This document shows positions 1 to 64,000 of a stretch of 64,000 nucleotides of DNA, piece by piece (position 1 is the stretch's first letter; every line of letters starts with the position of its first letter). The position numbers were made by a program, and so were the translations under genes. The notes under the pieces are model-generated. The model made no database searches. It saw only the letters and a program-made list of their open reading frames with translations, and had not been told where the DNA came from. Location of the stretch: IMG/VR virus record IMGVR_UViG_3300010430_000014, positions 25,162 through 89,161 of that record; one strand, 5' to 3'. Origin of the DNA: a virus.

Positions 1-62
1 ACCAAACTTCAATTGCAACATTGTGATAACTATCAAAAAACACTTAAAATAACGAAAGGAGA

Positions 63-707
63 ATGATTATGGAAGAAGAAAAATATGTTATAGGAATTGT
101 AGAGTCAAGTGGTGGTCGATTAGTAATTCACCTTGAAACAGGCAAAGTACTTAATTATTTTGTCGATGATGCAGATTATACAGCAGCATTTGCATCAATT
201 AATCATTTTAATATGGTTGAATGGCATGAACGTTATCCATTTGATCAAAATAGTGATTCATTTGATATCCTTGATTTAGGATACACAAATAAAGATGGAA
301 AATATATACCTCCCGATGAAGATTATCGAAGTCAATCTCATTGGGATCATGTCTATGAATTAAAACAAATATTAATTGATGAAGTAATATTACATATTCA
401 AAATGATCTTCATGAAGTTCCTGATACAGATCCAATTACACAACTCATTAATCAATTACCCATTCCTAATCTTTATCATTACCTATCTGAAAACATGACT
501 CACCAAAACAGATTCAAATATCTAATTGATCAAGGCTTAACTGAATTCAAACATAGTCATAAAGAGTGCAATGATCGTTTTGGATTAGCTTGCCCTCAGT
601 GTAGAACTCCAATTGATTCATTTGATGAATCTTTAATTGATCAATCAACACGATATTATTGTGATAAATGTAAAGTTATAATCACAATTCAACCATTGGA
701 GGATTAA
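63..707 (+). CDS. Hypothetical protein with C-terminal zinc ribbon
   Basis: AAGGAG RBS upstream; CPQC...CDKC at C-terminus. Confidence 0.7.
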   Translation: MIMEEEKYVIGIVESSGGRLVIHLETGKVLNYFVDDADYTAAFASINHFNMVEWHERYPFDQNSDSFDILDLGYTNKDGKYIPPDEDYRSQSHWDHVYELKQILIDEVILHIQNDLHEVPDTDPITQLINQLPIPNLYHYLSENMTHQNRFKYLIDQGLTEFKHSHKECNDRFGLACPQCRTPIDSFDESLIDQSTRYYCDKCKVIITIQPLED

Positions 708-708
708 T

Positions 709-909
709 ATGATACCTCAATTAGAAATAACTCAACAAGGATCAATATCAATTGAACAAGATCTATACATAGGTGTTCTAATTGGAGATTTTGGATTACA
801 AGTAGCAAAAGATGGTAGAATTTGGATCTGTTTAAATGATCAAGCTCTAATTAGATTTAAACCATTAACTAATGAAATGATAAAACTATTAAAAAAGAAA
901 GGAAATTGA
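709..909 (+). CDS. Hypothetical protein
   Basis: GGAGG RBS; tightly packed between neighbours. Confidence 0.65.
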   Translation: MIPQLEITQQGSISIEQDLYIGVLIGDFGLQVAKDGRIWICLNDQALIRFKPLTNEMIKLLKKKGN

Positions 910-911
910 TT

Positions 912-1106
912 ATGGCATATCCAATTAAATATCTTAATGCAGAAGACTTTGTTCAAATGAAAGAAAACATTTCTGCAACAATCTTTGACTATGAACCTGA
1001 ATTAGCAGGAATTAGTTCATTTAGATTACATGAAGAAGATTGCAATGCTATTGCAGAACTCATTATGAAAAACCTCAATTATCAATGGGATGAAAAGGAG
1101 AATTAA
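912..1106 (+). CDS. Hypothetical protein
   Basis: AAGGA RBS; ATG at 912 preferred over TTG at 906. Confidence 0.6.
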   Translation: MAYPIKYLNAEDFVQMKENISATIFDYEPELAGISSFRLHEEDCNAIAELIMKNLNYQWDEKEN

Positions 1107-1108
1107 TC

Positions 1109-1462
1109 ATGGCTAAAAAAATAATTCAATTAAGCAGACCTAAAGTATTTAATATTGAAACCTATAAACTGTGGGATATTACAGAAGAAAACCATCGAAG
1201 AAAATTAATATGTACTTCTCCTAAAGGTGATTCAATTGAATTTTCAATTGATATTAAACGAGAATCATTTGCACCTGAATTCAGTTGTATTTACAGAAAT
1301 AAAGATGGTCAAGGTTGTGTTCTATATAGAGCAAAACCAAATGATCATGTTCAAAAATTCTGGATTGATCTTGGAAGTGAATATTTTAAAAGAACTTCCG
1401 GCAATCAGGATTTCATTCGGGATAAGTTTCTAAAAGAATTCGACTTTAATTGGGAGGGTTAA
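1109..1462 (+). CDS. Hypothetical protein
   Basis: AAGGAG RBS; operon packing. Confidence 0.65.
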   Translation: MAKKIIQLSRPKVFNIETYKLWDITEENHRRKLICTSPKGDSIEFSIDIKRESFAPEFSCIYRNKDGQGCVLYRAKPNDHVQKFWIDLGSEYFKRTSGNQDFIRDKFLKEFDFNWEG

Positions 1463-1466
1463 TCAT

Positions 1467-1982
1467 ATGATTAAAAAAAGAAAATACTCTGACAAATGGA
1501 TATTGGCAATTAAATCTTATTCAAATGTTTCAGCAGATAAATATCTTGACATTGTTTTTTGTTATTTGCCTCATAATAAAATAACTCCATATGTTACATG
1601 GATCTACAATCATTCAGATGGTGGGTTTCATGAAGGACATTATTTCAATCTCATTAACAAAGCTATTCTTGATTTTTTAATAAGAGGTAAAAAAGCAGTA
1701 CGTTTCAATGATGATTGGATTAAACAACATGATGCAATTGAAACTCATTATGTTAGATATCTTAAAGAACATAGTTGTTGGGAAGAATGCAATGCTGAAG
1801 ATGCTCAAATGATCTCTGTTTATCTCCATAAGCCGGAAGGTGGAATTGAATGCATTTCAGATCATTATGATCCTAAAGATGCAATGCGGATTGTCCGGTG
1901 GATTTCCAATCAATATGAATTACCAATTCAATATCAACCTAAAGATGTTCATTATACTAAATTACAACCAATTATTAAATAA
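1467..1982 (+). CDS. Hypothetical protein
   Basis: GGAGG RBS; operon packing. Confidence 0.65.
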   Translation: MIKKRKYSDKWILAIKSYSNVSADKYLDIVFCYLPHNKITPYVTWIYNHSDGGFHEGHYFNLINKAILDFLIRGKKAVRFNDDWIKQHDAIETHYVRYLKEHSCWEECNAEDAQMISVYLHKPEGGIECISDHYDPKDAMRIVRWISNQYELPIQYQPKDVHYTKLQPIIK

Positions 1983-1991
1983 GGAGAAATT

Positions 1992-2177
1992 ATGGCGCAA
2001 TTAACTAAACATATAAATGTACGAATTACTGAACCTGTTAGTAAACAAATTGATTCAATCAAAGAAGAATTGACTGAAAAAGATGCTATGATTTATACTC
2101 GATCTCAAGTGATCTTTATGTTGATTGTTAGAGGGATTGAAAAATACAATGAAAATCAATTAAATGAAATTAATTAG
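1992..2177 (+). CDS. Ribbon-helix-helix DNA-binding protein (putative regulator)
   Basis: 61 aa; N-terminal strand KHINVRIT followed by two helices with TRSQVI, a typical RHH pattern; AAGGAG RBS. Confidence 0.65.
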   Translation: MAQLTKHINVRITEPVSKQIDSIKEELTEKDAMIYTRSQVIFMLIVRGIEKYNENQLNEIN

Positions 2178-2199
2178 TTAAATCAACAGGTTTTAGAGC

Positions 2200-2228
2200 T
2201 TGACACCTGATTTAAGGTGTGTTATGCT
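2200..2228 (+). promoter_or_regulatory. Sigma70-type promoter with palindromic operator in the spacer
   Basis: TTGACA (2200-2205), 17 bp, TATGCT (2223-2228) with extended -10 TG; inverted repeat ACACCT-N6-AGGTGT at 2203-2220. Confidence 0.75.
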
Positions 2229-2277
2229 TATATAATCAATCAAAAGACCATAACAAACAAACGAAAGGAAAAATTTT

Positions 2278-2763
2278 ATGAATGATTGGAAAAAATTCAA
2301 TAATGAAATCAAAGAAGCAATTGATCAGCCAAGTAAAAAAGATATGCTTCAAATGAATGATTTACACTTAGCTATTTATGAACTCGATCAAGAAAAAATT
2401 TCTTTATCCGAATCATTAAATAAAGTCGATGAACAATTAAAAATACATTATGATCGAGTTAGTGAATTACTTGATTCAAAAGATCCTCCCAATTGGGCAT
2501 GGACTTGGGAATTTAAAAAGTCTAATATTAAATGGAAAGAAGAATTCATTAATCGATTAGGCAAAGCTGAAGCAAACAAAATTCTATCCGTTGCCAAACA
2601 AAAATCTTATCCTAAGATTGGCATTCAATATATCGATCCTAATCCTGACCATATTCCCGAAACTCCAATTGCAAAATTAAAGAAAGGAAAACCTGTAAGA
2701 TTAGATCTACCCATTCCTAAATCCAATCCTTTATTTGATAGATTAGAAAAATTAAAAGGTTAA
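2278..2763 (+). CDS. Hypothetical protein with coiled coil
   Basis: AAAGGA RBS; first gene after the promoter. Confidence 0.7.
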   Translation: MNDWKKFNNEIKEAIDQPSKKDMLQMNDLHLAIYELDQEKISLSESLNKVDEQLKIHYDRVSELLDSKDPPNWAWTWEFKKSNIKWKEEFINRLGKAEANKILSVAKQKSYPKIGIQYIDPNPDHIPETPIAKLKKGKPVRLDLPIPKSNPLFDRLEKLKG

Positions 2764-3072
2764 TCACAATTGTATGTTCAATTACCACTCTGGAAATGTT
2801 ATCTTTATAGTCTTATCCAGAGATGGAGATTGTACAAAGCAATTAATACCAATCGCTATCGATGGGGTTTTAATAAAGAAGAAGTTCTTTTGTTACGTCA
2901 AATGTTTTCTAAATATATGGTGAAAGGAGGAATGAAAAAATTAAATGTAATTAGGTATGACCGATTGATTGATAAAGTCTTAGGTCATAGAATCGTGGTT
3001 GCTGATAAAGAAGAAATTGAATTAGCCCACAGGTTATTAATCATAAAAAAAATCAATTACAGGAGGTTAATC

Positions 3073-4392
3073 ATGGAAATTAAACAAGTTAAAGAATTTG
3101 GTAAAGAAGTTGGATTGAAGCTTGCTGAAATGAACAAATTGGCAGAAGATGAATTGATCCTTGAAATCATCCGTAATGTAGAACCTAAAATCCAATACAG
3201 CAAAGAACTTGTAGCATGGTATAATGAATTGGATGATGCTTTATTTGATAAAGCTGAAGCTGAATCAGGAGCTACTTCTGATGGAGAATCAGCAGCAAAT
3301 GGTGACGTTTCAATTGCCGATGTGATCGAAGTCATTGAAGGATACACAAAAGTTGCTGAATTGAAAGAAATCCTTACTGATAACGATGTTGCTCCATTAT
3401 TTGCAACATTCGATCCTGCACCTTTCAAAATGCCTAAGAAGTTAAAAGCTGCAATGATTGAACATCTACAAACACCTGCTGAAAAACCTGATACCAATGG
3501 TGATGATCAAACAGAAGAAATCCTTGAATTAATCAATGAAGCTGAAGATGAGGATGGATTAGTTACAATCTATGGTGAATATCAAACTGTATTCAATGAT
3601 ATGGAAGTGCCAGATGATATTGATGCAGAAGCACTTCAAACGGCAATGGTTGCTCACGTTGAATCAAAAAAAGGCACTACTCCCGAACCGGATAAACCAA
3701 TTTCATTGAAAGATCGATTGGCTAATAAAGGCAAAAGCAAAAAGGACAAACCTGAAGTTGATCTTGCTGAAAAATTTGATTGGTGGACACCTGATGCTGA
3801 TGGATTCAGTGTTGATGATGCATTTGCAAAAGTGGAAGAATTGAAAATGACTGAATTGCGTCAATTTGCAAAACACATTGGTCTTTCAATTGGTGTTGGT
3901 GGTGGTAATACAAAAGATGTGATTCTTGATAAGGTTGCCAGTAAGATTCAAGAAATTACTGAAGGTGTTACTCAATCTACTACTGCCGGAGAAATTGAAC
4001 TTACTGCTCAATTAATTAAAGATGCAGTAAAGGCAAAGGATCGGGAGGCTTTAGCTGAAATGTGTGAACAAGCAGACATTCAATTGAATGCACTCCAGAA
4101 AAAATCAATCCCTGGAATGGAAAAGAAATTGCTTGAAACAATCAAAGACAAAACTGATGATAAATCTACTACAACCAAAGGTAAAGCTAAACTATCTGCA
4201 AAAGAACCTATTTCAGATGCACAATCCGTTTATGCAATTATGGAAGCAATGGTTCTTGAAGGTAAATCGGAAGATGCAATCACAAAGAAAGTATCTCCTA
4301 TTTACAAAGAAAAAGGTCAATCAATTATCTTTATCAAAAAGCGTGTCAATACCATGACTCAGATTATTAAACTCGACAATAATCTGGAATAA
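3073..4392 (+). CDS. Acidic protein with repeated helix-extension-helix (Rho-N/SAP-like) modules
   Basis: AGGAGG RBS at 3061-3066 before ATG 3073 (frame open from 2770); module VEELKMTELRQFAKHIGLSIG...TKDVILDKV resembles Rho-N/HeH; several similar helical units. Confidence 0.6.
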   Translation: MEIKQVKEFGKEVGLKLAEMNKLAEDELILEIIRNVEPKIQYSKELVAWYNELDDALFDKAEAESGATSDGESAANGDVSIADVIEVIEGYTKVAELKEILTDNDVAPLFATFDPAPFKMPKKLKAAMIEHLQTPAEKPDTNGDDQTEEILELINEAEDEDGLVTIYGEYQTVFNDMEVPDDIDAEALQTAMVAHVESKKGTTPEPDKPISLKDRLANKGKSKKDKPEVDLAEKFDWWTPDADGFSVDDAFAKVEELKMTELRQFAKHIGLSIGVGGGNTKDVILDKVASKIQEITEGVTQSTTAGEIELTAQLIKDAVKAKDREALAEMCEQADIQLNALQKKSIPGMEKKLLETIKDKTDDKSTTTKGKAKLSAKEPISDAQSVYAIMEAMVLEGKSEDAITKKVSPIYKEKGQSIIFIKKRVNTMTQIIKLDNNLE

Positions 4393-4413
4393 TCTTTTAA
4401 TCGATTATAACTT

Positions 4414-4450
4414 AGCAGGGGATTGAACTCTTGATCCCCTGCTTATTATC
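4414..4450 (+). terminator. Putative intrinsic terminator/attenuator hairpin
   Basis: AGCAGGGGAT (4414-4423) pairs with ATCCCCTGCT (4434-4443); the tail is T-rich but imperfect. Confidence 0.55.
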
Positions 4451-4463
4451 TCATGGTGATAAC

Positions 4464-6035
4464 ATGACTTTTTATTATCCCCTGCCTCAATCAAAACAGA
4501 CCACAATTAAATATGATTGTGAAAAATGTGGACTGTATTCAAATACCAAATTAGAAACCCCTTTCTTTGAACCTATAATTGGAGAAAATTACAATGGATT
4601 GGTTATATTAGGACAGCAACCATCTAAAGATGATGATTTTAAATCAATTCCATTTTCAAATAAAAGAGCGCAATTAGTTAGAGCAACAGCATTTAAAAAT
4701 GGAGTTAATCTAAAAAAAGTAAGTGCATTTGTATATGCATTGCAATGTCATTCAGGAAAGAAAACTACTGATGTTCAATATAGATGTTGCCGTGAACGAT
4801 TAAAAACTCAATTAGAAGAATTAAAACCAAAGATGGTTATCTGCTGTGGAGAAATGGCATTTAAATCATTATTCGATCTAAAGAACAAAATCCCTCCAAC
4901 AAAACTCAGAGGAAGATTAATACCTAATTTTGAATTCAATTGCATAGTATTCACTCTACTTAATCCAAATGATGTTTATTCCTTTGACCGTCAATACTCA
5001 ATTAAATTAGATATAAAACGTGCATTAAAATTTTGGGTTAAGTATAACAAACGTAAAAGTGTCAATCAATTACTTGAAGAACGTAAAATTCTAAAAGATA
5101 CTCATATAATGGAAATCACAAACCCTGGAGAATTAGAAGGTTTGTTTTATTGTATTGGTAAAATGAAAAGAATAGCACTTGACTATGAAACAACCAATGT
5201 AAAACCATATGATAAATACTTTGAAATTACTCATATTCAATTCGGTAATGCTAATAATGGATGGGTAATTAATGAATCACTTTGGAAGAACTATCCTGTC
5301 TGGAAATTAATTAAAGAATTTATGCGTCATTTTTTAACAGATCCATCAATTGAAAAGATAATCCAGAATGTTAAGTTTGAAGAAAATTGTAGTCGATGGG
5401 TTTTTGGTATTGATAAAATAATAAATACTCAAGATCCAATGCTTGCTACTCATGTGATTGATGAACGTAGAGGATGTACTTCATTAGATTTTCAAAATTT
5501 AATTAGATTTGGAATTCCTCCTTATTCAGATACAGTTAAATCTTTTCTTAAAAAGAAAAACAAAGATGATAAACGTAATCGAATTCGACAAGCACCATAT
5601 GATGATATGATTACCTATGCCGGATTAGATGTAATTACAACTTTTCATAATTGGCTTTTCATTGAAAAAATATTACCTATTGCTTATCCTCAAGCTAATT
5701 TCGATTACCAATTTCTACATAGAGGGCATCAATTGTTTTCTAATATGACACACAAAGGAATCAATGCAGGAAATGATGAACTGGAAGAAATTGAAACTAC
5801 TTTAGTAAATCATATGGAAGATGTTTTAACACGTATTACTCAAATTCCTGAGTTTATTGAATACAACAAATATCTGGAAGACAAAACCAATCTTAAAAGC
5901 ACAAGCAATAAACAATTAAAAACACTTTCGATTAAAATGAAAGGAGATGGAAAATATGAAAAATCAATCGATAATGATGCAACAAACAATAATGAAAAAA
6001 AGAAAAAACCAATTAGAAGAAAGTTATCATTTTAA
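4464..6035 (+). CDS. DNA polymerase family A, N-terminal subunit (degenerate family-4 UDG-like domain + 3'-5' exonuclease + start of thumb)
   Basis: CEKCGL..GQQP..PF..QC..CC..LKPKMVICCG..LRG UDG4-like pattern; Exo I ALDYETT, Exo II QNVKFE, Exo III YAGLD; FSNMTHKGI helix leading into the thumb. Confidence 0.85.
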   Translation: MTFYYPLPQSKQTTIKYDCEKCGLYSNTKLETPFFEPIIGENYNGLVILGQQPSKDDDFKSIPFSNKRAQLVRATAFKNGVNLKKVSAFVYALQCHSGKKTTDVQYRCCRERLKTQLEELKPKMVICCGEMAFKSLFDLKNKIPPTKLRGRLIPNFEFNCIVFTLLNPNDVYSFDRQYSIKLDIKRALKFWVKYNKRKSVNQLLEERKILKDTHIMEITNPGELEGLFYCIGKMKRIALDYETTNVKPYDKYFEITHIQFGNANNGWVINESLWKNYPVWKLIKEFMRHFLTDPSIEKIIQNVKFEENCSRWVFGIDKIINTQDPMLATHVIDERRGCTSLDFQNLIRFGIPPYSDTVKSFLKKKNKDDKRNRIRQAPYDDMITYAGLDVITTFHNWLFIEKILPIAYPQANFDYQFLHRGHQLFSNMTHKGINAGNDELEEIETTLVNHMEDVLTRITQIPEFIEYNKYLEDKTNLKSTSNKQLKTLSIKMKGDGKYEKSIDNDATNNNEKKKKPIRRKLSF

Positions 6036-6621
6036 AGAAGAATTAGGTTCTCATTCATTTATTTACAAAGGAAAGAAAGCATTTATTTTAAACATAAATG
6101 AAAATATAACATTGATTAGTTCTTTTATGAAATATAGAAAAGAACTTTCTGATAGAACTAATTTAATTCATCAAAATAAATCAGTTAATTTTGATGATTA
6201 TTATAAATTCTTATTAAATTGTATGGGAATCATTGGTAATATGCTTGATGATGAAAAAATGGGATCTATTACTGCTTATTTAGATCATATTTGGAATGGT
6301 ATAAATAAAATAATAGAAAATAAAGATATAACTAACTTTGCAAAAGCTGTGGGAGAAATATCAGACATAATTACAATGATTGATTTTGTAACTGAAAAAA
6401 GTTTAAATAAAATAGATCAATCAGATATTAAACTGGCAATTGCTCAAGCTGCCATTAATGAATATAATCCTAATCTGGAAGTTCTTGATGTTCTTGAAAT
6501 CACAGATGATGGATCAATTAAAAGATTAAAAATTAAACAAAGTGAAATGGATAAACCTGAATCAAAAGAACAACAATATGATCTTAAACATATGATACCA
6601 TTGAATACAAAGGAAATCTAA
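5956..6621 (+). CDS. Hypothetical helical protein between the two polymerase halves
   Basis: AAGGAG at 5941-5946 fits ATG 5956; overlaps the upstream gene; TAATG coupling to the downstream gene; no nuclease motif seen. Confidence 0.6.
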   Translation: MKNQSIMMQQTIMKKRKNQLEESYHFKEELGSHSFIYKGKKAFILNINENITLISSFMKYRKELSDRTNLIHQNKSVNFDDYYKFLLNCMGIIGNMLDDEKMGSITAYLDHIWNGINKIIENKDITNFAKAVGEISDIITMIDFVTEKSLNKIDQSDIKLAIAQAAINEYNPNLEVLDVLEITDDGSIKRLKIKQSEMDKPESKEQQYDLKHMIPLNTKEI

Positions 6622-7832
6622 TGATTAGTGAAGCAGACTTTAATTTCAATCTTAGATCTAATCCACAAATGCAGGAATTCTTATATGAATTTCTTGGATT
6701 GACTCCTATTACAGAACCTAATGCAAAAACAGGTAATTATAAAACAGATGAACCGACAATCATTCATTATGCAGAAAATGAAAATATTGAATTCTGTAAA
6801 TTGTTATTGCAATATAGAAAACTTAACAAAGCATTGAATACTTATATTGCAGATTTAAAAAGAAATATATCTGTACATGACAATCGCATTCATCATGAAT
6901 TATGGTTGAATATACCTGAAACCTATCGATCAAGTTCATCTGATCCAAATTTACACAATCAACCTAAACATGGTGATATACTCCCAAATTTAGCTTGGAA
7001 AATAATTAGAAAAGTATTTATTCGATTAGGTACAGATTGGTTTTTATGTGAATTTGATTATGATGGTGCAGAAGTTAAAGTTGCAGGTATGTTAAGCAAT
7101 GATCCACAAATGATTGAAGATCTAAACAATGATTTAGACATGCATTCACATTGGGCAATTAGATTATTCGGAATTAAAGGATTGTCTTATACACAAATAA
7201 AAGAACAACATGAAGTAGAGAGGTTTTTAGCCAAAAATAATTTCACCTTTGCAAATTTCTTTGGTGCAGGATTTAAATCAATTGCAGAAGAAATGCGAAA
7301 AAATGATTTTTATAAAAATTATATTCATTCAATTTACAATCAACGTGCAACAAAATTAGAAACATTCGATACTTACTTTGTTAATTATTCAATCAATCAT
7401 ATACAAAAGTGTCAAAATCAATTTTGGGATAGATACACTGTTTATAAAAAATGGCAAGAATTTTTAATTGACAGTTATTACAAAAAAGGATATGTAGAAA
7501 ATCCTTTTGGATTTAGAAGAAGATATCCATTAACTTATAATGAAGTAATTAATTTTCCAATTCAGTCTTCTTCATTTTTATTATTACTTGATTCTTTAAT
7601 TCAAATTGAAGATGAACTGATGAAAGGAGGTTGGGAATCACATTTAATCAATCAGATTCATGACTCAGGTATGGGAAATGTCTATAAGTATGAAGCAGGA
7701 GATTTCATTGATATGGTAGATAATAAAATGATTTATAAACCTCATTTACAATGGACTACCAAAGTCAAAATGAAAACTGATTGGGAATTCGGCAAAAACT
7801 GGCTCGATATGAAAAAAATTAAAACCAATTAA
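6621..7832 (+). CDS. DNA polymerase family A, C-terminal (polymerase) subunit
   Basis: FNLRSNPQM thumb, TYRSSSSDPNLHNQP, motif A DYDGAE, motif B RFLAKNNFTFANFFG, NFPIQS, motif C QIHDS. Confidence 0.92.
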   Translation: MISEADFNFNLRSNPQMQEFLYEFLGLTPITEPNAKTGNYKTDEPTIIHYAENENIEFCKLLLQYRKLNKALNTYIADLKRNISVHDNRIHHELWLNIPETYRSSSSDPNLHNQPKHGDILPNLAWKIIRKVFIRLGTDWFLCEFDYDGAEVKVAGMLSNDPQMIEDLNNDLDMHSHWAIRLFGIKGLSYTQIKEQHEVERFLAKNNFTFANFFGAGFKSIAEEMRKNDFYKNYIHSIYNQRATKLETFDTYFVNYSINHIQKCQNQFWDRYTVYKKWQEFLIDSYYKKGYVENPFGFRRRYPLTYNEVINFPIQSSSFLLLLDSLIQIEDELMKGGWESHLINQIHDSGMGNVYKYEAGDFIDMVDNKMIYKPHLQWTTKVKMKTDWEFGKNWLDMKKIKTN

Positions 7833-7848
7833 ACAAACGAAAGGAGTA

Positions 7849-9345
7849 ATGCTTATGTTAAACTTAACTAACTATCAAAAGGCAGGGTATGGTTGTGTGT
7901 TTGTCGAAACAATGGAAATTAAACGTGCAATCAAATCAATTGAAATCGATGAACCATTTAAGAAAAAAATCTGGAGTCCTATTCGGGGCATCATCAATGA
8001 TATGCACCAATTCGATAAAGATCAACCAATAAGTCCAATTGATGTTCTTCGATTATCTGTCGGACAACAGGAAGATGGATCATTTGGCAATGCTCCACAA
8101 AACACCGCTTTTATTTTGGAAAATTTCGATGAATTCATTGAACAATTCGATGTAGTCCAGACTATCCTTGATATTTATGATCTATTAAAAGCCAATGCTA
8201 CCATGATTATTATGGTGGGATCTAATGCAGAGGCGATTCCCTCCAAACTTAAAGAATTCATCCCTGTTGAAAAATTTGAATTACCAAATGATGAAGAAAT
8301 CAAATTGATTGCTGATGGTATTGCCGAATCTTCAATTGAAGAATTAGGTGATAGCTATAAGGATAAATTTACAGTTAACAATTCAGTAATTGAAGCATTC
8401 AAAGGGTTGACTTGGGAAGAAATTGAAAACGCAGCAGCTAAATCAGCAGTTGAAACCCGATCATTCGATTATCGTCATATCATGGATCGTAAAGCAATGG
8501 TAATTAAAAAGACCGGATTCATGCAATTCATTGAACCTGAACCATTGGAAAATCTTGGTGGTCTGGATGAGTACAAAGAATATTGGCAATTAAGATCAGA
8601 ACCTTTCCTTAATGAATCATCCAATAAGCCTAAAGTCAAAGCTATCCTTTGTGCCGGATACCCTGGAACTGGAAAAACACTTGCTGCTAAAGTCCTTTGT
8701 TCTATTCTCAATTGGCCTGGGATCTTATTCGACATTGGTGCAATTAAAGAGGGTATTGTAGGTGAAACTGAGAAGAAGATGCGTAGAGCAACATATACAA
8801 TTGATTCCATTGGAAGATGCGTAATCATTATGGATGAAATTGAAAAGTTCTTTGGATCTGAAAGTAATACAATGGACAGTGGTGTTCAATCAGGAATGCT
8901 TGGACATATGCTTACATGGATGCAAGAAAGACAATCTGAAGGTATTCTATTTGGAACGGCAAATAAACTCGATGCACTTCCACCTGAATTCAAAAGAGCA
9001 GGTGGTCGATGGGATACTATCTTCTTTGTTAATTTACCTAATCCTAATGAAGTCAAAAAGATAATTGAAATTCACAATCGAAAATATAATGCTGATGTTC
9101 AAACAGATAATAAATTTTGCGCTCAATTATCTAATGATGGATGGTCTGGAGCAGAAATTGAACAATTGGTTAAAGATTCTCATTATGAACCAATTGAAGA
9201 AGCAATGATACATATTCCTGTTCTTTCCAAACATGAAGCTAAAAAGTTTCAAAGAACAAGAGAACAAGCACAATTGTTTCGATGGGCTAATGAAAAGAAA
9301 GAAACAACAGAAGTTAAAAAACCCCGAAAAATTAAACTTCAGTAA
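7849..9345 (+). CDS. AAA+ ATPase, Ycf46-like (degenerate N-terminal AAA + active C-terminal AAA)
   Basis: LGGLDEYK, Walker A GYPGTGKT, Walker B IMDEIEK, TAN..LPPEFKRAGGRWD second region of homology. Confidence 0.85.
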   Translation: MLMLNLTNYQKAGYGCVFVETMEIKRAIKSIEIDEPFKKKIWSPIRGIINDMHQFDKDQPISPIDVLRLSVGQQEDGSFGNAPQNTAFILENFDEFIEQFDVVQTILDIYDLLKANATMIIMVGSNAEAIPSKLKEFIPVEKFELPNDEEIKLIADGIAESSIEELGDSYKDKFTVNNSVIEAFKGLTWEEIENAAAKSAVETRSFDYRHIMDRKAMVIKKTGFMQFIEPEPLENLGGLDEYKEYWQLRSEPFLNESSNKPKVKAILCAGYPGTGKTLAAKVLCSILNWPGILFDIGAIKEGIVGETEKKMRRATYTIDSIGRCVIIMDEIEKFFGSESNTMDSGVQSGMLGHMLTWMQERQSEGILFGTANKLDALPPEFKRAGGRWDTIFFVNLPNPNEVKKIIEIHNRKYNADVQTDNKFCAQLSNDGWSGAEIEQLVKDSHYEPIEEAMIHIPVLSKHEAKKFQRTREQAQLFRWANEKKETTEVKKPRKIKLQ

Positions 9346-9346
9346 A

Positions 9347-9631
9347 ATGAATAAATATATACAACAATATTGGACAATTGATTATGAAGATCCTGATCCA
9401 TATCGAATATTAAAATGTCCTAATCCTAAATGTGGACATGAACAAGCAGAAACAAAATGGGTAGGATGGCATTCAATGGAAATTGAAGCTAAATGTCCTA
9501 AATGTAAATGTGTTTATCTACATGATTGTGAAACAGGAGCAAGTGATTTAATTTTTGTTAAAAATATAATGACATTAAAACAAAAATTAAATGCAATTAA
9601 ATTTAAATACCAATTAGAAAAAGGAGATTGA
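9347..9631 (+). CDS. Zinc-ribbon protein
   Basis: CPNPKC...CPKC; ATG directly after the AAA stop codon. Confidence 0.6.
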   Translation: MNKYIQQYWTIDYEDPDPYRILKCPNPKCGHEQAETKWVGWHSMEIEAKCPKCKCVYLHDCETGASDLIFVKNIMTLKQKLNAIKFKYQLEKGD

Positions 9632-9632
9632 T

Positions 9633-10073
9633 ATGTCACATAATGAAATAATTGATTTAGAAATAGGTGATCTCAAAGTATTAGCTGCAACAGTTAAACG
9701 AATGAATGGCGAATTGATACTTAATAAAAAAACCTATCGTTGGTATGGACATAATGTTGGTGATTACCCTTTACCGGAAGGTGTTAAAGCAGAAGATCTT
9801 GGCAAATGTAAACATGCAATTGTATTTCCTGATATTGATTATCAAGTCGGAGTAATTGAATCTCGATCTAAAAAAGGAGCATATGAATTACTTTGGGATT
9901 TTTATGATCGTCAATTGAAAGAAAGAATGGGAGGAGAAAAAGGAATTGCACTTATTCAACATTATACAATGGTAAAAGCTAAAAATGCTGCTACTCAAAA
10001 AGGTAAAATATGTCGTGAATCAATGATTAAAACCAAAACAGGAATCAAACGCAAAATAGTAATCAACGTATAA
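9633..10073 (+). CDS. DUF1257/Ycf35-like protein
   Basis: MSH start, I.DL..L, YQVGV, YELLWDFYD, L.QHY pattern; context beside a Ycf46-like AAA. Confidence 0.65.
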   Translation: MSHNEIIDLEIGDLKVLAATVKRMNGELILNKKTYRWYGHNVGDYPLPEGVKAEDLGKCKHAIVFPDIDYQVGVIESRSKKGAYELLWDFYDRQLKERMGGEKGIALIQHYTMVKAKNAATQKGKICRESMIKTKTGIKRKIVINV

Positions 10074-10084
10074 AGGAGTCAATT

Positions 10085-10288
10085 ATGCAAAAACAAATAA
10101 TCATAGAAGTCGATGAAAATGGAAAGATCAATTTTGAAACTGACGGATTTGTTGGGCCAGAATGCGTTAATAATGATATAGTCAATCATATTAAAAATGC
10201 ATTAGGCAATGGACTTGGGCCAGATCTTAAACCTATATTTTATCAGAAAGGTCAAACAAAAACAGTTCATAAAAATCTCTGTGGTTAA
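10085..10288 (+). CDS. DUF2997-like small protein
   Basis: IIIEVDENGKINFETDGFVGPEC...LG...KP.FY pattern. Confidence 0.7.
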   Translation: MQKQIIIEVDENGKINFETDGFVGPECVNNDIVNHIKNALGNGLGPDLKPIFYQKGQTKTVHKNLCG

Positions 10289-10316
10289 ACATAAAACAGG
10301 GGAATCATACTTTCAA

Positions 10317-10859
10317 ATGGATCTTTATAAAGTTATATTTATTATACCCTCAACTGGCAATCGAATTATATTTGATCAAGTTCAAGCTGAAGTTGAAATA
10401 CAAGAAAAAAATTATGAACATAAAAATGCATTTGGTGCAATTGATGCTATAATACCATTATCGCATTATTTAGATATTGTTCTTACAATACATCATCATG
10501 ATATAGCTCAATTGAATGAAGTTAAAGGACAATTATATTCAGAAGAATTATATCTTCATTTTAAAGATGCTCATCCTTGTTTAATTCGTGGAACAGTAAG
10601 AGCAATGACATTTGATAATCATAATGCAACAGTTAGATTCAAGGGTAATACAATTGATAAAACTTACGATGATTATATTACAGAAGCAACTACTCAATTA
10701 AATGAAGCTTTTGAATATACTTTAGAATCAGAAAATCCAATTGACGATGGTAAAACAGATTTTGATGAATGGAAAGAAGGTACAATTGTGAGTAAAGGAA
10801 TAAATCAAGCAGATAAAGAAAAGAAAGGTAAAGTAATTAAACGCAAACTTACTTTTTAA
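10317..10859 (+). CDS. Hypothetical protein ending KRKLTF
   Basis: ATG 10317 follows GGGGAA and avoids overlap with the upstream gene. Confidence 0.6.
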   Translation: MDLYKVIFIIPSTGNRIIFDQVQAEVEIQEKNYEHKNAFGAIDAIIPLSHYLDIVLTIHHHDIAQLNEVKGQLYSEELYLHFKDAHPCLIRGTVRAMTFDNHNATVRFKGNTIDKTYDDYITEATTQLNEAFEYTLESENPIDDGKTDFDEWKEGTIVSKGINQADKEKKGKVIKRKLTF

Positions 10860-10876
10860 AAGAAAGGAATAATGCT

Positions 10877-11770
10877 ATGCCGAAAATATCAAAAAACAAA
10901 AGCAATGAAATTAATATTTTTGACCTTGGAACCTTATGCCAATTTGAAACTCATTCATGGCAAGCACGTAAAACCATACCTAAAGAGATTAAAGAACGAA
11001 TGACTGAAGAAACTGAATGGGTATCTGGTTTTAGACGATTAATTAAAAAGGAACGTCTACAACCAATCAATTCAGTCATTACTTCAGTTCGGAACTATAT
11101 TTGGGATATCTCTTTGGAATTTCCAATTAAATCCGTTCATTTCATTTCCAATCAAGTTACAGAAGAAGCAGACATTAAACTCAGGGCATATGTTAAAATG
11201 CTTAAAAAAGAAGTTAATCTATTTGCCAAAGACTATGACAAATGGATTAAGGAATCTGAAAAAGCCTTAAAGAAAGACGGATTATTCGATAAGGGATTAT
11301 ATCCAATGAATGTTAGGAATTTATATTCAATTGAATGGAGATGGTTTGACATGACTATCCCTGCCGGAATTACTGATGAGATGTATAAGGTTGAATCTGA
11401 TCGTATTCAAAATATGATGGATGAAACAAGGCATAACTGCATTATCGCAATGCGTGAAGGATTTGGTCAATTGGTAATGCATTTAACCGATACTCTGAAT
11501 GGTAAATTGGATGGTGAAAAGCGCAGGGTCAGACCTGAATCATTGGAAAAGATTGACAAGTTCTTTGAAACCTTCAAATACAAAAATATATTCAATGATA
11601 ATCAATTGCAAGGTATAGTTACTCAAGCTAAAGATCTGTTGTCTGATGTAACTCCTAAAGATATTCGCAATGATGAATCATTGACCAAATTGATTCATTC
11701 TGAATTAAGTGATATGCAAAATGAACTTTCTAAAGCAACTGAAACATATAAACGTAAGTTAACCTTTTAG
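10877..11770 (+). CDS. DUF3150-like helical protein ending KRKLTF
   Basis: HSWQARK, RRLI...LQPI, YP...R..YSIEW pattern; AAAGGA RBS. Confidence 0.55.
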   Translation: MPKISKNKSNEINIFDLGTLCQFETHSWQARKTIPKEIKERMTEETEWVSGFRRLIKKERLQPINSVITSVRNYIWDISLEFPIKSVHFISNQVTEEADIKLRAYVKMLKKEVNLFAKDYDKWIKESEKALKKDGLFDKGLYPMNVRNLYSIEWRWFDMTIPAGITDEMYKVESDRIQNMMDETRHNCIIAMREGFGQLVMHLTDTLNGKLDGEKRRVRPESLEKIDKFFETFKYKNIFNDNQLQGIVTQAKDLLSDVTPKDIRNDESLTKLIHSELSDMQNELSKATETYKRKLTF

Positions 11771-11780
11771 GAGTTACCTA

Positions 11781-12224
11781 ATGGCATATGATCCAGAATT
11801 TTCAGTTGATCGATATAACCTTGAAATTGAAGCAGAACGTCAATCAGCATTGATGCGTAAATGGACTAAACGACAAGGAAGACATAAATCATTACTCAAA
11901 TCAGCACAAAAAAATCTGGATATTCTGGAAGGTGAATTAGCTGAAGAATATAGACGTAACAAAAAAACATATGGTATTCAAAAGGATACTGATCAAGTAA
12001 TCTTTCGATTAATTAAAGGTGATCCTAAATATGAAACTCAATACAAAGAAGTAATAAAATATCAACGATTGTATGATGATGCTAAATCAGCAGTAGATTC
12101 AATTGTTGAGAAAGGATGGATGATTAAAGAATTGGTTAAACTATGGTTAAATAATTATTATTCAAATCCAATTGTTAAAGAAAATGAAATTAAACCCAAA
12201 CGAATTATTTTAAAGGAGGATTAA
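11781..12224 (+). CDS. UvsY-like recombination mediator
   Basis: FSVDRYNLEIEAERQS start, long helices, DPKY; adjacent to SSB and RecA-like genes. Confidence 0.6.
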   Translation: MAYDPEFSVDRYNLEIEAERQSALMRKWTKRQGRHKSLLKSAQKNLDILEGELAEEYRRNKKTYGIQKDTDQVIFRLIKGDPKYETQYKEVIKYQRLYDDAKSAVDSIVEKGWMIKELVKLWLNNYYSNPIVKENEIKPKRIILKED

Positions 12225-12226
12225 TT

Positions 12227-13423
12227 ATGTCATTACAAGATCGATTGAACAAAAACAAAGCAAAATTGGGATTAGGTACAAAATCTTCTGAAAGTGCAAT
12301 TGTTGATAAGTTTAAAAAGCGCAGTACAACTACATTGGAAAAAACATATGATGATAGAGATAAACAGACTAAATCAGGTGGAATGGGTAAAACTATTTTT
12401 GATCCTGAAATGCTTATAGAATATGGATTAGAAGAATGGCAACCTCATCAAACAGTAGGTGATCACTTTTTTGATATCATGCCTGTTTCATTCGATCCAT
12501 TGATTCCTTATTGCTTTGAAACATTAGTTCATTTTGCAGTAGGTTTCGCAAAAGATCAATACATTTGTCCTCATCATTCTCATAGAAAAACTTGCTATCG
12601 ATGTGAAGCTCAATCAAAACTCTATCGTAAAAAGGAAGAAATGCTTAAAATATGGTCAGAAGAACGATTCAAAGATGCAGCAAAACGATTGTATCCAAGA
12701 GATAGAGTTATTTTCTTAATCTGGAAACGTACTGAAGAATTACTGCAAGATGAACCATCTGATCTTACATTACGATTGTGGAATGCACCAAAAGAAGCAG
12801 TTCATAAAGAAATCCAAGCAAAAGTTAGAGATAAGATCAATCGAACAACATTGGATATTTCTGATATCTCTCCTAATGGTGAAGGTCGAACTGTTGGAAT
12901 GGAAATTGCAAAAAATAAAACATCAGCAGGTACATTTCCTGGGTATAGTGCATTTGAATTACATCCAAGAGAAAAACCAATTCCAAAGGAAATATTAGAA
13001 CAATTGAATAAAATCATAATTGATGCAGATGAAAATGGTTTTAATAACGCAATTGAAATGTTCATTCACTTCCCTACCTATGAAGAAATCAAAGAATCAA
13101 TGTTGACTGAAGAAGATGATGATGAAAAAACTCCTACTGCTTCTGACAAAAAATCATCATTAAAACAACAATTACAATCAAAAGACATAGAAGATGATAA
13201 TAACAAAACAGTTACCGTTGAAGAAGTTTTAAAAGAAATTGAATTAATATGTGCTGAATTACAAGAAATGCTTAATAAAAAATCTTCAATTGCATTTAAA
13301 GCATGGTGCAAAAATAATAATTACGAAGAAGCATTAGAATTTTCTGAACAGACAGCAGCAGTTGAAGCTATTATTGAAGATTTTTATGAAAAACAAATAG
13401 CTGAAGCAGATGTTGATATTTAA
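12227..13423 (+). CDS. Single-stranded DNA-binding protein (gp32-like)
   Basis: VHF..G....CP......CYRC zinc site, DISDISPNGEGRTV, acidic C-terminal region; position between UvsY-like and RecA-like genes. Confidence 0.7.
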   Translation: MSLQDRLNKNKAKLGLGTKSSESAIVDKFKKRSTTTLEKTYDDRDKQTKSGGMGKTIFDPEMLIEYGLEEWQPHQTVGDHFFDIMPVSFDPLIPYCFETLVHFAVGFAKDQYICPHHSHRKTCYRCEAQSKLYRKKEEMLKIWSEERFKDAAKRLYPRDRVIFLIWKRTEELLQDEPSDLTLRLWNAPKEAVHKEIQAKVRDKINRTTLDISDISPNGEGRTVGMEIAKNKTSAGTFPGYSAFELHPREKPIPKEILEQLNKIIIDADENGFNNAIEMFIHFPTYEEIKESMLTEEDDDEKTPTASDKKSSLKQQLQSKDIEDDNNKTVTVEEVLKEIELICAELQEMLNKKSSIAFKAWCKNNNYEEALEFSEQTAAVEAIIEDFYEKQIAEADVDI

Positions 13424-13454
13424 CTTTTAATTAATTATATAATAAGGAGCAATC

Positions 13455-14582
13455 ATGGCAAGAATTAAATTGGAATCCAAAATACCCAATTTACGTGAGC
13501 GATTAAAAACTTGCGAAATATTGCCAGAAGTAGAGATAGGTTTAAAAAAACCTCTCTATTTTGTGGATTCGGGTTCTTGGATGTTAAATTTAGCATTAAC
13601 AAATCAAGTGGATCAAGGTTATCCAGTCGGTAGAGTAATTAATCCAATTGGAGATTATTCTACCGGAAAAACCTTATTAGCATGTGAAGAAGTCAATTCA
13701 ATATGGTATTTGGAGCATATACTTAAAAATAAAAAAGTTAAAATCTATTATGATGAACCAGAACATGCTTTTGATTATCGATTAGCTGCAAAGTTTAATG
13801 TACCATTAAATGAAGTATATGGATTACGTGAAGATCTAAAAGGATACAAACATAAAAAAGGTGAAAAACCTTTTACACGATCACGTACAGTTGAAGATCT
13901 TTATAATAATCTTGATCGCATTACTAAAACTGAAAGTGATTATGACATTGTTCTTTATGTATTAGATTCACTTGATTCATTAAGAGATGCAAGAGAAATT
14001 AAACATCTTAAAACAAAAGGTATTGCTAAACAAGACATGGGAGGATCTAAAGCAAGGGTATTATCTCAATTGTTTCGTAATATGATTGAAGGTGTACATA
14101 ATTCAAATATTCTATTGTTTATCTTATCTCAAATCCGAATGAATGTCGGTGTAGTATTTGGAGATCCAAATGGAAGGGCAGGTGGCAAAGCTCTGGATCA
14201 TTATGCTTCACAAATGTTTATGCTCAAAGAAATTGGAAAAATTCAAACTGAGAAAAAAATCAATCAAGGAATTGAAGTTAGAGTTAAAATTAAAAAGAAC
14301 AAAACAGGTAGTCGTTACAATGATGTTGTTTTTAATATTTTACATGGATATGGAATTGATAACTATGGATCTGCTGTAAATTTTCTTTGGGATGAAAAAC
14401 AATTTGAACGATCCGGTAATTATCTTATTTTTAATGGAGAAAAAATGTATCGAGCAGATCTAATTGAATTAGCAGCTAACAATATAAATGTTGCAGATCT
14501 TTTAAAAGAAAAATTACAATTCTATTGGAATGAAATCGTTCTTGAAGCTGAGATTGATCGAAAACCTAAATGGGGAGGTTAA
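13455..14582 (+). CDS. RecA/UvsX-like recombinase
   Basis: DSGSWMLNLAL, GYPVGR, Walker A GDYSTGKT, VLDSLD, SQIRMNVG, GGKALDHYAS, KKNK. Confidence 0.92.
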   Translation: MARIKLESKIPNLRERLKTCEILPEVEIGLKKPLYFVDSGSWMLNLALTNQVDQGYPVGRVINPIGDYSTGKTLLACEEVNSIWYLEHILKNKKVKIYYDEPEHAFDYRLAAKFNVPLNEVYGLREDLKGYKHKKGEKPFTRSRTVEDLYNNLDRITKTESDYDIVLYVLDSLDSLRDAREIKHLKTKGIAKQDMGGSKARVLSQLFRNMIEGVHNSNILLFILSQIRMNVGVVFGDPNGRAGGKALDHYASQMFMLKEIGKIQTEKKINQGIEVRVKIKKNKTGSRYNDVVFNILHGYGIDNYGSAVNFLWDEKQFERSGNYLIFNGEKMYRADLIELAANNINVADLLKEKLQFYWNEIVLEAEIDRKPKWGG

Positions 14583-14583
14583 C

Positions 14584-14997
14584 TTGGATGATTTAAAAAA
14601 GTTTTTTGATTTTTTTTTGAGTGCAGATTCCAAAGAAAGAGAAGCAGTTTTTGGAAAAATACCCAATTTTCGTGGACTATTAAAAATCAATCAAGAGTTT
14701 AATTTTATTAAGCTAACGGATTTAATTCAATTATATGTCTATCTTTTTTATCCAAAGGATATTATTGTAGTTATTTTAGATCCTCAATTAGCAATAGAAT
14801 ATGTACCAAAAATTAAAATGTTAAAGAGGGATAATTTTGATGCATATTTAAAAGCCAAATATTGTAATTTTATTGTAATTGATTTTGAATCAATTGTAGC
14901 AGCAGAAGATTGGGTATTTTCTTTTCCTACTAATGAAATCAAATATGAAATTTATTCAAAAACAAAATTAGTTCGGAGTCAAGAAGGAAAAATATAA
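14584..14997 (+). CDS. Hypothetical protein
   Basis: GGAGG RBS before TTG 14584; fills the gap between RecA-like and resolvase genes. Confidence 0.55.
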   Translation: MDDLKKFFDFFLSADSKEREAVFGKIPNFRGLLKINQEFNFIKLTDLIQLYVYLFYPKDIIVVILDPQLAIEYVPKIKMLKRDNFDAYLKAKYCNFIVIDFESIVAAEDWVFSFPTNEIKYEIYSKTKLVRSQEGKI

Positions 14998-14998
14998 T

Positions 14999-15634
14999 AT
15001 GGCAAAAGGTGGAACATATGAAGGGGAAATATCAAAAGAACTATCTCTTTATTTAACCCATATGAAAACTGAAGATGGGATCTGGAGAACTGAACAATCA
15101 GGTGGTAGAGCAACAACTAAAGCAAAAGCTAATATGCAAGTGCGCCAAGATCAATATGGAGATATAACCTATACTATTCCAGAAACAAAATTCTGGTTCG
15201 ATATATTTTCAATTGAATGCAAAACGGGATATGCAAAGAAAACCAAATCAAAGAAAAAGAAAAGTACAACAGTAACAATGTGGTCACTTCTGGATTTAAT
15301 TGATTCACAACAAATAATGACTCAGTTTCATGAATTTTGGAATCAATGTCTTAATGATGCAATTGAATCAAAACGTGAACCAATGCTTATATTCCGTAGA
15401 AACAGACGATCTTCCTGTATTGCTATGCATATTGATATTTTTATAGGATTTATAAAACGTTTTGGAGATCCTACTTTTAATTTTATAACTGTTAATGGTG
15501 AGTTTTGTTATCTTCCAGTTACTATAATGAATTTACGACAATTTTTTGATTGGACTGAAGCTATTAATCCTATTGTAGTACAGAACTATATTGTACGACA
15601 ATTGATGCGGAGGAAAAAAAATGAAACGAAATAA
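14999..15634 (+). CDS. Holliday junction resolvase (PD-(D/E)XK type)
   Basis: KGGTYE.EI, SGG, GDI, SIECK, FWNQC..DA...REPMLIFRRNR. Confidence 0.8.
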   Translation: MAKGGTYEGEISKELSLYLTHMKTEDGIWRTEQSGGRATTKAKANMQVRQDQYGDITYTIPETKFWFDIFSIECKTGYAKKTKSKKKKSTTVTMWSLLDLIDSQQIMTQFHEFWNQCLNDAIESKREPMLIFRRNRRSSCIAMHIDIFIGFIKRFGDPTFNFITVNGEFCYLPVTIMNLRQFFDWTEAINPIVVQNYIVRQLMRRKKNETK

Positions 15635-16190
15635 CATAAACTGGATATTTAACAATCATTCAACAGAAAGGTTTTTTGAACGTACCTCTTTAAATTCAAC
15701 TAAAAAACAAATTGCTAAAGCAATAATTAATAAACAAATAACACCCTTCAAAAGAATAAATGTTACTCGATCTATGACTTACATTCATGTGAATAAAGAA
15801 ATCATTAAAACTGTTATGCATCGAAAGAAAAATAAAATCATTACAATCCTACCCTGGAAGTCCATCTATCAATACATTATCAAATTAGAAATTACTCAAT
15901 ATCAAAGTGGAGTATATACTATTCATCTATTCCCTGATTGTTACCTTGAAACTAATAAACCAAATGCTTTGACCAAAATATATAGAGAAAATATTGAAAA
16001 TATTGAATACAATCATCCATTATTCAATACAATATTTAATATAGCATGGTATTATTTTCAATTAGATGAAGAACATAAAACTATACAAAAGAAAAGGATA
16101 ACAGGGAATGAAACGTTTGAAATTAAAAGAAAAGCCAAAACGATTGAGCCTATCATCCGATACGGAATCGACCATTGCGAATTACATTGA
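15621..16190 (+). CDS. Hypothetical protein (N-terminal H..ERF.ER domain, possibly RelE/DUF4258-like fold)
   Basis: NHSTERFFER...KIITILP pattern; fold call is tentative. Confidence 0.5.
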   Translation: MKRNNINWIFNNHSTERFFERTSLNSTKKQIAKAIINKQITPFKRINVTRSMTYIHVNKEIIKTVMHRKKNKIITILPWKSIYQYIIKLEITQYQSGVYTIHLFPDCYLETNKPNALTKIYRENIENIEYNHPLFNTIFNIAWYYFQLDEEHKTIQKKRITGNETFEIKRKAKTIEPIIRYGIDHCELH

Positions 16191-16449
16191 TAATATAGAA
16201 TATTTGTTAGACGAATATCATTTACACACAAAAATAAATGAAGATCTTCCCTATTATAAATGGATTAAATACACTGACCATTTACCATTAAATGAACATA
16301 GACCTATCTTAATTTACGATTCACATTATGATAACATATCTGAAGGTATCTCTTTTGTTGCTCTACAACATGGTTTATACAGTAAGTACATGAAATATGA
16401 TAAGTATTTACCTTCCCACTGGATGCGAATAAAAAAACCGGAGGATTAA
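16108..16449 (+). CDS. DUF551-like protein
   Basis: WIKYTDHLP...ILIYD...SHWMRIKKP resembles DUF551. Confidence 0.6.
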   Translation: MKRLKLKEKPKRLSLSSDTESTIANYIDNIEYLLDEYHLHTKINEDLPYYKWIKYTDHLPLNEHRPILIYDSHYDNISEGISFVALQHGLYSKYMKYDKYLPSHWMRIKKPED

Positions 16450-16450
16450 T

Positions 16451-16660
16451 ATGCCTACAGAAAAAATATTAGAAGATAAAATAGTAATAACAGGAAAACG
16501 ATTAGAAGACATGCCAAATGATTTAAGAATAATTGCTGCATTGGTTAAACGTTTAGGCGGTGAAGTTATATTAGCAGATAAAGAAGTAGCAATCACTAAT
16601 TTTAAAGGAGTCATGCTTCAACTATCAAAACATGGTAGTGTAATTATAAAGGTTAAATAA
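16451..16660 (+). CDS. Hypothetical protein
   Basis: GGAGG RBS; TAATG coupling to the next gene. Confidence 0.65.
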   Translation: MPTEKILEDKIVITGKRLEDMPNDLRIIAALVKRLGGEVILADKEVAITNFKGVMLQLSKHGSVIIKVK

Positions 16661-17730
16661 TGTATTTCACAGAACTCATAGTTAAAGCATTCGGATTGCA
16701 TGAAAGTGTAAAGGTTAAATTTACACAAGGATTGAATGTGCTTGTTGGTGAATCGGAAACTGGCAAAACTACTTTAATCAGAGCATTATACCTTTTAATT
16801 GAAAATCAACCAAGAGCAGGAGAAAAACTATATCACAATTGGGATATTGACGATCCAGTAGATATTCAATTAACCACTAATAAAGGTGATACAGTTAGAC
16901 GTAAAGATAATAAATATTATCTCAATGATGGTCGGCCTTTAAAAGCCTTTGGTTCATCTGTTCCAGAACCAATACGTCAATTGTTTAATTTTAAAGAAAT
17001 CAATTGGCAAAGACAAATGGATATACATTATCTTTTATTTTCTACCGGAGGTAAAGCAGCAAGGCTTTTAAATAAAGCAACTGGATTATCTGATCAAGAG
17101 ATAATCATTGCAGATATAAAAGAAAATTTATCTAAATCAAAATCTGAAATCAAACGATTGAAAAAAAATAATCATGAACATCAACAAACTATTGAAAGGT
17201 TAAAAAATGTAACTCGATATAAAATTAAAATTGAAGCAGTTTTGTATATAAAAGAAGAAGCAAAAGATTTACAATTAAAAGCAAATAAATTAGAAAATAT
17301 ATTAGTTCAACTTCAATTAATAGAGGAAATCAAAATGGATTATAATAAATTAAAACCTTATAGAATTAATTTGAATAAAATATTTAAAAAATTTGAAGAA
17401 GTTCAAGATTTTAAAGAATACGTTGAAGAACTTAGAACCATATTAACAAAAATAGAAGAAACTCATACTGTCGATCCTGATCTTGTACTGAATTATTTAG
17501 AAACATTACAAACCCTCCACAGCAGATTTTCAGAAAATTCTACAATGTTAAACAAAACCATTTTGTTAGAACGATTATTAGCAGATATTGAAACAACAAA
17601 GAAAATAAAAAATCAATTAACAACTGAAATTAAACAAGACAAAAAAGAAATAGACAATAAATTTATAGAATTAGGTTACTGTCCATTCTGTAATAGAAAG
17701 GTAAAAGATGGAGATACTTGTAGTTGCTGA
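16660..17730 (+). CDS. SbcC/Rad50-like ATPase, N-terminal half
   Basis: Walker A GESETGKT, Q-loop WQRQMD, coiled coil, ends at zinc hook CPFC. Confidence 0.85.
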   Translation: MYFTELIVKAFGLHESVKVKFTQGLNVLVGESETGKTTLIRALYLLIENQPRAGEKLYHNWDIDDPVDIQLTTNKGDTVRRKDNKYYLNDGRPLKAFGSSVPEPIRQLFNFKEINWQRQMDIHYLLFSTGGKAARLLNKATGLSDQEIIIADIKENLSKSKSEIKRLKKNNHEHQQTIERLKNVTRYKIKIEAVLYIKEEAKDLQLKANKLENILVQLQLIEEIKMDYNKLKPYRINLNKIFKKFEEVQDFKEYVEELRTILTKIEETHTVDPDLVLNYLETLQTLHSRFSENSTMLNKTILLERLLADIETTKKIKNQLTTEIKQDKKEIDNKFIELGYCPFCNRKVKDGDTCSC

Positions 17731-18646
17731 TAGTCATTTAACCGGACGCAATCCTATTGCACGTTTAGATGATCTTGTTGAACTCCAATTTGAAAAATGG
17801 AAAGAAATTGTACATCATGCAAATTATTATGATGTACCAATCATTCATGCCGGAGATATATTTAACGTTGCAGTAGTAGCAAACTCATTACTTACTCGAT
17901 TGGGAGAAATATTAAATAAATTAAAACAACCATTATATTTTGTTTGGGGCAATCATGATCTTCAATATCATTCACCTGAAATGTGGGATCGTACATCTCT
18001 TGGAGTACTTTGGAAAAACAATAATAAAGTAAAACATATCTCTGAATTTTTCATGAATTATAAAGCTAAAATTAATTGGGCATGGTGGGATTGGGGATCA
18101 GATGATATACAATGGTTAGGTAATCCTCCAAAATTATTGCTCAGTCATAAAGCAATTGTTAATGATAAATTAACTGGAACAAACTCATGGATTCAAAATG
18201 ATCGAGAATTCTGTCATCCAATAAAGGAAGTACATCCAAAATTTAAACTTGTTATCTGTGGTCATTGGCATAGAACTTATAACTATAACTATCAAGGTAC
18301 AAGGGTTATAAATCCTGGGCCAATGATCAGACGCACAGTTGATGAATGGTTAAAACCTTCAGTTATATTATTAAATATTGATACATTAATACATAAGAAA
18401 ATCTATTTAGACACCCCTGATCCAGAACTCATATTATCCAGAACACATATTGAACAGAAAATTGAAACCAGAACAGATAATATTGTCAAATTTGTTGATG
18501 CATTAAAAATTAAAAAGGAATCTAAAAAAGCATCGTTTATGAAAAATCTATTTCATAACTTAGATCAACATGAAATTCCACCAAGAGTTGAAAAGGTAAT
18601 TAGAGAAACAGTAATGAGATTAATAGAAAAAGGACAATTAAAATGA
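17708..18646 (+). CDS. SbcD/Mre11-like metallophosphoesterase nuclease
   Basis: DSH, GDIF, GNHD, SH, GHWH, NPGPM motifs. Confidence 0.9.
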   Translation: MEILVVADSHLTGRNPIARLDDLVELQFEKWKEIVHHANYYDVPIIHAGDIFNVAVVANSLLTRLGEILNKLKQPLYFVWGNHDLQYHSPEMWDRTSLGVLWKNNNKVKHISEFFMNYKAKINWAWWDWGSDDIQWLGNPPKLLLSHKAIVNDKLTGTNSWIQNDREFCHPIKEVHPKFKLVICGHWHRTYNYNYQGTRVINPGPMIRRTVDEWLKPSVILLNIDTLIHKKIYLDTPDPELILSRTHIEQKIETRTDNIVKFVDALKIKKESKKASFMKNLFHNLDQHEIPPRVEKVIRETVMRLIEKGQLK

Positions 18647-19158
18647 CAAAAAGAAAATTATTTTTTAAAAACACAACTCCCTCTACTTCTTGTGATCATG
18701 TTCAACACCATTGGTTATCTGATTTATCGTGGAAAATGCAAACAGTAATAAACCAGGGGTTTCGTGCGCCTGATACACATTTTTGTAAAAAAGTTAAAAT
18801 AATATGTAGATGGATAAGATCAGTTGTGTTACAAAATGCAGACAAAGAACATACTTTCATGTGTACAAAAAAAGAAATGCCTGAAGTAGAAGAATTAGAA
18901 CATGAATTAAACTATTGCTCTGTTCATTTTGCCTCTCATTTTTTATATGCTTTAGAAATAATCGGTTATATGCATCCTGATTCAGAAATAAGAGCTTTGG
19001 GTATTAAATATTATGAAGGAATCACAAAAGATCTTTGGCATTTTAATTGTGAAACTAAAAAACAATTAAAAATACGTTTAGCAGATGTAGATCATACACC
19101 TGTTGTAAAAGAGTGTCCAAAAGAAGAATATAATGATAGATATATAAACTATGGATAA
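18643..19158 (+). CDS. Conserved-looking phage helical protein, His-rich
   Basis: HFASHFLYALEIIGYMHPD...WHFNCET motif; ATGA overlap with the upstream gene. Confidence 0.65.
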   Translation: MTKRKLFFKNTTPSTSCDHVQHHWLSDLSWKMQTVINQGFRAPDTHFCKKVKIICRWIRSVVLQNADKEHTFMCTKKEMPEVEELEHELNYCSVHFASHFLYALEIIGYMHPDSEIRALGIKYYEGITKDLWHFNCETKKQLKIRLADVDHTPVVKECPKEEYNDRYINYG

Positions 19159-19215
19159 AAATAACTTGAATAAATTCAAAATTTAATTTTTAAAAATTTT
19201 TTATGGGGCAAATTA

Positions 19216-19467
19216 ATGAATACAATAGAAGATAAACTTATAAGAATGAAAAAACTTTTGGATGAAAAAAAAGATAAAAATTCAAAAGCAATTGCTCAAG
19301 AAGAATTACTTTTAAAACAATTAAAAGAGGAATTCGGAATAGATAATTTAGATGAAGGATATGAGTTATATGAGCAATTGATTGATGAAAAAAATGATAA
19401 AGAAAAAAGAGTTGCAAACGAAACAAATTCATTATATGATTCTATAACCAATGAGGGTTTAATATAA
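19216..19467 (+). CDS. Small coiled-coil protein associated with split SbcC
   Basis: 83 aa heptad-rich, LKEEFGIDNLDE; in frame with the next gene. Confidence 0.7.
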   Translation: MNTIEDKLIRMKKLLDEKKDKNSKAIAQEELLLKQLKEEFGIDNLDEGYELYEQLIDEKNDKEKRVANETNSLYDSITNEGLI

Positions 19468-19485
19468 ATACCACAGAGTAACACT

Positions 19486-20061
19486 ATGATAGAACAATTA
19501 TACGAAAACATTACAAATTTAGAAACCGAATTGGTGATAGCTGAACGGTTTCTGAATTCCAATAGGATCACCATTGCAAAGGAAAAATCTTTAATAGAAA
19601 CCTTTGAGATGGCAAAAGCATATATTATTCGTGTCGGAGAACACACACAAAAGGAGGTAAAGAAGTTCATTGAAGACACTGTAACTTTTGCTATACAAAC
19701 TGTTCATGGAGATGAATATAGTTTTATAGCAGATTTTAATTATGACAAAAGAGATCAACTTGAAATTAAATGGTTCATTAGTAAATATGGTAATCTTCTT
19801 GAACCACGTAAAGATACAATTTCTGGTAGTTTAACTGACGTTAGTGCTTTCTCACTCAGATTTGTCATTCATGCATTAGAAGAACCTGAACCTGCACCTA
19901 TCTTTATTATGGATGAACCATTTAAAAATTGTTCAAAGAAGTATATCCCTTTGGTGTCACAAATGGTAAAAGAAATTTCTAAATTATTAAACCTTCAGAT
20001 TGTTATGTGTAGTCACACTGATGAGTTAATTGAAATGGCAGACAATATTATTTATATGTAG
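19486..20061 (+). CDS. SbcC/Rad50-like ATPase, C-terminal half
   Basis: Signature-like ISGS, Walker B/D-loop IMDEPF, H-loop CSH. Confidence 0.85.
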   Translation: MIEQLYENITNLETELVIAERFLNSNRITIAKEKSLIETFEMAKAYIIRVGEHTQKEVKKFIEDTVTFAIQTVHGDEYSFIADFNYDKRDQLEIKWFISKYGNLLEPRKDTISGSLTDVSAFSLRFVIHALEEPEPAPIFIMDEPFKNCSKKYIPLVSQMVKEISKLLNLQIVMCSHTDELIEMADNIIYM

Positions 20062-20080
20062 ACCAGAGAGGACATTGACT

Positions 20081-20185
20081 ATGAAATGGAAACAAGTTGA
20101 GCATGAAAATCATAAAGGGTTAATAACAAACAAAGGACAGAATTATTTAAAAAAAATAAAAGACATATGTAAAAAATTATATTGA
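20081..20185 (+). CDS. Small hypothetical protein (34 aa, not in the ORF track)
   Basis: GAGAGG RBS; MKWKQVEHENHKGLITNKGQNYLKKIKDICKKLY*; fills the gap. Confidence 0.45.
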   Translation: MKWKQVEHENHKGLITNKGQNYLKKIKDICKKLY

Positions 20186-20198
20186 TGGAGATATAGCC

Positions 20199-20606
20199 AT
20201 GTACTGTGAATGCTTTCAGGCTACTATGTCCGTCAATGCTTGCATAAGAAGACAAGGATGGGCAAAGTTATACAAAAAAGAAGTGACAGACAAACCTGTT
20301 CATGACCATTCACTAATTACCTGCCAAATGTGTACCACAGGTAAAAAGGTAATTAAAAATCCCGACTGTTTTATAAATAGAGATTATCAATCCTTAAAAA
20401 ATAAACACTTACAAACTATCAGATGTAGAGGATGGTTATTCAAAGATGGTATCTCTTATGAATCTTTATTTGATTCTTTTAATTATACTATGATTAAAAA
20501 AGGAGGAAATAACAATGGTGAAAATTCAGCAATCTTTAAACTCAATCAACAAGAACGAATTAATAGATTTGTTAGAAAACACAGGCGTCTTGCAAGAAGT
20601 AAATAG
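20199..20606 (+). CDS. Cys-rich hypothetical protein
   Basis: GGAG RBS; C..(11)..C...CQMC putative metal site. Confidence 0.55.
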   Translation: MYCECFQATMSVNACIRRQGWAKLYKKEVTDKPVHDHSLITCQMCTTGKKVIKNPDCFINRDYQSLKNKHLQTIRCRGWLFKDGISYESLFDSFNYTMIKKGGNNNGENSAIFKLNQQERINRFVRKHRRLARSK

Positions 20607-21135
20607 AACTTTCTTTAACCCTTTAGGATTAAATTTAATTTTAAAACCAGATCTGACTTTAGATCTTCAAAAAGCAGACAATGATTATGGTATTGCTGTG
20701 CATACAATAGATAAATTTAAATTAGGTGCATTCAATGCTTACAGAATGAAAAGACATGAAAGAAGACAACAAAGACTTGGTTTTATTATTCAAACCCAAG
20801 ACTTTATTCGTGGTAACAAATTTGAAGAAGAAGATATTAATCTTGCTTCACCGGAATCCTTAAAATTAAATACATTATTACGTTGCATCGATAATATTGC
20901 TTATCGTGCAAAAAGAAGACTTATGGAAAACTCTCACGACAAAGACAAAGATGCACAATCAATAAATTATAGAGCATTATATCATAGTCTGGAAGTTGAT
21001 ATTGCCAATAGTAATTATGTTGATGCAATAGCAAAATCAGCTATTTTATTATTTGAATCAGAAATCGATGATAAAATTGAAAAGATAAAAAAAGATAAAG
21101 AAAAAAAGGATAAACTATTTAAAAAGGAAAAATAA
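20515..21135 (+). CDS. Hypothetical phage protein
   Basis: AGGAGG RBS; GVLQEVNRTFFNPLGL motif. Confidence 0.7.
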   Translation: MVKIQQSLNSINKNELIDLLENTGVLQEVNRTFFNPLGLNLILKPDLTLDLQKADNDYGIAVHTIDKFKLGAFNAYRMKRHERRQQRLGFIIQTQDFIRGNKFEEEDINLASPESLKLNTLLRCIDNIAYRAKRRLMENSHDKDKDAQSINYRALYHSLEVDIANSNYVDAIAKSAILLFESEIDDKIEKIKKDKEKKDKLFKKEK

Positions 21136-21300
21136 ATGGCTAAGAAAAAATTAAAAAAGGTAAGAAAAAGATCATTAACCATTAGACTTAAAAAAGAAAC
21201 AGACAATCATTTATTTATTATCATTGCCATAAGTGATAATAATTTTAAATGGCATGAATTAAAATTAAAAATTCCAAAAAGCAGATTTAAAGAAATGTAA
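21136..21300 (+). CDS. Small basic protein (54 aa, not in the ORF track)
   Basis: AAGGA RBS; ATG directly after the upstream TAA; MAKKKLKKVRKRSLTIRL... Confidence 0.55.
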   Translation: MAKKKLKKVRKRSLTIRLKKETDNHLFIIIAISDNNFKWHELKLKIPKSRFKEM

Positions 21301-21312
21301 AGGAAATAATAA

Positions 21313-21723
21313 ATGGCACGATTAAGTCTTCAAACTAAAGGAGAAGAAAACTTAGTAATTGAACGAAAGATTTCTTCTAAAGATCCAAACTACATACAAG
21401 TAAATGATCCATCTAATTTCAATCTGTTAAGAGACAACAGACATAATGATGAATCTTTTTCCAGAGTGGACAGATTCATGGTTAATCATTACTGGAGAGT
21501 TGGTATTGAAATACTATATGAAAGAATATTCTATCCATCTCAATTTGGTTTTGAAGAAATAGAAGATGATAAATATCATCCTTATAAAAATATGTGTAAT
21601 CAATTAATAAAAAAAGGTATTGGTCTTTATGGTGATCGGCCTATACCTCAAATTAGAAAACCTGTTCAACGTCTTACATTAGAATGTAGACCAAAAAGGA
21701 TGAAATTAGAATGCAAAGACTAA
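21313..21723 (+). CDS. Hypothetical protein with three R-hydrophobic-x-L motifs
   Basis: AAGGA RBS; MARLSL...QRLTL...KRMKL. Confidence 0.65.
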   Translation: MARLSLQTKGEENLVIERKISSKDPNYIQVNDPSNFNLLRDNRHNDESFSRVDRFMVNHYWRVGIEILYERIFYPSQFGFEEIEDDKYHPYKNMCNQLIKKGIGLYGDRPIPQIRKPVQRLTLECRPKRMKLECKD

Positions 21724-22601
21724 AATTAATACCAAATCTCGATGATGAAATCACTCTTATAATTGATGGTAGGTTCTTAGCATATCGAACCATGTATTCA
21801 CAACATGGTAAAATGTCTCATAAAGGAAATGATACTGGAATGATTTATGGATTTTTTAAATCCCTTCAGTCTATTGCTAATAAATTTGAAGTTACCAATA
21901 CAGTTATCATGTGGGATGTAACTCCATCAAAAGAAGGTATTCGTAGAGAAGAATATGAAGGTTACAAAGTCAGGGAATTAAAAGAAAAACCTGATCCTAA
22001 AGAAATAGCTATGAGAAAACAATTTGAATTTGATTATGAAGATCTTCTTTTTCTTACACATAAAATGGGATTCGCTGATTACGTTCTTCCACGTTATGAA
22101 GCTGATGATATCATAGCTTTATTTTGTAAATGCTTTGGTGGTAAAAAAATAATAGCTACCAGAGATGAAGACATGTATCAGTTAATCAATGAAAATACTA
22201 TGGTATATGATCCTGCTGCTAAAAAGAAAAAAGATTTAAAATGGTTCATGAAAACTTACGGTATCAACCCCGAACAATGGGTAGACTACAAAGCAATTGC
22301 CGGATGCAAATCAGATACCGTTCCAGGCATTCCAGGCATGGGCCATAAAAGAACATTAGATTATTTACAAGGTAAAAAGGATTATGAAAATAAAATAGTA
22401 GAACATGATAATTTATATCAATTATGTTATAATCTTGTTAAACTGCCTCATCCTTCATTAGATGGTCAAAGAATGCAATGGTTAAGAACTAATTTAGATG
22501 AAGAACAATTCATATCTTTTTGTCAATCATATAACTTTCAATCATTTTTAAATGAGATACATAACTTTTATATTTTTATGGAAGGAGGGAAATCTTGGTG
22601 A
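21711..22601 (+). CDS. 5'-3' exonuclease / flap endonuclease (T4 RNase H/PolI N-terminal-like)
   Basis: IIDG, MWD, R...YEGYK, YEADD, TRDEDMYQL, GCKSDTVPGIPGMG (helix-3-turn-helix). Confidence 0.92.
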   Translation: MQRLKLIPNLDDEITLIIDGRFLAYRTMYSQHGKMSHKGNDTGMIYGFFKSLQSIANKFEVTNTVIMWDVTPSKEGIRREEYEGYKVRELKEKPDPKEIAMRKQFEFDYEDLLFLTHKMGFADYVLPRYEADDIIALFCKCFGGKKIIATRDEDMYQLINENTMVYDPAAKKKKDLKWFMKTYGINPEQWVDYKAIAGCKSDTVPGIPGMGHKRTLDYLQGKKDYENKIVEHDNLYQLCYNLVKLPHPSLDGQRMQWLRTNLDEEQFISFCQSYNFQSFLNEIHNFYIFMEGGKSW

Positions 22602-23263
22602 GTCATAAACCTAAATTTGAAAAAGATTATTATGAAAGGTGCGCCAGTGAAGGTATGGACTATGCCTACTATGGTAATTGGCAAAAACAATATGTAAAGA
22701 TGGTAATATTCGTTACTCAAATTTATATGAATGATTTAAGTAATAAAGTTTTTCTTGATGTAGGTACTGCTTGTGGTGCTACCCTTCTTGCATTTAAAGA
22801 AACAAAAATATTTGAAAAATGTATAGGAATAGATACAAGTGAATTTCTGGTAGCATTAGGAAATGAAAAATTTAATTTTAAAAAAGGTGAATTAATTGTT
22901 GAAAACAGTACAACTATGGAATCGATCAAAGACAATTCAATTGATCTCTTACATTGTTCACAATTATTTGAATATTTAAGTGAAAGTGACGCAAATATTA
23001 CACTTGAACAATTTAAAAGAGTAATGAAAACTGGAAGTATAGGATTTATTAACATATCTACTATTAAAGAAAAACAAAACAAATCACAATTAACTATGCT
23101 ATCAGAAAAAGTATGGAAAGAAAAAATAAAAGAATATGGTTTTACTCTTAAAAAGGACACAATAAAATTAATGAAACAAGCAGCATTCTTCCCAGGAAAT
23201 GATAAGCGAAACTTCTATGAACATTATATTGATGATTGGAGTGTATTTACATTCACTAAATAA
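22595..23263 (+). CDS. Class I SAM-dependent methyltransferase (paralog 1)
   Basis: FLDVGTACG motif I, GIDTS, DNSIDLLHCSQLFEYL, FKRVMK.G. Confidence 0.85.
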   Translation: MVSHKPKFEKDYYERCASEGMDYAYYGNWQKQYVKMVIFVTQIYMNDLSNKVFLDVGTACGATLLAFKETKIFEKCIGIDTSEFLVALGNEKFNFKKGELIVENSTTMESIKDNSIDLLHCSQLFEYLSESDANITLEQFKRVMKTGSIGFINISTIKEKQNKSQLTMLSEKVWKEKIKEYGFTLKKDTIKLMKQAAFFPGNDKRNFYEHYIDDWSVFTFTK

Positions 23264-23285
23264 AGTAGAAAGGATATAGCCTGAA

Positions 23286-24674
23286 ATGGAACTGGACTTC
23301 AATAATCATTTCCTTAATCAAATAATATATCATTCTATTAAAGACGATACTTTTTTAAAAGCAATAAGGAATTCAATTCCTATTGAAATATATAAAACAA
23401 AAGATCGTAAATTTCTTATGCAAATGATATATGGTTATTATGATGACTTCAAAGAATCACCAAAAGAAAACTTTACAGATCTATTTAAAGAACAAGAATC
23501 TATTATCAATGAAGATCTCCAAAAAAAATGTATTAACTTATTTAATATAATTAATGAGATTACCGGATCAAATGGTGAATACATTCTTACCCGAATTAAT
23601 GATGCTGTTTATCACTTCCAATTAGAAGAAGCAAGTATTGACTTTGCATCATTAATAAAAGGACAAAAGTATAATGATGCTGTTGCTACTATTTTAAAAG
23701 CAATCAAACAACCAAAGGTGGTTGAAGATCCCTATTATAATTATTTTGAAGACAGATCATTTGTTGAAGAAAGAATAAAAGAAAAAAGATATAAAATGAT
23801 AACTCAAATTCCTATGTTAGATAATATAATAGGTGGGTTTCAATCTAAATGGTTAATCACTTGTCTTGGAGCAACAAAAACAGGAAAGACATGGATGCTC
23901 ATAGATCTTACTCTTGCTGCGGTATGGCAGGGGTTAAATGTTTTATTCATTTCCTTAGAAATGGGTAAAGAACAAATCGATGAACGTTTTGATATGGCAG
24001 TTGGCTTTATGTCATCAGAACCTAATGGTCAAGCTGAAATACTTCGCAAAATGAATGACAATTATGTTAAAACACTTGAAAAAGTTAATAGCATATATGA
24101 AGTTGAAAAAGTTATCAAAGCACGTAACACATATAAAAAATATTCATCTGGAGGAAATCTTGAAATAGTTGCATTCAATCGTGGTCGTTTAAATTATCAT
24201 GATGTAGATAGACTTCTCGATGAACTGGAAGAAAAGAAAGGATTTTATGCTGATGTGGTTGTCGTAGATTATTTAGGACAAATGAAAGAAACTGTTTCAG
24301 GTCAAACTAAAAAAGAAAGAATATCTGAAAACAGTATTGGTTTAAAAGAAATTGCAGGTACACGCAATGTAATATCAATCTCAGCAATGCAGGGTAATCG
24401 TAAAGCAATGACAGCTAAAGTATTCAAATCAAATCTGGTAGCTGATGATATTGATACTATATTTAATTCTGATTTGGTAGTTGCTATTTGTCAAACAGAA
24501 ATAGAAGAAAAAGAAAACAAAGCACGACTTTATATAGCTAATGCCCGACATGGCAAACAACATGGATCAGTAGGTATATATAGAGATCTTGCTATTGGTC
24601 AATTTTCTATTGATACCTTTGAGGTAAAAGAATTAACTCCCGATGAAGAAAAGGAAATAGGAATTGATTATTGA
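23286..24674 (+). CDS. DnaB-like replicative helicase
   Basis: Walker A GATKTGKT, ISLEM, VVDYL, AMQGNR, ANARHG. Confidence 0.9.
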   Translation: MELDFNNHFLNQIIYHSIKDDTFLKAIRNSIPIEIYKTKDRKFLMQMIYGYYDDFKESPKENFTDLFKEQESIINEDLQKKCINLFNIINEITGSNGEYILTRINDAVYHFQLEEASIDFASLIKGQKYNDAVATILKAIKQPKVVEDPYYNYFEDRSFVEERIKEKRYKMITQIPMLDNIIGGFQSKWLITCLGATKTGKTWMLIDLTLAAVWQGLNVLFISLEMGKEQIDERFDMAVGFMSSEPNGQAEILRKMNDNYVKTLEKVNSIYEVEKVIKARNTYKKYSSGGNLEIVAFNRGRLNYHDVDRLLDELEEKKGFYADVVVVDYLGQMKETVSGQTKKERISENSIGLKEIAGTRNVISISAMQGNRKAMTAKVFKSNLVADDIDTIFNSDLVVAICQTEIEEKENKARLYIANARHGKQHGSVGIYRDLAIGQFSIDTFEVKELTPDEEKEIGIDY

Positions 24675-26034
24675 AATTGAACAATATGATGCTCATAAAT
24701 GTAGATTAACTAATAGACTACAACAAAAAGTAGTCTGGAAAATACTCTCATGGTTTGATGAAGGAGTAGGTGTACAAAAGTCTATGCTCAGATGTATAGG
24801 TAAACATGGCTGTTATTTTTCAATAGGGTTATTACCATTTATATATAAGCAATTAAAAATACTTGGTCATGCTATGGAATATACCTATCTTGATTTTCCT
24901 ATTATAAAACATAAACTCATTCCTAAATTGCCAGGAATTAAATTTGAACCATATCAAAATAAGATTCTTTCTAAAATTGGTGCTAAGAAACGTGGTATCA
25001 TTGTCAGTCCAACAGGATCAGGCAAATCAATTGTTATTGGTGGTATAGTTGATAAATTAAGAGTACCAGAAACTATTATAGTTGTACCTACTAAAGATAT
25101 TTTTAATCAGTTAAGTCATGACTTTTCCAATTGGTTTCCAGATAAAAAAATAGGACAAATGGGAGATGGTAAAAAATTTATGGGAAAAATTACCATCAGT
25201 TTATTTCAAACTCTTAGAGAAATGAATCTCAAAAAAAATAAATCACAATTAGTTATTGTAGATGAGGCTCATCGTATTGCTGAATCTCACATTAAAATTT
25301 TATCTAAATTAAGATGGGCTAACTATCGATATGGTTTAACTGCTACTCCTCATATTCAAAAAAATTTTAAAAAATGGGCTAACATGATTGGATGTATTGG
25401 CCCTATTATATATGAAGCACAAGAAGAAGAAGTCACAGCAAGAGTAGTTCCAGTTCAAGTTAACATGATACACTTTCACGTTACTAAAAAACATTCACCT
25501 TATCAGAAATGCTTACGTGAAGACGTATTATTTAATAAGAAACGTAATACTAAACTTATTACAGCAGCAAAAATATTAGCATTAGACAAAGGGATGAACT
25601 GTCTATTTTTAATAGATGAAATTGAACAAGGTAAAGTAGTATTAAAAATAGCTGAACAAATGAATATCCCTACAGAGTTTGCTCATGGTAATAATAAAAA
25701 AGATCAAAATAATCAAATTAAAGAAAAACTTAATGAAGGAAAAACTAAATTTGTTATTGCTACTCAAGTATTTGGCCTTGGAACAAATATACCTAATATT
25801 GATTGTGTTGTTTTAGGCTCAGTTAAAAAAAGTTATATCGATACTATTCAAAAAATAGGTCGTGGTCGTAGACGTACATCTGTAAAGAATAAACTTATTG
25901 TTATTGATAGTATTGACAGAGTTTCCGGCAAACCTAAATTCTGTAACTATTTTTATGGATATTCTATGGAACGAATCAAACATTACAAATCTAAAAAATG
26001 GGAAATCAAAAGATTTTTAGCATCAACACTTTAA
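24664..26034 (+). CDS. Superfamily 2 helicase (UvsW-like)
   Basis: PYQ, PTGSGKS, DEAH, TAT, QKIGRGRR. Confidence 0.9.
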   Translation: MIIEIEQYDAHKCRLTNRLQQKVVWKILSWFDEGVGVQKSMLRCIGKHGCYFSIGLLPFIYKQLKILGHAMEYTYLDFPIIKHKLIPKLPGIKFEPYQNKILSKIGAKKRGIIVSPTGSGKSIVIGGIVDKLRVPETIIVVPTKDIFNQLSHDFSNWFPDKKIGQMGDGKKFMGKITISLFQTLREMNLKKNKSQLVIVDEAHRIAESHIKILSKLRWANYRYGLTATPHIQKNFKKWANMIGCIGPIIYEAQEEEVTARVVPVQVNMIHFHVTKKHSPYQKCLREDVLFNKKRNTKLITAAKILALDKGMNCLFLIDEIEQGKVVLKIAEQMNIPTEFAHGNNKKDQNNQIKEKLNEGKTKFVIATQVFGLGTNIPNIDCVVLGSVKKSYIDTIQKIGRGRRRTSVKNKLIVIDSIDRVSGKPKFCNYFYGYSMERIKHYKSKKWEIKRFLASTL

Positions 26035-26050
26035 CAAAGGGAGAATAAGT

Positions 26051-26746
26051 ATGAAAAAGAAATTGTACGATGTAAATGAATTAAAAGAGTATGGAGAAAC
26101 ATGGTTTAATTGGGCTAAAGATGAAAGAGAAGTTGATTTAACTTACTATGGCAACTGGCAAAAAGATTTTGGAAAATTAATTATTGAACTGGCAGAACTT
26201 GAAGGGTCAATTGAAACAATTCTTGATGTAGGTTGTGCTACTGCTCTTAATTTAAGAGCTATCGATGAATTAGGTGTCTTTGGTAAATTGTATGGTACAG
26301 ATATTTCAGAATACATGATCAATATGATTCCTTCCCTTCATGACTTTGGATCTTATGCTGAATTTTATACTACTCCTGCATGGGATCAACCAATGATAAG
26401 TGATAACAGTATTGATTTTATTCTTTGTACTCATGTTCTTGAACATATACCTGATGAAGATCTCTTAGACAAAACATTAAAAGAATTTAAACGTATCCTT
26501 TATAAAGATGGTAAAATTATAATTATTATGCCTATCAAAACATCACCAGATGAAGAAAAAACACATTCTATTATTAAAAATTCAATTTGGTGGAGCAAAA
26601 CATTTTCAAAACATTTTAAATCAGAAACAACTAATGCACGTAAAAAATTTAAAGCAACTAAACTAAAACCAAATCGTAAACATAAAAATACTTTCTATGA
26701 TGAATATGATGAAGTCTGGAAAATATATAGGCTTATTCAAAAATGA
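26051..26746 (+). CDS. Class I SAM-dependent methyltransferase (paralog 2)
   Basis: ILDVGCATA, GTDIS, DNSIDFILCTHVLEHI, EFKRILYKDG. Confidence 0.85.
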   Translation: MKKKLYDVNELKEYGETWFNWAKDEREVDLTYYGNWQKDFGKLIIELAELEGSIETILDVGCATALNLRAIDELGVFGKLYGTDISEYMINMIPSLHDFGSYAEFYTTPAWDQPMISDNSIDFILCTHVLEHIPDEDLLDKTLKEFKRILYKDGKIIIIMPIKTSPDEEKTHSIIKNSIWWSKTFSKHFKSETTNARKKFKATKLKPNRKHKNTFYDEYDEVWKIYRLIQK

Positions 26747-27783
26747 TAGACGATCCAAGATTAGAAAAAGCAATTGATGTATTCGACTTGCTTTCTTTTT
26801 TAGATGAATGCCAAGTGGATTATGCTCTTGAAGGTGAAAACATTGGTAGAAATTTTATTGGTGTTTCTCCCTGTCCTAATTGTGGTGATACAATGAATCA
26901 CTTTGGTATTCATCTTGAAAAGAAATTTGGAACTTGTTTTAAATGCAAATTTGGAATGAATACAATTTACATTGTTAAATACTTTGCACATCTACCTACA
27001 TTTGATGAAGCAAAAGAATTCCTTACAGATAAACTCGATGAAGGAGATTATGATCTTGTTGCCAGAGTTAAAGATATTATAAGAATAGAGAAAAAAGAAA
27101 AAACTTATACTCCTCCAAAGAAAGATCTCTTTCCTTATAATACTTATCCTATAACATATAAAACATTAAGAAGAAATAAATATATTAAAAATTTTTTTAA
27201 AGAACGTAAACTATATCTATGGCATGTCAATAGATATGATCTAAGAATGGGGGGTGTTCACAGTGATTGGCATGGATATATTTTATTTCCAATTTATTTA
27301 AGAGGTAAAATCGTATCCTGGCAAGCTCGACATGTACTTTCTAAACGGTATCATAATCCTCAAAATATGGGTGAATATATATACAATGAAGATAATATCA
27401 TAAAAAACAAACCTTTAATATTAGTTGAAGGATTCTTAGATCTCACAAGAGTTGATTCTTATTTAAAAATATATTATAATAATAGTATATCAGCTACTAC
27501 AGGATTTGTAAAAATGATTTCAAAAAAACAAATTCAAAGAATTATAAATTGTAAACCTTCTAAAATAATTGTTATGTTTGACGCTGATTCGTGGTTTGAT
27601 TATAATCGTATAAAATCTGAAGTTCCCATAGATGTTGATTTCACCATACTTCCCAAAGGTAAAGATCCGAATGATCTAAATTGGGATGAATTGAATGGAG
27701 TATTTAATGACATACTATCGGGATACGACACCGGAATACACAAATCCAGAAAAGGAAAAAATACTAAAATGGGATTACATTAA
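26743..27783 (+). CDS. DNA primase (zinc-binding + TOPRIM)
   Basis: CPNC..H..CFKC, WQAR, LVEGFLD, FDAD, GKDPND. Confidence 0.9.
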   Translation: MIDDPRLEKAIDVFDLLSFLDECQVDYALEGENIGRNFIGVSPCPNCGDTMNHFGIHLEKKFGTCFKCKFGMNTIYIVKYFAHLPTFDEAKEFLTDKLDEGDYDLVARVKDIIRIEKKEKTYTPPKKDLFPYNTYPITYKTLRRNKYIKNFFKERKLYLWHVNRYDLRMGGVHSDWHGYILFPIYLRGKIVSWQARHVLSKRYHNPQNMGEYIYNEDNIIKNKPLILVEGFLDLTRVDSYLKIYYNNSISATTGFVKMISKKQIQRIINCKPSKIIVMFDADSWFDYNRIKSEVPIDVDFTILPKGKDPNDLNWDELNGVFNDILSGYDTGIHKSRKGKNTKMGLH

Positions 27784-27934
27784 CAAACATAAACGCTGTC
27801 CAAGATGTAAAGAAAGATTATTATTAAATAATAAAAAAAGAATAAGTATGATAGCAATTGTAATTGAATGTAGGAAATGCAATGTTACAATATGGTTCGG
27901 AAAAAATATCTGGTTCGGGGCTTTTTACTTATAG
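27707..27934 (+). CDS. Small zinc-ribbon protein
   Basis: GGAG RBS; CPRC...CRKC. Confidence 0.5.
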   Translation: MTYYRDTTPEYTNPEKEKILKWDYINKHKRCPRCKERLLLNNKKRISMIAIVIECRKCNVTIWFGKNIWFGAFYL

Positions 27935-27947
27935 AGGAGGAAAGAAT

Positions 27948-28400
27948 ATGGATCTATTCAAACCTACCTATATAATAATACATCATTCATTAACAAAAGA
28001 TTCAAAGACAGTTTCATGGCAAGCAATTCGTAACTATCATGTTAACACATTAGGATGGCAAGAAATAGGGTATCACTATGGAATCGAATTGGTTAATGAT
28101 CAACATGAAATCCTGGTGGGCAGAATGGAAGGCACTCAAGGCGCACATTGCGTACAAAAAAGAATCAATCATAAGTCCATTGGCATCTGTTGTATTGGAA
28201 ATTATGATAATGATCTTCCAAATCTTGCTATTTGGAGTATGCTTCTTGATTTATGTACAAATATTTGCGTGAGATACGATATTCCGGCAGGAAATGTAAA
28301 AGGGCATAGGGAATATGCCTCTTACAAATCCTGCCCAGGAAACGCATTTAACATGGTTGATCTTAGAAATGATTTAGAAGCCTATCTATTGAATGAATAA
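27948..28400 (+). CDS. N-acetylmuramoyl-L-alanine amidase (Amidase_2, T7 lysozyme-like)
   Basis: IIIHHS, GWQEIGYHY, GR..GAHC, SIGIC..GNY, GHRE..KSCPG; GAGGAGG RBS before ATG 27948. Confidence 0.92.
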   Translation: MDLFKPTYIIIHHSLTKDSKTVSWQAIRNYHVNTLGWQEIGYHYGIELVNDQHEILVGRMEGTQGAHCVQKRINHKSIGICCIGNYDNDLPNLAIWSMLLDLCTNICVRYDIPAGNVKGHREYASYKSCPGNAFNMVDLRNDLEAYLLNE

Positions 28401-28868
28401 TAATCGTTTAGCACCAGACCATCCATGACGATACATACAATCATCATATGTATTAATCATAAATGTAGATCTAAAATAACCAATTCTTGTACTCAATATC
28501 GAAATAGCTAATTCAACCTTTTCTCCCCAAATCTTTTCAGATACCATATAAGTGATCAACTGATCATGAGTTAAATTAGGATACCTATCATTATAAAAGA
28601 CAGCTACCCTACCCAAATAATCAGCAATCCATTCCTTTTTAATTACATCAGTAATCAACATAATTCTGGCAGTATCAATAAGGCCATAGTAAACTTCATT
28701 AAGAGGAACATTATATTCCTCCTGAATTTTAAGCAATAAAGAATTAGGTTTATCTGCCTCATACAATTGACAAAGAGTAGGTGGAATAGGTGGCGCACCA
28801 AATCCACCACCATTAGCACAACCAAAAGCAAACATACACAGTACTAATCCAATAATTAATTTTTTCAT
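28386..28868 (-). CDS. Lipoprotein of unknown function
   Basis: MKKLIIGLVLCMFAFG-C signal peptide with lipobox; Gly/Pro linker. Confidence 0.7.
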   Translation of the reverse strand: MKKLIIGLVLCMFAFGCANGGGFGAPPIPPTLCQLYEADKPNSLLLKIQEEYNVPLNEVYYGLIDTARIMLITDVIKKEWIADYLGRVAVFYNDRYPNLTHDQLITYMVSEKIWGEKVELAISILSTRIGYFRSTFMINTYDDCMYRHGWSGAKRLLFIQ

Positions 28869-29701
28869 AACCATTTCTCCTTTAGTTTAAGTTGTTTATA
28901 AATTGTTCCTGATTTATATTCATTCACAGAAACAGTAGTGATATGTTTTGGTAAAAAATTATTATGCTTTTTTTGATTTTCAAGTCCTATAAGACGATCC
29001 GTTCCAAGCAATGCTGAAGCAAGGTATATTGGGCCAGAATCTACACCAACAAAAAACTTACATTTACCTGTTTCTTGTATCATTCTTAAAAGATTAGGTT
29101 CCGTATATCTCAATGAACATGATTTATTAATACAGTCAATATAATCTGCTTCAATAAAATCAGGATAATCACTTGCAAAATTAGGAGTCATATGAATTTC
29201 ATATGGTTTATATCCTGCACTAATTATCTCATGCCAAATTTCCTCTGCTACATCTACCGGACAAAACTTTTTATCCATTCCAGTATGACCAAACAAATGA
29301 ATTCCTACACGTTTAGAGTTATTTACCTTCCATCTATTTAACATCCGATAAGGTTTCCACGTAAATTCTTCCATACCTAATTCATAATAAGCACAAATAT
29401 AAGGTTTAGCTGCTTCTTCAGAAATAACTATAGGGATAGATGTATTCTTAGGATCAGGGTACATAACTTTATATACATAATCAAATTGATAACGTAAATG
29501 TGTAAAATCTTCAATCTCAATTATTTTTTTATTTATATATTTAAATTGTCTTTTAGGAGAAGTACCAAGAACTACTCTACAACGAGTTTGATCACGAAAT
29601 TCTTTAAAAACAGGTAAAAAATTAATAAGATCACCTAAACCATGTTCAAAAATAAATAAAACTTTACCTCTGGCATTTTTTACTTTATCAATTGGTTTCA
29701 T
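28865..29701 (-). CDS. Glycosyltransferase, GT9/heptosyltransferase-like
   Basis: HGLGDLI N-terminal motif, VGIHL, FVGVDSGPIYLASAL. Confidence 0.8.
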   Translation of the reverse strand: MKPIDKVKNARGKVLFIFEHGLGDLINFLPVFKEFRDQTRCRVVLGTSPKRQFKYINKKIIEIEDFTHLRYQFDYVYKVMYPDPKNTSIPIVISEEAAKPYICAYYELGMEEFTWKPYRMLNRWKVNNSKRVGIHLFGHTGMDKKFCPVDVAEEIWHEIISAGYKPYEIHMTPNFASDYPDFIEADYIDCINKSCSLRYTEPNLLRMIQETGKCKFFVGVDSGPIYLASALLGTDRLIGLENQKKHNNFLPKHITTVSVNEYKSGTIYKQLKLKEKWL

Positions 29702-29711
29702 TATTTCTCCA

Positions 29712-30566
29712 CTAAAACAACTTAGTTATAAATCCTTCAGCTTCTACTATATTATAAATATCATATGTATTAGAAATAACTATTTCATTATCTACTAATC
29801 CATCATAATTTAAGAATACTAATCGAGCAGACATAAGAGGAACATTCTCTCTCTCAGCAGATAAAGCTATCCAGTAACCATTGTTCTCTCGATCTTCTAT
29901 TACTCCTCTTGGATATCCTCCCAAATAAACAATGTTTTGTCCAAAATGAAATAGTCCTTTACCAGATTCACAAAAACATAATTCATCATTACGATTAAAA
30001 AACAATGAATTAGGTTGATTTATATTAGAGTATATCTTTCTATTATTTGATGACAATTCAATGATAGCACCATTTTCAAAATTTCCATCTCTCCATCCTT
30101 CACCAAAAAATGATGCATACCATCTACGATCCCAATTTATAAGAGAATTAAAATGTATATCTTGATCAAATTTATAATGATGAACATCTCTTATGATATT
30201 ATTTGTGGCAGGACTAAGTACTACTTGATTCATAGAATTAGTTCCTGTTGAACTTACATAAAATCGTCCTCTAAAAACAGAATTAATACTATGAATATCG
30301 GAAGATCTAATACAATTAGCTATTTTACACTGTTGATCAACTACATTTATTATTAATATTTTATCTTTCTTACTATTAGTTATCACAGAAACAACAAGAA
30401 AATCTCCTGAATAAGCAATTCCTTTTGTACCTACAATATCTTTAAAATCAGAAATTTCTACTGGCAACCAATTAATCTTTTCTGTTTCTGTGTTTAATAA
30501 TAAAAGTAAATGATCTTTATTTGTAACTGACTTAACATCATGAATACAACTCAAAATTAACCGCAT
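29712..30566 (-). CDS. Beta-propeller protein (DUF4915-like)
   Basis: DIHSI, VSSTGTN, HFNSL, QPNSL, CESGKG, GYPRGV, IYNI blade motifs. Confidence 0.55.
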   Translation of the reverse strand: MRLILSCIHDVKSVTNKDHLLLLLNTETEKINWLPVEISDFKDIVGTKGIAYSGDFLVVSVITNSKKDKILIINVVDQQCKIANCIRSSDIHSINSVFRGRFYVSSTGTNSMNQVVLSPATNNIIRDVHHYKFDQDIHFNSLINWDRRWYASFFGEGWRDGNFENGAIIELSSNNRKIYSNINQPNSLFFNRNDELCFCESGKGLFHFGQNIVYLGGYPRGVIEDRENNGYWIALSAERENVPLMSARLVFLNYDGLVDNEIVISNTYDIYNIVEAEGFITKLF

Positions 30567-30587
30567 AATATTATCTCTCTACATAAT

Positions 30588-31130
30588 TTAATTAATGTTC
30601 TTCTGAGACATAACTTCTTGCACTACCAATTTAACCATCTCAACAGTTTCTTCTTTCCTATCTCTTGCTAAAATTGTTTTCATTTGAGTCATAAGCTCTA
30701 TCAATTTTGCATTCATAGTCGTAATTTCTGTTCGGGTATTCTCTCTTTTTCGATCAGCTTGATTTACAATTATTTTCAACTCAGAACTGATAGTATCAAG
30801 TTTTCTACAAAAAGTATTTTGAAATTCTTTTTGATGCATCTGACACTCCTCTCTTAATCCATGACACATAGGAACAGTTGGAAATTTAAGTTGATTATTA
30901 TGATCAAACAAAGTAGATTTACCAATAGGTTCTCTATCCTCCATTTTTTTAATTTTATAAAAAACATCATCCATTCTTTTTTCAAGAAGTGGAATTTTAC
31001 TTTTTAATACTATAAGAATAGATCCTGCAAAAGTTAAAATAGCAACAATTATAGTCCAATAATCTTTTATAAAATGAACAACTGCATGACTATCATTTGC
31101 TACATGAGTTATCGCATTTGGATCAGTCAT
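30588..31130 (-). CDS. Single-TM coiled-coil membrane protein (holin-like candidate)
   Basis: One hydrophobic segment YWTIIVAILTFAGSILIVL followed by a coiled coil. Confidence 0.5.
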   Translation of the reverse strand: MTDPNAITHVANDSHAVVHFIKDYWTIIVAILTFAGSILIVLKSKIPLLEKRMDDVFYKIKKMEDREPIGKSTLFDHNNQLKFPTVPMCHGLREECQMHQKEFQNTFCRKLDTISSELKIIVNQADRKRENTRTEITTMNAKLIELMTQMKTILARDRKEETVEMVKLVVQEVMSQKNIN

Positions 31131-31149
31131 AAAAACATTAGCTCCTCTT

Positions 31150-32184
31150 TTAAGTTTTATTTAACTCAACCCCAAATTCACAGGCATTTATTTTTGCTTG
31201 AGTCCAGGGATTAGAATCATCTGGATCATCTTCCCAAATACTTTGTTTATAACCAAGAAAGTTTTCTCCACAAGGCCAATCCTGAGATCCATAATAATCT
31301 GATCCACCTGATCTAACCATATTTCTTAAATCTATATTACCAACAGATAACGTTCTTTGACCAACAGATTGTACTGACACTCCATAAATATTACTATCAT
31401 CTATATCCACATTTACATTCTCATAAGTATAAGTATCTTTTTCACCATCTGTATCCCCTTCTACATAATCTGCCGTTTCTATTGGATCTTCATCAACACA
31501 TTCGTAATTATCTCCTACTGATGGAGTTAATTGACTATAATTCCCATCTCCATTTGGAAAAATAGTATCTACTCTACAGTCTCCAAGAAAATCAGTTAAC
31601 CCAACAGCATCATTCATTATAACATACATATCATCTACTTTACATGCTGAATAAGCCTGATTGTAAACATATATTCCAACCATTGAATTAGCAGTAGAAT
31701 ATTTCGTATCTCCAGTATAGTCAACTATCTCATCTGTTCCATTTACTATTATCTGGTGTCTTCCACCAGAATCAGCCATTTTATAACGCCACTCAACATA
31801 ATACCATGTACCTTGTGTAATTGGATAATAAGTAGAAGGTTGATAAGAATTCCACTGTCTACTCCTAATTTCAGTTTTTGTCCAATAAACCCCCCATGCC
31901 TCTGTATATGATCCTGAAGCTATACACCTTATACCTCCTGGTTGTGTACCTCCATTTGAACAAATAGCAAGTCCAACAATAATTTCAGATCCAACAGAAA
32001 AACCAAAATCAGTAAAATAAATCCGTAAACCCATACTACTACTGGCACTATTTTTTTGAATCGCTTGTCCTCCAAATCGTCCGGCAACAATAGCTGAATC
32101 ACTTGCCCAAGAGCTTGAATGAAAAACTTTATTTACATCCCCTATAGCAAGACCTTCAAATCCCTGCATATAAATTAAACTCAT
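31150..32184 (-). CDS. Virion protein with ConA/LamG-like domain (paralog A)
   Basis: MQGFE start, WYYVEW, VNG, VDDMY, RVDTIFPNGDG, WTQAKINACEFG. Confidence 0.65.
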   Translation of the reverse strand: MSLIYMQGFEGLAIGDVNKVFHSSSWASDSAIVAGRFGGQAIQKNSASSSMGLRIYFTDFGFSVGSEIIVGLAICSNGGTQPGGIRCIASGSYTEAWGVYWTKTEIRSRQWNSYQPSTYYPITQGTWYYVEWRYKMADSGGRHQIIVNGTDEIVDYTGDTKYSTANSMVGIYVYNQAYSACKVDDMYVIMNDAVGLTDFLGDCRVDTIFPNGDGNYSQLTPSVGDNYECVDEDPIETADYVEGDTDGEKDTYTYENVNVDIDDSNIYGVSVQSVGQRTLSVGNIDLRNMVRSGGSDYYGSQDWPCGENFLGYKQSIWEDDPDDSNPWTQAKINACEFGVELNKT

Positions 32185-32194
32185 TTTTTTTCTC

Positions 32195-32473
32195 CTAAGT
32201 AATTATTATTGTTTGTACACCTGAAGATGGTACATATACCTTTGAAAGAACTTGAACCATTTGATGAACAAGCTGTCCTTTATTAGCAGTATAAACAGAA
32301 GTCGGTCTTGAAATAGAATGAACTACTTGATGGGCAACTTGTATAGCATTAAAATTATCTATATCTTCTCTTAATACTTCAATAGTTGATTGAGTTATTT
32401 TAACTCCTTCATTACCCGTTTCTTCACGAAGAACTTCAATAGTTGATTGAGTTATTTTTCCTTCATCAGCCAT
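32195..32473 (-). CDS. Small virion protein made of short strand-like repeats
   Basis: KITQSTIEVLRE x2 plus QVAHQVVHSI and QLVHQMVQVL. Confidence 0.65.
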   Translation of the reverse strand: MADEGKITQSTIEVLREETGNEGVKITQSTIEVLREDIDNFNAIQVAHQVVHSISRPTSVYTANKGQLVHQMVQVLSKVYVPSSGVQTIIIT

Positions 32474-32483
32474 TTTTTACTCC

Positions 32484-33491
32484 TTAAATTGTAGATATAA
32501 ATGCACCTGCTTCCATAGCATTAATGTCTGCTTCTTCCCAAGCAGCAGCATCGTCAGGATTATCATCCCATATAGTTTGAAAAATTCGATAAGTAGTTTC
32601 TAACTCCTTTTCAACTGAATCATCATAATCTGAACCATTTACTCTAACAGTATTTTTTATTTTAACAGTATTCACATCTGTTTTTTGAGCAATATTATTT
32701 ACTGCAATACCTTTAATTGCTGATCCAGATAATGCAGGTATGCTTTCAAAAGTAAATGTATCCCGTTCATCTGCTGCATCTCCAGTTACATAATCAGAAG
32801 TATTCCACATAAGAGAATCATCGACACATTCGTAATTATCCCCTGCTGATGGAGCCATTTGACTATAATTCCCATCCCCATCAGGCCAAAGAGTTTCTAT
32901 TCGACATGGGCCATGAAATTGTGCATCATCAATCCAAAAATCATCTATATACATAGCTCCACGCATATGTACTGCTGTGATTGTTTCATTGCCACTAAGC
33001 AATGTATCTTGACTTGTTAAATTAATAACGGTAACTCCATTTTTCTTTACATGAACTACTCCTACGGTATCACTAAGAACAACATTAAACTCCCAATAAT
33101 TCCAATCAGCTTGAGGAAAAATAGTATCCACACTATCCCATAATTGTGTTCCTCCAGTTCCACGATAAATAATGAGTGATCCATCAGCTTGTATATCAAA
33201 ATGAACTTGAACAGCAGTTGAATTTGAAATACTTATATCTGGCTGTTGAGATTCATGATCTGATCTTATTGCTAATCCCATATAAATCTCACTCAATGAC
33301 AACCAATACCAATGAACTAATCGATCAGCAGCTAAAAGATTTAATACTCTTGCGCCAGTTCTTAATGTATCATCCTGCAAACCCTGCACCCAATACCCAC
33401 TTGAAGTATCAAATTTATATCGATCTGTATCATCAGCATGAGCAGATCCAATACGATGATGATCAAAACCGTCCATTCTTATTAATGCCAT
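32484..33491 (-). CDS. Virion protein with ConA/LamG-like domain (paralog B)
   Basis: MDGFD start, WNYWEF, KNG, IDDFW, RIETLWPDGDG, WEEADINAMEAG. Confidence 0.65.
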   Translation of the reverse strand: MALIRMDGFDHHRIGSAHADDTDRYKFDTSSGYWVQGLQDDTLRTGARVLNLLAADRLVHWYWLSLSEIYMGLAIRSDHESQQPDISISNSTAVQVHFDIQADGSLIIYRGTGGTQLWDSVDTIFPQADWNYWEFNVVLSDTVGVVHVKKNGVTVINLTSQDTLLSGNETITAVHMRGAMYIDDFWIDDAQFHGPCRIETLWPDGDGNYSQMAPSAGDNYECVDDSLMWNTSDYVTGDAADERDTFTFESIPALSGSAIKGIAVNNIAQKTDVNTVKIKNTVRVNGSDYDDSVEKELETTYRIFQTIWDDNPDDAAAWEEADINAMEAGAFISTI

Positions 33492-33517
33492 TTTCTTATC
33501 TCCTAACTAATTATTAT

Positions 33518-34291
33518 TTAAGTTCTAATACCCTCAATAGTAATAGCTACATCCTCCAAAGTGGCATCTGCTGATACAGGGCCAGTAACTTTTACAATAT
33601 CTCCGGCAATTAAAGTTATATCATTAGTCCAAGTAAATGATCCTGTGGTTACAGAATCTAAAATAGTGGCTGTACCTTTAGATACTCCATTAACTAAAAT
33701 ATCAAAATCTGCCTGTGCCGTAGGAGCAGTTCCACATTTTATTATACTATAAGGAAGACGTTTTCTTAATTTTACCGTTTCACTTCCGGCAACGGCATGA
33801 AGGGCAACTACTTGTGCATCAATCAATGTTCCAGGGATACTAATACCTATAATATATATATTTTTAAATTTTGTCGGTTTACTTTTACCTTTAGTATCCC
33901 CCACATCCCCCGATCCAGTATCCCAAAGAACAGTAGCCACTGGAACTTGAGTAGAAAGATTCCAAATAGTTTGACTTGCTACTAAAACACCAGAAGAATT
34001 ATAAGAAATATACCAAAGAGCATCAACATCATCTATCTGAACAGTATCAGCTTCAGTTTTTTCAAACCGAGTTCCAAATGCCCAAAAAACAAATGAATCT
34101 CCTACAGGAGTAATTGAAAATATTCTGGTTCCATCATCAAAAGATAATGTACTATTAGCAGGATCAACAAACCCCGTACCTTCCGTTACTTCCGTATAGT
34201 AATTATTAATTTCATTTACTACAGTATTATTCTCAATCGTTTCATTAATTATAGTCGATGATGCACCTAACGGTTTTATATTTGTTTTCAT
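33518..34291 (-). CDS. Putative tail fibre-associated protein
   Basis: Beta-rich; C-terminal TAPTA..FDILVNG...AGD...DATL.D domain; tail gene context. Confidence 0.55.
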   Translation of the reverse strand: MKTNIKPLGASSTIINETIENNTVVNEINNYYTEVTEGTGFVDPANSTLSFDDGTRIFSITPVGDSFVFWAFGTRFEKTEADTVQIDDVDALWYISYNSSGVLVASQTIWNLSTQVPVATVLWDTGSGDVGDTKGKSKPTKFKNIYIIGISIPGTLIDAQVVALHAVAGSETVKLRKRLPYSIIKCGTAPTAQADFDILVNGVSKGTATILDSVTTGSFTWTNDITLIAGDIVKVTGPVSADATLEDVAITIEGIRT

Positions 34292-34299
34292 TTTTCCTC

Positions 34300-34722
34300 C
34301 TAAACTCTTTGTTCACAATAAACTGTTCCGGCAACATCAAACACAAAAATAATTTGTTCAACATTATAATCTAATAAAATAATACGTTCTGTATTAGGAT
34401 GGCATGGAATTCCAGGGTAATTGGTTAATAAACCTAAATAAGCTAATACATTTGCACTACCTGAATTAAAAACAGACATTTCACTTGAATATAAATTTAT
34501 CTGAATAGTTTGATTATCACCTGATCCTGAACTTACTACAGTATCTTGTTGATAAATAGGATTATATCGTGGAAAATCATTAAGCTTTGTAAAATTAACA
34601 TCAGTTAAAATACGAGTAGTTTCTACATGTTCTCCTGGGTTAATTTTAAATACTCTTTTTCGGCCCCTAACAATAATAGTTTCTACAATAGTTTCTAATG
34701 TTTGATTTTCATAAATTGGCAT
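34300..34722 (-). CDS. Hypothetical beta-rich virion-associated protein
   Basis: GGGAGAGG RBS; context. Confidence 0.55.
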   Translation of the reverse strand: MPIYENQTLETIVETIIVRGRKRVFKINPGEHVETTRILTDVNFTKLNDFPRYNPIYQQDTVVSSGSGDNQTIQINLYSSEMSVFNSGSANVLAYLGLLTNYPGIPCHPNTERIILLDYNVEQIIFVFDVAGTVYCEQRV

Positions 34723-34740
34723 AATCCCTCTCCCTATTAT

Positions 34741-35613
34741 TTAATTTATATAACTTAAAACCTCATTTACAATTCTTTCAGGTTTAATCATAGCAATACA
34801 CCTTCCATAAGGTTTACCATGCCAACGATTTTTACAATCTTCTGCATAGGAAATCCAACATCCTCTTTGCTGACAACAATCCAATAAACCAATAGTATCT
34901 AAATATCGATGACCAGGATAAGACTCCCATCTACAATCTTCTCTACCACCTGCAATTACAACACAAGGTTTATTAAAAGCAGCAGCAACATGCATATGCA
35001 TTGAGACATGCCCAATTGTACCTTCAGAATGAAATACCATTGAAAAAAAATCTCTTAAATTTGTTTGACCTATTATACTCTGAACATCATGATGAATAGG
35101 ATGAATATCATTTTGATTACCTGCCTGAACTAAATTAATACCTGCTTTTTTTAAATCCATAATAACTTTTTGCCATAAATCAGGAGGATATCCTTTTATG
35201 GGTATATCAATTTTTACTCCAGAATTAATTATCCAATAAGGTTTTTTAACCCTAAGACGATCAAGAATATTTTCTGACATTTCATCTTCGGTCAAATGAA
35301 TATCAGGACACATTGAAGTTTTTTGAATATTTAAACCATACATCTGATTAAGAAGATAAATAAAAGCATCTGAAAAATGAAAACCTAAAGGAGCAAGTTT
35401 ATCTCTTACTTTATTATATTCTAAATTTATTATAGGTACTCCTTTATTTTTAGAAAAATAAGTAATGTTAGGATTATTAAAAAATACTTCTGGATAACAA
35501 CTAAACACACCTGTACGCATAAGAGTAGGATAACTTTTATGTAAATCCCTAAGAGCAACAGAAAGCATCAAAAGATCTCCTGGTGCTTGCCATTGTTTAA
35601 ATATTATATCCAT
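34741..35613 (-). CDS. Glycosyltransferase family 9-like with C-terminal Cys cluster
   Basis: APGDLLM, KGYP..WQKV, QTNLR, SMHMHVAAAFNKPCVVIAGG, CC..GCW..C..C. Confidence 0.85.
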   Translation of the reverse strand: MDIIFKQWQAPGDLLMLSVALRDLHKSYPTLMRTGVFSCYPEVFFNNPNITYFSKNKGVPIINLEYNKVRDKLAPLGFHFSDAFIYLLNQMYGLNIQKTSMCPDIHLTEDEMSENILDRLRVKKPYWIINSGVKIDIPIKGYPPDLWQKVIMDLKKAGINLVQAGNQNDIHPIHHDVQSIIGQTNLRDFFSMVFHSEGTIGHVSMHMHVAAAFNKPCVVIAGGREDCRWESYPGHRYLDTIGLLDCCQQRGCWISYAEDCKNRWHGKPYGRCIAMIKPERIVNEVLSYIN

Positions 35614-36815
35614 TATATTAACCTTATGTAATAGTGAAACCCATTATAATTCCTACCTGACATTTGTGGAACACAAAATCGAGTAGAAGGATCATAGTTA
35701 CCATATGGAAGTCGATAAACATAATCATATACCGTTTCTCCGGCATCCCATGCAATCATAAGCATATAATCTTCATACTTAGAGTCAAAATGAAAAGGAG
35801 GGCCAGTAACACCATTAAGAGAAGCAAAAACAGTTAAAGAATTACCATCTTTCATATAATAACCCTTATCATTTACTGCAAACTGTATCCAACAATCACC
35901 ATCCCATTTTGCTCCTCCCCAAAGTCCTTGACTACTTATAGGTAATCTACCATCCCACCAAATTGATCCCCAAGTAGTTCCATCATCAAATGATTCCCAC
36001 GCACAATTAGGAGAATAAGATACATCATCAATTCCAACAATCCATTTATCTGAATCTGGAAAATACATTACATTTACTGGATAACCACCTATATCATAAG
36101 GACGCATCATATAAGTCCAAGTGGTTTTACTTGTCCAATTAATGCCATCGGTTGAGTGATATATTGTTGGAGTAGTTGAATAATTAACAATCATTAATTC
36201 ATTATTAACTAAATCAACTGCTATTCCACTTGAAGTACAATTGGGTAATCCTGTTCGTGTTGTCCAATTAATTCCATCTGAAGAAGTACAATATGTTCCT
36301 CCTGAATTGGCACATAGTAACCATTGCGTTCCATCCCATATAAGATAATCCCAATTTCCAGAAGAAGGTAATGTTACTGAATTCCAAGTAATTCCATCAG
36401 ATGAATATGCTGCCTGAGTACCACCATATGCTGCTGCTACAAATTGACTATTCGCATAAGCGCATACTCTCCAATCACCTGATGCCGGAAGATTAACTGA
36501 ATATTCTGTCCAATTATCTCCACCATCAGATGTTCGCCAATGGTATCTTGTTGTTCCTCCTAACATTACAGCAATATCACCATTTACTGCTACTGTTTTA
36601 ATTTGTGCTGCCGGAGTATTTGTAAACCATATTTTTTCACATGTTTGAAATCTTAAAGGATGTAAATCAAAATTACCATTAATATAATCAGAATAATTAC
36701 TTTTAAGATAATCAGATCCATCACACAATACCCATCCTGCTCCTGGTGATCCAACAGAAGGAATAATTTGACCAAGAGGAAATTCTGCTACATTAGAAGT
36801 AGGATAAAGTTTCAT
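35613..36815 (-). CDS. Tail-collar domain protein with inserted beta-propeller (receptor-binding candidate A)
   Basis: GQII..GWVLCDGS N-terminus, S.DG..W repeats, RFCVP..YYIR C-terminus. Confidence 0.7.
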   Translation of the reverse strand: MKLYPTSNVAEFPLGQIIPSVGSPGAGWVLCDGSDYLKSNYSDYINGNFDLHPLRFQTCEKIWFTNTPAAQIKTVAVNGDIAVMLGGTTRYHWRTSDGGDNWTEYSVNLPASGDWRVCAYANSQFVAAAYGGTQAAYSSDGITWNSVTLPSSGNWDYLIWDGTQWLLCANSGGTYCTSSDGINWTTRTGLPNCTSSGIAVDLVNNELMIVNYSTTPTIYHSTDGINWTSKTTWTYMMRPYDIGGYPVNVMYFPDSDKWIVGIDDVSYSPNCAWESFDDGTTWGSIWWDGRLPISSQGLWGGAKWDGDCWIQFAVNDKGYYMKDGNSLTVFASLNGVTGPPFHFDSKYEDYMLMIAWDAGETVYDYVYRLPYGNYDPSTRFCVPQMSGRNYNGFHYYIRLI

Positions 36816-37984
36816 TAGACAATCCTTATATAGTTATGTACATTATTAATTCCAAAAGAATTATGAGGTCTTCTTGGTAATTGAAAATAAGTTGATTCAT
36901 CAAATTTATATTCTTCACAAACAGTCATATACCTATACCATCCTTCAATTATAACTATCTTTCCTGAAGAACTGTTATAAAGCATATCTGTTTGTGCTGA
37001 CTGATTACCAATGTTTTGATACCAGGGATAAAATGTTTTTAAATCTGGAGATCTAACCCCCACATCATTTGTAGACATTCCAAACCATTGATCCTTAAAA
37101 TATTTCCACCGAGTAACACTTTCTTGATTATCTCTATCATGTGACCAATTAGGCCCACCATAATACCAGATTTGTTTCCAATTATATCCATCATCAGAAA
37201 TCCATGTATGCCCTGCATTTATATGAGAATTCATCATAAAATATCCATTAGCATAAGATATTTTTGGCATATCACTAAATCCCCAAGGAAGATAAGGCAA
37301 AGTAACTCGATCCCAATTTGTTCCTCCATTACTTGAAATTAAAAAATAACTATTAGATATTGCTACCGTCAAACCACTACCATCACTACAAATAGCTTCA
37401 GGTGCTTGAAAAAATGTTCCTGCTGCTCCCCATGTAATCCCATCTGTAGATCGGTAGCATTGTGTTGTATCATCAGCAGCAAGAATGAAATAAGTTCCAT
37501 CCCAACAAATTCCTTGCCAATCATAAATTCCTGGCAAAGTTCGTGCTGTCCATGATGATCCATTATTAGATGTTGCTGCTGAAGTAGTATTTACTCCAAC
37601 TGTACACCACACAGATCCATTATAAGCAATGCTAAAGTAATCTTTTGAAGTATCAGGCAATGTTCCACTTGTCCATGTCACACCATCATCAGAATAAGCA
37701 AAATCACCCTCCCATCCTACAGCAACCCATCGACTACCATCATCTGCCATTTCCTCTAAACCTGAAGAATCAAATGCTGCATCTAAAGGTCTTATAATTT
37801 CTTGCTGTTCCCATGCATTAGGATTATCTGTTTCTAAAACAGATAATAAGGTGGCATATGTAGTTCGATTTAATAACTGCCCTTCCATTCTAAGCCAGTT
37901 ATCATTAGGAGGTTTAGTCGCTTCAATTATAGATCCAATAGGATATATTTCTTGTGTTTGAATTGATGGATGCAAAAGAGTCAT
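36815..37984 (-). CDS. Tail-collar domain protein with inserted beta-propeller (receptor-binding candidate B)
   Basis: PIGSII..WLRMEGQ..YATL N-terminus, S.DG..W repeats, FQLP..YIR C-terminus. Confidence 0.7.
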   Translation of the reverse strand: MTLLHPSIQTQEIYPIGSIIEATKPPNDNWLRMEGQLLNRTTYATLLSVLETDNPNAWEQQEIIRPLDAAFDSSGLEEMADDGSRWVAVGWEGDFAYSDDGVTWTSGTLPDTSKDYFSIAYNGSVWCTVGVNTTSAATSNNGSSWTARTLPGIYDWQGICWDGTYFILAADDTTQCYRSTDGITWGAAGTFFQAPEAICSDGSGLTVAISNSYFLISSNGGTNWDRVTLPYLPWGFSDMPKISYANGYFMMNSHINAGHTWISDDGYNWKQIWYYGGPNWSHDRDNQESVTRWKYFKDQWFGMSTNDVGVRSPDLKTFYPWYQNIGNQSAQTDMLYNSSSGKIVIIEGWYRYMTVCEEYKFDESTYFQLPRRPHNSFGINNVHNYIRIV

Positions 37985-38436
37985 TAGGTTACTCCATAAT
38001 CTATTGAAATATTATCTCCTGAAGATATTGATTCAAGGGATACCTTAAATGATTTTGCCCCAAAGATATTAGCAAAAACAATTATGTCTCCCCAAAATCT
38101 TCCTGATACTGATTTAGCAAGATTGTTTATAGTAATCAATTCTGTATATCCAATCTCAGTATCCCCACTATCAAAAAATAAAAATCGAATTGATGCTACT
38201 GCTGCGTTATCATTATATGTATTTTTCAATATGATATAATAACGTCCACGCACTTCAATAGCAGAAACAGGATATAATCCAGGTGTTCCTTGCGTAGCAG
38301 TAATAGAAGCAAGAGTAATTTCCCCCATGCCAGGAAGATCTCTTTCAATTTGTCTGGAAGTTCCACCAATAGACACCTGTACCGTTGAAACATTTTTGCC
38401 CGAACCTTCAGTTACGGCAATTTGTGACTCAGACAT
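37984..38436 (-). CDS. Hypothetical virion protein
   Basis: IAVTEGSGKNV start; beta-rich; AAGGAG RBS. Confidence 0.55.
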   Translation of the reverse strand: MSESQIAVTEGSGKNVSTVQVSIGGTSRQIERDLPGMGEITLASITATQGTPGLYPVSAIEVRGRYYIILKNTYNDNAAVASIRFLFFDSGDTEIGYTELITINNLAKSVSGRFWGDIIVFANIFGAKSFKVSLESISSGDNISIDYGVT

Positions 38437-38446
38437 AATTTACTCC

Positions 38447-39079
38447 TTATACATCTTGACTATTAATAGTAATAACTAATTTTAATACCTCTGCTGCATT
38501 AAAAGGTCTGGAAGAACCAAAACGTGCTGCGGAAAACAATATACCAGATCCACTTGCTACATCACCTTTAGTTGAAACATTATTTAACATTCCACCATAA
38601 ATCGTATTTGATCCAGAGGTACAAGTAAATTCTGCCGGAGATGCAGAGTTATCAAGAGACTGTGAAGAAATAGCTCCTTCAACCCATTCCTCTCTTGTAG
38701 CTTCATCATAATTAGTAAATTCTGTACAGACAGGAACAGCATATGTCCATCCGGCAGCAGGGGTTGAATCAGAACCAAAGATAGCAATATACCAAGTAGC
38801 AGATTGTGAACCTGATTTAAAATAAACATCAAGTACATCATCCAAACTTTCATTGACTACCAAATTGTGAATTGCTTCTTTCCATCTTGGAACCCAAATA
38901 AGTTCACCAACATGATTTACACGATCTCTAATAACATTACCAAAAGTATCCACATAATTACCTACTTCAAAATTCCATATATTATAAAAACCAAAACTGC
39001 CCATTACCCCCATTTTCTTTAGCAGACCTATAACTGCTCTACGAACTAAGGGGTTATCTAAATTAATAGATTTTCGCAT
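38447..39079 (-). CDS. Beta-rich structural subunit (fibre subunit candidate)
   Basis: HNLVVNE.LD, WYIAI, TEFTNY..TR..W, NSASPAEF, GILFSAARF pattern; strong AGGAGGT RBS. Confidence 0.65.
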   Translation of the reverse strand: MRKSINLDNPLVRRAVIGLLKKMGVMGSFGFYNIWNFEVGNYVDTFGNVIRDRVNHVGELIWVPRWKEAIHNLVVNESLDDVLDVYFKSGSQSATWYIAIFGSDSTPAAGWTYAVPVCTEFTNYDEATREEWVEGAISSQSLDNSASPAEFTCTSGSNTIYGGMLNNVSTKGDVASGSGILFSAARFGSSRPFNAAEVLKLVITINSQDV

Positions 39080-39096
39080 GAGAAATACCTCCTATA

Positions 39097-39768
39097 TTAA
39101 TTAAAATGTAATAATGTTTTAGCAAGACCTGCACCAGATCTTGTTTCCAACACATGTCCAATTTCACAAAAATGTTTATCAGTTGCAAAAGGTGCAGATG
39201 GAATAGCTTCAGATAATGCTTGTCCTGAAACTTCTCCAGTATCAGTAGTCAATCCAGTTCTTGCTAATTGTCCTCTGGTAGTACTGCCCCAATAATATAC
39301 ATCAGCTATTCCAGATACAACAATCCAAGCTAAACTTCCATCTGCTATTCCATCTTCATAAAATACTCCTATACAAGAAGGGGCATCAATTGGCACAAGA
39401 ATGACTGATTCATTATTTGAAGAATCACTTGTAACACAATATCCTTTAACAGAATTACTACCTGTTTCATTAGTCAATTGAACAGCTAATCCACCTTCCG
39501 GTGTAAATATTGCATTACCATTAAGCTGATTAACTACTTGCCATGAACTATTATAATAAACTTTTAACTGATCATTTCCTGTATCAAGCCAATGCATACC
39601 TACTGTCGGTGTTACATCAGGCCAATTGGTTGCATGTCCTGGTGGATTATCCCCAGGAAATCCAAGCAATGCTGCTTCAAGACGATCAGCATTGTTATTT
39701 AATTCTTCATCGTATCTTAATGTGCCATAAGCAGCTTTTGAAAAATAAAATGCTGTTGTGTATGCCAT
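39097..39768 (-). CDS. Putative fibre-associated protein
   Basis: LNNNADRLE..PP..P..GMHWLDT..LKVY N-terminal domain plus a C-terminal cement-like beta domain. Confidence 0.55.
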   Translation of the reverse strand: MAYTTAFYFSKAAYGTLRYDEELNNNADRLEAALLGFPGDNPPGHATNWPDVTPTVGMHWLDTGNDQLKVYYNSSWQVVNQLNGNAIFTPEGGLAVQLTNETGSNSVKGYCVTSDSSNNESVILVPIDAPSCIGVFYEDGIADGSLAWIVVSGIADVYYWGSTTRGQLARTGLTTDTGEVSGQALSEAIPSAPFATDKHFCEIGHVLETRSGAGLAKTLLHFN

Positions 39769-40517
39769 TATTCAAAATCTCCTTTATATAAAGAAGCAGT
39801 TATATCTAAATATTTTGCAGGCGACCACACATCATTTATGTCTACCTGATAAACTTCAAATCTTAAATTTGGTTCATAATATCCATTATCCGTTGTATTC
39901 ATTGAAACTGTGTATGCATACTGAGCAGATCCATCAGGATATAATTTATTCACAATAGTAATAGTATCAGTCCTAAGAGCAGCACTATCAGAAAGACGTA
40001 TAACTTTAACTTTAAATTCTTTAAGCTCATCAACTACATCCCCTTCTCCATAAGTTACTGTCTTTCCATATGGGGCAACTCCATAACCATAATTTAATTT
40101 TTTAGTTCGTGTTCTCCATCTTAACTGATAATCCATTTCCATATAAACATACCCACTATCAGCAAAACCTATATTTTCATCCATCTCTACATATATATCC
40201 ACAGTTTCAGAAATAATATCATCTAATCCTAACGCTTCAATGATCTCTGCTCGATCATATTGATATAATGTATCATTTAAACCAAGAATCTCTGTAATGC
40301 TCTCAGGTAATATAAGTGTCTGTACATCTCCTAATCCAATAGTATCAGTAAAAGACTCCTCAGTTATTGGAATAAGCAAATCACCAAGGCCAAGAATCTC
40401 ATCTAATTCTTCATATCCTATATACTCATAAGAAAGAACATCATTCAATCCAAGAGTTTCTTCTAAATATTCAATTTCTGGTAATTCTGCTCCACCAACA
40501 AACTTTAATACCTTCAT
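39768..40517 (-). CDS. Repeat protein (6 x E-x-LGL-x-D) fused to a tail-tip terminal FN3-like domain
   Basis: EETLGLND, DEILGLGD, TDTIGLGD, TEILGLND, IEALGLDD, DENIGFAD, then LRWRTRT...FKVKV..LRT..YAYT..RFEVYQV. Confidence 0.65.
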   Translation of the reverse strand: MKVLKFVGGAELPEIEYLEETLGLNDVLSYEYIGYEELDEILGLGDLLIPITEESFTDTIGLGDVQTLILPESITEILGLNDTLYQYDRAEIIEALGLDDIISETVDIYVEMDENIGFADSGYVYMEMDYQLRWRTRTKKLNYGYGVAPYGKTVTYGEGDVVDELKEFKVKVIRLSDSAALRTDTITIVNKLYPDGSAQYAYTVSMNTTDNGYYEPNLRFEVYQVDINDVWSPAKYLDITASLYKGDFE

Positions 40518-40521
40518 AGCA

Positions 40522-40848
40522 TCACATCTTTAAAAGATTCCAATCAAAATCTCTACTTGTTCCATCTGTTTGTTCTAAAGTACAAATAATTTCAGTATCA
40601 ACAGGTATTGCCGGAGAATATTTATTTATTTCTAACTGAGAATTAGCAAATGTAGATTGATAAGCAAGTCTGGAAGTAGATCCAGTTTGATTTTTTGTTT
40701 TAATTCTCAATATAACTACATCCCCATCCACCAAATTATTCATATCAACAACCAAAACATAAACCCCTGCATCTGTCTCTGTATCCAAGGTATGCTCTGT
40801 ATCCACTATTGCTGTTTGGGTGTCTGATCCTACACTTGTTACTGCCAT
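40522..40848 (-). CDS. Small beta-rich virion protein
   Basis: TEHTL..GVYVLVVD..GD...TLEQTDGTSRDFDW; AGGAG RBS. Confidence 0.6.
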   Translation of the reverse strand: MAVTSVGSDTQTAIVDTEHTLDTETDAGVYVLVVDMNNLVDGDVVILRIKTKNQTGSTSRLAYQSTFANSQLEINKYSPAIPVDTEIICTLEQTDGTSRDFDWNLLKM

Positions 40849-40859
40849 TTTTATTCTCC

Positions 40860-41684
40860 TTAACTAAATGTATATATTACAGCATCAAAATAACTATTTG
40901 CACCTGTTATTGAACAGGCCCCCCGTACAGAAAGTCTTGATCCAATAGGAATATGCATTGGAATAAAAGGCGTGGCTTGAGGAAGAATCATATCAACAGT
41001 AGTATGGGAAAGCATTCCCCAATCCGAAAATAATACTTCTTCTGATCCTGATCCTCCAATTCCAACATCTATATTCCAATATGCACTTGATCTTCCATAA
41101 TCTGATCTATTGCCAATTAATAAACAAAACCCTTTAGCATCCCTAATAGTTGATGCTGTAATTTGTGACCATGTTCCTTTTGTACCTGCTACTCCTCCAG
41201 GGTTAACATAAGTACCACCAGAATCAGCAGTATTAGCTCCATAAGTATCACATACTGCAAATCCTTTATTATAATTCCATCCCCCCCTTAACAAATTAAT
41301 ACTAACCCTAAAATTATTAGCAGAAGTATATTCCCCCTGGCTTCTACCTGATATTCTGGTTCCTGCTTTTACTCTTAATGGAAATTCATAAATTCTTCCA
41401 ACATGATAAGAAACACTTGGATTAGTTAATATATTTGATATTATATCAACTTCTGATCCTTCTGCTCCCATTGCTATATCAAATAAATTATCATTACTAC
41501 CATATGTAGTTGAATAAAATGTTATAAGCAATCCTTCAGTATCAAAAGGAATAGAAGCATCAATTTCATAATAACTTCCTTTTGTATGTGCAGCAGTAGG
41601 TTGAACAAGATTAGTGTACCAAATATTATCACCAATTGACTTGTAATCCTGTGCTAATTGTTTTAAACCTGCCCAATTTGTCAT
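40860..41684 (-). CDS. Virion protein with two tandem beta-sandwich domains
   Basis: Internal duplication AHTKGSYYEI..DIAMGAEGSE..AGTRISGR / AGTKGTWSQI..DVGIGGSGSE..IGSRLSVR. Confidence 0.65.
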   Translation of the reverse strand: MTNWAGLKQLAQDYKSIGDNIWYTNLVQPTAAHTKGSYYEIDASIPFDTEGLLITFYSTTYGSNDNLFDIAMGAEGSEVDIISNILTNPSVSYHVGRIYEFPLRVKAGTRISGRSQGEYTSANNFRVSINLLRGGWNYNKGFAVCDTYGANTADSGGTYVNPGGVAGTKGTWSQITASTIRDAKGFCLLIGNRSDYGRSSAYWNIDVGIGGSGSEEVLFSDWGMLSHTTVDMILPQATPFIPMHIPIGSRLSVRGACSITGANSYFDAVIYTFS

Positions 41685-41693
41685 GATATTATC

Positions 41694-44600
41694 CTATAAC
41701 ATATTATTATTTAAAATCATCATAATTGAATCTTCTTCTACATCACTTATTAAAATAGCATCAAGATCAGTATCAATAGTTGATCCTGTTTTATTTAATA
41801 GTGCATCTAACTCAGTAACAACTGAAAGAAATTTTAATATAGCATCTAATTGAGTAGTAACTATTTCTTTTCCTTGTAATAAAACATCAAGATCAGTGGA
41901 AATTATTTTCGATTCCGTTAACATAGCATCTAATGCTGTTATAACAGAATTTAATTTTTTAATTAAAGAATCTAACGAAGTATCTAATGTTAATCCTGGT
42001 TTATTTAATATAGCATCAAGCTCAGTAACAATTCCCACTATATACAATATAGCATCCAGTTCAGTTGAAACAGAATTTAATTTTTTAAGAAAAGAATCCA
42101 ATGAAGTATTAATTGTTAAACCAATTTCATTTAAAAGAGCATCTAAAGAAATTTCTTCAGTTAATCCTAATCTACTTAACAATGAATCTAATGAAAGAGA
42201 AACTAAATCTTCCCCATATAAAATAGCATCCAGTTCAGTTGAAACTGGCGTTAATTTTGATACTAAAGCATCTAATAAAGTAGTAATAAAATCAATAGAA
42301 GATAAAGCATCATTCAAACCTAAATTCTCAAATAAATATTCAACTTCTGCAATTTCACCAATAGGAATATGAATCGATTCAGGAAAATAAGGCAATACAC
42401 CATAACCCACTATATCTATATCTGCTGATGGGGATATATCCACACCTACAGTTAAACCATGAATTGTAAATGATGATGCTTTAAAAGTTTGTGTTGTTCC
42501 TTCCCATCCTAAAGGAACTTCATAAAAGACTGTTGCATCAGATCTTAACTTTATATAAAGCTCATCATTTTCTATTACATGAGCAACTTGATCTGTATCT
42601 TTATATCCTCTTATTACATTAGTAAAAGCGTGATTAATGGTATCAATACCATGATAGTACATTAATTCATTTTCTATCCAGATAACCCCCTGAGAAGGAA
42701 ATGAGCCTGTCAGAGTTGTATTATCATAATATATCGTGGTATCATTTATTCCTATATCCTGGGCCAATAAAACAGAAGACACCGTTTCATTTACAACAGC
42801 TATATATTCATATTCAGTTCCTACTTTACGATAAATTCTTGCCCCGACAAAAAATCCACCATCTCCTTCAGGAGCATCAAAAGTGAAATATAATTTACCA
42901 GATTCAATATCCTCCTTAACTTCAAATCGTTCAACACCATACGGTACATATGGTTGAGGAAAACCACCACGACCATATCCATTTAAAACAGGAACACCAT
43001 TATCATGATATGTATATGGATTAAATTCTTCCAATTCAAATTTAACTTCAAAGTCAATTAATTCATCCATAGCTATTATTCTAAACCACTTATTTACCCA
43101 TCCAGTAATTTCATGGGTAACTCCTATTATCTCTCCCATACAAAGAGACATTCCCATTATATCAGTTTCAAATGCACAGATATGTATTTGATAATTCCAT
43201 TGATCAAGAATTCTTTGAGCCATACGTCCTGCCTGTGTAGCTCTTTTAATTCCATGCATTTTATAAAAATCAATTTTTTCTTCTTCTTCTAATACATCTA
43301 ATCGATATACATCTTCAACTTCAGCAACATCTTTTCTGTAATCTAATAACCTATTTTTAAATTCAATCCTAACTTTATTAGGTCTTCTTAAATATGATTT
43401 TTCTGCAAATGTAAAACTCCCTTCTCTTATATTATCTTTCCTTAAAGTAAATTGTTTTGCATCAGGCCAATAATCTTTTATACCATATCCCATATCTATA
43501 TAAGTAGATGTTTGTTCAATGATGACATTTGTTTGACCATCAGGATGATTCCAATGCTCCATTACCTCACCATAATCAATATCATCTCCCTTCCAATAGT
43601 TATCGGGATAAGCAGAAAAATCGGCATATATTTTTGAATAATCATCTGATTCTTGATTACTTGTAAATTGTGCTGATCCTTTTCCAAAATAAGCAACAGG
43701 TGTTTCATCCATATTAGGTATTATTAATTTATAAAGATAACCATCAGGCCAAGTACAAGGAGATATAAACCCTTGACAAGTAAGCAGTATATCTTGAATT
43801 ACATCATACATTTTTTTTGCTTGATCATAACATTGAGAAAATTGAAACCTCCGTTCTTTTACTTCAATGATTTCTCTCGGAGTATATATTTTTGCATCAA
43901 TTGATTTTTTACAAATAGAATCAGCATTAGAATAATCTAACTTATTAGTTAAACCATCTTGAAAATATTTTGGATCAGTATAATTATTCCAAAAATCCCG
44001 AATAATACTTGGAGGAGACTCATCACAATAGTACCATAAACCTGATCCATTTCCAAAAAATCCAGTTTTTGTATGTTTAAAAGTTGCACTCGCACCAATT
44101 CTATTCCACTGATATTTATAACCACTTTCTGCTTCTATTGGATATTTGGAAATCATGTACAACTCACCTGCCGGATTACTTTCAGAAGGAGGTATAAATT
44201 TCCATGCTTCATGCCGACCTGCTTGCCATGCAGTAGATCTTGTTATATAAAAATAAATATCATCTCTGACTCCATATTTTCCTATCTTATAACTACTTTC
44301 ACTTGAAAAACTACCCAAATCCATCGGCATGTATAATGGGCCTGTTGCAACTAATTTACGATATAATACTTTTCTAATACTTCTCCGGTCAATATCCAAA
44401 CCATATTTTGTAGCAGAAGCATATACTTGTTTATTTGAAAATTTTCCATCACCTAATTTAAGAAAATAAGTTCCCTGTTCACAAGCACTATTATATCCAC
44501 CAAAACTATCATAGCTTCTAAGTAAAGAATACCAAACATCTTCATATTGCTCAGTGGAAAAATCCCATTCTTTAACTGAAGTAGTTCCCATATAAATCCA

Positions 44601-46916
44601 TTGTGGTGCATGACCTGCTGCATACTGATTTCTTCTATTAATCTGTTCTTCAATGCCTGTAGTAAAATCAATTATATATGTATAAGCCTGTTTCCACGTT
44701 GGATAAGATGCACCATGAGAATAAACAAATGCTTGTTTATCAGTTGCACATGCATATACTACTATTGATGCACACCATATAGCTTGAGTAAAATAAGTAC
44801 CTATACGTGTTCTTGCTGCATCAAATGGTTCAATTACTCCAGTGTCTTTATGAATTTTCAAACAAACATGGTGTGAAGCTGCTCCTCCAAAATTTTCTCC
44901 TATATTTCCTGGTTGATAAGGCCAATCATTATCTTCTTCAGAAAATCCCAAATTAAGAAAAGTCTGAGTATAATCATAAGGATCTTGATCTAATGTAGGA
45001 TTTGTTATGGATGTATCATAGTCATTTGAAATTCGATCAAATCCAAAACAAATTCTTGAACCAGGAGTAGGGGTTGCCCCCAATGGAGATGATAAAGTAA
45101 CTTTTGTTCCATCTATTGCTGATATTGTTGATCCATAAATCCATTGATTAATAAAATGCACACGTTCCCATTGCTTGCCCCCTCCATAACTCCAAGGAGA
45201 AACAGGAGGAACATTACAAATTATTTCTGTAGATGTACTTCCTTCTCCCACTATTGCATAATCCGTTACGTGTTTAGGATATTTACATACTTGTACACGA
45301 TTACCCGAACTTGGAAATGCTGCAAACTCACCATCCACATCGATATAAGTACTTGTCTGAGTTATAATTTCCCTCCATAAATCATAACCATTTTGAGATA
45401 AAGAAGCATAACATTCTTTCCAATAATCATTAGGATATTGGGAAAAATCAGCGTACACCCTTGAATAAGTATTTGCACCTGCTACAATTGATCTCGTATC
45501 ATATAAAATAACATCCGTCATTACTTTTGCGCCAAAAAGATAAATATAATCTTCCCCCACCACCATACTTGAAAAATAATATCTTGGATTACTATTTTCA
45601 TTCTCTCCTGACGGATTACTAAATTCCTCATCATACAAAACAGAATGTACTCTATATTCTGGATCATCTAAATCATGATAATACAAATCAATTTTTGCCC
45701 CATACTCAGCATGATGATGTGCATATGTACCTGCATTGTACCAATTTCTAAATGTTAAAATATAAGCTCTATTATCTTTAACATCAGTCGCTTGTAATTT
45801 CGATCCTCCTTTTGCTACATTATCATAAAACCATTGATCTATATTGTCTATTTCCCATATTTCATAAGGATGATCACTGGCACAATGTCTAATTAAACGT
45901 TCACCAGGATCACAATAAGTAATTCCATAACCACCAAGAGCAGCACCATAACCATACCACATTTTATTTCTTCCATCTCGACAACCCCAATAAGTTGTCA
46001 TATCTGGATGTTTATATATTATAGATGGAAGAAGATCTTCTTGTAAATAATTAACACCATTGCCAGGAGTAGCAACTCCTCCCTTCATCGATTCAGGACT
46101 ATACCAAACACGATCTCTATTCATTTCAACTGTAAATGTAGGAAATACATTTAATTTACCCATTTCAAAATTACTTGGGTTCATTTCCTCCATATTTGCA
46201 AAATCAATGGAAAAATTAGATTGTTCAGGAGTAGTTTGTAAAGAAGTAAAATCAGCGATAAATCCTTTAAAATAAAATACTGTATTATCTTTTACAGGTT
46301 GATTAATTAATCCATCTACATTAACTTCATTATGAAAACCACCTTGACCACCATCAAGATAAGATAAAGGATAATAAGGATCTAAAGCATCATCATAATT
46401 TTCAAACATATCACTAAGCATCATCCAAAACCAAAAAGGCTTTTCATTAAATCTTATAACCCCTATCTCATAACCTGTTTCTGAATAACGACCTGAAAAA
46501 TTAACAGCAAATTCAGCCCAATGAGCTACTTTACTATCACTCATCATAGTAAAAAATTCTTGCCAAGCTACTCTACTTCCTGCATCACCTACATAGGGCA
46601 TATCACTGGCATTATAAATTCCAAAAGTAGCTTTATTCAAATAAATCACATGACCAGGACATATATCAGTACCAATTACATCCGGTACAGGATCTATTCT
46701 TGATCGTTCTAATTTATAATCAGGATTTCTATAATCTTTTACTTTTGGTGGATCAGGCTTAAATATATACCCCCCAATAGCCATGCCTATCTGCATTCCT
46801 GGGTATCCACCAATAATACCACCAATAATACCTCCGGCAATTGTACCTATAGTTTGTTTCTTGGTACGACTACCTTCACTTAAATCCATACTTTGTGTTG
46901 ATTGCTGTTGCCCCAT
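41694..46916 (-). CDS. Tail tip / central fibre protein (J-like), long paralog with C-terminal LDA repeats
   Basis: GGIIGG..GMAIGG N-terminus, NKVRIEF, GIKRATQAGR, GEIIGVTH..WFRI, IENELMYY..VIRG; 13 LDA-type repeats at the C-terminus. Confidence 0.8.
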   Translation of the reverse strand: MGQQQSTQSMDLSEGSRTKKQTIGTIAGGIIGGIIGGYPGMQIGMAIGGYIFKPDPPKVKDYRNPDYKLERSRIDPVPDVIGTDICPGHVIYLNKATFGIYNASDMPYVGDAGSRVAWQEFFTMMSDSKVAHWAEFAVNFSGRYSETGYEIGVIRFNEKPFWFWMMLSDMFENYDDALDPYYPLSYLDGGQGGFHNEVNVDGLINQPVKDNTVFYFKGFIADFTSLQTTPEQSNFSIDFANMEEMNPSNFEMGKLNVFPTFTVEMNRDRVWYSPESMKGGVATPGNGVNYLQEDLLPSIIYKHPDMTTYWGCRDGRNKMWYGYGAALGGYGITYCDPGERLIRHCASDHPYEIWEIDNIDQWFYDNVAKGGSKLQATDVKDNRAYILTFRNWYNAGTYAHHHAEYGAKIDLYYHDLDDPEYRVHSVLYDEEFSNPSGENENSNPRYYFSSMVVGEDYIYLFGAKVMTDVILYDTRSIVAGANTYSRVYADFSQYPNDYWKECYASLSQNGYDLWREIITQTSTYIDVDGEFAAFPSSGNRVQVCKYPKHVTDYAIVGEGSTSTEIICNVPPVSPWSYGGGKQWERVHFINQWIYGSTISAIDGTKVTLSSPLGATPTPGSRICFGFDRISNDYDTSITNPTLDQDPYDYTQTFLNLGFSEEDNDWPYQPGNIGENFGGAASHHVCLKIHKDTGVIEPFDAARTRIGTYFTQAIWCASIVVYACATDKQAFVYSHGASYPTWKQAYTYIIDFTTGIEEQINRRNQYAAGHAPQWIYMGTTSVKEWDFSTEQYEDVWYSLLRSYDSFGGYNSACEQGTYFLKLGDGKFSNKQVYASATKYGLDIDRRSIRKVLYRKLVATGPLYMPMDLGSFSSESSYKIGKYGVRDDIYFYITRSTAWQAGRHEAWKFIPPSESNPAGELYMISKYPIEAESGYKYQWNRIGASATFKHTKTGFFGNGSGLWYYCDESPPSIIRDFWNNYTDPKYFQDGLTNKLDYSNADSICKKSIDAKIYTPREIIEVKERRFQFSQCYDQAKKMYDVIQDILLTCQGFISPCTWPDGYLYKLIIPNMDETPVAYFGKGSAQFTSNQESDDYSKIYADFSAYPDNYWKGDDIDYGEVMEHWNHPDGQTNVIIEQTSTYIDMGYGIKDYWPDAKQFTLRKDNIREGSFTFAEKSYLRRPNKVRIEFKNRLLDYRKDVAEVEDVYRLDVLEEEEKIDFYKMHGIKRATQAGRMAQRILDQWNYQIHICAFETDIMGMSLCMGEIIGVTHEITGWVNKWFRIIAMDELIDFEVKFELEEFNPYTYHDNGVPVLNGYGRGGFPQPYVPYGVERFEVKEDIESGKLYFTFDAPEGDGGFFVGARIYRKVGTEYEYIAVVNETVSSVLLAQDIGINDTTIYYDNTTLTGSFPSQGVIWIENELMYYHGIDTINHAFTNVIRGYKDTDQVAHVIENDELYIKLRSDATVFYEVPLGWEGTTQTFKASSFTIHGLTVGVDISPSADIDIVGYGVLPYFPESIHIPIGEIAEVEYLFENLGLNDALSSIDFITTLLDALVSKLTPVSTELDAILYGEDLVSLSLDSLLSRLGLTEEISLDALLNEIGLTINTSLDSFLKKLNSVSTELDAILYIVGIVTELDAILNKPGLTLDTSLDSLIKKLNSVITALDAMLTESKIISTDLDVLLQGKEIVTTQLDAILKFLSVVTELDALLNKTGSTIDTDLDAILISDVEEDSIMMILNNNML
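41750..42285 (-). repeat. Second LDA coding-repeat tract (13 units) at the end of the tail tip gene
   Basis: Same unit as the 60-63.7 kb tract. Confidence 0.85.
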
Positions 46917-49150
46917 TATGCTATTGTAACTGCCTTTGTTGGAGAAGAAGCAAAATTTGCTGCCAAATTATGAATTGTCACCGATACACCTTTCACTGTC
47001 CAAATCTGACCAACTTCACTATCTTCAAAAGTAATAAATTCAGTATTAGTATCTTTCAACATACAATATTTATCTATTGTGTGTGCAACGTTATTTGTTC
47101 CTCTGGTACATCCAGTAAATTCATAATCGGGATCACCAGAAATTCCTGTATAAGTAATTAACTCATCTTCAATCCAAAAAGAACCTGAAGATGGAAATGA
47201 TCCGTATAAAGTAGAATTATCAAAAGGTATCGTTGTTACCGTATCATCAATGCCTGAAGCAAGTTTTACTGATGGTGTCACTTGACCAACAATTTTTTTC
47301 CATACCCAATCACCACCACCTACAGACACATATACTTTTGCTCCTACAAAATAATTATTATCATCAGGACGTTTAAATAAAATATAAATTTTATTCTCAG
47401 TAAGATCCTGCACAACATAAAAACGTTCAACTACATCAGGAGCAACATAAGGAGTTGGAGTAGCATTATCATCTACTGCTGTTACTTTAGGAATAGTATC
47501 ATTATAAACATTTGCATTATATTCAAAACAGGTAAATTTAATTTCATCGTTTTCTAATTCTTCCATTCCAATTATTCTAAACCATTTTGAATTCCATCCT
47601 GTTTGAATATGACTTATTCCTATAATATCACCAATAGCATGATAATAGCCTTGCATCCCTGTAATAAATTCACACCAATTTCTACTATATAAAGATGTAT
47701 CTGTAAAAAATTGAACCATTCGCATTGCTTGTGATTTTCTTTTTATCCCTCCTAATCTTACAGTTCTTAATTTTGTTTGCTCTCCAAGATCTAAATGAGA
47801 TTCTTCAAGATCTTTTTCTACAGCATCCCAAACATATTCATTTGTAAAAACATCATTTTCATCTTTAACTTTTCTTGACATATATTCAATTCTAAATTTA
47901 TTTGATACTTCAGAATCAGCACTATATTTAAAACCAAATGACGATTCTTTAATATTATCTTTTACTATTTCAAAAGGATCATTAAGATTTGGGGAGACTG
48001 AAAGATCTTCAAATAAATCAATATATGTTGAAGTCTGATCTTTAACTACAAATTTATATTCTGCTCCTGATATAGTTATTTTTCCTTCATCTCCAAACCA
48101 ATACAAATCAAGGTAATCAGAAAAATCTGCATAGAGTCTACTTACTGTACTTGATCCTCCTGCCACAAATTGATCTGTTGTTCCATCACTAAAAAAAGCA
48201 CAAGGTTCTTCATCTGCATTTTCAATAAGAGGTTCAAGTTTCCCTTGTCTTAATCGAATAATACCTCTACAAGTAAGCATTATATCAGTAATAATATCAA
48301 ATGACTTTGTTCTTGCATCAAAATAATTTGAATATCTAAAACGTGGTTCGTTTACAGGAGTATCATCCCAATCAATTATTTGAACTAATTCATCACAATA
48401 ATCTGATGCTATTTTCCAAGGACTACCTACTGTATCTGGATCTCCATTAAAAAATTCTGTTCCTATTTGTGTTCCCCATCTTGTATCAGTTAAAAAATTA
48501 TAAACAGCACGAATAGGATTTGCATCTTCTTCTCCTGATTCTATATTAAATCCTTTTATTTCAGCAGCAATATTAGGTAACTGTTGAAGAATCTGCCCCT
48601 CTACTTTTAAATGAACTAATGTATAAGCAGAATATTTGAAATTTATTGCTCCAAGAGCTTTATCTGCTTGCCAAGCAGCTATTGTAGAATCAATTGATTG
48701 TCCTGCCGATCCTACATAAGAAGTAAAAGATGCCGTATAACCTTCATCTGACATTGTTCCGGCACGTTTATCATCAATATAATATTGAACAAAAGAATCT
48801 ATTTCCCCTTCACAATGGACTACTGCAAAATCTGCTTCCATCCCAGGCGACCATTCGGGATTCTTTCTTGATCCTTCATTAAAATAATCAGATTTCAATT
48901 GACCGACCCAAACAACTCCACCATAAGATTTTACTTGTCCAAAACATAAAGGTACTGGAGTGGATGCCACAAATGAATTCTTACCCAAATCTCCCAAAGG
49001 AGGAGGAGGAGGAGCATTAGGTGGATCGATCCATAAACCAAGCTGCCCACCAATAGCCATACCTATCATTGCCCCAGGATAACCACCAATGACTCCACCA
49101 ATGACTCCACCAACTAACATTCCTACACTTTGTCCAGTTGTTTGCCCCAT
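46916..49150 (-). CDS. Tail tip / central fibre protein (J-like), short paralog
   Basis: GGVIGG..GMAIGG, PVPLCFG, CEGEI, LPNIAAEIKG, DANP..LTDTRWG, GIKRKSQAMR. Confidence 0.85.
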   Translation of the reverse strand: MGQTTGQSVGMLVGGVIGGVIGGYPGAMIGMAIGGQLGLWIDPPNAPPPPPLGDLGKNSFVASTPVPLCFGQVKSYGGVVWVGQLKSDYFNEGSRKNPEWSPGMEADFAVVHCEGEIDSFVQYYIDDKRAGTMSDEGYTASFTSYVGSAGQSIDSTIAAWQADKALGAINFKYSAYTLVHLKVEGQILQQLPNIAAEIKGFNIESGEEDANPIRAVYNFLTDTRWGTQIGTEFFNGDPDTVGSPWKIASDYCDELVQIIDWDDTPVNEPRFRYSNYFDARTKSFDIITDIMLTCRGIIRLRQGKLEPLIENADEEPCAFFSDGTTDQFVAGGSSTVSRLYADFSDYLDLYWFGDEGKITISGAEYKFVVKDQTSTYIDLFEDLSVSPNLNDPFEIVKDNIKESSFGFKYSADSEVSNKFRIEYMSRKVKDENDVFTNEYVWDAVEKDLEESHLDLGEQTKLRTVRLGGIKRKSQAMRMVQFFTDTSLYSRNWCEFITGMQGYYHAIGDIIGISHIQTGWNSKWFRIIGMEELENDEIKFTCFEYNANVYNDTIPKVTAVDDNATPTPYVAPDVVERFYVVQDLTENKIYILFKRPDDNNYFVGAKVYVSVGGGDWVWKKIVGQVTPSVKLASGIDDTVTTIPFDNSTLYGSFPSSGSFWIEDELITYTGISGDPDYEFTGCTRGTNNVAHTIDKYCMLKDTNTEFITFEDSEVGQIWTVKGVSVTIHNLAANFASSPTKAVTIA

Positions 49151-49612
49151 CTAAAACTCCTTATAACGCATCATCCATGCTAATTTATCTATATAAGAAG
49201 GATGCAAAGAACCTAAACCTACTTTCTTATCTTTTTCTTTCCATCCACATTTAGCATGAACAAAATATTCTTGATCAATCATTATTCCGCTATGGTGTGC
49301 AGGATAATGATCACCATATAATCTAAATAAAGGTATATCCCCCTTATCTGGTAACTCATCATCAGATAAGAATCTAAAACCACAACCAACTAAAGCATTA
49401 TACAACCGTTCTTCACTATCGATATGTTTCCACCATTGAACAGAATATTCTTTACCATCATTCTTAGGTATAAAAATTCCTGCTCTGTTATAGGCCATAT
49501 AAAGCAATCCGGCACAATCAATACCTAATGTTGATCTGCCGGAATGTCTAAACGGAGTACCTATAAACTTTCTTGCATTCTGGACAACCCTATCTCTAAC
49601 ATCCTCCTGCAT
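49151..49612 (-). CDS. NlpC/P60 tail-associated peptidase
   Basis: ARKFIGTPFRHSGR..GIDCAGL, GD, HSGI, FVHA. Confidence 0.9.
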   Translation of the reverse strand: MQEDVRDRVVQNARKFIGTPFRHSGRSTLGIDCAGLLYMAYNRAGIFIPKNDGKEYSVQWWKHIDSEERLYNALVGCGFRFLSDDELPDKGDIPLFRLYGDHYPAHHSGIMIDQEYFVHAKCGWKEKDKKVGLGSLHPSYIDKLAWMMRYKEF

Positions 49613-49650
49613 ATCAAATTCACTCCTTATTAACCGTTATTCAGGATATT

Positions 49651-50475
49651 TTACATTATTGGTGCTTTAGGAACCCAAGGAAAACCACCATACTCAGCAT
49701 AGTTACTAAAATCATCTTCACATGTTTGATAATTTTTAGCGCACAATTTTACAGCATCTATATTAACACCACTTTCAATTGTATCATCAAATGGAATTCG
49801 TACAATAATCGTTCCTGAATCATTTTCTAAAATAGGTCTAACTGCTCCCATTAAAGCTCCATTTTTTATTTGAACAAATCCAGGTTGAAAATAATTTACC
49901 GCTTTTCCATGTGAACATGTTAAAGTAACACCATCTGACTGAGCAGATAAATTAACATTAGTCGTATAATTAGATAAATCTAATTCACATGTATCATCAT
50001 TACAAAAAGTCCAATTACAACCTGATTGATATATTCTTTTAGGATAAAGTCTATCGAGATAAGGAAAAGGATTTACTGTTAATGTAATCCAATGCTCATC
50101 TCCTTTAGGTTCATCTGTCCATCCTTGAAACAACATAACTTCAGCATCAACATCCCATTGATCCCACATATCCTGCACAGGAAAAACAAGATAAACTTTA
50201 ACTAATTTATTATTATACTTTCCTGACATTATAGCATTTTTAAATTGAAGATCTACATAATCCAATCCTAATTCTAACTCATTTAATATTGTACCTTCCT
50301 CAGATCTAATTGGATTACGCTTTATAGCTAAAGGAATATAATTACCAACTTGTACATTATTAGCTATAAATTTAACATCATCATCTCCATCAATTGAAAA
50401 TTTATATCCGGTTAAAGCAGTTACACCACTTTTATAAAATAAGTATAAATCATTTGCAGAAATATCTTTTGGCAT
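49651..50475 (-). CDS. Tail hub / gpL-like protein with Cys cluster (DUF2163/BR0599-like)
   Basis: YQSGCNWTFC...C, CAKNYQTC..F.N...YGGFPWVP. Confidence 0.85.
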   Translation of the reverse strand: MPKDISANDLYLFYKSGVTALTGYKFSIDGDDDVKFIANNVQVGNYIPLAIKRNPIRSEEGTILNELELGLDYVDLQFKNAIMSGKYNNKLVKVYLVFPVQDMWDQWDVDAEVMLFQGWTDEPKGDEHWITLTVNPFPYLDRLYPKRIYQSGCNWTFCNDDTCELDLSNYTTNVNLSAQSDGVTLTCSHGKAVNYFQPGFVQIKNGALMGAVRPILENDSGTIIVRIPFDDTIESGVNIDAVKLCAKNYQTCEDDFSNYAEYGGFPWVPKAPIM

Positions 50476-50840
50476 TATAACCACTCCCTAAATGTTATAG
50501 TAAATTCCCAAATATTTGCTTTGTTATTAGGATTAGCAAATTCCATTGAATCATATTGAACCTGATAATATGTTCCGTATCCTGCATTCCAAATAGTAGG
50601 CAATATATTCCATTGAAAATTTGTTAATGGGCCTTGATTATCATTGTAATGAGCAAGTATTAATGCCATCTCAGCATTAGTTCTTCCACGTATTTCAACA
50701 CTCCATCCACGCATAGGCTCAGTTGATTTCAATCGAGTCTTACGTTTCCATCCTTCAAAATCTGTTTGTAAGACATTCCATTTAGGTGTATGAATATCTA
50801 TTGAATGTACCGGAAAATTAAAAGGATCACCTGCTGCCAT
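50475..50840 (-). CDS. Distal tail protein (gpM-like)
   Basis: Directly after tape measure; TDFEG..R, F.W, FTITFRE pattern. Confidence 0.7.
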   Translation of the reverse strand: MAAGDPFNFPVHSIDIHTPKWNVLQTDFEGWKRKTRLKSTEPMRGWSVEIRGRTNAEMALILAHYNDNQGPLTNFQWNILPTIWNAGYGTYYQVQYDSMEFANPNNKANIWEFTITFREWL

Positions 50841-50850
50841 AATTTACTCC

Positions 50851-53800
50851 TTAATAAGCGTTTTGAATTCCTTTTCTAATAGGTTTATTCTGTTTTAAAC
50901 TTTTAACCATTTGACCTTGTATTGTATCAGAGTGCTTCATTAAGAATTGCACACCTGTTTGTGTATCAATAGAATTTATATGAATTGGCATATGATATTC
51001 AACTTTTTGTTGTGGTGCTGTTCTTTGCATTTTTTTCATAGGAGCAATAATTTCATCTTCTCCATATTTAGTATTCTCTCCAAAATTATATGTTTCACCA
51101 GATTGCAATCCTTTACCTACAATTGGTTCTGTAATTCGACCACCTTCAGCAAAACCATATCCTTGATAACCTCCGGTGTCCATTCCATAAGAACCTGCCC
51201 ATCCTGCTGCTCCTCCTGCCCCTCCACCATATGCTTTCATTGCTACTGATCCTATTGCTTTAGCCCATCCCAAAGCATCATTACCCATTTTAGCGTAACC
51301 CTGCATTGATGCACTACCTATACCACCACCTTGCATTATAGATTGAATAATTGCCATATTTCCATCAGATATTACTCCTGTCGTTTCTTTAACTGCATTA
51401 GTAGTTCCTTGCACCTTTGAAGAAAGAGATTGTCCAAAATCTTCAAACCCAGGAACTTCATTTACTATATAAACAGGTATAGGATCTCGTTCTATTCCCT
51501 CTTTACCAAGTAAAGGTATAGTATCCAATGAAGGTATTGCTTCAGGATTAGTTATATTAACAGGAATTGATTTAGTAGCAGTAATTTCTTGCGCTCCACC
51601 TTCTTTAACTTTACCACCAGGAAACATTCCAAAAAATCCTGCCATTGGTGATTCAGATCCAGATCCCAAAGCACCCATCAATTGATCTGTAATTGATCGT
51701 TTAATAACTATCTTCAAAACATCTTTGATAATTTGTTTTTGCAAAGCATCCAATGCATCTTGTACTGATTCAATACCATCTACAATTTGAGTTAAACTAT
51801 CAGTAAAACCATCTGACCATGATTTAGATGCTTCAACTATATCATTCCAAATGGGTTTTTGTTTTTTTAATAATTCTCTCTCAGTTACTTTAGTCAATTC
51901 TTTTAATTGTTCTTGAAGGGCTTTAACATATCGTTGTGCTTCTATTGATCCTTCTCTGGTTGACCATTGACCATCTTTAACCCATTTTTTATATGTTACA
52001 TCGATTTCCTTTTGAATATCTCCTAATGATTTTTTATAACTTGTTTTTAATTCAAGTATTTCACCTTTTAATTGTTCTATAGGTGAAAAACTTCCCATCA
52101 TATAAGCTGCCTTTTTAGTTGTTACTTCAAGTTCTGCTGTCGATGCTTTATGTGCCATACTCATACGTTCAATTTCAATACGTTCTTTTCTTGTAACATC
52201 AAGCAATTTTTTCATTTCATCATATTGTTTAGGCAACCAATTTTTTGCTAATTTTTCAGCTTTTAATTCAATCTTAGCAAATTCATTATTTATTTTTGTA
52301 ACATTATCAACTACACGATGAGAAGTTAACTGCTGTTGCATTGATTTAATTTCTTTAGCAGTTGCTTCTATATCATCTTGCTGTCTTTCACCAAATGCAG
52401 CTTGTAGTTGTTTTGAAAATTTTTCAAACTCTGCTCTAATAAGAGGATTTTTAACTCTAAGTTCATCTAATTTTGCAATTGTTTTAGTAAGCCATTTTTC
52501 AGTTTTTTCTGCTCTGGTTAAATCCTTTGGAGCAAGACTTTCCCAAAATGTTTTATATTCACGTTCCCATCCTGCCATCTTTTTTGATTTCTTTTTCCAC
52601 CAATCGTCTAATTGTTTTTGTTCCTTTTTTTGTAAAATAACAAAATATTCATTGACCTCAGTAAGTTCTTTTCTATATTCACCAATTAATTTTGCATACT
52701 GTACATATTTATTAGGATCTACATCTATTTCTCCTGCATTAACTTGTTTTCTCAATGATAATATTTTATTTATATTTGCTTCAAGTTGTTCTGCATATAA
52801 TGTATATTCCTTTGCAGCAAATTCTCTTGCTTGTTTAAATTTCTCCGGCCCCTCTAATCCTGCAAGAGTAGCTTGTTGCATTTTACCCATAAGTTGTCCG
52901 GCTTTTTCTCCCATCATCATCATATTATGGGGTAATTGCCATAACTCACCAAGATCTGATTTTTCAGGCCAAATACCTTGTGCTTTTTTACCCATATCTT
53001 CCATTTGTTCATTAATATCACTGATACCTTTATGTGCTGATTTAAACCATCCTCCTTCTCCTATCCATATATCTTTTATATCCTTATTAGCTTTTTCTCC
53101 TGCTTTAACAAAACCACCCCATCCTTTTTTCATTTTACTCCATGATAAATCAAAAACACCACCCCACATCTCTAATATACCTACCATTCTTCCTTTCCAA
53201 GCATCAATAGCAACAACAATAGATTTTATTAAAGCTGCAATAGCTTGAAGTATTATACCAATCATATTAAAAGCCTGTAAAATTACTTGCATTAAAAATA
53301 TTAATCCAGACGCTTCATTCTTAGTCTTTTTAGCTGCATCTGCCATTCCAAGCATTGAAGCAGCAGCAACATTTGCTGAACTTACCACACCACCTAAAGC
53401 TAATGCCATATTTCCAATAGAACTAACAATTGATACAGTAATATTAAATAATATTCTAAAGGCATTTAAAGTAGCAGTTATCATTGCAGCTAATTCTACA
53501 CCTTTTTCTGTTAATTGATAAAATCCATCTTCTGTTTTTGTTACAAATATATCAATTAACGCATTTAAATCTTTTACCCAATCCAACATAAACTTTTCAC
53601 CACCAATACGTGCTATAAGTTTCCCTACAGTAGCAATTCTATTTTTAACCTGTTCCCATTCATTTATCATTTGATTATTCATTTCAGAAAAAGGTCTAAG
53701 TGCTTCTGCAAGAACTTCAATTAAATTTTTTCCTTCTTTTTTACCATCATCAATTAACTTTGTAATATTAATACCCATAACCTGAAACATCTTAGCCAAT

Positions 53801-56352
53801 TGATCGGTTGCTCTTTGTCTACCCTGAATTACAGCATAAAGTTCCTGCCTCATTTGAACTCCGGCATTAGCCATACCTTCAGTCAATGCCTTAATAGCCA
53901 CACCAATAGTAGCTATCCTTTGTACATCCCGTTGTGTTTTAGGAACAATACCTGCTTGTGCAAGAGTTTTAGTCAGCATCAACATATCCTCAAGAGATAA
54001 AATAGTATCTGCTGCCACCATCTCTAATTGAGTCATTAATGATCTTGCATAATTATATGCCTTATCAAATGCTTCTTTTTGTTTTTCTACCATTTGAAAA
54101 GATATTGCTGCTGCTATTGAAAAAGCACTTTTACGATAATCAGATATTGAATCAAGCATTTTTATAATAGTTCGATTTACAAACCAAACTGCTCTTGTAA
54201 TAAGATATATAATTGCTGCAACCTGCCATCTAAAATTACGAACCATTTCCCAAGAATTTCTAATTGATCCTGCTAATGATTTTCGATGAGCAGTTGCCAT
54301 TCTTCTTTGCATTTGCATTGACAATTTTTCATATTCTCTTATATGTTGTCTTAGCACATTCATCTGTTCTTTCATCTTAGCTGTTTGTGCTGACATTCCT
54401 GCTCCACCTAAACCTGCTCTTTGTAATCTTCTCAACCTTTCTAATTGTTGATTTAATTCCACTACTCTATTTTTATAATTTTTAACCGCTTTTCCTACTT
54501 GCTCAATAAATGCTTGCCCTTCTTTTAAATGTTCTGGTTTAACCATTCTTTTTTTACTTAATTCATCAATGCGATTACCTATCATTTTATAAGATTGTTC
54601 AATTTTTTTCAAATTAGCTTCTATTGTTTTAGAAGGAATCATACTTTTAGCTACTGCATTTCTAATACGATTAACCGTTTGTATAATTTCTTTTTCAGAC
54701 CGTTTTATCGTTGCAATAGGTAAAACAGATCTTTTAATACTATCACCTATTTGCTTATGTATTTTTTCTAATTTTATCTGATATGCTCTCCATGATGCTG
54801 CTGATCTTTTATTTGCTGCAAGTACTATCTGTGTACCTGCATTAGCTATTTCTTTTTGTAAAGCTAATAACGTTTTACGGGCAGCAGCAATTTTAGAAGC
54901 ATGTTTTCTTTCACCTACTTCAATTTCCTTTAATTTTGCTTTAACAATAGCTACATTTTTTTCACTTACTGGCCCTATTTTACGCAATTCACCAACTATA
55001 CCTCTAATAGCAAATGCTATTTTATTTGCTTGAGCTATACCACCTTGTAAAAATTTATCTCTTTGCATTTGTGGTACTTTTGAAATTTCTTTTTGTGTTC
55101 TCAAATATTCTTGACGAAATTCTTTTATCTTAGTAATAACTGCTTCAAACCTACGAATTTGTGGTCGAGTATTTACTAAACCTGACTTCTCAAATATTTT
55201 TGCTTGTTTTAATAAATCTTGAAAATGCTTTTGTTTCTTTACCAAAGATGCATCTAATTCTTTTCCTTTCATAGCAGCTTGATAAAATGCATCTCCTGTT
55301 CTTTTTCCAGAAAGTCGTGCAAGGCTTTCAAGGTTCTTCCATCGAGTTTTAAACATCGATTCAAGGTTTAGACTTCTTAATTCTTTTTTAAATGCATTAA
55401 CTCCTGCTTGTGCTTGCTTTCTAAAAACCTCAGTAATAACTCCTTGTCCTGAACGAAACTTTTGAATCTTATTAAACATAAATTCATATTCAGATTCTAA
55501 AGTTTTTAAATTTCTTCTTGCTTGCATAACTGCTATTTTTTGTTCAGCAGCTAAACTTTTATTTGTCTGTTTTGACAATAATAATTTTTGTTTTTCATAA
55601 TGCTGTTGTGCTTTTATTCTTTGCTTATCATGTTGACTTAATAATTTATCTAAAACTTTAATTTGAGCAGCACGTTCCTTTAAAAACCTTGTTCCTGCTT
55701 CTACACCACCTGCTTTAGTCATAAATCTTTGCTGCTGCTGAAGTTCTCTAAACTTACTACGCATATCATTAACAGAATTATTCACCGCAACTGCTGCTGC
55801 TCTTGATCCTTGCATAATAGTTTTCATCGATTCATTAACAGCATTACTCAATCTTTTTACCACTAATTGTCTTGTTATTTTTGTAAATTTATCTATTTCT
55901 CCTTTAATTTTATTAAGTTCTTTCTTTATAGAATCCAAAAGCATTGTTTTTTCTTCTAAACCCAAATGTGGATCTTTTCCTACACCAACTGCTCTCTTTG
56001 TTAATGCTGCTTGTTGTCTTCTTCTTTGTTGTATTCTTTGATGTTGTTTATCAACAAGTGCTGTAATTCTCATTGATTCAGCACGAACACCCTGCATGGC
56101 ATCTCTTGTAAAAGCAAGTAATCCCTGAACTTCCTTTTTATTGCCTTTATACATGGCAGTAAAAGTTTTAGAAGTAGTTCTTGCAAGTTCATTCATACTT
56201 GAACCAACTTGGCGTGATAGCGTATTTGTATCTTTGGTAAATTTATCAAACGCACCAATTTGGTCTTTAAGAACTTTTTTAAAATTAGTTTGTAATTCTA
56301 AAACAATTTTCTGAATTTGTTCTTGTCCTGTACTTGAGATGCCTCCAGGCAT
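50851..56352 (-). CDS. Tail tape measure protein
   Basis: 1833 aa helical, Ala/Lys/Gln-rich, central hydrophobic stretch, C-terminal GFAEGG..GE; follows the chaperone pair. Confidence 0.92.
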   Translation of the reverse strand: MPGGISSTGQEQIQKIVLELQTNFKKVLKDQIGAFDKFTKDTNTLSRQVGSSMNELARTTSKTFTAMYKGNKKEVQGLLAFTRDAMQGVRAESMRITALVDKQHQRIQQRRRQQAALTKRAVGVGKDPHLGLEEKTMLLDSIKKELNKIKGEIDKFTKITRQLVVKRLSNAVNESMKTIMQGSRAAAVAVNNSVNDMRSKFRELQQQQRFMTKAGGVEAGTRFLKERAAQIKVLDKLLSQHDKQRIKAQQHYEKQKLLLSKQTNKSLAAEQKIAVMQARRNLKTLESEYEFMFNKIQKFRSGQGVITEVFRKQAQAGVNAFKKELRSLNLESMFKTRWKNLESLARLSGKRTGDAFYQAAMKGKELDASLVKKQKHFQDLLKQAKIFEKSGLVNTRPQIRRFEAVITKIKEFRQEYLRTQKEISKVPQMQRDKFLQGGIAQANKIAFAIRGIVGELRKIGPVSEKNVAIVKAKLKEIEVGERKHASKIAAARKTLLALQKEIANAGTQIVLAANKRSAASWRAYQIKLEKIHKQIGDSIKRSVLPIATIKRSEKEIIQTVNRIRNAVAKSMIPSKTIEANLKKIEQSYKMIGNRIDELSKKRMVKPEHLKEGQAFIEQVGKAVKNYKNRVVELNQQLERLRRLQRAGLGGAGMSAQTAKMKEQMNVLRQHIREYEKLSMQMQRRMATAHRKSLAGSIRNSWEMVRNFRWQVAAIIYLITRAVWFVNRTIIKMLDSISDYRKSAFSIAAAISFQMVEKQKEAFDKAYNYARSLMTQLEMVAADTILSLEDMLMLTKTLAQAGIVPKTQRDVQRIATIGVAIKALTEGMANAGVQMRQELYAVIQGRQRATDQLAKMFQVMGINITKLIDDGKKEGKNLIEVLAEALRPFSEMNNQMINEWEQVKNRIATVGKLIARIGGEKFMLDWVKDLNALIDIFVTKTEDGFYQLTEKGVELAAMITATLNAFRILFNITVSIVSSIGNMALALGGVVSSANVAAASMLGMADAAKKTKNEASGLIFLMQVILQAFNMIGIILQAIAALIKSIVVAIDAWKGRMVGILEMWGGVFDLSWSKMKKGWGGFVKAGEKANKDIKDIWIGEGGWFKSAHKGISDINEQMEDMGKKAQGIWPEKSDLGELWQLPHNMMMMGEKAGQLMGKMQQATLAGLEGPEKFKQAREFAAKEYTLYAEQLEANINKILSLRKQVNAGEIDVDPNKYVQYAKLIGEYRKELTEVNEYFVILQKKEQKQLDDWWKKKSKKMAGWEREYKTFWESLAPKDLTRAEKTEKWLTKTIAKLDELRVKNPLIRAEFEKFSKQLQAAFGERQQDDIEATAKEIKSMQQQLTSHRVVDNVTKINNEFAKIELKAEKLAKNWLPKQYDEMKKLLDVTRKERIEIERMSMAHKASTAELEVTTKKAAYMMGSFSPIEQLKGEILELKTSYKKSLGDIQKEIDVTYKKWVKDGQWSTREGSIEAQRYVKALQEQLKELTKVTERELLKKQKPIWNDIVEASKSWSDGFTDSLTQIVDGIESVQDALDALQKQIIKDVLKIVIKRSITDQLMGALGSGSESPMAGFFGMFPGGKVKEGGAQEITATKSIPVNITNPEAIPSLDTIPLLGKEGIERDPIPVYIVNEVPGFEDFGQSLSSKVQGTTNAVKETTGVISDGNMAIIQSIMQGGGIGSASMQGYAKMGNDALGWAKAIGSVAMKAYGGGAGGAAGWAGSYGMDTGGYQGYGFAEGGRITEPIVGKGLQSGETYNFGENTKYGEDEIIAPMKKMQRTAPQQKVEYHMPIHINSIDTQTGVQFLMKHSDTIQGQMVKSLKQNKPIRKGIQNAY

Positions 56353-56362
56353 AACTATCTCC

Positions 56363-56686
56363 TTATCGTTGCCATTTTTTCAATTGACTTGCAGCATCAG
56401 GATTAAAATCCCAACTAATACTGGTTGAAGGATCTTGTCCACCAGATCTATAAATTAAACTTAATTTTCTTTCTTGATCCTCCAATTGCTTAACCCCTTT
56501 TGCCGGATCTGAAAAAGCAACAGCTACATCACTTACAAAAAGTTTACGTTGTCGAAGCATTTCAAAATCAATTGCCTGTTTAACATAAAAATATTTTTTA
56601 TAAGGCATTTGATCAAGATCTTCAAAAGTATATGCTCCTCCAAGGAAATTGATTATCGCTGCAAATTCCTTGCAACGTGCAATTAG
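56363..56686 (-). CDS. Tail assembly chaperone, -1 frameshift extension (GT-like)
   Basis: The -1 frame is open from the slippery site (LIARCKEFAAIINFLGGAYTFEDLDQ) into the 56608-56363 ORF. Confidence 0.8.
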   Translation of the reverse strand, partial: LIARCKEFAAIINFLGGAYTFEDLDQMPYKKYFYVKQAIDFEMLRQRKLFVSDVAVAFSDPAKGVKQLEDQERKLSLIYRSGGQDPSTSISWDFNPDAASQLKKWQR

Positions 56687-57054
56687 TTTTTTTCCGAATC
56701 CTTATCTTCTTCTCCACTACCAATTTGACTGAAAACTAATTCCAATACTCTATTTTTCAGTCTTATAGGCCAATTTCCAAATTCTTCTTGATCTATTTGT
56801 TTAAGATTCTTGCCATCAATCTTACTGACACATTCATGTAAAATTGTATTTTGACAATCCAAAAGTTCAGCTTCTTCTTCATCAGTAAGAGATTCATCAT
56901 TTTCTGTCTTACTTAAAGTAGTAATTTTTTTACTAAGCCCCATAACCTTTTTCATTTTAACATCATTCATCGGAGGGATTTCAAACTTATCTCCCAACAC
57001 GTTAAAATGTACTGATTGAACAAGATCATTTAAGTCTATCGATTTCTCAGTCAT
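56683..57054 (-). CDS. Tail assembly chaperone (G-like)
   Basis: Acidic 123 aa, ends EKN at the slippery site; AAGGAGG RBS. Confidence 0.8.
   Translation of the reverse strand: MTEKSIDLNDLVQSVHFNVLGDKFEIPPMNDVKMKKVMGLSKKITTLSKTENDESLTDEEEAELLDCQNTILHECVSKIDGKNLKQIDQEEFGNWPIRLKNRVLELVFSQIGSGEEDKDSEKN
56686..56692 (-). promoter_or_regulatory. Programmed -1 frameshift slippery heptamer A AAA AAC
   Basis: TCG GAA AAA AAC TAA at the end of the chaperone gene, just upstream of tape measure. Confidence 0.8.
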
Positions 57055-57105
57055 TGTAATACCTCCTTAATTAACAATTAGTTATTAGTTAAAACACATT
57101 AACCA

Positions 57106-57429
57106 CTACCCATCGAAAACATCAAAGTCAATATAAAATACCTCTTGACTTTCTTCCGCAGTTACTACTTTTATTTTTATTCTATATTCTTGATTATGTA
57201 CTCCTGCTCTAATATAAGGCTTTAAAATATTTCCCACAGTATATGTACATTTAATAACATCAAGAATAGTAGAGCTTTCATCGGAACCTGTTTCTTTATT
57301 TTTTGCAGTAAAATTTACAGAATTTAAAGTTTCAGTTCCTACCCAACTACTAATATCCAGTTGTGCAAAAAATTGAGAATAAGAGGGCTTTGACTTACCA
57401 ATTTGAAAGTACCTTTCATCATCATACAT
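57106..57429 (-). CDS. Small Ig-like fibre adaptor candidate
   Basis: LDISSWV..ETL.S...IRAG...EYRIKIKVVT pattern, resembling small phage fibre-attachment proteins. Confidence 0.5.
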   Translation of the reverse strand: MYDDERYFQIGKSKPSYSQFFAQLDISSWVGTETLNSVNFTAKNKETGSDESSTILDVIKCTYTVGNILKPYIRAGVHNQEYRIKIKVVTAEESQEVFYIDFDVFDG

Positions 57430-57779
57430 TAGATATATACCTCATAATCCTTTCTGGTTATTAAAGTATTTCCTCTTGAAAATAACCAAAATCTATAATT
57501 ATTAGTCACAATACAATTTACATATTCTGATAAATTAAACCCAATTTTTTGTTTTAAAAAACCACGACCAAAACGCCTTATAAATCTTTCACCATTATTT
57601 ATATCAATTAAAATATCGTGTTTTGGCAGAATTGCAATTTTTGGCAAAAAAGTAATTCTAACAACTTCATCAGGATTTAAACTTTTCCAAGTATTTTCTG
57701 TTCCATCATCATTAAACTGTTTAAGAACAGTTCCATCAGCAGTTTCCATTTCATATCGATATACCACATTTGGTTTCAT
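57429..57779 (-). CDS. Hypothetical protein
   Basis: Coupled to neighbours; DG.VLKQF motif. Confidence 0.6.
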   Translation of the reverse strand: MKPNVVYRYEMETADGTVLKQFNDDGTENTWKSLNPDEVVRITFLPKIAILPKHDILIDINNGERFIRRFGRGFLKQKIGFNLSEYVNCIVTNNYRFWLFSRGNTLITRKDYEVYI

Positions 57780-58079
57780 TTAAATTTTCTCCATTGGTAA
57801 CTGACATATTTTTGCCAAAGCAGGATCTAACCTCCCATCATATATCCGGCAAACTTCAGGTCGTTTTATATAAATTTTACAACCTTCATCTGTTAACTGA
57901 GGACAAGGATGGTAAAGTAAAAAATAAACCCTATTATCTTTAACTGTTATTATTTTTATATTTCTTATTGCAGCAAATTGTTCATACAAATAATATGAGC
58001 CTTTGATCTCAAGATCAAAACTAATATTTTTACAACATTCAAGGCATTCAAGACAAATATTATTATTATTTTTCGACAT
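57780..58079 (-). CDS. YkgJ-like cysteine-cluster protein
   Basis: CLECLECC...CPQL...CKIYIKRPEVCRIY. Confidence 0.85.
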   Translation of the reverse strand: MSKNNNNICLECLECCKNISFDLEIKGSYYLYEQFAAIRNIKIITVKDNRVYFLLYHPCPQLTDEGCKIYIKRPEVCRIYDGRLDPALAKICQLPMEKI

Positions 58080-59310
58080 ACCAAATAGTATCGATGGTTT
58101 TAATTTTTAAATTTTTCTTTTTAAAATAATCATCTACTGCTCTCACAACTTCAAGAAATCCAGAAGAATAATCATGACCACAAACAAGTTTTGTAGTTCC
58201 TGGTTCATAATTTTCTAAATCTTCCGTAACTTCTTTATACAAATGACCTCCATCAAAAAAAGTCATTTCAGATTGAAAAGGATCATCCGTAGAATTTAAA
58301 TGCTTAAATGCATTTGTACTGTTCATTTTCAAAACATCTAAATTATTAAAACAAGCAGTATTCCTTTTAAATATTTCATAAATGTTTACTCCATCTTCAA
58401 TTTCTTTAAAAGCACCACGATACAATTCACCACGTTCAGGTAATTGCACAGGATCATCAGTACCTTCAAAATGATCAATGGCAGTTACATGCCCCTCAGT
58501 ACAACCAGAGCATAATGCATGAGTACTCTTACCCTTCCAAGAACCGATTTCCACAATTGATTTCATCCTCTTTGCACTTTGATATAAAAAATTTTGTTCC
58601 CGAACACTCATCCATCCAAGAATATCATTGCAATAATGATAATCCATTGTAAGAGCTAATTGATGATCTAATTTTTTAATTGTTTTCTTTCCAATGTGTC
58701 CAATATCTACATTAGGAACACACGCCATTTCAATACCTTCAAGATTGCATCGATGGCAAAAAGACAAATCCTCACCTAACTCTCTACCATTATCCAATTG
58801 CCAAAAATTAAAAGGTCTTCCAAATTTTTTAATTCGTTTTTCATTAAGAAAATATTTAATAATTTCATTTTTAAAATAAGATACCCCAATAGGTACTCCT
58901 TTTACAAGCCAGGGTTTATTAGGAATATCGTTATCTTTATAAGAACGAAAGGCATAATCAGTTTCCACATTATCCTCTACAAACACAAGTGGAGGATGGG
59001 GAGAACGAACAGCATAATAAAGTCCACCAATAACAGGGGCCAAATCACATTCAATGAGTTTAACAACATCAGGAGGAGAAAACTCCATATCAGTATCCAA
59101 AGATATAAGATCGTATCCTTCCTTTAAAGCGTCATCAAAAAGAGCATTTCGTTGAGAAGAAATTACTGTTCCTTCTTTATACATAACATCCACAAAATAC
59201 CCTTTTTGAGCCAAATGAAAAATAAGGTTTGTAATAGCTAATTGAAATTTAGGTTCTGGTAAATTCTTATAATAAGGAACACCGATCATTATTTTTTTAT
59301 CATCATTCAT
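58066..59310 (-). CDS. GT-A (GT2-like) glycosyltransferase fused to class I methyltransferase
   Basis: IGVP, QRN, LDTD (DxD), GEDLSFC, GHIG; then GWMS, VEIGSWKGKST, IDHF, FFDGGHLY, GHDY. Confidence 0.88.
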   Translation of the reverse strand: MNDDKKIMIGVPYYKNLPEPKFQLAITNLIFHLAQKGYFVDVMYKEGTVISSQRNALFDDALKEGYDLISLDTDMEFSPPDVVKLIECDLAPVIGGLYYAVRSPHPPLVFVEDNVETDYAFRSYKDNDIPNKPWLVKGVPIGVSYFKNEIIKYFLNEKRIKKFGRPFNFWQLDNGRELGEDLSFCHRCNLEGIEMACVPNVDIGHIGKKTIKKLDHQLALTMDYHYCNDILGWMSVREQNFLYQSAKRMKSIVEIGSWKGKSTHALCSGCTEGHVTAIDHFEGTDDPVQLPERGELYRGAFKEIEDGVNIYEIFKRNTACFNNLDVLKMNSTNAFKHLNSTDDPFQSEMTFFDGGHLYKEVTEDLENYEPGTTKLVCGHDYSSGFLEVVRAVDDYFKKKNLKIKTIDTIWYVEK

Positions 59311-59363
59311 GAGTTTTCTCCTCCTGATTAACCACTTTTTAATTATGTTAACAGAATTAACTT

Positions 59364-59858
59364 TTAAGTTTCATCATAAGCAAATGTTAATGTCTCTGGA
59401 GTTAAAGCCCCAGGACTTGCAGTATTTGTAACAGTCATTTGCAAACGAAGATGATCACCATAGTTTCCAGTATCAGTCTTTCCGGTAGTGTCATTTGTTT
59501 GATCCATATCAATAGCTGCACCATCGGTTTTTGTAAAAAGATCTGTTCCAGAAATATCGGCATCCGTCTGAGTTGCAAATGTCTGCAAAGTATCATACTG
59601 AACACCAACACCTGTTCCGAAACCACTTGAACCATCTGAATAGGCACGAAGATTAGTAAGATCAACTGAAGGCGCACCTGTAATATTAGCCCTCAATTGC
59701 TTTGTATAAGAATAATCCGTACCTGCCCCTGGAATTTGCAGACGATCAGCAGTATCAACTGTTGTGTCATCTGCCGATTTAAACCTGACAGTATCACTCG
59801 TTTTGTCTACCCCCTGAGTGTCCGTTGTCATTTCCCAAATTTGAACTGTTGCTGTCAT
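59364..59858 (-). CDS. Beta-rich structural subunit ending TFAYDET (fibre subunit candidate)
   Basis: Thr/Asp/Gly-rich; RFKSAD, IP...YSY.K.LR, LQMTV..ASPG..ETLTFAYDET. Confidence 0.7.
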   Translation of the reverse strand: MTATVQIWEMTTDTQGVDKTSDTVRFKSADDTTVDTADRLQIPGAGTDYSYTKQLRANITGAPSVDLTNLRAYSDGSSGFGTGVGVQYDTLQTFATQTDADISGTDLFTKTDGAAIDMDQTNDTTGKTDTGNYGDHLRLQMTVTNTASPGALTPETLTFAYDET

Positions 59859-59945
59859 AATACTTCTCCTATTGTCATTCGCATACCGTAAAGCACCTCC
59901 TGACGTTTAAAGTTAATATTATAGGAACTCATGTAACATAATTAA

Positions 59946-62900
59946 TTACGTGCCACATCGTTCCAACCCCAACATAAAAGATGGTTTTTCCAACAAACTT
60001 ATCATATCCGGCTTTTCAAGTAATGAAGTAAAACAATATCGAGAATTAGCCAAAACAATTACTGTATAAACAAGAGCATCCATAAAAGTTGATTCGTAAA
60101 AATTACCTTTTAATAAACCATCTAAATTTGTAAACTCAGTTATTTCTTTAACGATTATAGCGTCCATTTGCATTTCTAAAATATCACCGCCATAAAGAAC
60201 AGCATCTAAAAAAACTAATTTCTCTATATCCATTTTTTGCAATAAAGCATCCAACTCAACCGTTTTAGTTATACCCAATGTAACAAGTAATGCGTCTATT
60301 TCTGATGTTAAAGTAAATAATTTAAATATCTGAGAATCCATTACTGCCATTCTTTGAAGATTAACTTCTTGCAATAATGCATCCATAGAAATATTTTTTA
60401 AAATTATCTTTATAAGTAATGCATCTAATACTGATGATACAATATTTACTTTTACAAGCAATGCATCTAAATCTATAGTTGTTATAAGTCCTGTACCTTG
60501 AATCATTACATCCAACGAAGCATAATTTAACAAATCGGGTTTTATCAAAAAAGCATCCAATGATGTTATAATTTGACTTATTTCCATAGAATACAAAATT
60601 GCATCCAATGAAGTTGTTATTAATTTAGATGATTTTATCAAAGCATCTATAGATAAAGAAGTTTCAATGCCCAATTTAATTAAATAAGCATCTAAAGAAA
60701 TCTCCATTGTTCTTGTTTTATTTAATAATACATCCAAAGATAAGGATGCTATTTCATCAACAATTGTTAATAGACCATCCAGGGATATATTTTGTAATTG
60801 TTCTTTTTTAACAATGGCATCCAACGATGTATTTACCTCAATCCCTAATGAAGAAAGAAAAGCATCTAAGGATAAACTTACTGTAATTCCTACTTCATTT
60901 AATAATGCATCCAAATCTGCATCAATCAAAATTGTATCAAATAAAAAAGAATCCAATGAAGTTGATGTTGTTAACCCCATTTCCTTTAATAAAGCATCAA
61001 AACTAAAAGAAACTGTAATTGATTTTTTAAACAAAGCATCTAAAGAAACTCCAATTTCTATATACTGTTTTGTAAGAAGTGCATCTATCGAGAAATCCTT
61101 TACTAACCCGATCTTATTTAATAGGGCATCCAAATCAGTAGTAGTTAAATTTAATTTACTTAAAATTGAATCTAAAGAAGTTGATACTGTTAAACCCAAT
61201 TTATTAAGCAATGCGTCTAAATTAGTAGTAACTAAACCTGCTTGTTCTAATATAGCATCAAGTGAAGATTCAAAAGTCAAATTTAATTTTTGAAGATAAG
61301 CATCCAAGTCTGTAGTAACTAAACCCAATTTGCTTAGAATTGAATCTAATGAAGACTCTGAAGTTAGATTCAATCCTTTTAATAATGCATCCAGTGAAGA
61401 TTCAAAAGTTAAATCTAATTTTTGAAGGTAAGCATCCAGTTCATTGGTTTTTTCTATTCCTAATTTATTAAGTAATGCATCCAAATTAACAGTAACCAAA
61501 CCCAATTTACTTAACAATGCATCTAATGAAAGATCTTCTGTTAATCCTAATTTATTAAGCAATACATCAAAATTAGATTCAATAGTAAGATCTAATCCTT
61601 TTAACAATGCGTCTAATTCATTGGTTTTTTCTATTCCCAATTTACTAAACAACGCATCTAATGAAAGATCTTCTGTTAATCCTAATTTATTTAACAAGGC
61701 ATCTAAATTTGTAGTAACTAATCCCAATTTATTTAACAGGGCATCCAAAGAAGTTGATACTGTTAAACCCAATTTATTAAGTAGTGCATCCAAATTAACA
61801 GTAACCAAACCCAATTCACTTAACAATGCATCTAAAGAAAGATCTTCCGTTAATCCTAATTTATTTAACAGAGCATCAAGGTTAACAAAAATTACATCTG
61901 CCTGTATTAAAATCGCATCTAACGAAATATCAGAAGTTAAATTTAATTTATTAAGCAAAGCATCCAAGTCTGTAGTAACTAAACCCAATTTGCTTAATAG
62001 AACATCTAACGAAATATCAGAAGTTAAATTTAATCCTTTTAATAATGCATCCAAAGAAGAATCCACAGTTAAATTTAATTTTTGAAGATATGCATCCAGT
62101 TCATTAGTTTTTTCTATTCCTAATTTACTAAGCAACGCATCTAAAGAAATAATTTTCATATATGTTTTAACAAGGAATGCATCTAAATCAACAGTAGCTA
62201 AACCCAATTTATTTAATAATGCATCCAATGAAGATTCAAAAGTTAAATTTAACTTTTGAAGATAGGCATCCAAAGAAGAATCAAAAGTTAGATCTAATTT
62301 TTGAAGGTAAGCATCCAGTTCATTAGTCTTCTCTATTCCTAATTTATTTAATAAAGCATCGAGATCAGTAGTAACTAAATTTAATTTACTTAATAGAGCA
62401 TCCAGTGAAGATTCAAAGGTTAATCCTATTTTATTAAGTAGGGCATCTAATGAAGATTCAAAAGTTAAATTTAATTTTTGAAGATAAGCATCTAATTCAT
62501 TAGTCTTTTCTATCCCCAACAAAGAAAGAAAAGCATCCAATGAAAAATCTCTTACAACTAACTTACTGAGCAAAGCATCCAAGTCTGTAGTAACTAAACC
62601 CAATTTGCTTAGAATTGAATCTAAAGATGTATCAATCGTTAAACCTGTAACTTTTAATATTGCATCTAACTCAGTTGTCTTTTCAACATCTAATTTTTTC
62701 AACAATGAATCTAAAGAAGATTCAACAGTAAGATCTAATCCTTTTAACAACGCATCCAAAGAGGAATCAGCAGTTAGATTTAATTTTTGAAGATAAGCGT
62801 CTAATTCATTAGTAGTTAATCCTAATTTACTCAAAATTGAATCTAACGAAAGAGTTTCAATTTGTAAATATGTAAGCAAAGCATCTAATTCTGCTTGTTT

Positions 62901-63791
62901 TTCAATTGCCAATATTTGAAGCAAAGAATCTAAAGAAGCATCCTCAGTCAACCCTACCTTACTTAACAAAGCATCTAAATCAGTTGCTATTGTATATTCC
63001 TTTTGTAATTGAGCATCCAATGATGTTGTAACAGTTTTTAAAATACTCAAAATTGCATCCAATGAAATCTCTTTGGTTTCATCAACTACTTTTAATAAAG
63101 CATCCAATGAAATATTTTCAGTAATTTCCTCAGAAACAAAAGCATCCAATGACGTTGAAATGCTAAGTCCTAATTTATTTAATAAGGCATCCAAAGATAA
63201 AGATATTGTAATATCAGATTGTTTTAACAGAGCATCGAGATCAACAGTTTTTTCAATATCTATATTTTGTAATAAAGCATCCAAAGAAGATGATGCTGTT
63301 AACCCCATTTCTTTTAACAAAGCATCCAGGGATAATGATTCAAAGCCAGTTTCTTTAAGTAAAGCATCCAATGCAATTTCTTTAATTATACCTATCTTAC
63401 TTAATAATGCGTCTAAAGATAATTGTTTTTCAATAATCTCCTGTAATAAAGCATCCAAATTTATATCTTTAGTTTGCATATACACTAATAAAGCATCTAA
63501 ATTTATATCTTCAGATACTATCTTTTTTAAAAATGCATCCATTGCAGCTTCTTCAGTTAAATCTAATTTACTTAAATAAGCATCCAATGAAAGAGTTTTA
63601 GTCTGCAAATATGCAAGCACAGCATCCAAAGATAAAGTAACTGGAATTGTTTTTTGAAGATAAGAATCTAATGATACATTACTTGATAATACCTTTTTTA
63701 ATAAGGAATCTAAACTACTTGCCTCTGTGTAAGTCGTAAAACCTGCACTTACCTCAACGTTCCATATTATTTTATCTCCATGAATACCCAT
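59946..63791 (-). CDS. Giant LDA-repeat protein (roughly 80 repeats of ~15-16 aa)
   Basis: Nearly the whole 1281 aa is (S/D/E)LD(A/S)(L/I/Y)LxKxxx units; the count is estimated from length divided by period. Confidence 0.85.
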   Translation of the reverse strand: MGIHGDKIIWNVEVSAGFTTYTEASSLDSLLKKVLSSNVSLDSYLQKTIPVTLSLDAVLAYLQTKTLSLDAYLSKLDLTEEAAMDAFLKKIVSEDINLDALLVYMQTKDINLDALLQEIIEKQLSLDALLSKIGIIKEIALDALLKETGFESLSLDALLKEMGLTASSSLDALLQNIDIEKTVDLDALLKQSDITISLSLDALLNKLGLSISTSLDAFVSEEITENISLDALLKVVDETKEISLDAILSILKTVTTSLDAQLQKEYTIATDLDALLSKVGLTEDASLDSLLQILAIEKQAELDALLTYLQIETLSLDSILSKLGLTTNELDAYLQKLNLTADSSLDALLKGLDLTVESSLDSLLKKLDVEKTTELDAILKVTGLTIDTSLDSILSKLGLVTTDLDALLSKLVVRDFSLDAFLSLLGIEKTNELDAYLQKLNLTFESSLDALLNKIGLTFESSLDALLSKLNLVTTDLDALLNKLGIEKTNELDAYLQKLDLTFDSSLDAYLQKLNLTFESSLDALLNKLGLATVDLDAFLVKTYMKIISLDALLSKLGIEKTNELDAYLQKLNLTVDSSLDALLKGLNLTSDISLDVLLSKLGLVTTDLDALLNKLNLTSDISLDAILIQADVIFVNLDALLNKLGLTEDLSLDALLSELGLVTVNLDALLNKLGLTVSTSLDALLNKLGLVTTNLDALLNKLGLTEDLSLDALFSKLGIEKTNELDALLKGLDLTIESNFDVLLNKLGLTEDLSLDALLSKLGLVTVNLDALLNKLGIEKTNELDAYLQKLDLTFESSLDALLKGLNLTSESSLDSILSKLGLVTTDLDAYLQKLNLTFESSLDAILEQAGLVTTNLDALLNKLGLTVSTSLDSILSKLNLTTTDLDALLNKIGLVKDFSIDALLTKQYIEIGVSLDALFKKSITVSFSFDALLKEMGLTTSTSLDSFLFDTILIDADLDALLNEVGITVSLSLDAFLSSLGIEVNTSLDAIVKKEQLQNISLDGLLTIVDEIASLSLDVLLNKTRTMEISLDAYLIKLGIETSLSIDALIKSSKLITTSLDAILYSMEISQIITSLDAFLIKPDLLNYASLDVMIQGTGLITTIDLDALLVKVNIVSSVLDALLIKIILKNISMDALLQEVNLQRMAVMDSQIFKLFTLTSEIDALLVTLGITKTVELDALLQKMDIEKLVFLDAVLYGGDILEMQMDAIIVKEITEFTNLDGLLKGNFYESTFMDALVYTVIVLANSRYCFTSLLEKPDMISLLEKPSFMLGLERCGT
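60020..63730 (-). repeat. Degenerate tandem coding repeat, ~45-48 bp period
   Basis: GCATC(C/T)A recurs throughout; exact 52-bp copies at 61298-61349 and 62573-62624. Confidence 0.9.
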
Positions 63792-64000
63792 TAGGCTACC
63801 GATACAATATAGGAATCAATGTCTTTTGCTGTTGAAGGTAAAGTCATTTCTGAAGCGTACCCATAAGCAGCAAGTCCGTAGGTATAAACACCTGCAAAAA
63901 CGTAAGTACCATCTCCATGAATACCAAATTGATCGCCTTTAATATGTTCCGTAGACAAACGAACAAAATTACTTCCATCAAAAGTAAATACTTCAATACC
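63791..64000 (-). CDS. Partial CDS (C-terminus): LVIVD-like beta-propeller ending in one LDA-like unit
   Basis: Own translation: GIEVFTFDGSNF...GIHGDGTYVFAG...GLAAY...AKDIDSYIVSVA*; TAATG coupling to the repeat gene. Confidence 0.65.
   Translation of the reverse strand, partial: GIEVFTFDGSNFVRLSTEHIKGDQFGIHGDGTYVFAGVYTYGLAAYGYASEMTLPSTAKDIDSYIVSVA

Follow-up and report, generated by a model that had tools for sequence, protein, structure and literature searches.

A short basic-hydrophobic peptide common to one end of about twelve unrelated early proteins of an uncultured phage

Very short terminal peptides connect proteins to shared partners in several described systems. The HbYX tails of PAN, Rpt and Cdc48 and the GQYL tail of mycobacterial Mpa and Bpa dock on the 20S proteasome, and the C-terminal tail of p97 is bound by PUB/PUL domains. 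In the clamp-binding motifs (QL[SD]LF, the PIP box; consensus QLSLF or QLSLPL), one short terminal peptide occurs on many replication and repair proteins. Terminal signals are likewise read by the degradation and chaperone machinery, as in the terminal degrons of ClpXP/ClpAP, the ssrA-type -AA ends and the basic-Leu sites of DnaK. The classical interactome of the phage single-strand DNA-binding protein (SSB) gp32 includes partners like the polymerase, UvsX, UvsY and the flap nuclease. In T4, the N-terminal Lys-Arg-Lys peptide of gp32 (KRKST, the LAST motif) is described as essential for binding the core of the neighbouring gp32 (PMC12893549). Finally, Ycf46 (AAA+), Ycf35 (DUF1257) and DUF2997 form a set in cyanobacteria and plastids; our literature search found no description of the function of DUF3150, DUF1257 or Ycf46 modules, the Ycf46 papers dealing mostly with plastid genomics.

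In the uncultured phage represented by the 64-kb stretch of DNA analysed here (hereafter the window), a short basic-hydrophobic peptide is common to one end of about 12 unrelated early proteins. Like the AAA+ docking tails, it is a very short terminal peptide carried by an ATPase of Cdc48/p97-like fold and by unrelated proteins, and it would serve to attach several partners at a single site. Unlike them, it lacks the penultimate Tyr, may also be N-terminal or lie a few residues inside the end, and belongs to a phage system with no known proteasome-like partner. A polymerase subunit and the flap nuclease (FEN) carry it, as they would a clamp-binding motif, but it has an invariant Arg and is also found on non-replication proteins and on plasmids, as part of an AAA+/DUF3150 module. 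The LAST motif, a terminal Lys-Arg-Lys peptide that docks on an SSB core, and the SSB C-terminal tip hub are further parallels, and this phage also has a gp32-type SSB; the present tag, however, is spread over a variety of proteins and requires both hydrophobic positions.

Tagged early proteins and their conservation

The tagged proteins, together with the untagged members of the same region that are needed below, are as follows.

2689-2709, + strand: KPVRLDL, residues 138-144 of the 161 of ORF 2278-2763, about 18 residues before its end; the weakest instance
6006-6032, + strand: KPIRRKLSF-stop, tail of the UDG-like/3'-5' exonuclease subunit of a split family A polymerase (PolA-N), ORF 4431-6035
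9319-9339, + strand: KPRKIKL (then Q-stop), tail of a Cdc48/p97-like AAA+ ATPase, ORF 7849-9345
9633-10073, + strand: DUF1257-like module protein, ending KRKIVINV
10085-10288, + strand: DUF2997-like module protein, no tag
10839-10856, + strand: KRKLTF-stop (VIKRKLTF), tail of the fast-evolving ORF 10317-10859, inserted in the module
11750-11767, + strand: KRKLTF-stop (TYKRKLTF), tail of a DUF3150-like protein, ORF 10877-11770
12192-12212, + strand: KPKRIIL (then KED-stop), three residues ahead of the stop of a UvsY-like mediator (PHROG 231), ORF 11781-12224
12227-13423, + strand: gp32-type SSB, candidate hub, with a basic N-terminal peptide, Zn-type H..C..CxxC, an acidic linker and an extra C-terminal helical domain
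13455-13472, + strand: MARIKL, N-terminus of a RecA/UvsX-like recombinase
16108-16152, + strand: MKRLKL and KPKRLSL, N-terminus of ORF 16108-16449
18643-18666, + strand: MTKRKLFF, N-terminus of ORF 18643-19158
21313-21330, + strand: MARLSL, N-terminus of ORF 21313-21723 (orthologues MARMRL, ..MAKLNL)
21658-21708, + strand: KPVQRLTL and RPKRMKL, near the C-terminus of the same ORF (orthologues KPTRMKL, KVKRVRL)
21711-21728, + strand: MQRLKL, N-terminus of the 5'-3' exonuclease (FEN), overlapping the end of the preceding ORF

Every peptide listed in the original prediction was found in its place in the sequence. The core of the tag reads as basic-basic-hydrophobic-x-hydrophobic, often behind K/R-Pro; C-terminal copies take the form R-K-L-T-F, N-terminal ones K/x-R-L-K-L. 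An AGGA-type ribosome-binding site precedes each N-terminally tagged start (13455, 16108, 18643, 21313 and 21711), and for the frame ending at 10859, orthologue N-termini make 10317 a better start than 10209, that of the longest ORF. The proposal that the tags lie outside the catalytic folds holds for three of the proteins: the AAA+ tail has pLDDT <50 at residues 484-491 of the structure model, the RecA domain of the UvsX-like protein begins at residue 36, and the exonuclease domain of PolA-N ends at residue 414 of 534. The DUF3150-like tag comes immediately after the last conserved helix.

Conservation in homologues, which the original prediction had named as a check, was scored in 29 related loci with the regular expression [KR][LIMVF].[LFY] over the terminal 13-14 aa. 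The tag was retained in 6/7 PolA-N orthologues (as RRKLSF or KRKIQF), 13/16 of the AAA+ ATPases, 18/19 of the DUF3150-like proteins and 13/14 orthologues of ORF 10317, which end in [KR][KR]L[TS]F on bodies merely 33-44% identical. All seven orthologues of ORF 16108 begin MKRL[KR]L (7/7, down to 32% identity), and 11/18 UvsX-like proteins match, five more reading MKRINI (four at the start, one after an upstream Met). Thirteen untagged groups of 5-19 orthologues gave only 0-3 matching termini each, counted per terminus; retention is bimodal. In the UvsY-like family, KPKR-h-x-L (h, hydrophobic) is kept in 16 of 24 distinct orthologue termini and three distant orthologues instead start with MKKLSL, MKRMNL or MTKLKL; the tag is thus C-terminal in most clades and N-terminal in L026, L042 and L044. 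FEN relatives have ..MQRISL and ..MQRRRL behind an upstream Met. The orthologues of ORF 2278 (seven with distinct termini) show KLTLKER, LKLKLKA or LRIKF near the C-terminus, and ORF 18643 has no orthologue among the related loci examined; the instances on these two ORFs may be chance matches.

The spelling of the tag varies in concert by genome (KRKL[TS]F, RRKLSF and PRKLKL set): L028 and L029 have ERKISF, QRKITF, KRKITY and ERKITF, L026 has RRRFTF and NRRFHF (twice), and L042 has RRKFSF, NRKFTF and TRRIHF. The two KRKLTF copies at 10839-10856 and 11750-11767 differ in 4/6 codons, from which selection on the peptide had been proposed. This holds more widely: among 26 distinct KRKLTF instances, Arg is written with four codons, Leu with five, Thr with four and Phe with two, the Ser of KRKLSF is encoded by both TCN and AGY, and in the tagged groups, drift of flanks and codons has left the Arg and both hydrophobic positions intact. 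The peptides would then represent a single short linear motif maintained by purifying selection, and we regard a real, selected and shared tag as very probable. The DNA of the PolA-N tag also encodes the conserved N-terminal part of the ORF that follows; this overlapping frame places an additional constraint on that tag and counts against the reading that we prefer below.

The AAA+/DUF1257/DUF2997/DUF3150 module

The ATPase (Pfam AAA) is assigned a degenerate D1-like domain and an active AAA domain; structure comparison matches the tandem unfoldases Cdc48/p97/Rix7 at E 2e-18, and its close homologues bear the JGI name 'SpoVK/Ycf46/Vps4 family AAA+-type ATPase'. The DUF1257-like protein is 47% identical (BLASTP E 1e-37) to the annotated DUF1257 protein of the Nitrospirota plasmid CP114559.1; the window copy falls below the Pfam cut-off, which 2/5 phage orthologues pass. 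Similarly, the DUF2997-like protein matches the plasmid DUF2997 protein (BLASTP E 3e-8) and scores 21.0 bits against a Pfam cut-off of 24.1, passed by all four other orthologues scanned (4/4). The DUF3150-like protein matches Pfam DUF3150 at E 7e-4, as do 29 of 40 diverse relatives. The module thus comprises the families of the Ycf46/Ycf35/DUF2997 set with the addition of DUF3150, found on mobile elements, and CP114559.1 carries AAA, DUF1257, DUF2997 and DUF3150 in the phage gene order (BLASTP against the proteins of the phage: E 7e-62, 1e-37 and 3e-8).

The tail is found throughout these families. In the AAA+ family, an R-[KR]-hydrophobic tail is kept family-wide, e.g., ..VRRIS and ..VRRIK in MAG homologues of 36-39% identity. 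A profile search collected 6040 cluster representatives of the DUF3150-like family; 41 of the best 150 have R[KR]-h-x-h no more than three residues from the end, and many more carry P-x-R-[KR]-h-x-h ahead of an acidic or -AA extension. DUF3150-like proteins of other clades bear the tag at both ends. The tag Arg, R293, is one of four invariant columns across 40 diverse DUF3150 members. The C-terminus of the DUF3150 protein of CP114559.1 reads ..RPKRKIRIL.., and that of an unrelated plasmid protein of 847 aa reads ..AAKRKIRLSPGS, in the local tag spelling. The 840-aa orthologue of this second protein on the sister plasmid CP114562.1 has another ending (..DRRIIQSDRKNGGTD), which leaves a single protein as the plasmid case of spread.

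On the sequences compared, the tag is quite likely the ancestral, family-wide C-terminal tail of the DUF3150 and Cdc48-like AAA+ families and not something special to the replisome of this phage. Hence, of the phage-specific docking code originally envisaged, the part that stands is a selected, docking-code-like peptide shared by unrelated early proteins; it is not phage-specific, as the module tail is also on a Nitrospirota plasmid. We consider it probable on balance that the tag is a portable docking peptide derived from the module tail, with one putative docking site in the module. The motif would represent the form that the conserved terminal tail of the four-gene module takes in this lineage, where it would have been copied onto either end of a changing set of early proteins: the split PolA exonuclease subunit, the UvsX-like recombinase, the UvsY-like mediator, the flap nuclease and several small ORFs. 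In the literature we found no description of this tail system or of its spread onto replisome proteins.

Candidate docking sites

All tagged proteins probably dock at one site. Placing the putative receptor within the module is more tentative; the likeliest candidates would be the ATPase ring, DUF1257 or DUF2997. If all tags bind one module site, a protein-remodelling ATPase would collect or receive the tagged proteins and might assemble, recycle or clear replication and recombination complexes. The AAA+ tail is disordered in the structure model and hence gives no hint of docking in cis. Of the three hubs first suggested (a clamp, the AAA+ ATPase or a replication compartment), the evidence favours the ATPase or its module, and no clamp gene is recognisable in the record or in two complete relatives.

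An unlikely alternative is that the gp32-type SSB is the hub, with the tags docking on SSB-coated ssDNA and perhaps mimicking the basic N-terminal peptide of the SSB, a counterpart of T4 KRKST. The tagged set of polymerase subunit, UvsX-like, UvsY-like and flap nuclease proteins resembles the classical gp32 interactome. ORF 12227-13423 has the gp32 core fold (RB69 and T4 gp32 matched at E 3e-6 to 2e-4), with H102, C114, C123 and C126 invariant, and its N-terminus has basic-basic-Leu in all clades (..NRKKLT.., ..SKKKLI.., MALKKKL.., MALKRKF..). However, the second hydrophobic position is missing there in most clades, and the tail runs through the DUF3150 and AAA+ families well outside these phages. 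Co-occurrence in phages cannot tell the two candidate hubs apart, since the module and a gp32-like SSB are present together on 30/30 phage contigs examined; on the tail-bearing plasmid CP114559.1, an SSB profile search, run without a positive control, detected none.

A role of the tags as degradation or chaperone signals, recognised by host machinery and timing the turnover of early proteins, is quite unlikely. They are terminal, at either end, and of basic-hydrophobic composition, and in many distant DUF3150 members the motif runs on to a C-terminal -AA, like ssrA-type tags; yet such -AA ends are absent in this phage group, a tag on the phage's own ATPase and constant operon partners argues for assembly and not destruction, and lineage-specific concerted spelling is unexpected with conserved host readers.

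The clamp itself fares worse. The original prediction saw in the tag a variant of the clamp-binding code with Arg/Lys in place of Gln (QLxLF or QxxLxF type), which would bring the proteins to the beta clamp of the host or to an unrecognised phage clamp. The terminal h-x-h spacing and the N-terminal RLSL and RLKL do resemble the clamp consensus, the polymerase subunit and flap nuclease are among the tagged proteins, and a phage protein with a host-clamp motif is described for MuC of Mu (PMC12867686). This derivation nevertheless fails on the ancestry of the tail, which is also on the AAA+ ATPase, DUF3150, small ORFs without a replication role and the Nitrospirota plasmid; the invariant residue is Arg, accompanied by Lys/Arg, and is no stand-in for Gln, the conserved residues of the C-terminal tags never being Gln. 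The lack of a recognisable clamp gene, first noted for the window, extends to the whole record and two complete relatives, where DnaN, gp45 and PCNA families gave no match. Concerted spelling shifts among close relatives also fit a fast-evolving phage receptor better than a conserved clamp pocket, and we hold recruitment to a clamp to be very improbable.

Enrichment over terminal composition

The motif as first written, [KR]-[LIM]-x-[LF], is only weakly above the Lys/Leu-rich background. In the terminal 15 aa of the early ORFs (91 in the entire 89-kb record), the proposed enrichment over shuffled termini was borne out at N-termini (13 matches against a within-terminus shuffle mean of 4.8, with 5 of 5000 shuffles reaching 13) and less so at C-termini (9 against 5.0; 269/5000 reaching 9), where the count lies inside the range of 2-10 given by 11 class-permuted motifs. 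In the relative G001, the N-terminal count of 4 is inside the permuted range. The loose form over-counts, whereas the stricter core [KR][KR][LIVMF].[LFY], searched in the terminal 12 aa, ranks first of 36 class permutations both in the phage (9 matches; mean 3.5, maximum 6) and in G001 (9; mean 2.3, maximum 7), with no internal enrichment in ORFs. The 33 late-arm ORFs have one N-terminal and one C-terminal loose match, as expected by chance, in keeping with the reported lack of the tag at tail genes.

Non-specific basic DNA-binding tails, or a by-product of Lys/Leu-rich termini in an AT-rich genome, would account for the Lys content of termini (13-14% against 9.6% internally) and the loose C-terminal counts, but are most improbable and largely refuted already for the core instances by the rank of the ordered motif, by its kept positions amid drifting flanks and codons, and by the persistence of the tail in relatives rich in GC, among them a plasmid with 54% GC. 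The exact recurrence of KRKLTF also stands against them: it is the only hexapeptide present in at least three of 138 ORFs (found in three; expected 0.0017), and only 2 of 200 within-ORF shuffles yield any hexapeptide present in at least three ORFs.

Genome setting and terminal enrichment of the tag

The IMG/VR virus record comprises 89,161 bases, of which the window covers 25162-89161; its GC content is ~30%, and it is classed as linear and is 83% complete by the CheckV estimate. Its early genes occupy the + strand to about position 28400 of the window, with the structural genes on the − strand beyond. The split family A polymerase of the early arm is laid out as follows:

4431-6035, + strand: UDG-like and 3'-5' exonuclease piece of the polymerase (PolA-N)
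5947/5992-6621: unrelated ORF of 209/224 aa between the two halves
6621-7832, + strand: polymerase domain

The same region encodes a classic-clade AAA ATPase, a protein with a weak DUF3150 match, UvsY-like, RecA/UvsX-like and RusA-like proteins, an SbcCD-like pair and a 5'-3' exonuclease (FEN), with a DnaB-like helicase, an SNF2-type helicase and a primase farther downstream. At 5992-6035 a single stretch of DNA is read in two frames, yielding ..KKKKPIRRKLSF-stop as the tail of PolA-N and MKKRKNQLEESYHF.. as the N-terminus of the ORF that follows, and both encoded peptides are kept in relatives. Searches of a phage collection for cultured relatives returned zero megablast matches to 4431-12224 and, by tblastn, a single weak match to the DUF3150-like protein, beneath an HNH gene. 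The DUF1257-like protein matched no phage by tblastn and three Manganitrophus plasmids.

Unrelated early proteins carry a short terminal peptide of the form basic-basic-hydrophobic-x-hydrophobic, such as KRKLTF, and every peptide quoted in the original prediction is present in the sequence, the starts of the N-terminally tagged ORFs being preceded by credible ribosome-binding sites. We counted the looser motif first proposed, [KR]-[LIM]-x-[LF], in the 15 residues at each end of 91 early ORFs against 5000 shuffles. The N-termini gave 13 matches against a shuffle mean of 4.8 (13 or more in 5/5000 shuffles) and the C-termini 9 against 5.0 (9 or more in 269/5000), with an internal rate of 0.29%. 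The C-terminal count is unremarkable, since rearranging the order of the residue classes yields motifs with 2-10 C-terminal matches; the N-terminal count of 4 in G001, a complete relative, is likewise ordinary against permuted motifs. Thus, the loose motif exceeds shuffles at the termini but is unspecific against permuted classes. The stricter form [KR][KR][LIVMF].[LFY] ranks first among 36 class permutations at the termini of both genomes, with nine occurrences here (mean 3.5, maximum 6) and nine in G001 (mean 2.3, maximum 7), and a search for its internal enrichment found none. The absence of such enrichment from tail-gene termini also held, with nothing in 33 late ORFs.

Further, KRKLTF is the sole hexapeptide common to three of the record's 138 ORFs, against an expectation of 0.0017; a hexapeptide in three ORFs arises in 2/200 shuffles. 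The third exact copy stands 9 residues from the end of a 64-aa ORF (genome 8951-9145), 16 kb 5' of the window, with an N-terminus reading MSKIQL. A tag-like N-terminus outside the early arm, MAKRLNLQIK, begins a 179-aa late ORF of G001 (41716-42255, − strand), the neighbor of a 517-aa ORF with which the structural arm opens; the window's truncated record lacks the corresponding region.

Conservation, codon usage and concerted spelling

Across 30 related IMG/VR contigs, in which the SSB encoded at 12227-13423 ranges from 68% down to 36% identity, motif retention is bimodal among orthologue groups.

Retention of the motif in orthologue groups
Group; terminus; motif kept
PolA-N; C-terminus; 6/7
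AAA+ ATPase; C-terminus; 13/16
ORF ending at 10859; C-terminus; 13/14
DUF3150-like; C-terminus; 18/19
ORF 16108; N-terminus; 7/7
UvsX-like; N-terminus; 11/18, plus 5 MKRINI variants
13 untagged groups of 5-19 orthologues; 0-3 matching termini each

The residues flanking the tag diverge freely. The orthologues of the ORF ending at 10859 are only 33-44% identical in the body, yet their final five residues are fixed. The 26 distinct KRKLTF instances use four Arg, five Leu, four Thr and two Phe codons, and the Ser of KRKLSF switches between TCN and AGY. This variation places the selection on the peptide rather than the DNA, and a DNA-level cause, such as a promoter or terminator at gene ends, is thereby ruled out. 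The Arg of KRKLTF is CGC or CGT in 23 of these 26 instances (10839-10856, 11750-11767 and orthologues in loci L001-L029), while genome-wide CGY makes up 21% and CGC 2.8% of Arg codons; this bias may reflect avoidance of a AAAAGAAAA slippery run.

The spelling of the tag shifts in concert within genomes.

Tag spellings by lineage
Close clade; KRKL[TS]F, RRKLSF, PRKLKL
L015, L025; KRKIQF on PolA-N
L028, L029; ERKISF, QRKITF, KRKITY, ERKITF
L026; RRRFTF, NRRFHF (twice)
L042; RRKFSF, NRKFTF, TRRIHF

The tag also changes ends. KPKR-h-x-L (h, hydrophobic) lies near the C-terminus in 16 of the 24 distinct UvsY-like orthologue termini, and the versions from the L026/L042/L044 clade instead display an N-terminal MKKLSL, MKRMNL or MTKLKL; the DUF3150-like proteins of other clades bear tags at both termini. 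We therefore count N- and C-terminal tags as a single motif. The core enzymes carrying it are the PolA subunit, the UvsX-like and UvsY-like proteins and the FEN.

The ATPase module and its terminal tail

The order of the AAA+ ATPase (7849-9345), DUF1257-like (9633-10073), DUF2997-like (10085-10288) and DUF3150-like (10877-11770) genes, interrupted in the window by an extra ORF (10317-10859), is that of a Candidatus Manganitrophus plasmid (CP114559.1), on which "AAA family ATPase", DUF1257, DUF2997 and DUF3150 are annotated in series. BLASTP between phage and plasmid module proteins (E 7e-62, 1e-37 and 3e-8) demonstrably relates them as homologs at the sequence level. The plasmid DUF3150 protein ends in ..RPKRKIRIL.., and an unrelated 847-aa protein of the same plasmid ends in ..AAKRKIRLSPGS, an ending that its sister-plasmid orthologue lacks. 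The DUF1257-like protein and 18 orthologues also end basic-basic-h-x-h (KRKIVINV, KRRMVINL, IRLVVNF); the plasmid DUF1257 homolog is devoid of the pattern and ends in ..AITLQISVGG. The protein may be a further tag carrier, or its end may be a strand that the tags imitate.

The window's DUF3150-like protein scores 19.4 bits against PF11348, below the cut-off of 24.9. Its plasmid homolog bears the DUF3150 annotation, and 29 of 40 wider-family members match Pfam DUF3150 at E ≤ 0.001 (best 1.1e-16). The module is very widespread, as the DUF3150-like profile recovers 6040 cluster representatives from phages and plasmids. Among the best 150 of these, P-x-R-[KR]-h-x-h is found at or near the C-terminus family-wide, GC-rich members included, and the tag Arg is one of four invariant columns across 40 diverse members. 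Many GC-rich members among the distant DUF3150 proteins (P0081-P0186) extend R-[KR]-h-x-h by 3-12 residues ending in -AA, reminiscent of ssrA-type ends.

The ATPase (PF00004, E 2.6e-21) belongs to the classic, Cdc48/p97-type clade of AAA proteins, as defined by an AAA domain with AAA_lid_3 and a tandem D1-D2-like fold. Its model (mean pLDDT 88) displays the tandem fold of Cdc48, p97 and Rix7 (Foldseek E 2e-18 over ~550 columns), with a degenerate N-terminal half, given that Pfam recognizes a single AAA domain. A terminal R-[KR]-hydrophobic is retained in the family down to 36% identity (..VRRIS, ..VRRIK), such that the module ATPase and DUF3150 have this tail in common. Proteasome-docking HbYX tails place hydrophobic-Tyr-X at the extreme C-terminus of an ATPase. 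In contrast, the tails here (..PRKLKLN, ..GRKLNLH, ..DRAVNFN, ..VRRIS) have no penultimate Tyr. The ATPase's own tail is disordered in the model (residues 484-491, pLDDT < 50), which gives no sign of docking in cis, though in a region where the model is uninformative.

Candidate docking partners and a possible function

The tag peptide is shared, under selection, co-evolving and tied to the module. We infer that all its carriers dock to one site. An attractive candidate for such a hub outside the module is the SSB. This ORF has no relevant sequence match in Pfam, PHROGs, NCBIfam or PDB sequence searches, and its identity came from a fold search only: its model (mean pLDDT 78) matches the RB69 and T4 gp32 cores (Foldseek E 3e-6 to 2e-4, probability 1.00). 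The H..C..CxxC set (H102, C114, C123, C126) is invariant in 28 sequences, so that the protein combines the gp32 core fold with its His-Cys3 zinc site; added to these are an acidic linker and, at residues 331-393, a C-terminal domain of four helices. Its tip is acidic-hydrophobic (..EADVDI). The appeal of the SSB as the hub stems from the resemblance of the tagged set to the gp32 interactome and from a precedent in T4. The basic peptide at the N-terminus of the SSB looks like one half of a tag. In one account of T4 gp32, the N-terminal KRKST is the cooperativity peptide and binds the core of the neighboring molecule (PMC12893549). Against this, the later evidence on the module tail pointed elsewhere. 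A phage SSB profile, searched without a positive control, found nothing on CP114559.1 and its sister plasmid. A complex prediction that paired the SSB with the C-terminal 53 residues of the DUF3150-like protein, run without controls, gave no verdict (score 0.00, mark 0.32) and is neutral on their binding.

The original prediction proposed a phage-specific docking code with Arg/Lys in place of the Gln of clamp motifs and named a phage clamp among the possible hubs; the clamp-type reading is now weakened. The bacterial clamp-binding motif (QL[SD]LF or QxxLxF) begins with Gln, followed by Leu/Phe positions. In contrast, the 47 distinct C-terminal tags read [KRENQG]-R-[KR]-h-x-F, making Arg the invariant residue, and Gln is confined to the MQRLKL start of the FEN (21711). 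The lack of a recognizable clamp gene in the window extends to the whole record and to two complete relatives, G001 (108 kb with terminal repeats) and G002 (112 kb): PF00712, PF02768, PF09116 and PF00705 have zero matches, and no DnaN, gp45 or PCNA family member is detectable. The tag carriers also share no common replication role, and the tail is spread over phages and plasmids, all of which weakens the clamp reading. The ORF between the polymerase halves, which has 11 homologs and no Pfam or PHROG family, displays conserved motifs (NQLEESYHF, IIGNMLD, DHIW) with no apparent sign of a hidden clamp. A conserved 540-aa ORF directly 5' of the polymerase (2770-4392) was dropped as a hub, as Pfam, PHROG, NCBIfam and PADLOC give no match to it and its Atlas scores are < 0.8.

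Returning to the module, we read the tags as this lineage's version of the conserved module tail, transferred to proteins of replication and recombination. Our guess is that the docking site lies within the module and that the Cdc48-like ATPase remodels the carriers. Taken to its full extent, this reading would have the virus encode a Cdc48-like segregase system that uses a portable address code of its own. The code would be a basic-hydrophobic tag of five residues, usable at either terminus and spelled anew in each lineage, that earmarks subunits of polymerase, recombinase, mediator and flap nuclease to be captured by an AAA+/DUF1257/DUF2997 machine. Such a machine would assemble or recycle replication and recombination complexes or strip them off DNA, and would be the equivalent, in phages and plasmids, of the replisome disassembly driven by p97. 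We advance this tentatively, and consider it rather unlikely that all of these steps hold jointly.

Cellular replisomes are organized by shared docking peptides, namely clamp motifs, PIP boxes and SSB tips; the code here is different and is attached to an uncharacterized ATPase module. We found no paper on a shared-tail system in the literature on the module families and phage docking motifs, and the literature searched describes no function for the gene set of Ycf46, Ycf35/DUF1257 and DUF2997 relatives, that on Ycf46 being mostly plastid genomics. The tag offers an experimental handle, as its receptor could be retrieved with a synthetic peptide, and the tagged proteins of each phage would amount to a list of the module's clients. 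In this phage these putative clients are core replication and recombination enzymes, which suggests a DNA-metabolic role for that gene set. The tag also provides a clean case from nature in which a short linear motif has spread across unrelated proteins while its copies co-evolve in concert.

The module also varies in composition and surroundings. In some relatives the module ATPase is 773-788 aa long and carries an intein (PF14890), mostly with an HNH domain (PF13392) as well (L050 6893-9214; P0249, P0250, P0262, P0264, P0267, P0278). On the plasmids CP114559.1, NC_015724.1 and CP114562.1 (L037, L038 and L039), JAB-domain and PRTRC (ThiF-related) genes lie near either the module or a DUF3150-like gene accompanied by a MoxR-like ATPase and a VWA protein.

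What the first reader, a model, noticed from the sequence alone, without database searches (positions are those of the whole stretch)
38447..63791. Candidate repeat-templated filament system: scaffold repeats paired with small subunits
Seen: (a) a 1281-aa protein of roughly 80 LDA units directly upstream of a 164-aa beta-rich gene, with 13 more units on the tail-tip protein and one on the upstream propeller protein; (b) six E-x-LGL-x-D units in 39768-40517, two genes upstream of another beta-rich subunit (38447-39079); (c) the four-motif protein between the lectin paralogs. The subunit genes in (a) and (b) have very strong RBSs, while the giant repeat gene relies on TAATG coupling. The units alternate hydrophobic residues like single beta strands and lack collagen or heptad patterns. 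Known: donor-strand complementation builds pili, and tape measures set length. Inference: each repeat binds one subunit, so repeat number sets fibre length, and any protein that gains the repeat becomes an anchor for a fibre. This would be a modular 'tape-measure for fibres' with orthogonal repeat/subunit pairs.
Basis: partly seen in the sequence, partly recalled or inferred. Interest (0 to 1): 0.8.

Follow-up and report, generated by a model that had tools for sequence, protein, structure and literature searches.

The report
Two rope-and-bead phage fibre cassettes
An uncultured long-tailed phage from marine sediment probably builds "beads-on-a-rope" fibres, in which a repeat protein is coated by many copies of a small protein; one set matches a fibre type solved recently by cryo-EM, and the other is an undescribed sister type with 84 repeats.

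Summary
The 1281-aa protein is 84 back-to-back 14/15-aa S-L-D-A-L-L-x-K-L-G-L units. The 1740-aa J-like tail-tip protein ends in 13 such units, and the 249-aa protein has 5 strict plus 2 relaxed E-x-LGL-x-D units.

The idea is not new. "Chain-like" fibres, a rope with tandem docking sites coated by small dimers, are solved in podophages GP4 and A1002 and in Bas63.

Cassette (b) is of that kind. The 210-aa protein is homologous to A1002 fibre protein gp41 (E 3.6e-16; profile 5e-34).

Cassette (a) is inferred only. The 164-aa protein has no detectable relative among solved structures. Support comes from:
- an LDA array beside it in 26 of 36 related loci, and in 0 of 79 gp41-like loci;
- a GP4 gp77-type fibre-tail adaptor in the cassette;
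- LDA and LGLGD arrays swapped in orthologous J-like proteins;
- one rope variant (LRG for LDA) paired with the only bead that breaks 5 otherwise invariant residues.

Against: This scan reported the same kind before on other DNA. Verdict: new variant of a known kind.

The parts
59946..63791 (-). 1281-aa LDA-repeat protein: candidate rope with 84 units of 14/15 aa, a 25-aa N-terminus, and a C-terminal tail with two short L-L-E-K-P strands
   Evidence: C-tails of relatives compared
59364..59858 (-). 164-aa beta-sandwich protein: candidate bead of the LDA rope
   Evidence: no Pfam, PHROG or PDB relative
58066..59310 (-). 414-aa glycosyltransferase-like plus SAM methyltransferase fusion; an optional insert in the cassette (homologue in 9 of 36 related loci)
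57780..58079 (-). 99-aa CxxCxxCC protein, found only in this window among the loci held
57429..57779 (-). 116-aa conserved cassette protein of unknown family (homologue in 32 of 36 related loci)
57106..57429 (-). 107-aa positional orthologue of the GP4 gp77 fibre-tail adaptor (Ig-like collar)
   Evidence: own score 18.7 bits, below the cutoff of 27; 6 of 6 orthologues tested score 28.2-39.6 bits; weak match to 8jou_D
41694..42347 (-). C-terminal rope domain of the 1740-aa J-like tail-tip protein: one LGL-N-D unit, then 13 LDA units, then the cap M-M-I-L-N-N-N-M-L
   Evidence: orthologues in L045 and L048 carry LGLGD units at the same place
39768..40517 (-). 249-aa protein with 5-7 E-x-LGL-x-D units (residues 20-122) and a globular C-terminal half: candidate rope for the 210-aa bead
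   Evidence: conserved with the bead in G002 and in L043-L048
39097..39768 (-). 223-aa protein of unknown role between rope and bead; by eye an 83-aa counterpart of its N-terminus sits at the same place in G002
38447..39079 (-). 210-aa bead: homologue of A1002 chain-like fibre protein gp41 (the 171-aa chain of PDB 26la/44nx)
   Evidence: phrog_8123
32195..32473 (-). 92-aa four-motif protein between two lectin-like paralogues; motifs confirmed, role untested

Best explanation
The late operon of this siphovirus-type phage encodes two rope-and-bead (chain-like) fibre systems. The phage type is inferred from a putative 1833-aa tape measure followed by lambda M/L/K/J-like tail-tip genes.

System B. 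The 210-aa protein is a bead of the GP4 gp80 / A1002 gp40-gp41 kind (shown by homology). It most likely docks as dimers on the E-x-LGL-x-D units, spaced about 18-20 aa, of the 249-aa protein (inferred).

System A. The 1281-aa protein is a rope of 84 LDA units, and the adjacent, highly conserved 164-aa beta-sandwich protein is its bead. The rope's short C-terminal strand repeats, together with the gp77-like 107-aa adaptor and the 116-aa protein, would tie it to the virion (all inferred). The same LDA array at the C-terminus of the J-like protein would let the tail tip carry 13 units' worth of the same bead.

The two unit types act as separate docking codes. Unit number sets the length of each fibre. 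If two units hold one dimer at the spacing seen in A1002 (about 27 A per dimer), the long rope would be about 110 nm (inference).

In relatives the rope's N-terminus carries lectin-type domains, so the fibres most likely act in reversible adhesion to surface glycans (inferred).
For: Known precedent, from passages and sections read:
- A1002 nozzle-rope gp39 holds 11 dimers of gp40/gp41 by beta-sheet augmentation on a dock of about 268 residues and about 300 A.
- GP4 has a separately encoded rope, five gp80 dimers and a gp77 adaptor; Bas63 has a collar with a rope extension.

System B:
- The 210-aa protein matches the 171-aa chain of 26la/44nx at E 3.6e-16, and a family profile matches at 5e-34.
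- Seven Pseudomonas phage records, among them KPP25 of A1002's genus Kochitakasuvirus, are among 13 cultured-phage hits. In KPP25 the hit is ORF007 (171 aa), next to the 147-aa and 620-aa genes.
- The LGL-x-D protein sits upstream of the bead in G002 and in 6 of 6 closest loci.
- 41 of 75 gp41-like loci have a tandem-repeat protein of period 14-22 on the same strand, 36 of them within 3 kb, and 28 with period 20.

System A:
- An LDA array (chain of 5 or more units) occurs in 26 of 36 loci that hold a 164-aa homologue and in 0 of 79 gp41-like loci. LGL-x-D chains occur in 9 of 79 and 0 of 36. Shuffled proteins give 0 in both sets.
- The LDA gene is directly upstream of the 164-aa gene in 20 of 36 loci, with gaps of 3-112 nt.
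- Only 1 of 6 near-complete genomes with the cassette has a gp41-like gene, so that bead is not the LDA partner.
- 6 of 6 orthologues of the 107-aa protein pass Pfam PF23148 Gp77.
- Orthologous J-like proteins carry LDA units here and LGLGD units in L045/L048, between identical flanks.
- In L036 the rope reads L-R-G instead of L-D-A. Its bead alone breaks 5 of 17 otherwise invariant columns (K19R, R25V, K27R, V34Q, D35T), while the 28 other unique sequences break 0-2.
- By eye, three representatives fuse a few LDA-like units to a 164-like domain (P0303, P0391, P0397).
- The bead size of 164 aa lies within the 140-171 aa of solved beads.
Against: - The 164-aa family has no detectable sequence relation to gp41-like proteins (hhalign probability 0.4% and 0.2%), to GP4 gp80, or to any PDB chain.
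- The LDA unit has N-cap-like S/D/N, an i, i+3/4, i+7 hydrophobic pattern and Gly at position 10. Its array shows alpha-type hydrophobic periodicity (ratio 3.4, like the putative tape measure at 3.27), unlike the KPP25 gp39 dock region (0.29). A self-folding helical or trimeric shaft is therefore not excluded.
- 10 of 36 loci lack a canonical LDA array within the flanks held. L021 is cut at a contig end, and L035 and L036 carry divergent arrays, but L014, L018-L020 and L034 have full upstream flanks without one.
- The loci are redundant: 29 unique bead sequences of 37.
- The co-variation case is a single lineage. P0303 lacks R25 yet has Asp-bearing units, so a simple D-R salt bridge does not hold.
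- The window's own 107-aa protein scores below the Pfam cutoff.
- No fold, complex, expression or stoichiometry data could be obtained.
Confidence: 0.58

Rival explanations
1. The LDA array is a self-supporting fibre shaft: a helical repeat, or a homotrimeric alpha/beta coiled coil of short helices and cross-over strands. It links a lectin-type tip to a short anchor tail. The 164-aa protein is then a conserved partner that binds only one end (anchor, cap or assembly factor), at low stoichiometry.
For: - The LDA array has alpha-type hydrophobic periodicity, and the unit has helix cap-like residues.
- In 84 long relatives the architecture is N-terminal domain (median about 395 aa, 11 of 96 with precomputed PF13385), then array, then short C-tail. 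That is a classic fibre layout.
- The conserved feature next to the conserved 164-aa protein could be the C-tail of short E-K-P-x-F-like strands rather than the units.
- Beta-layers and D-A-L-L motifs occur in trimeric fibres, including a prophage tail fibre (passages).
- Lambda J is a trimer (recalled), so the C-terminal array on the J-like protein could trimerise.
Against: - It does not explain why LDA and LGLGD arrays replace each other in orthologous J-like proteins when the LGL-x-D type goes with a proven bead family.
- It does not explain the bead changes that accompany the LRG rope variant.
- It does not explain the gp77-type adaptor in the cassette.
- No heptad, collagen or triple beta-spiral pattern fits the unit exactly (my reading).
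Confidence: 0.28
2. The 164-aa protein is an unrelated major virion protein, such as a head decoration, tail or neck protein. It sits next to the LDA fibre gene only through conserved gene order.
For: - It is very conserved (60-87% identity among the 120 best homologues) with constant length, and it has a good RBS.
- In L005 the cassette lies just before the head-tail adaptor, head closure and tail terminator genes.
- Some loci have the 164-aa gene without an LDA array.
Against: - The cassette moves as a unit to different genome positions: before terminase in L022, after tail fibres in L006, and before the connector genes in L005.
- L005 has its own 307-aa tail-tube-position protein.
- The LRG/bead co-variation and the fusions argue for a direct link.
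Confidence: 0.08
3. The Thr/Ser-rich linkers of the LDA array are a scaffold for glycosylation by the adjacent GT-methyltransferase, giving a glycan-coated fibre without protein beads.
For: A 414-aa GT plus methyltransferase fusion lies inside the cassette. T/S is common at unit positions 12-15.
Against: Only 9 of 36 related loci have the GT/MT gene near the cassette, whereas the 164-aa and 116-aa genes are nearly constant. Glycosylation could coexist with beads.
Confidence: 0.05

Closest known systems
Chain-like fibre of Pseudomonas podophage A1002 (nozzle-rope gp39 with gp40/gp41 dimers; PLoS Biol 2026, PMC13730344; abstract, passages and sections 9 and 11 read)
   Same: The window's 210-aa protein is a sequence homologue of gp41. 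Both have a repeat-bearing rope domain fused to a tail protein, two bead types in one virion, and a bead size of 147-171 aa.
   Different: Here the host virion is siphovirus-like, with a lambda-type tip. The rope is fused to a J-like protein or encoded alone, not to a nozzle. The unit motifs (LGL-x-D, LDA) differ from most of the KPP25 gp39 dock region. There are 84 units against 11 dimers. The second bead (164 aa) is not detectably related to the first.
Fiber-1 of Ralstonia podophage GP4 (gp80 dimers, separately encoded rope, gp77 fibre-tail adaptor; PDB 8JOU; J Mol Biol 2023, not held, known only through citing papers)
   Same: Both have a separately encoded rope, and a gp77-family adaptor in the same cassette. 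The gene order has rope and bead next to each other upstream of the adaptor. GP4 gp79, beside gp80, has a period-20 repeat with phi-D-A/G-x-G units that recalls LDA.
   Different: GP4 has five dimers only. Neither the 164-aa nor the 210-aa protein matches gp80 by BLASTP. That gp79 is the GP4 rope is my guess: it has no PDB chain by sequence, and the paper could not be read.
Collar/whisker complex of myophage Bas63 (Sci Adv 2025, PMC12609058; passages read)
   Same: An Ig-like collar, with a rope segment that holds whisker dimers. This shows that the rope can be a domain of another protein.
   Different: There are two dimers per rope, and the rope is an N-terminal extension of the collar. No sequence comparison was made here.
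Bead-chain neck fibre of cyanophage A-1(L) (Nat Commun 2024, PMC10966104; passages read)
   Same: A beaded fibre about 100 nm long made of many copies of a small protein.
   Different: The beads are trimers joined head to tail, without a rope protein.

Membership tests
Chain-like (rope-and-bead) fibre, system B (38447-40517) | Bead protein homologous to GP4 gp80 / A1002 gp40-gp41 | tested here: met
   The 210-aa protein matches 26la_U/44nx (171 aa) at E 3.6e-16 over residues 67-203. Profile A2 matches at E 5.2e-34. There is no direct BLASTP match to gp80.
Chain-like (rope-and-bead) fibre, system B (38447-40517) | Rope protein or domain with tandem docking segments encoded beside the bead | tested here: met
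   The 249-aa protein has 5 strict and 7 relaxed LGL-x-D units. It is conserved with the bead in G002 and L043-L048. 36 of 75 gp41-like loci have a tandem-repeat protein within 3 kb.
Chain-like (rope-and-bead) fibre, system B (38447-40517) | Bead dimers dock on the rope by beta-sheet augmentation | not testable with these tools
Chain-like (rope-and-bead) fibre, system A (57106-63791) | Bead protein homologous to, or of the same fold as, known beads | tested here: not met
   By sequence: no PDB hit for profiles A1 and A4; hhalign against the gp41-like profile gives probability 0.4% and 0.2%. The fold could not be compared because no model could be made. The Atlas model is an Ig/CARDB-like sandwich.
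Chain-like (rope-and-bead) fibre, system A (57106-63791) | Rope with tandem units encoded beside the bead, co-occurring across genomes | tested here: met
   84 units. LDA arrays occur in 26 of 36 bead loci and 0 of 79 control loci. The LDA gene is directly upstream in 20 of 36.
Chain-like (rope-and-bead) fibre, system A (57106-63791) | gp77-type Ig-like fibre-tail adaptor (Pfam PF23148) | tested here: inconclusive
   The window's own 107-aa protein scores 18.7 bits against a cutoff of 27. Its orthologues pass in 6 of 6 loci tested. phmmer links them to the window protein at E 1e-17 to 1e-27.
Chain-like (rope-and-bead) fibre, system A (57106-63791) | Many beads per rope (stoichiometry far above 1) | not testable with these tools
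   No proteomics is available, and no RNA run is listed.
Trimeric fibre shaft (triple beta-spiral or alpha/beta coiled coil) | Repeat pattern that fits the known shaft motifs, and self-assembly as a trimer | tested here: inconclusive
   The period of 14/15 and Gly at position 10 recall the 15-residue adenovirus shaft repeat (recalled), but the hydrophobic positions 2, 5, 6, 9, 11 do not alternate. The periodicity is alpha-type. Trimer prediction was not possible.
Tape measure protein | Lies between the tail chaperones and the tail-tip genes and measures the tail tube | tested here: not met
   That position is held by the 1833-aa protein, directly upstream of the M/L/K/J-like genes. The LDA cassette sits at other genome positions in relatives.

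The most novel reading that the evidence does not exclude
The LDA unit and the 164-aa protein are a second, undescribed rope/bead code that coexists in one virion with the gp41-type code. The two array types are exchanged between orthologous tail-tip proteins, which re-assigns the bead that coats the central fibre. Ropes reach 84 sites (about 0.1 micrometre), roughly 4-8 times the longest solved chain-like fibre, which has 11 dimers. The LDA-to-LRG switch with matched bead changes would then be a natural example of re-coding a docking pair. That would give a readable, and possibly designable, peptide-domain code for building fibres of set length.
Probability: 0.35. Interest if true: 0.75.

Novelty: new variant of a known kind. 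Interest (0 to 1): 0.58.

Why it matters
Chain-like fibres are known from a handful of cryo-EM structures, mostly of podophages, with 2 to 11 bead pairs.

This locus and its relatives suggest that the design is common in uncultured phages. I found 434 gp41-like stretches in IMG/VR and 633 representatives of the 164-aa family. The design also occurs on lambda-type tail tips, comes in at least two unrelated bead families with their own docking repeats, and scales to 84 units.

If the pairing holds, repeat count becomes a readable predictor of fibre length. The unit/bead pairs would be a natural modular kit for host adhesion, and possibly for nanofibre engineering.

It also gives a function to two large families of 'hypothetical' phage proteins.

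Tried and rejected
Structure route. Structure prediction, complex prediction and the look-up of encoding contigs were closed, so fold search could not be used. No fold or complex evidence exists for any claim here. The ESM Atlas holds the 1281-aa protein but has no model of it.

Cultured phages. There was no DNA or protein match for the tail-tip region, the 1281-aa protein, the 164-aa protein or a gp77-like orthologue. The low-complexity filter may hide the repeat protein.

Sequence searches of the PDB with the 1281-aa protein, the 164-aa family and GP4 gp79 found nothing meaningful. The two weak A4 hits (E 0.029 and 0.9) are unrelated enzymes and binding proteins.

Rejected readings:
- The 164-aa protein as major tail protein. 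L005 has a separate 307-aa protein in the tube position.
- The 1281-aa protein as tape measure or scaffold. Its position and its relatives' lectin-type N-terminal domains argue against this.
- The Pfam UBA_6 hit on the repeat. It has no stretch passing on its own and is a repeat artefact.

The promoter and terminator scan gave fewer sites than shuffles and nothing usable.

No RNA holder was listed for the phage. Six DNA runs of marine sediment metagenomes hold it.

A search for relatives of the 335-aa lectin-like protein in viral contigs found nothing. Part (c) therefore stays untested beyond.

A second LRG-type locus was sought and not found.

The A1002 supplements (S3 and S12 Figs, S2 Table) may list the docking residues and could bear on whether LGL-x-D or LDA-like segments are the contact sites.

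Papers searched.

Full report
SETTING

The window is the last 64 kb of an 89-kb linear virus record that CheckV estimates to be 83% complete. The window ends at the contig end. G+C is about 30%.

The late genes run on the minus strand. From upstream to downstream they are:
- a partial gene at the contig end;
- the 1281-aa repeat protein;
- a 164-aa protein;
- a 414-aa glycosyltransferase-like plus methyltransferase fusion;
- proteins of 99, 116, 107, 123 and 81 aa;
- an 1833-aa protein with no family hit, which I take as the tape measure because lambda M-, L- and K-like genes and two J-like genes (744 and 1740 aa) follow directly;
- proteins of 274, 108, 249, 223, 210 and 150 aa;
- two propeller-like paralogues and further genes.

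Head genes are not on the record. Six DNA runs of marine sediment metagenomes hold the stretch, and no RNA run is listed.

THE OBSERVATION

The 1281-aa protein is one uninterrupted array. The motif [LIMFV]-D-[AGSV]-x-x occurs 84 times, with 83 consecutive spacings of 15 (46 times), 14 (36 times) or 16 (once). The consensus is S-L-D-A-L-L-x-K-L-G-L-T-x-x-x.

DNA-level repeats of 87-90 and 174-177 nt show recent duplication in blocks of two and four units.

The J-like 1740-aa protein ends in one LGL-N-D unit, 13 LDA units and the cap M-M-I-L-N-N-N-M-L. The 249-aa protein has 5 strict and 7 relaxed E-x-LGL-x-D units, mostly 18-20 residues apart. The 92-aa protein has four related motifs.

The RBS statements are correct but not distinctive.

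The statement that the units alternate like beta strands is not borne out for LDA. The array's hydrophobic power is alpha-type (ratio 3.4). The dock region of the KPP25 homologue of the solved A1002 rope gives 0.29.

WHAT IS KNOWN

The Pfam hit of the 107-aa protein's orthologues to PF23148, named 'Podophage GP4 fiber-tail adaptor protein gp77' (6 of 6 pass), led me to the literature on chain-like fibres.
- In A1002, the nozzle-rope protein gp39 provides docking sites for 11 dimers: gp40 seven times and gp41 four times. Each dimer forms an augmented beta-sheet with the rope. The beads are 140-171 aa in GP4, VP1 and A1002.
- In GP4, five gp80 dimers sit on a separately encoded rope that interlocks with the Ig-like gp77 collar. 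In Bas63 the rope is an extension of the collar.

I could not read the GP4 paper itself.

SYSTEM B

The 210-aa protein matches the 171-aa 'structural protein' chain of 26la/44nx at E 3.6e-16. A profile of 26 relatives matches at 5.2e-34. 44NX is the entry that the A1002 paper gives for gp40/gp41, and 171 aa is the length of gp41.

Among cultured phages the 210-aa protein hits 13 records. They include KPP25 of the same genus as A1002, where the hit is the 171-aa ORF007 next to the 147-aa and 620-aa genes.

In the complete 112-kb relative G002 the same gene order recurs: J-like, then a 399-aa protein with similar units, then 83 aa, then a 204-aa bead. In the six closest IMG/VR loci a 247-250-aa protein with 5-6 units lies upstream of the bead.

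More widely, 41 of 75 gp41-like loci carry a tandem-repeat protein of period 14-22 on the same strand. Of these, 36 lie within 3 kb and 28 have period 20 (examples). GP4 gp79, beside gp80, also has a period-20 repeat.

I conclude that the 210-aa protein is a chain-fibre bead (shown by homology). I infer that the 249-aa protein is its rope.

SYSTEM A

The 164-aa protein has 252 close homologues of constant length and 633 representatives in the 50% library. It has no Pfam, PHROG or PDB relative and no profile link to the gp41-like family.

The case for it being the LDA bead is comparative.

1. Co-occurrence. An LDA array (chain of 5 or more units) is present in 26 of 36 loci found through the 164-aa protein and in 0 of 79 loci found through the gp41-like protein. 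LGL-x-D chains show the reverse, 0 of 36 and 9 of 79. Shuffled proteins give none.
2. Adjacency. The LDA gene is directly upstream of the 164-aa gene in 20 of 36 loci. These loci are partly redundant, with 29 unique bead sequences among 37.
3. The known bead is excluded as partner. Only 2 of 12 records with the cassette, and 1 of 6 that are at least 90% complete, encode a gp41-like protein.
4. A mobile cassette. The cassette LDA, 164, (GT), 116, gp77-like keeps together while its genome position changes.
5. An array swap. The J-like proteins of L045 and L048 carry about 10-12 LGLGD units exactly where the window's J-like protein carries 13 LDA units, between the same flanks. The two arrays are therefore exchangeable modules of one kind.
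6. Co-variation. In L036 the array reads S-T-L-R-G-Y-L... with the same 14-residue period. Its 164-aa homologue is the only one of 29 unique sequences to change K19, R25, K27, V34 and D35. It breaks 5 of 17 otherwise invariant columns, and the others break 0-2, including more divergent ones.
7. Fusions. By eye, three representatives join a few LDA-like units to a 164-like domain.

Unit numbers range from 9 to 84 in what I saw, and the window's protein has the most. In 78 of 84 long relatives the array ends within 130 residues of the C-terminus, behind a variable N-terminal domain (median start at residue 395). In 11 of the 96 proteins that domain carries the precomputed family PF13385, whose lectin-type name I recall rather than looked up. 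The C-tails are short tandem strands such as E-K-P-x-F, which I suggest are the anchor.

WHAT SPEAKS AGAINST SYSTEM A

- There is no homology of the bead to known beads, and no structural test was possible.
- The LDA unit looks helix-like.
- Ten of 36 loci lack a canonical array. At least five of those (L014, L018-L020, L034) have intact upstream flanks.
- The co-variation rests on one lineage. P0303 lacks R25 yet has Asp-bearing units.

A self-supporting fibre shaft, with the 164-aa protein binding only one end, therefore remains a serious rival (0.28).

STOICHIOMETRY AND LENGTH (INFERENCE)

In A1002 about 268 dock residues hold 22 bead monomers over about 300 A.

Several LDA ropes have their strongest self-similarity at 28-30 residues, and the window's DNA repeats are 87-90 nt. 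This fits one dimer per two units. At that ratio, 84 units would hold about 42 dimers over roughly 110 nm.

EARLIER NOTES OF THIS SCAN

Follow-up agents reported the same kind on other DNA. One report describes a 112-kb phage with a 1242-residue rope of about 80 repeats and a 163-residue protein. That fits my locus L006/G002 by size and lengths, though I could not confirm it is the same record.

These are unchecked AI notes. I reached the reading before I saw them, and I count them as agreement, not as evidence.

VERDICT

- System B is a new member of a known kind.
- System A is most likely a new variant, with a new bead family, a new docking unit, a record unit number and a siphovirus tail-tip fusion.
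- Confidence in the overall reading is 0.58.

Noticed in passing
L036:2-2080 and L036:2083-2574: A rope variant in which every unit reads L-R-G instead of L-D-A, with the same 14-aa period. Its bead homologue uniquely changes five otherwise invariant residues. No second such locus was found in IMG/VR.
   Followed up: partly
window 41694-42347; L045:3-3863; L048:2-1984: Orthologous J-like tail-tip proteins carry different repeat arrays (13 LDA units here, about 10-12 LGLGD units there) between the same flanks, and all end in M-M-I-L-N-N-N-M-L.
   Followed up: partly
L053-L121 (for example L059:6475-8535, L054:7164-9698, L074:7875-11015): Many gp41-like genes lie next to proteins made of strict 20-residue repeats with a D-G-phi-x-phi-x-D core. 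In L059 the self-identity is 96%. These look like a widespread rope class.
   Followed up: partly
L038:32948-33925 (GP4 gp79): The GP4 gene between Fiber-1 gp80 and fibre gp78 encodes a 325-aa Gly/Ala-rich protein with a period-20 repeat (phi-D-A/G-x-G). It is a plausible GP4 rope, but it has no PDB chain by sequence.
   Followed up: partly
window 31150-33491; L054:7164-9698; L074:6499-7878; L003:7112-9973: The window's 335-aa lectin-like protein is homologous to the N-terminal domains of 20-aa-repeat ropes in other phages (E 1e-8 to 1e-9). By eye, a similar domain precedes the LDA array in L003.
   Followed up: partly
L014:8522-8881: By eye, a 119-aa protein resembling GP4 gp80 lies two genes upstream of a 164-aa homologue in a locus that lacks an LDA array.
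   Followed up: no
window 58066-59310 and 57780-58079: A GT-like plus methyltransferase fusion and a CxxCxxCC protein are inserted in the fibre cassette. The GT/MT gene is in 9 of 36 related loci, and the CxxCxxCC gene is only here.
   Followed up: partly
window 46916-49150 and 41694-46916: Two consecutive J-like genes (744 and 1740 aa) both start with a Gly-rich hydrophobic segment (G-G-[IV]-I-G-G-Y-P-G). The same pair occurs in G002.
   Followed up: no
L042:6973-7497 (G002): By eye an HNH-type gene sits between the gp41-like bead gene and the next structural gene in the 112-kb relative, and is absent from the window.
   Followed up: no
window 50851-56352: The putative 1833-aa tape measure has no Pfam or PHROG hit, and its gene has a strong negative AT skew (-0.17 to -0.24 over 52-56 kb).
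   Followed up: no
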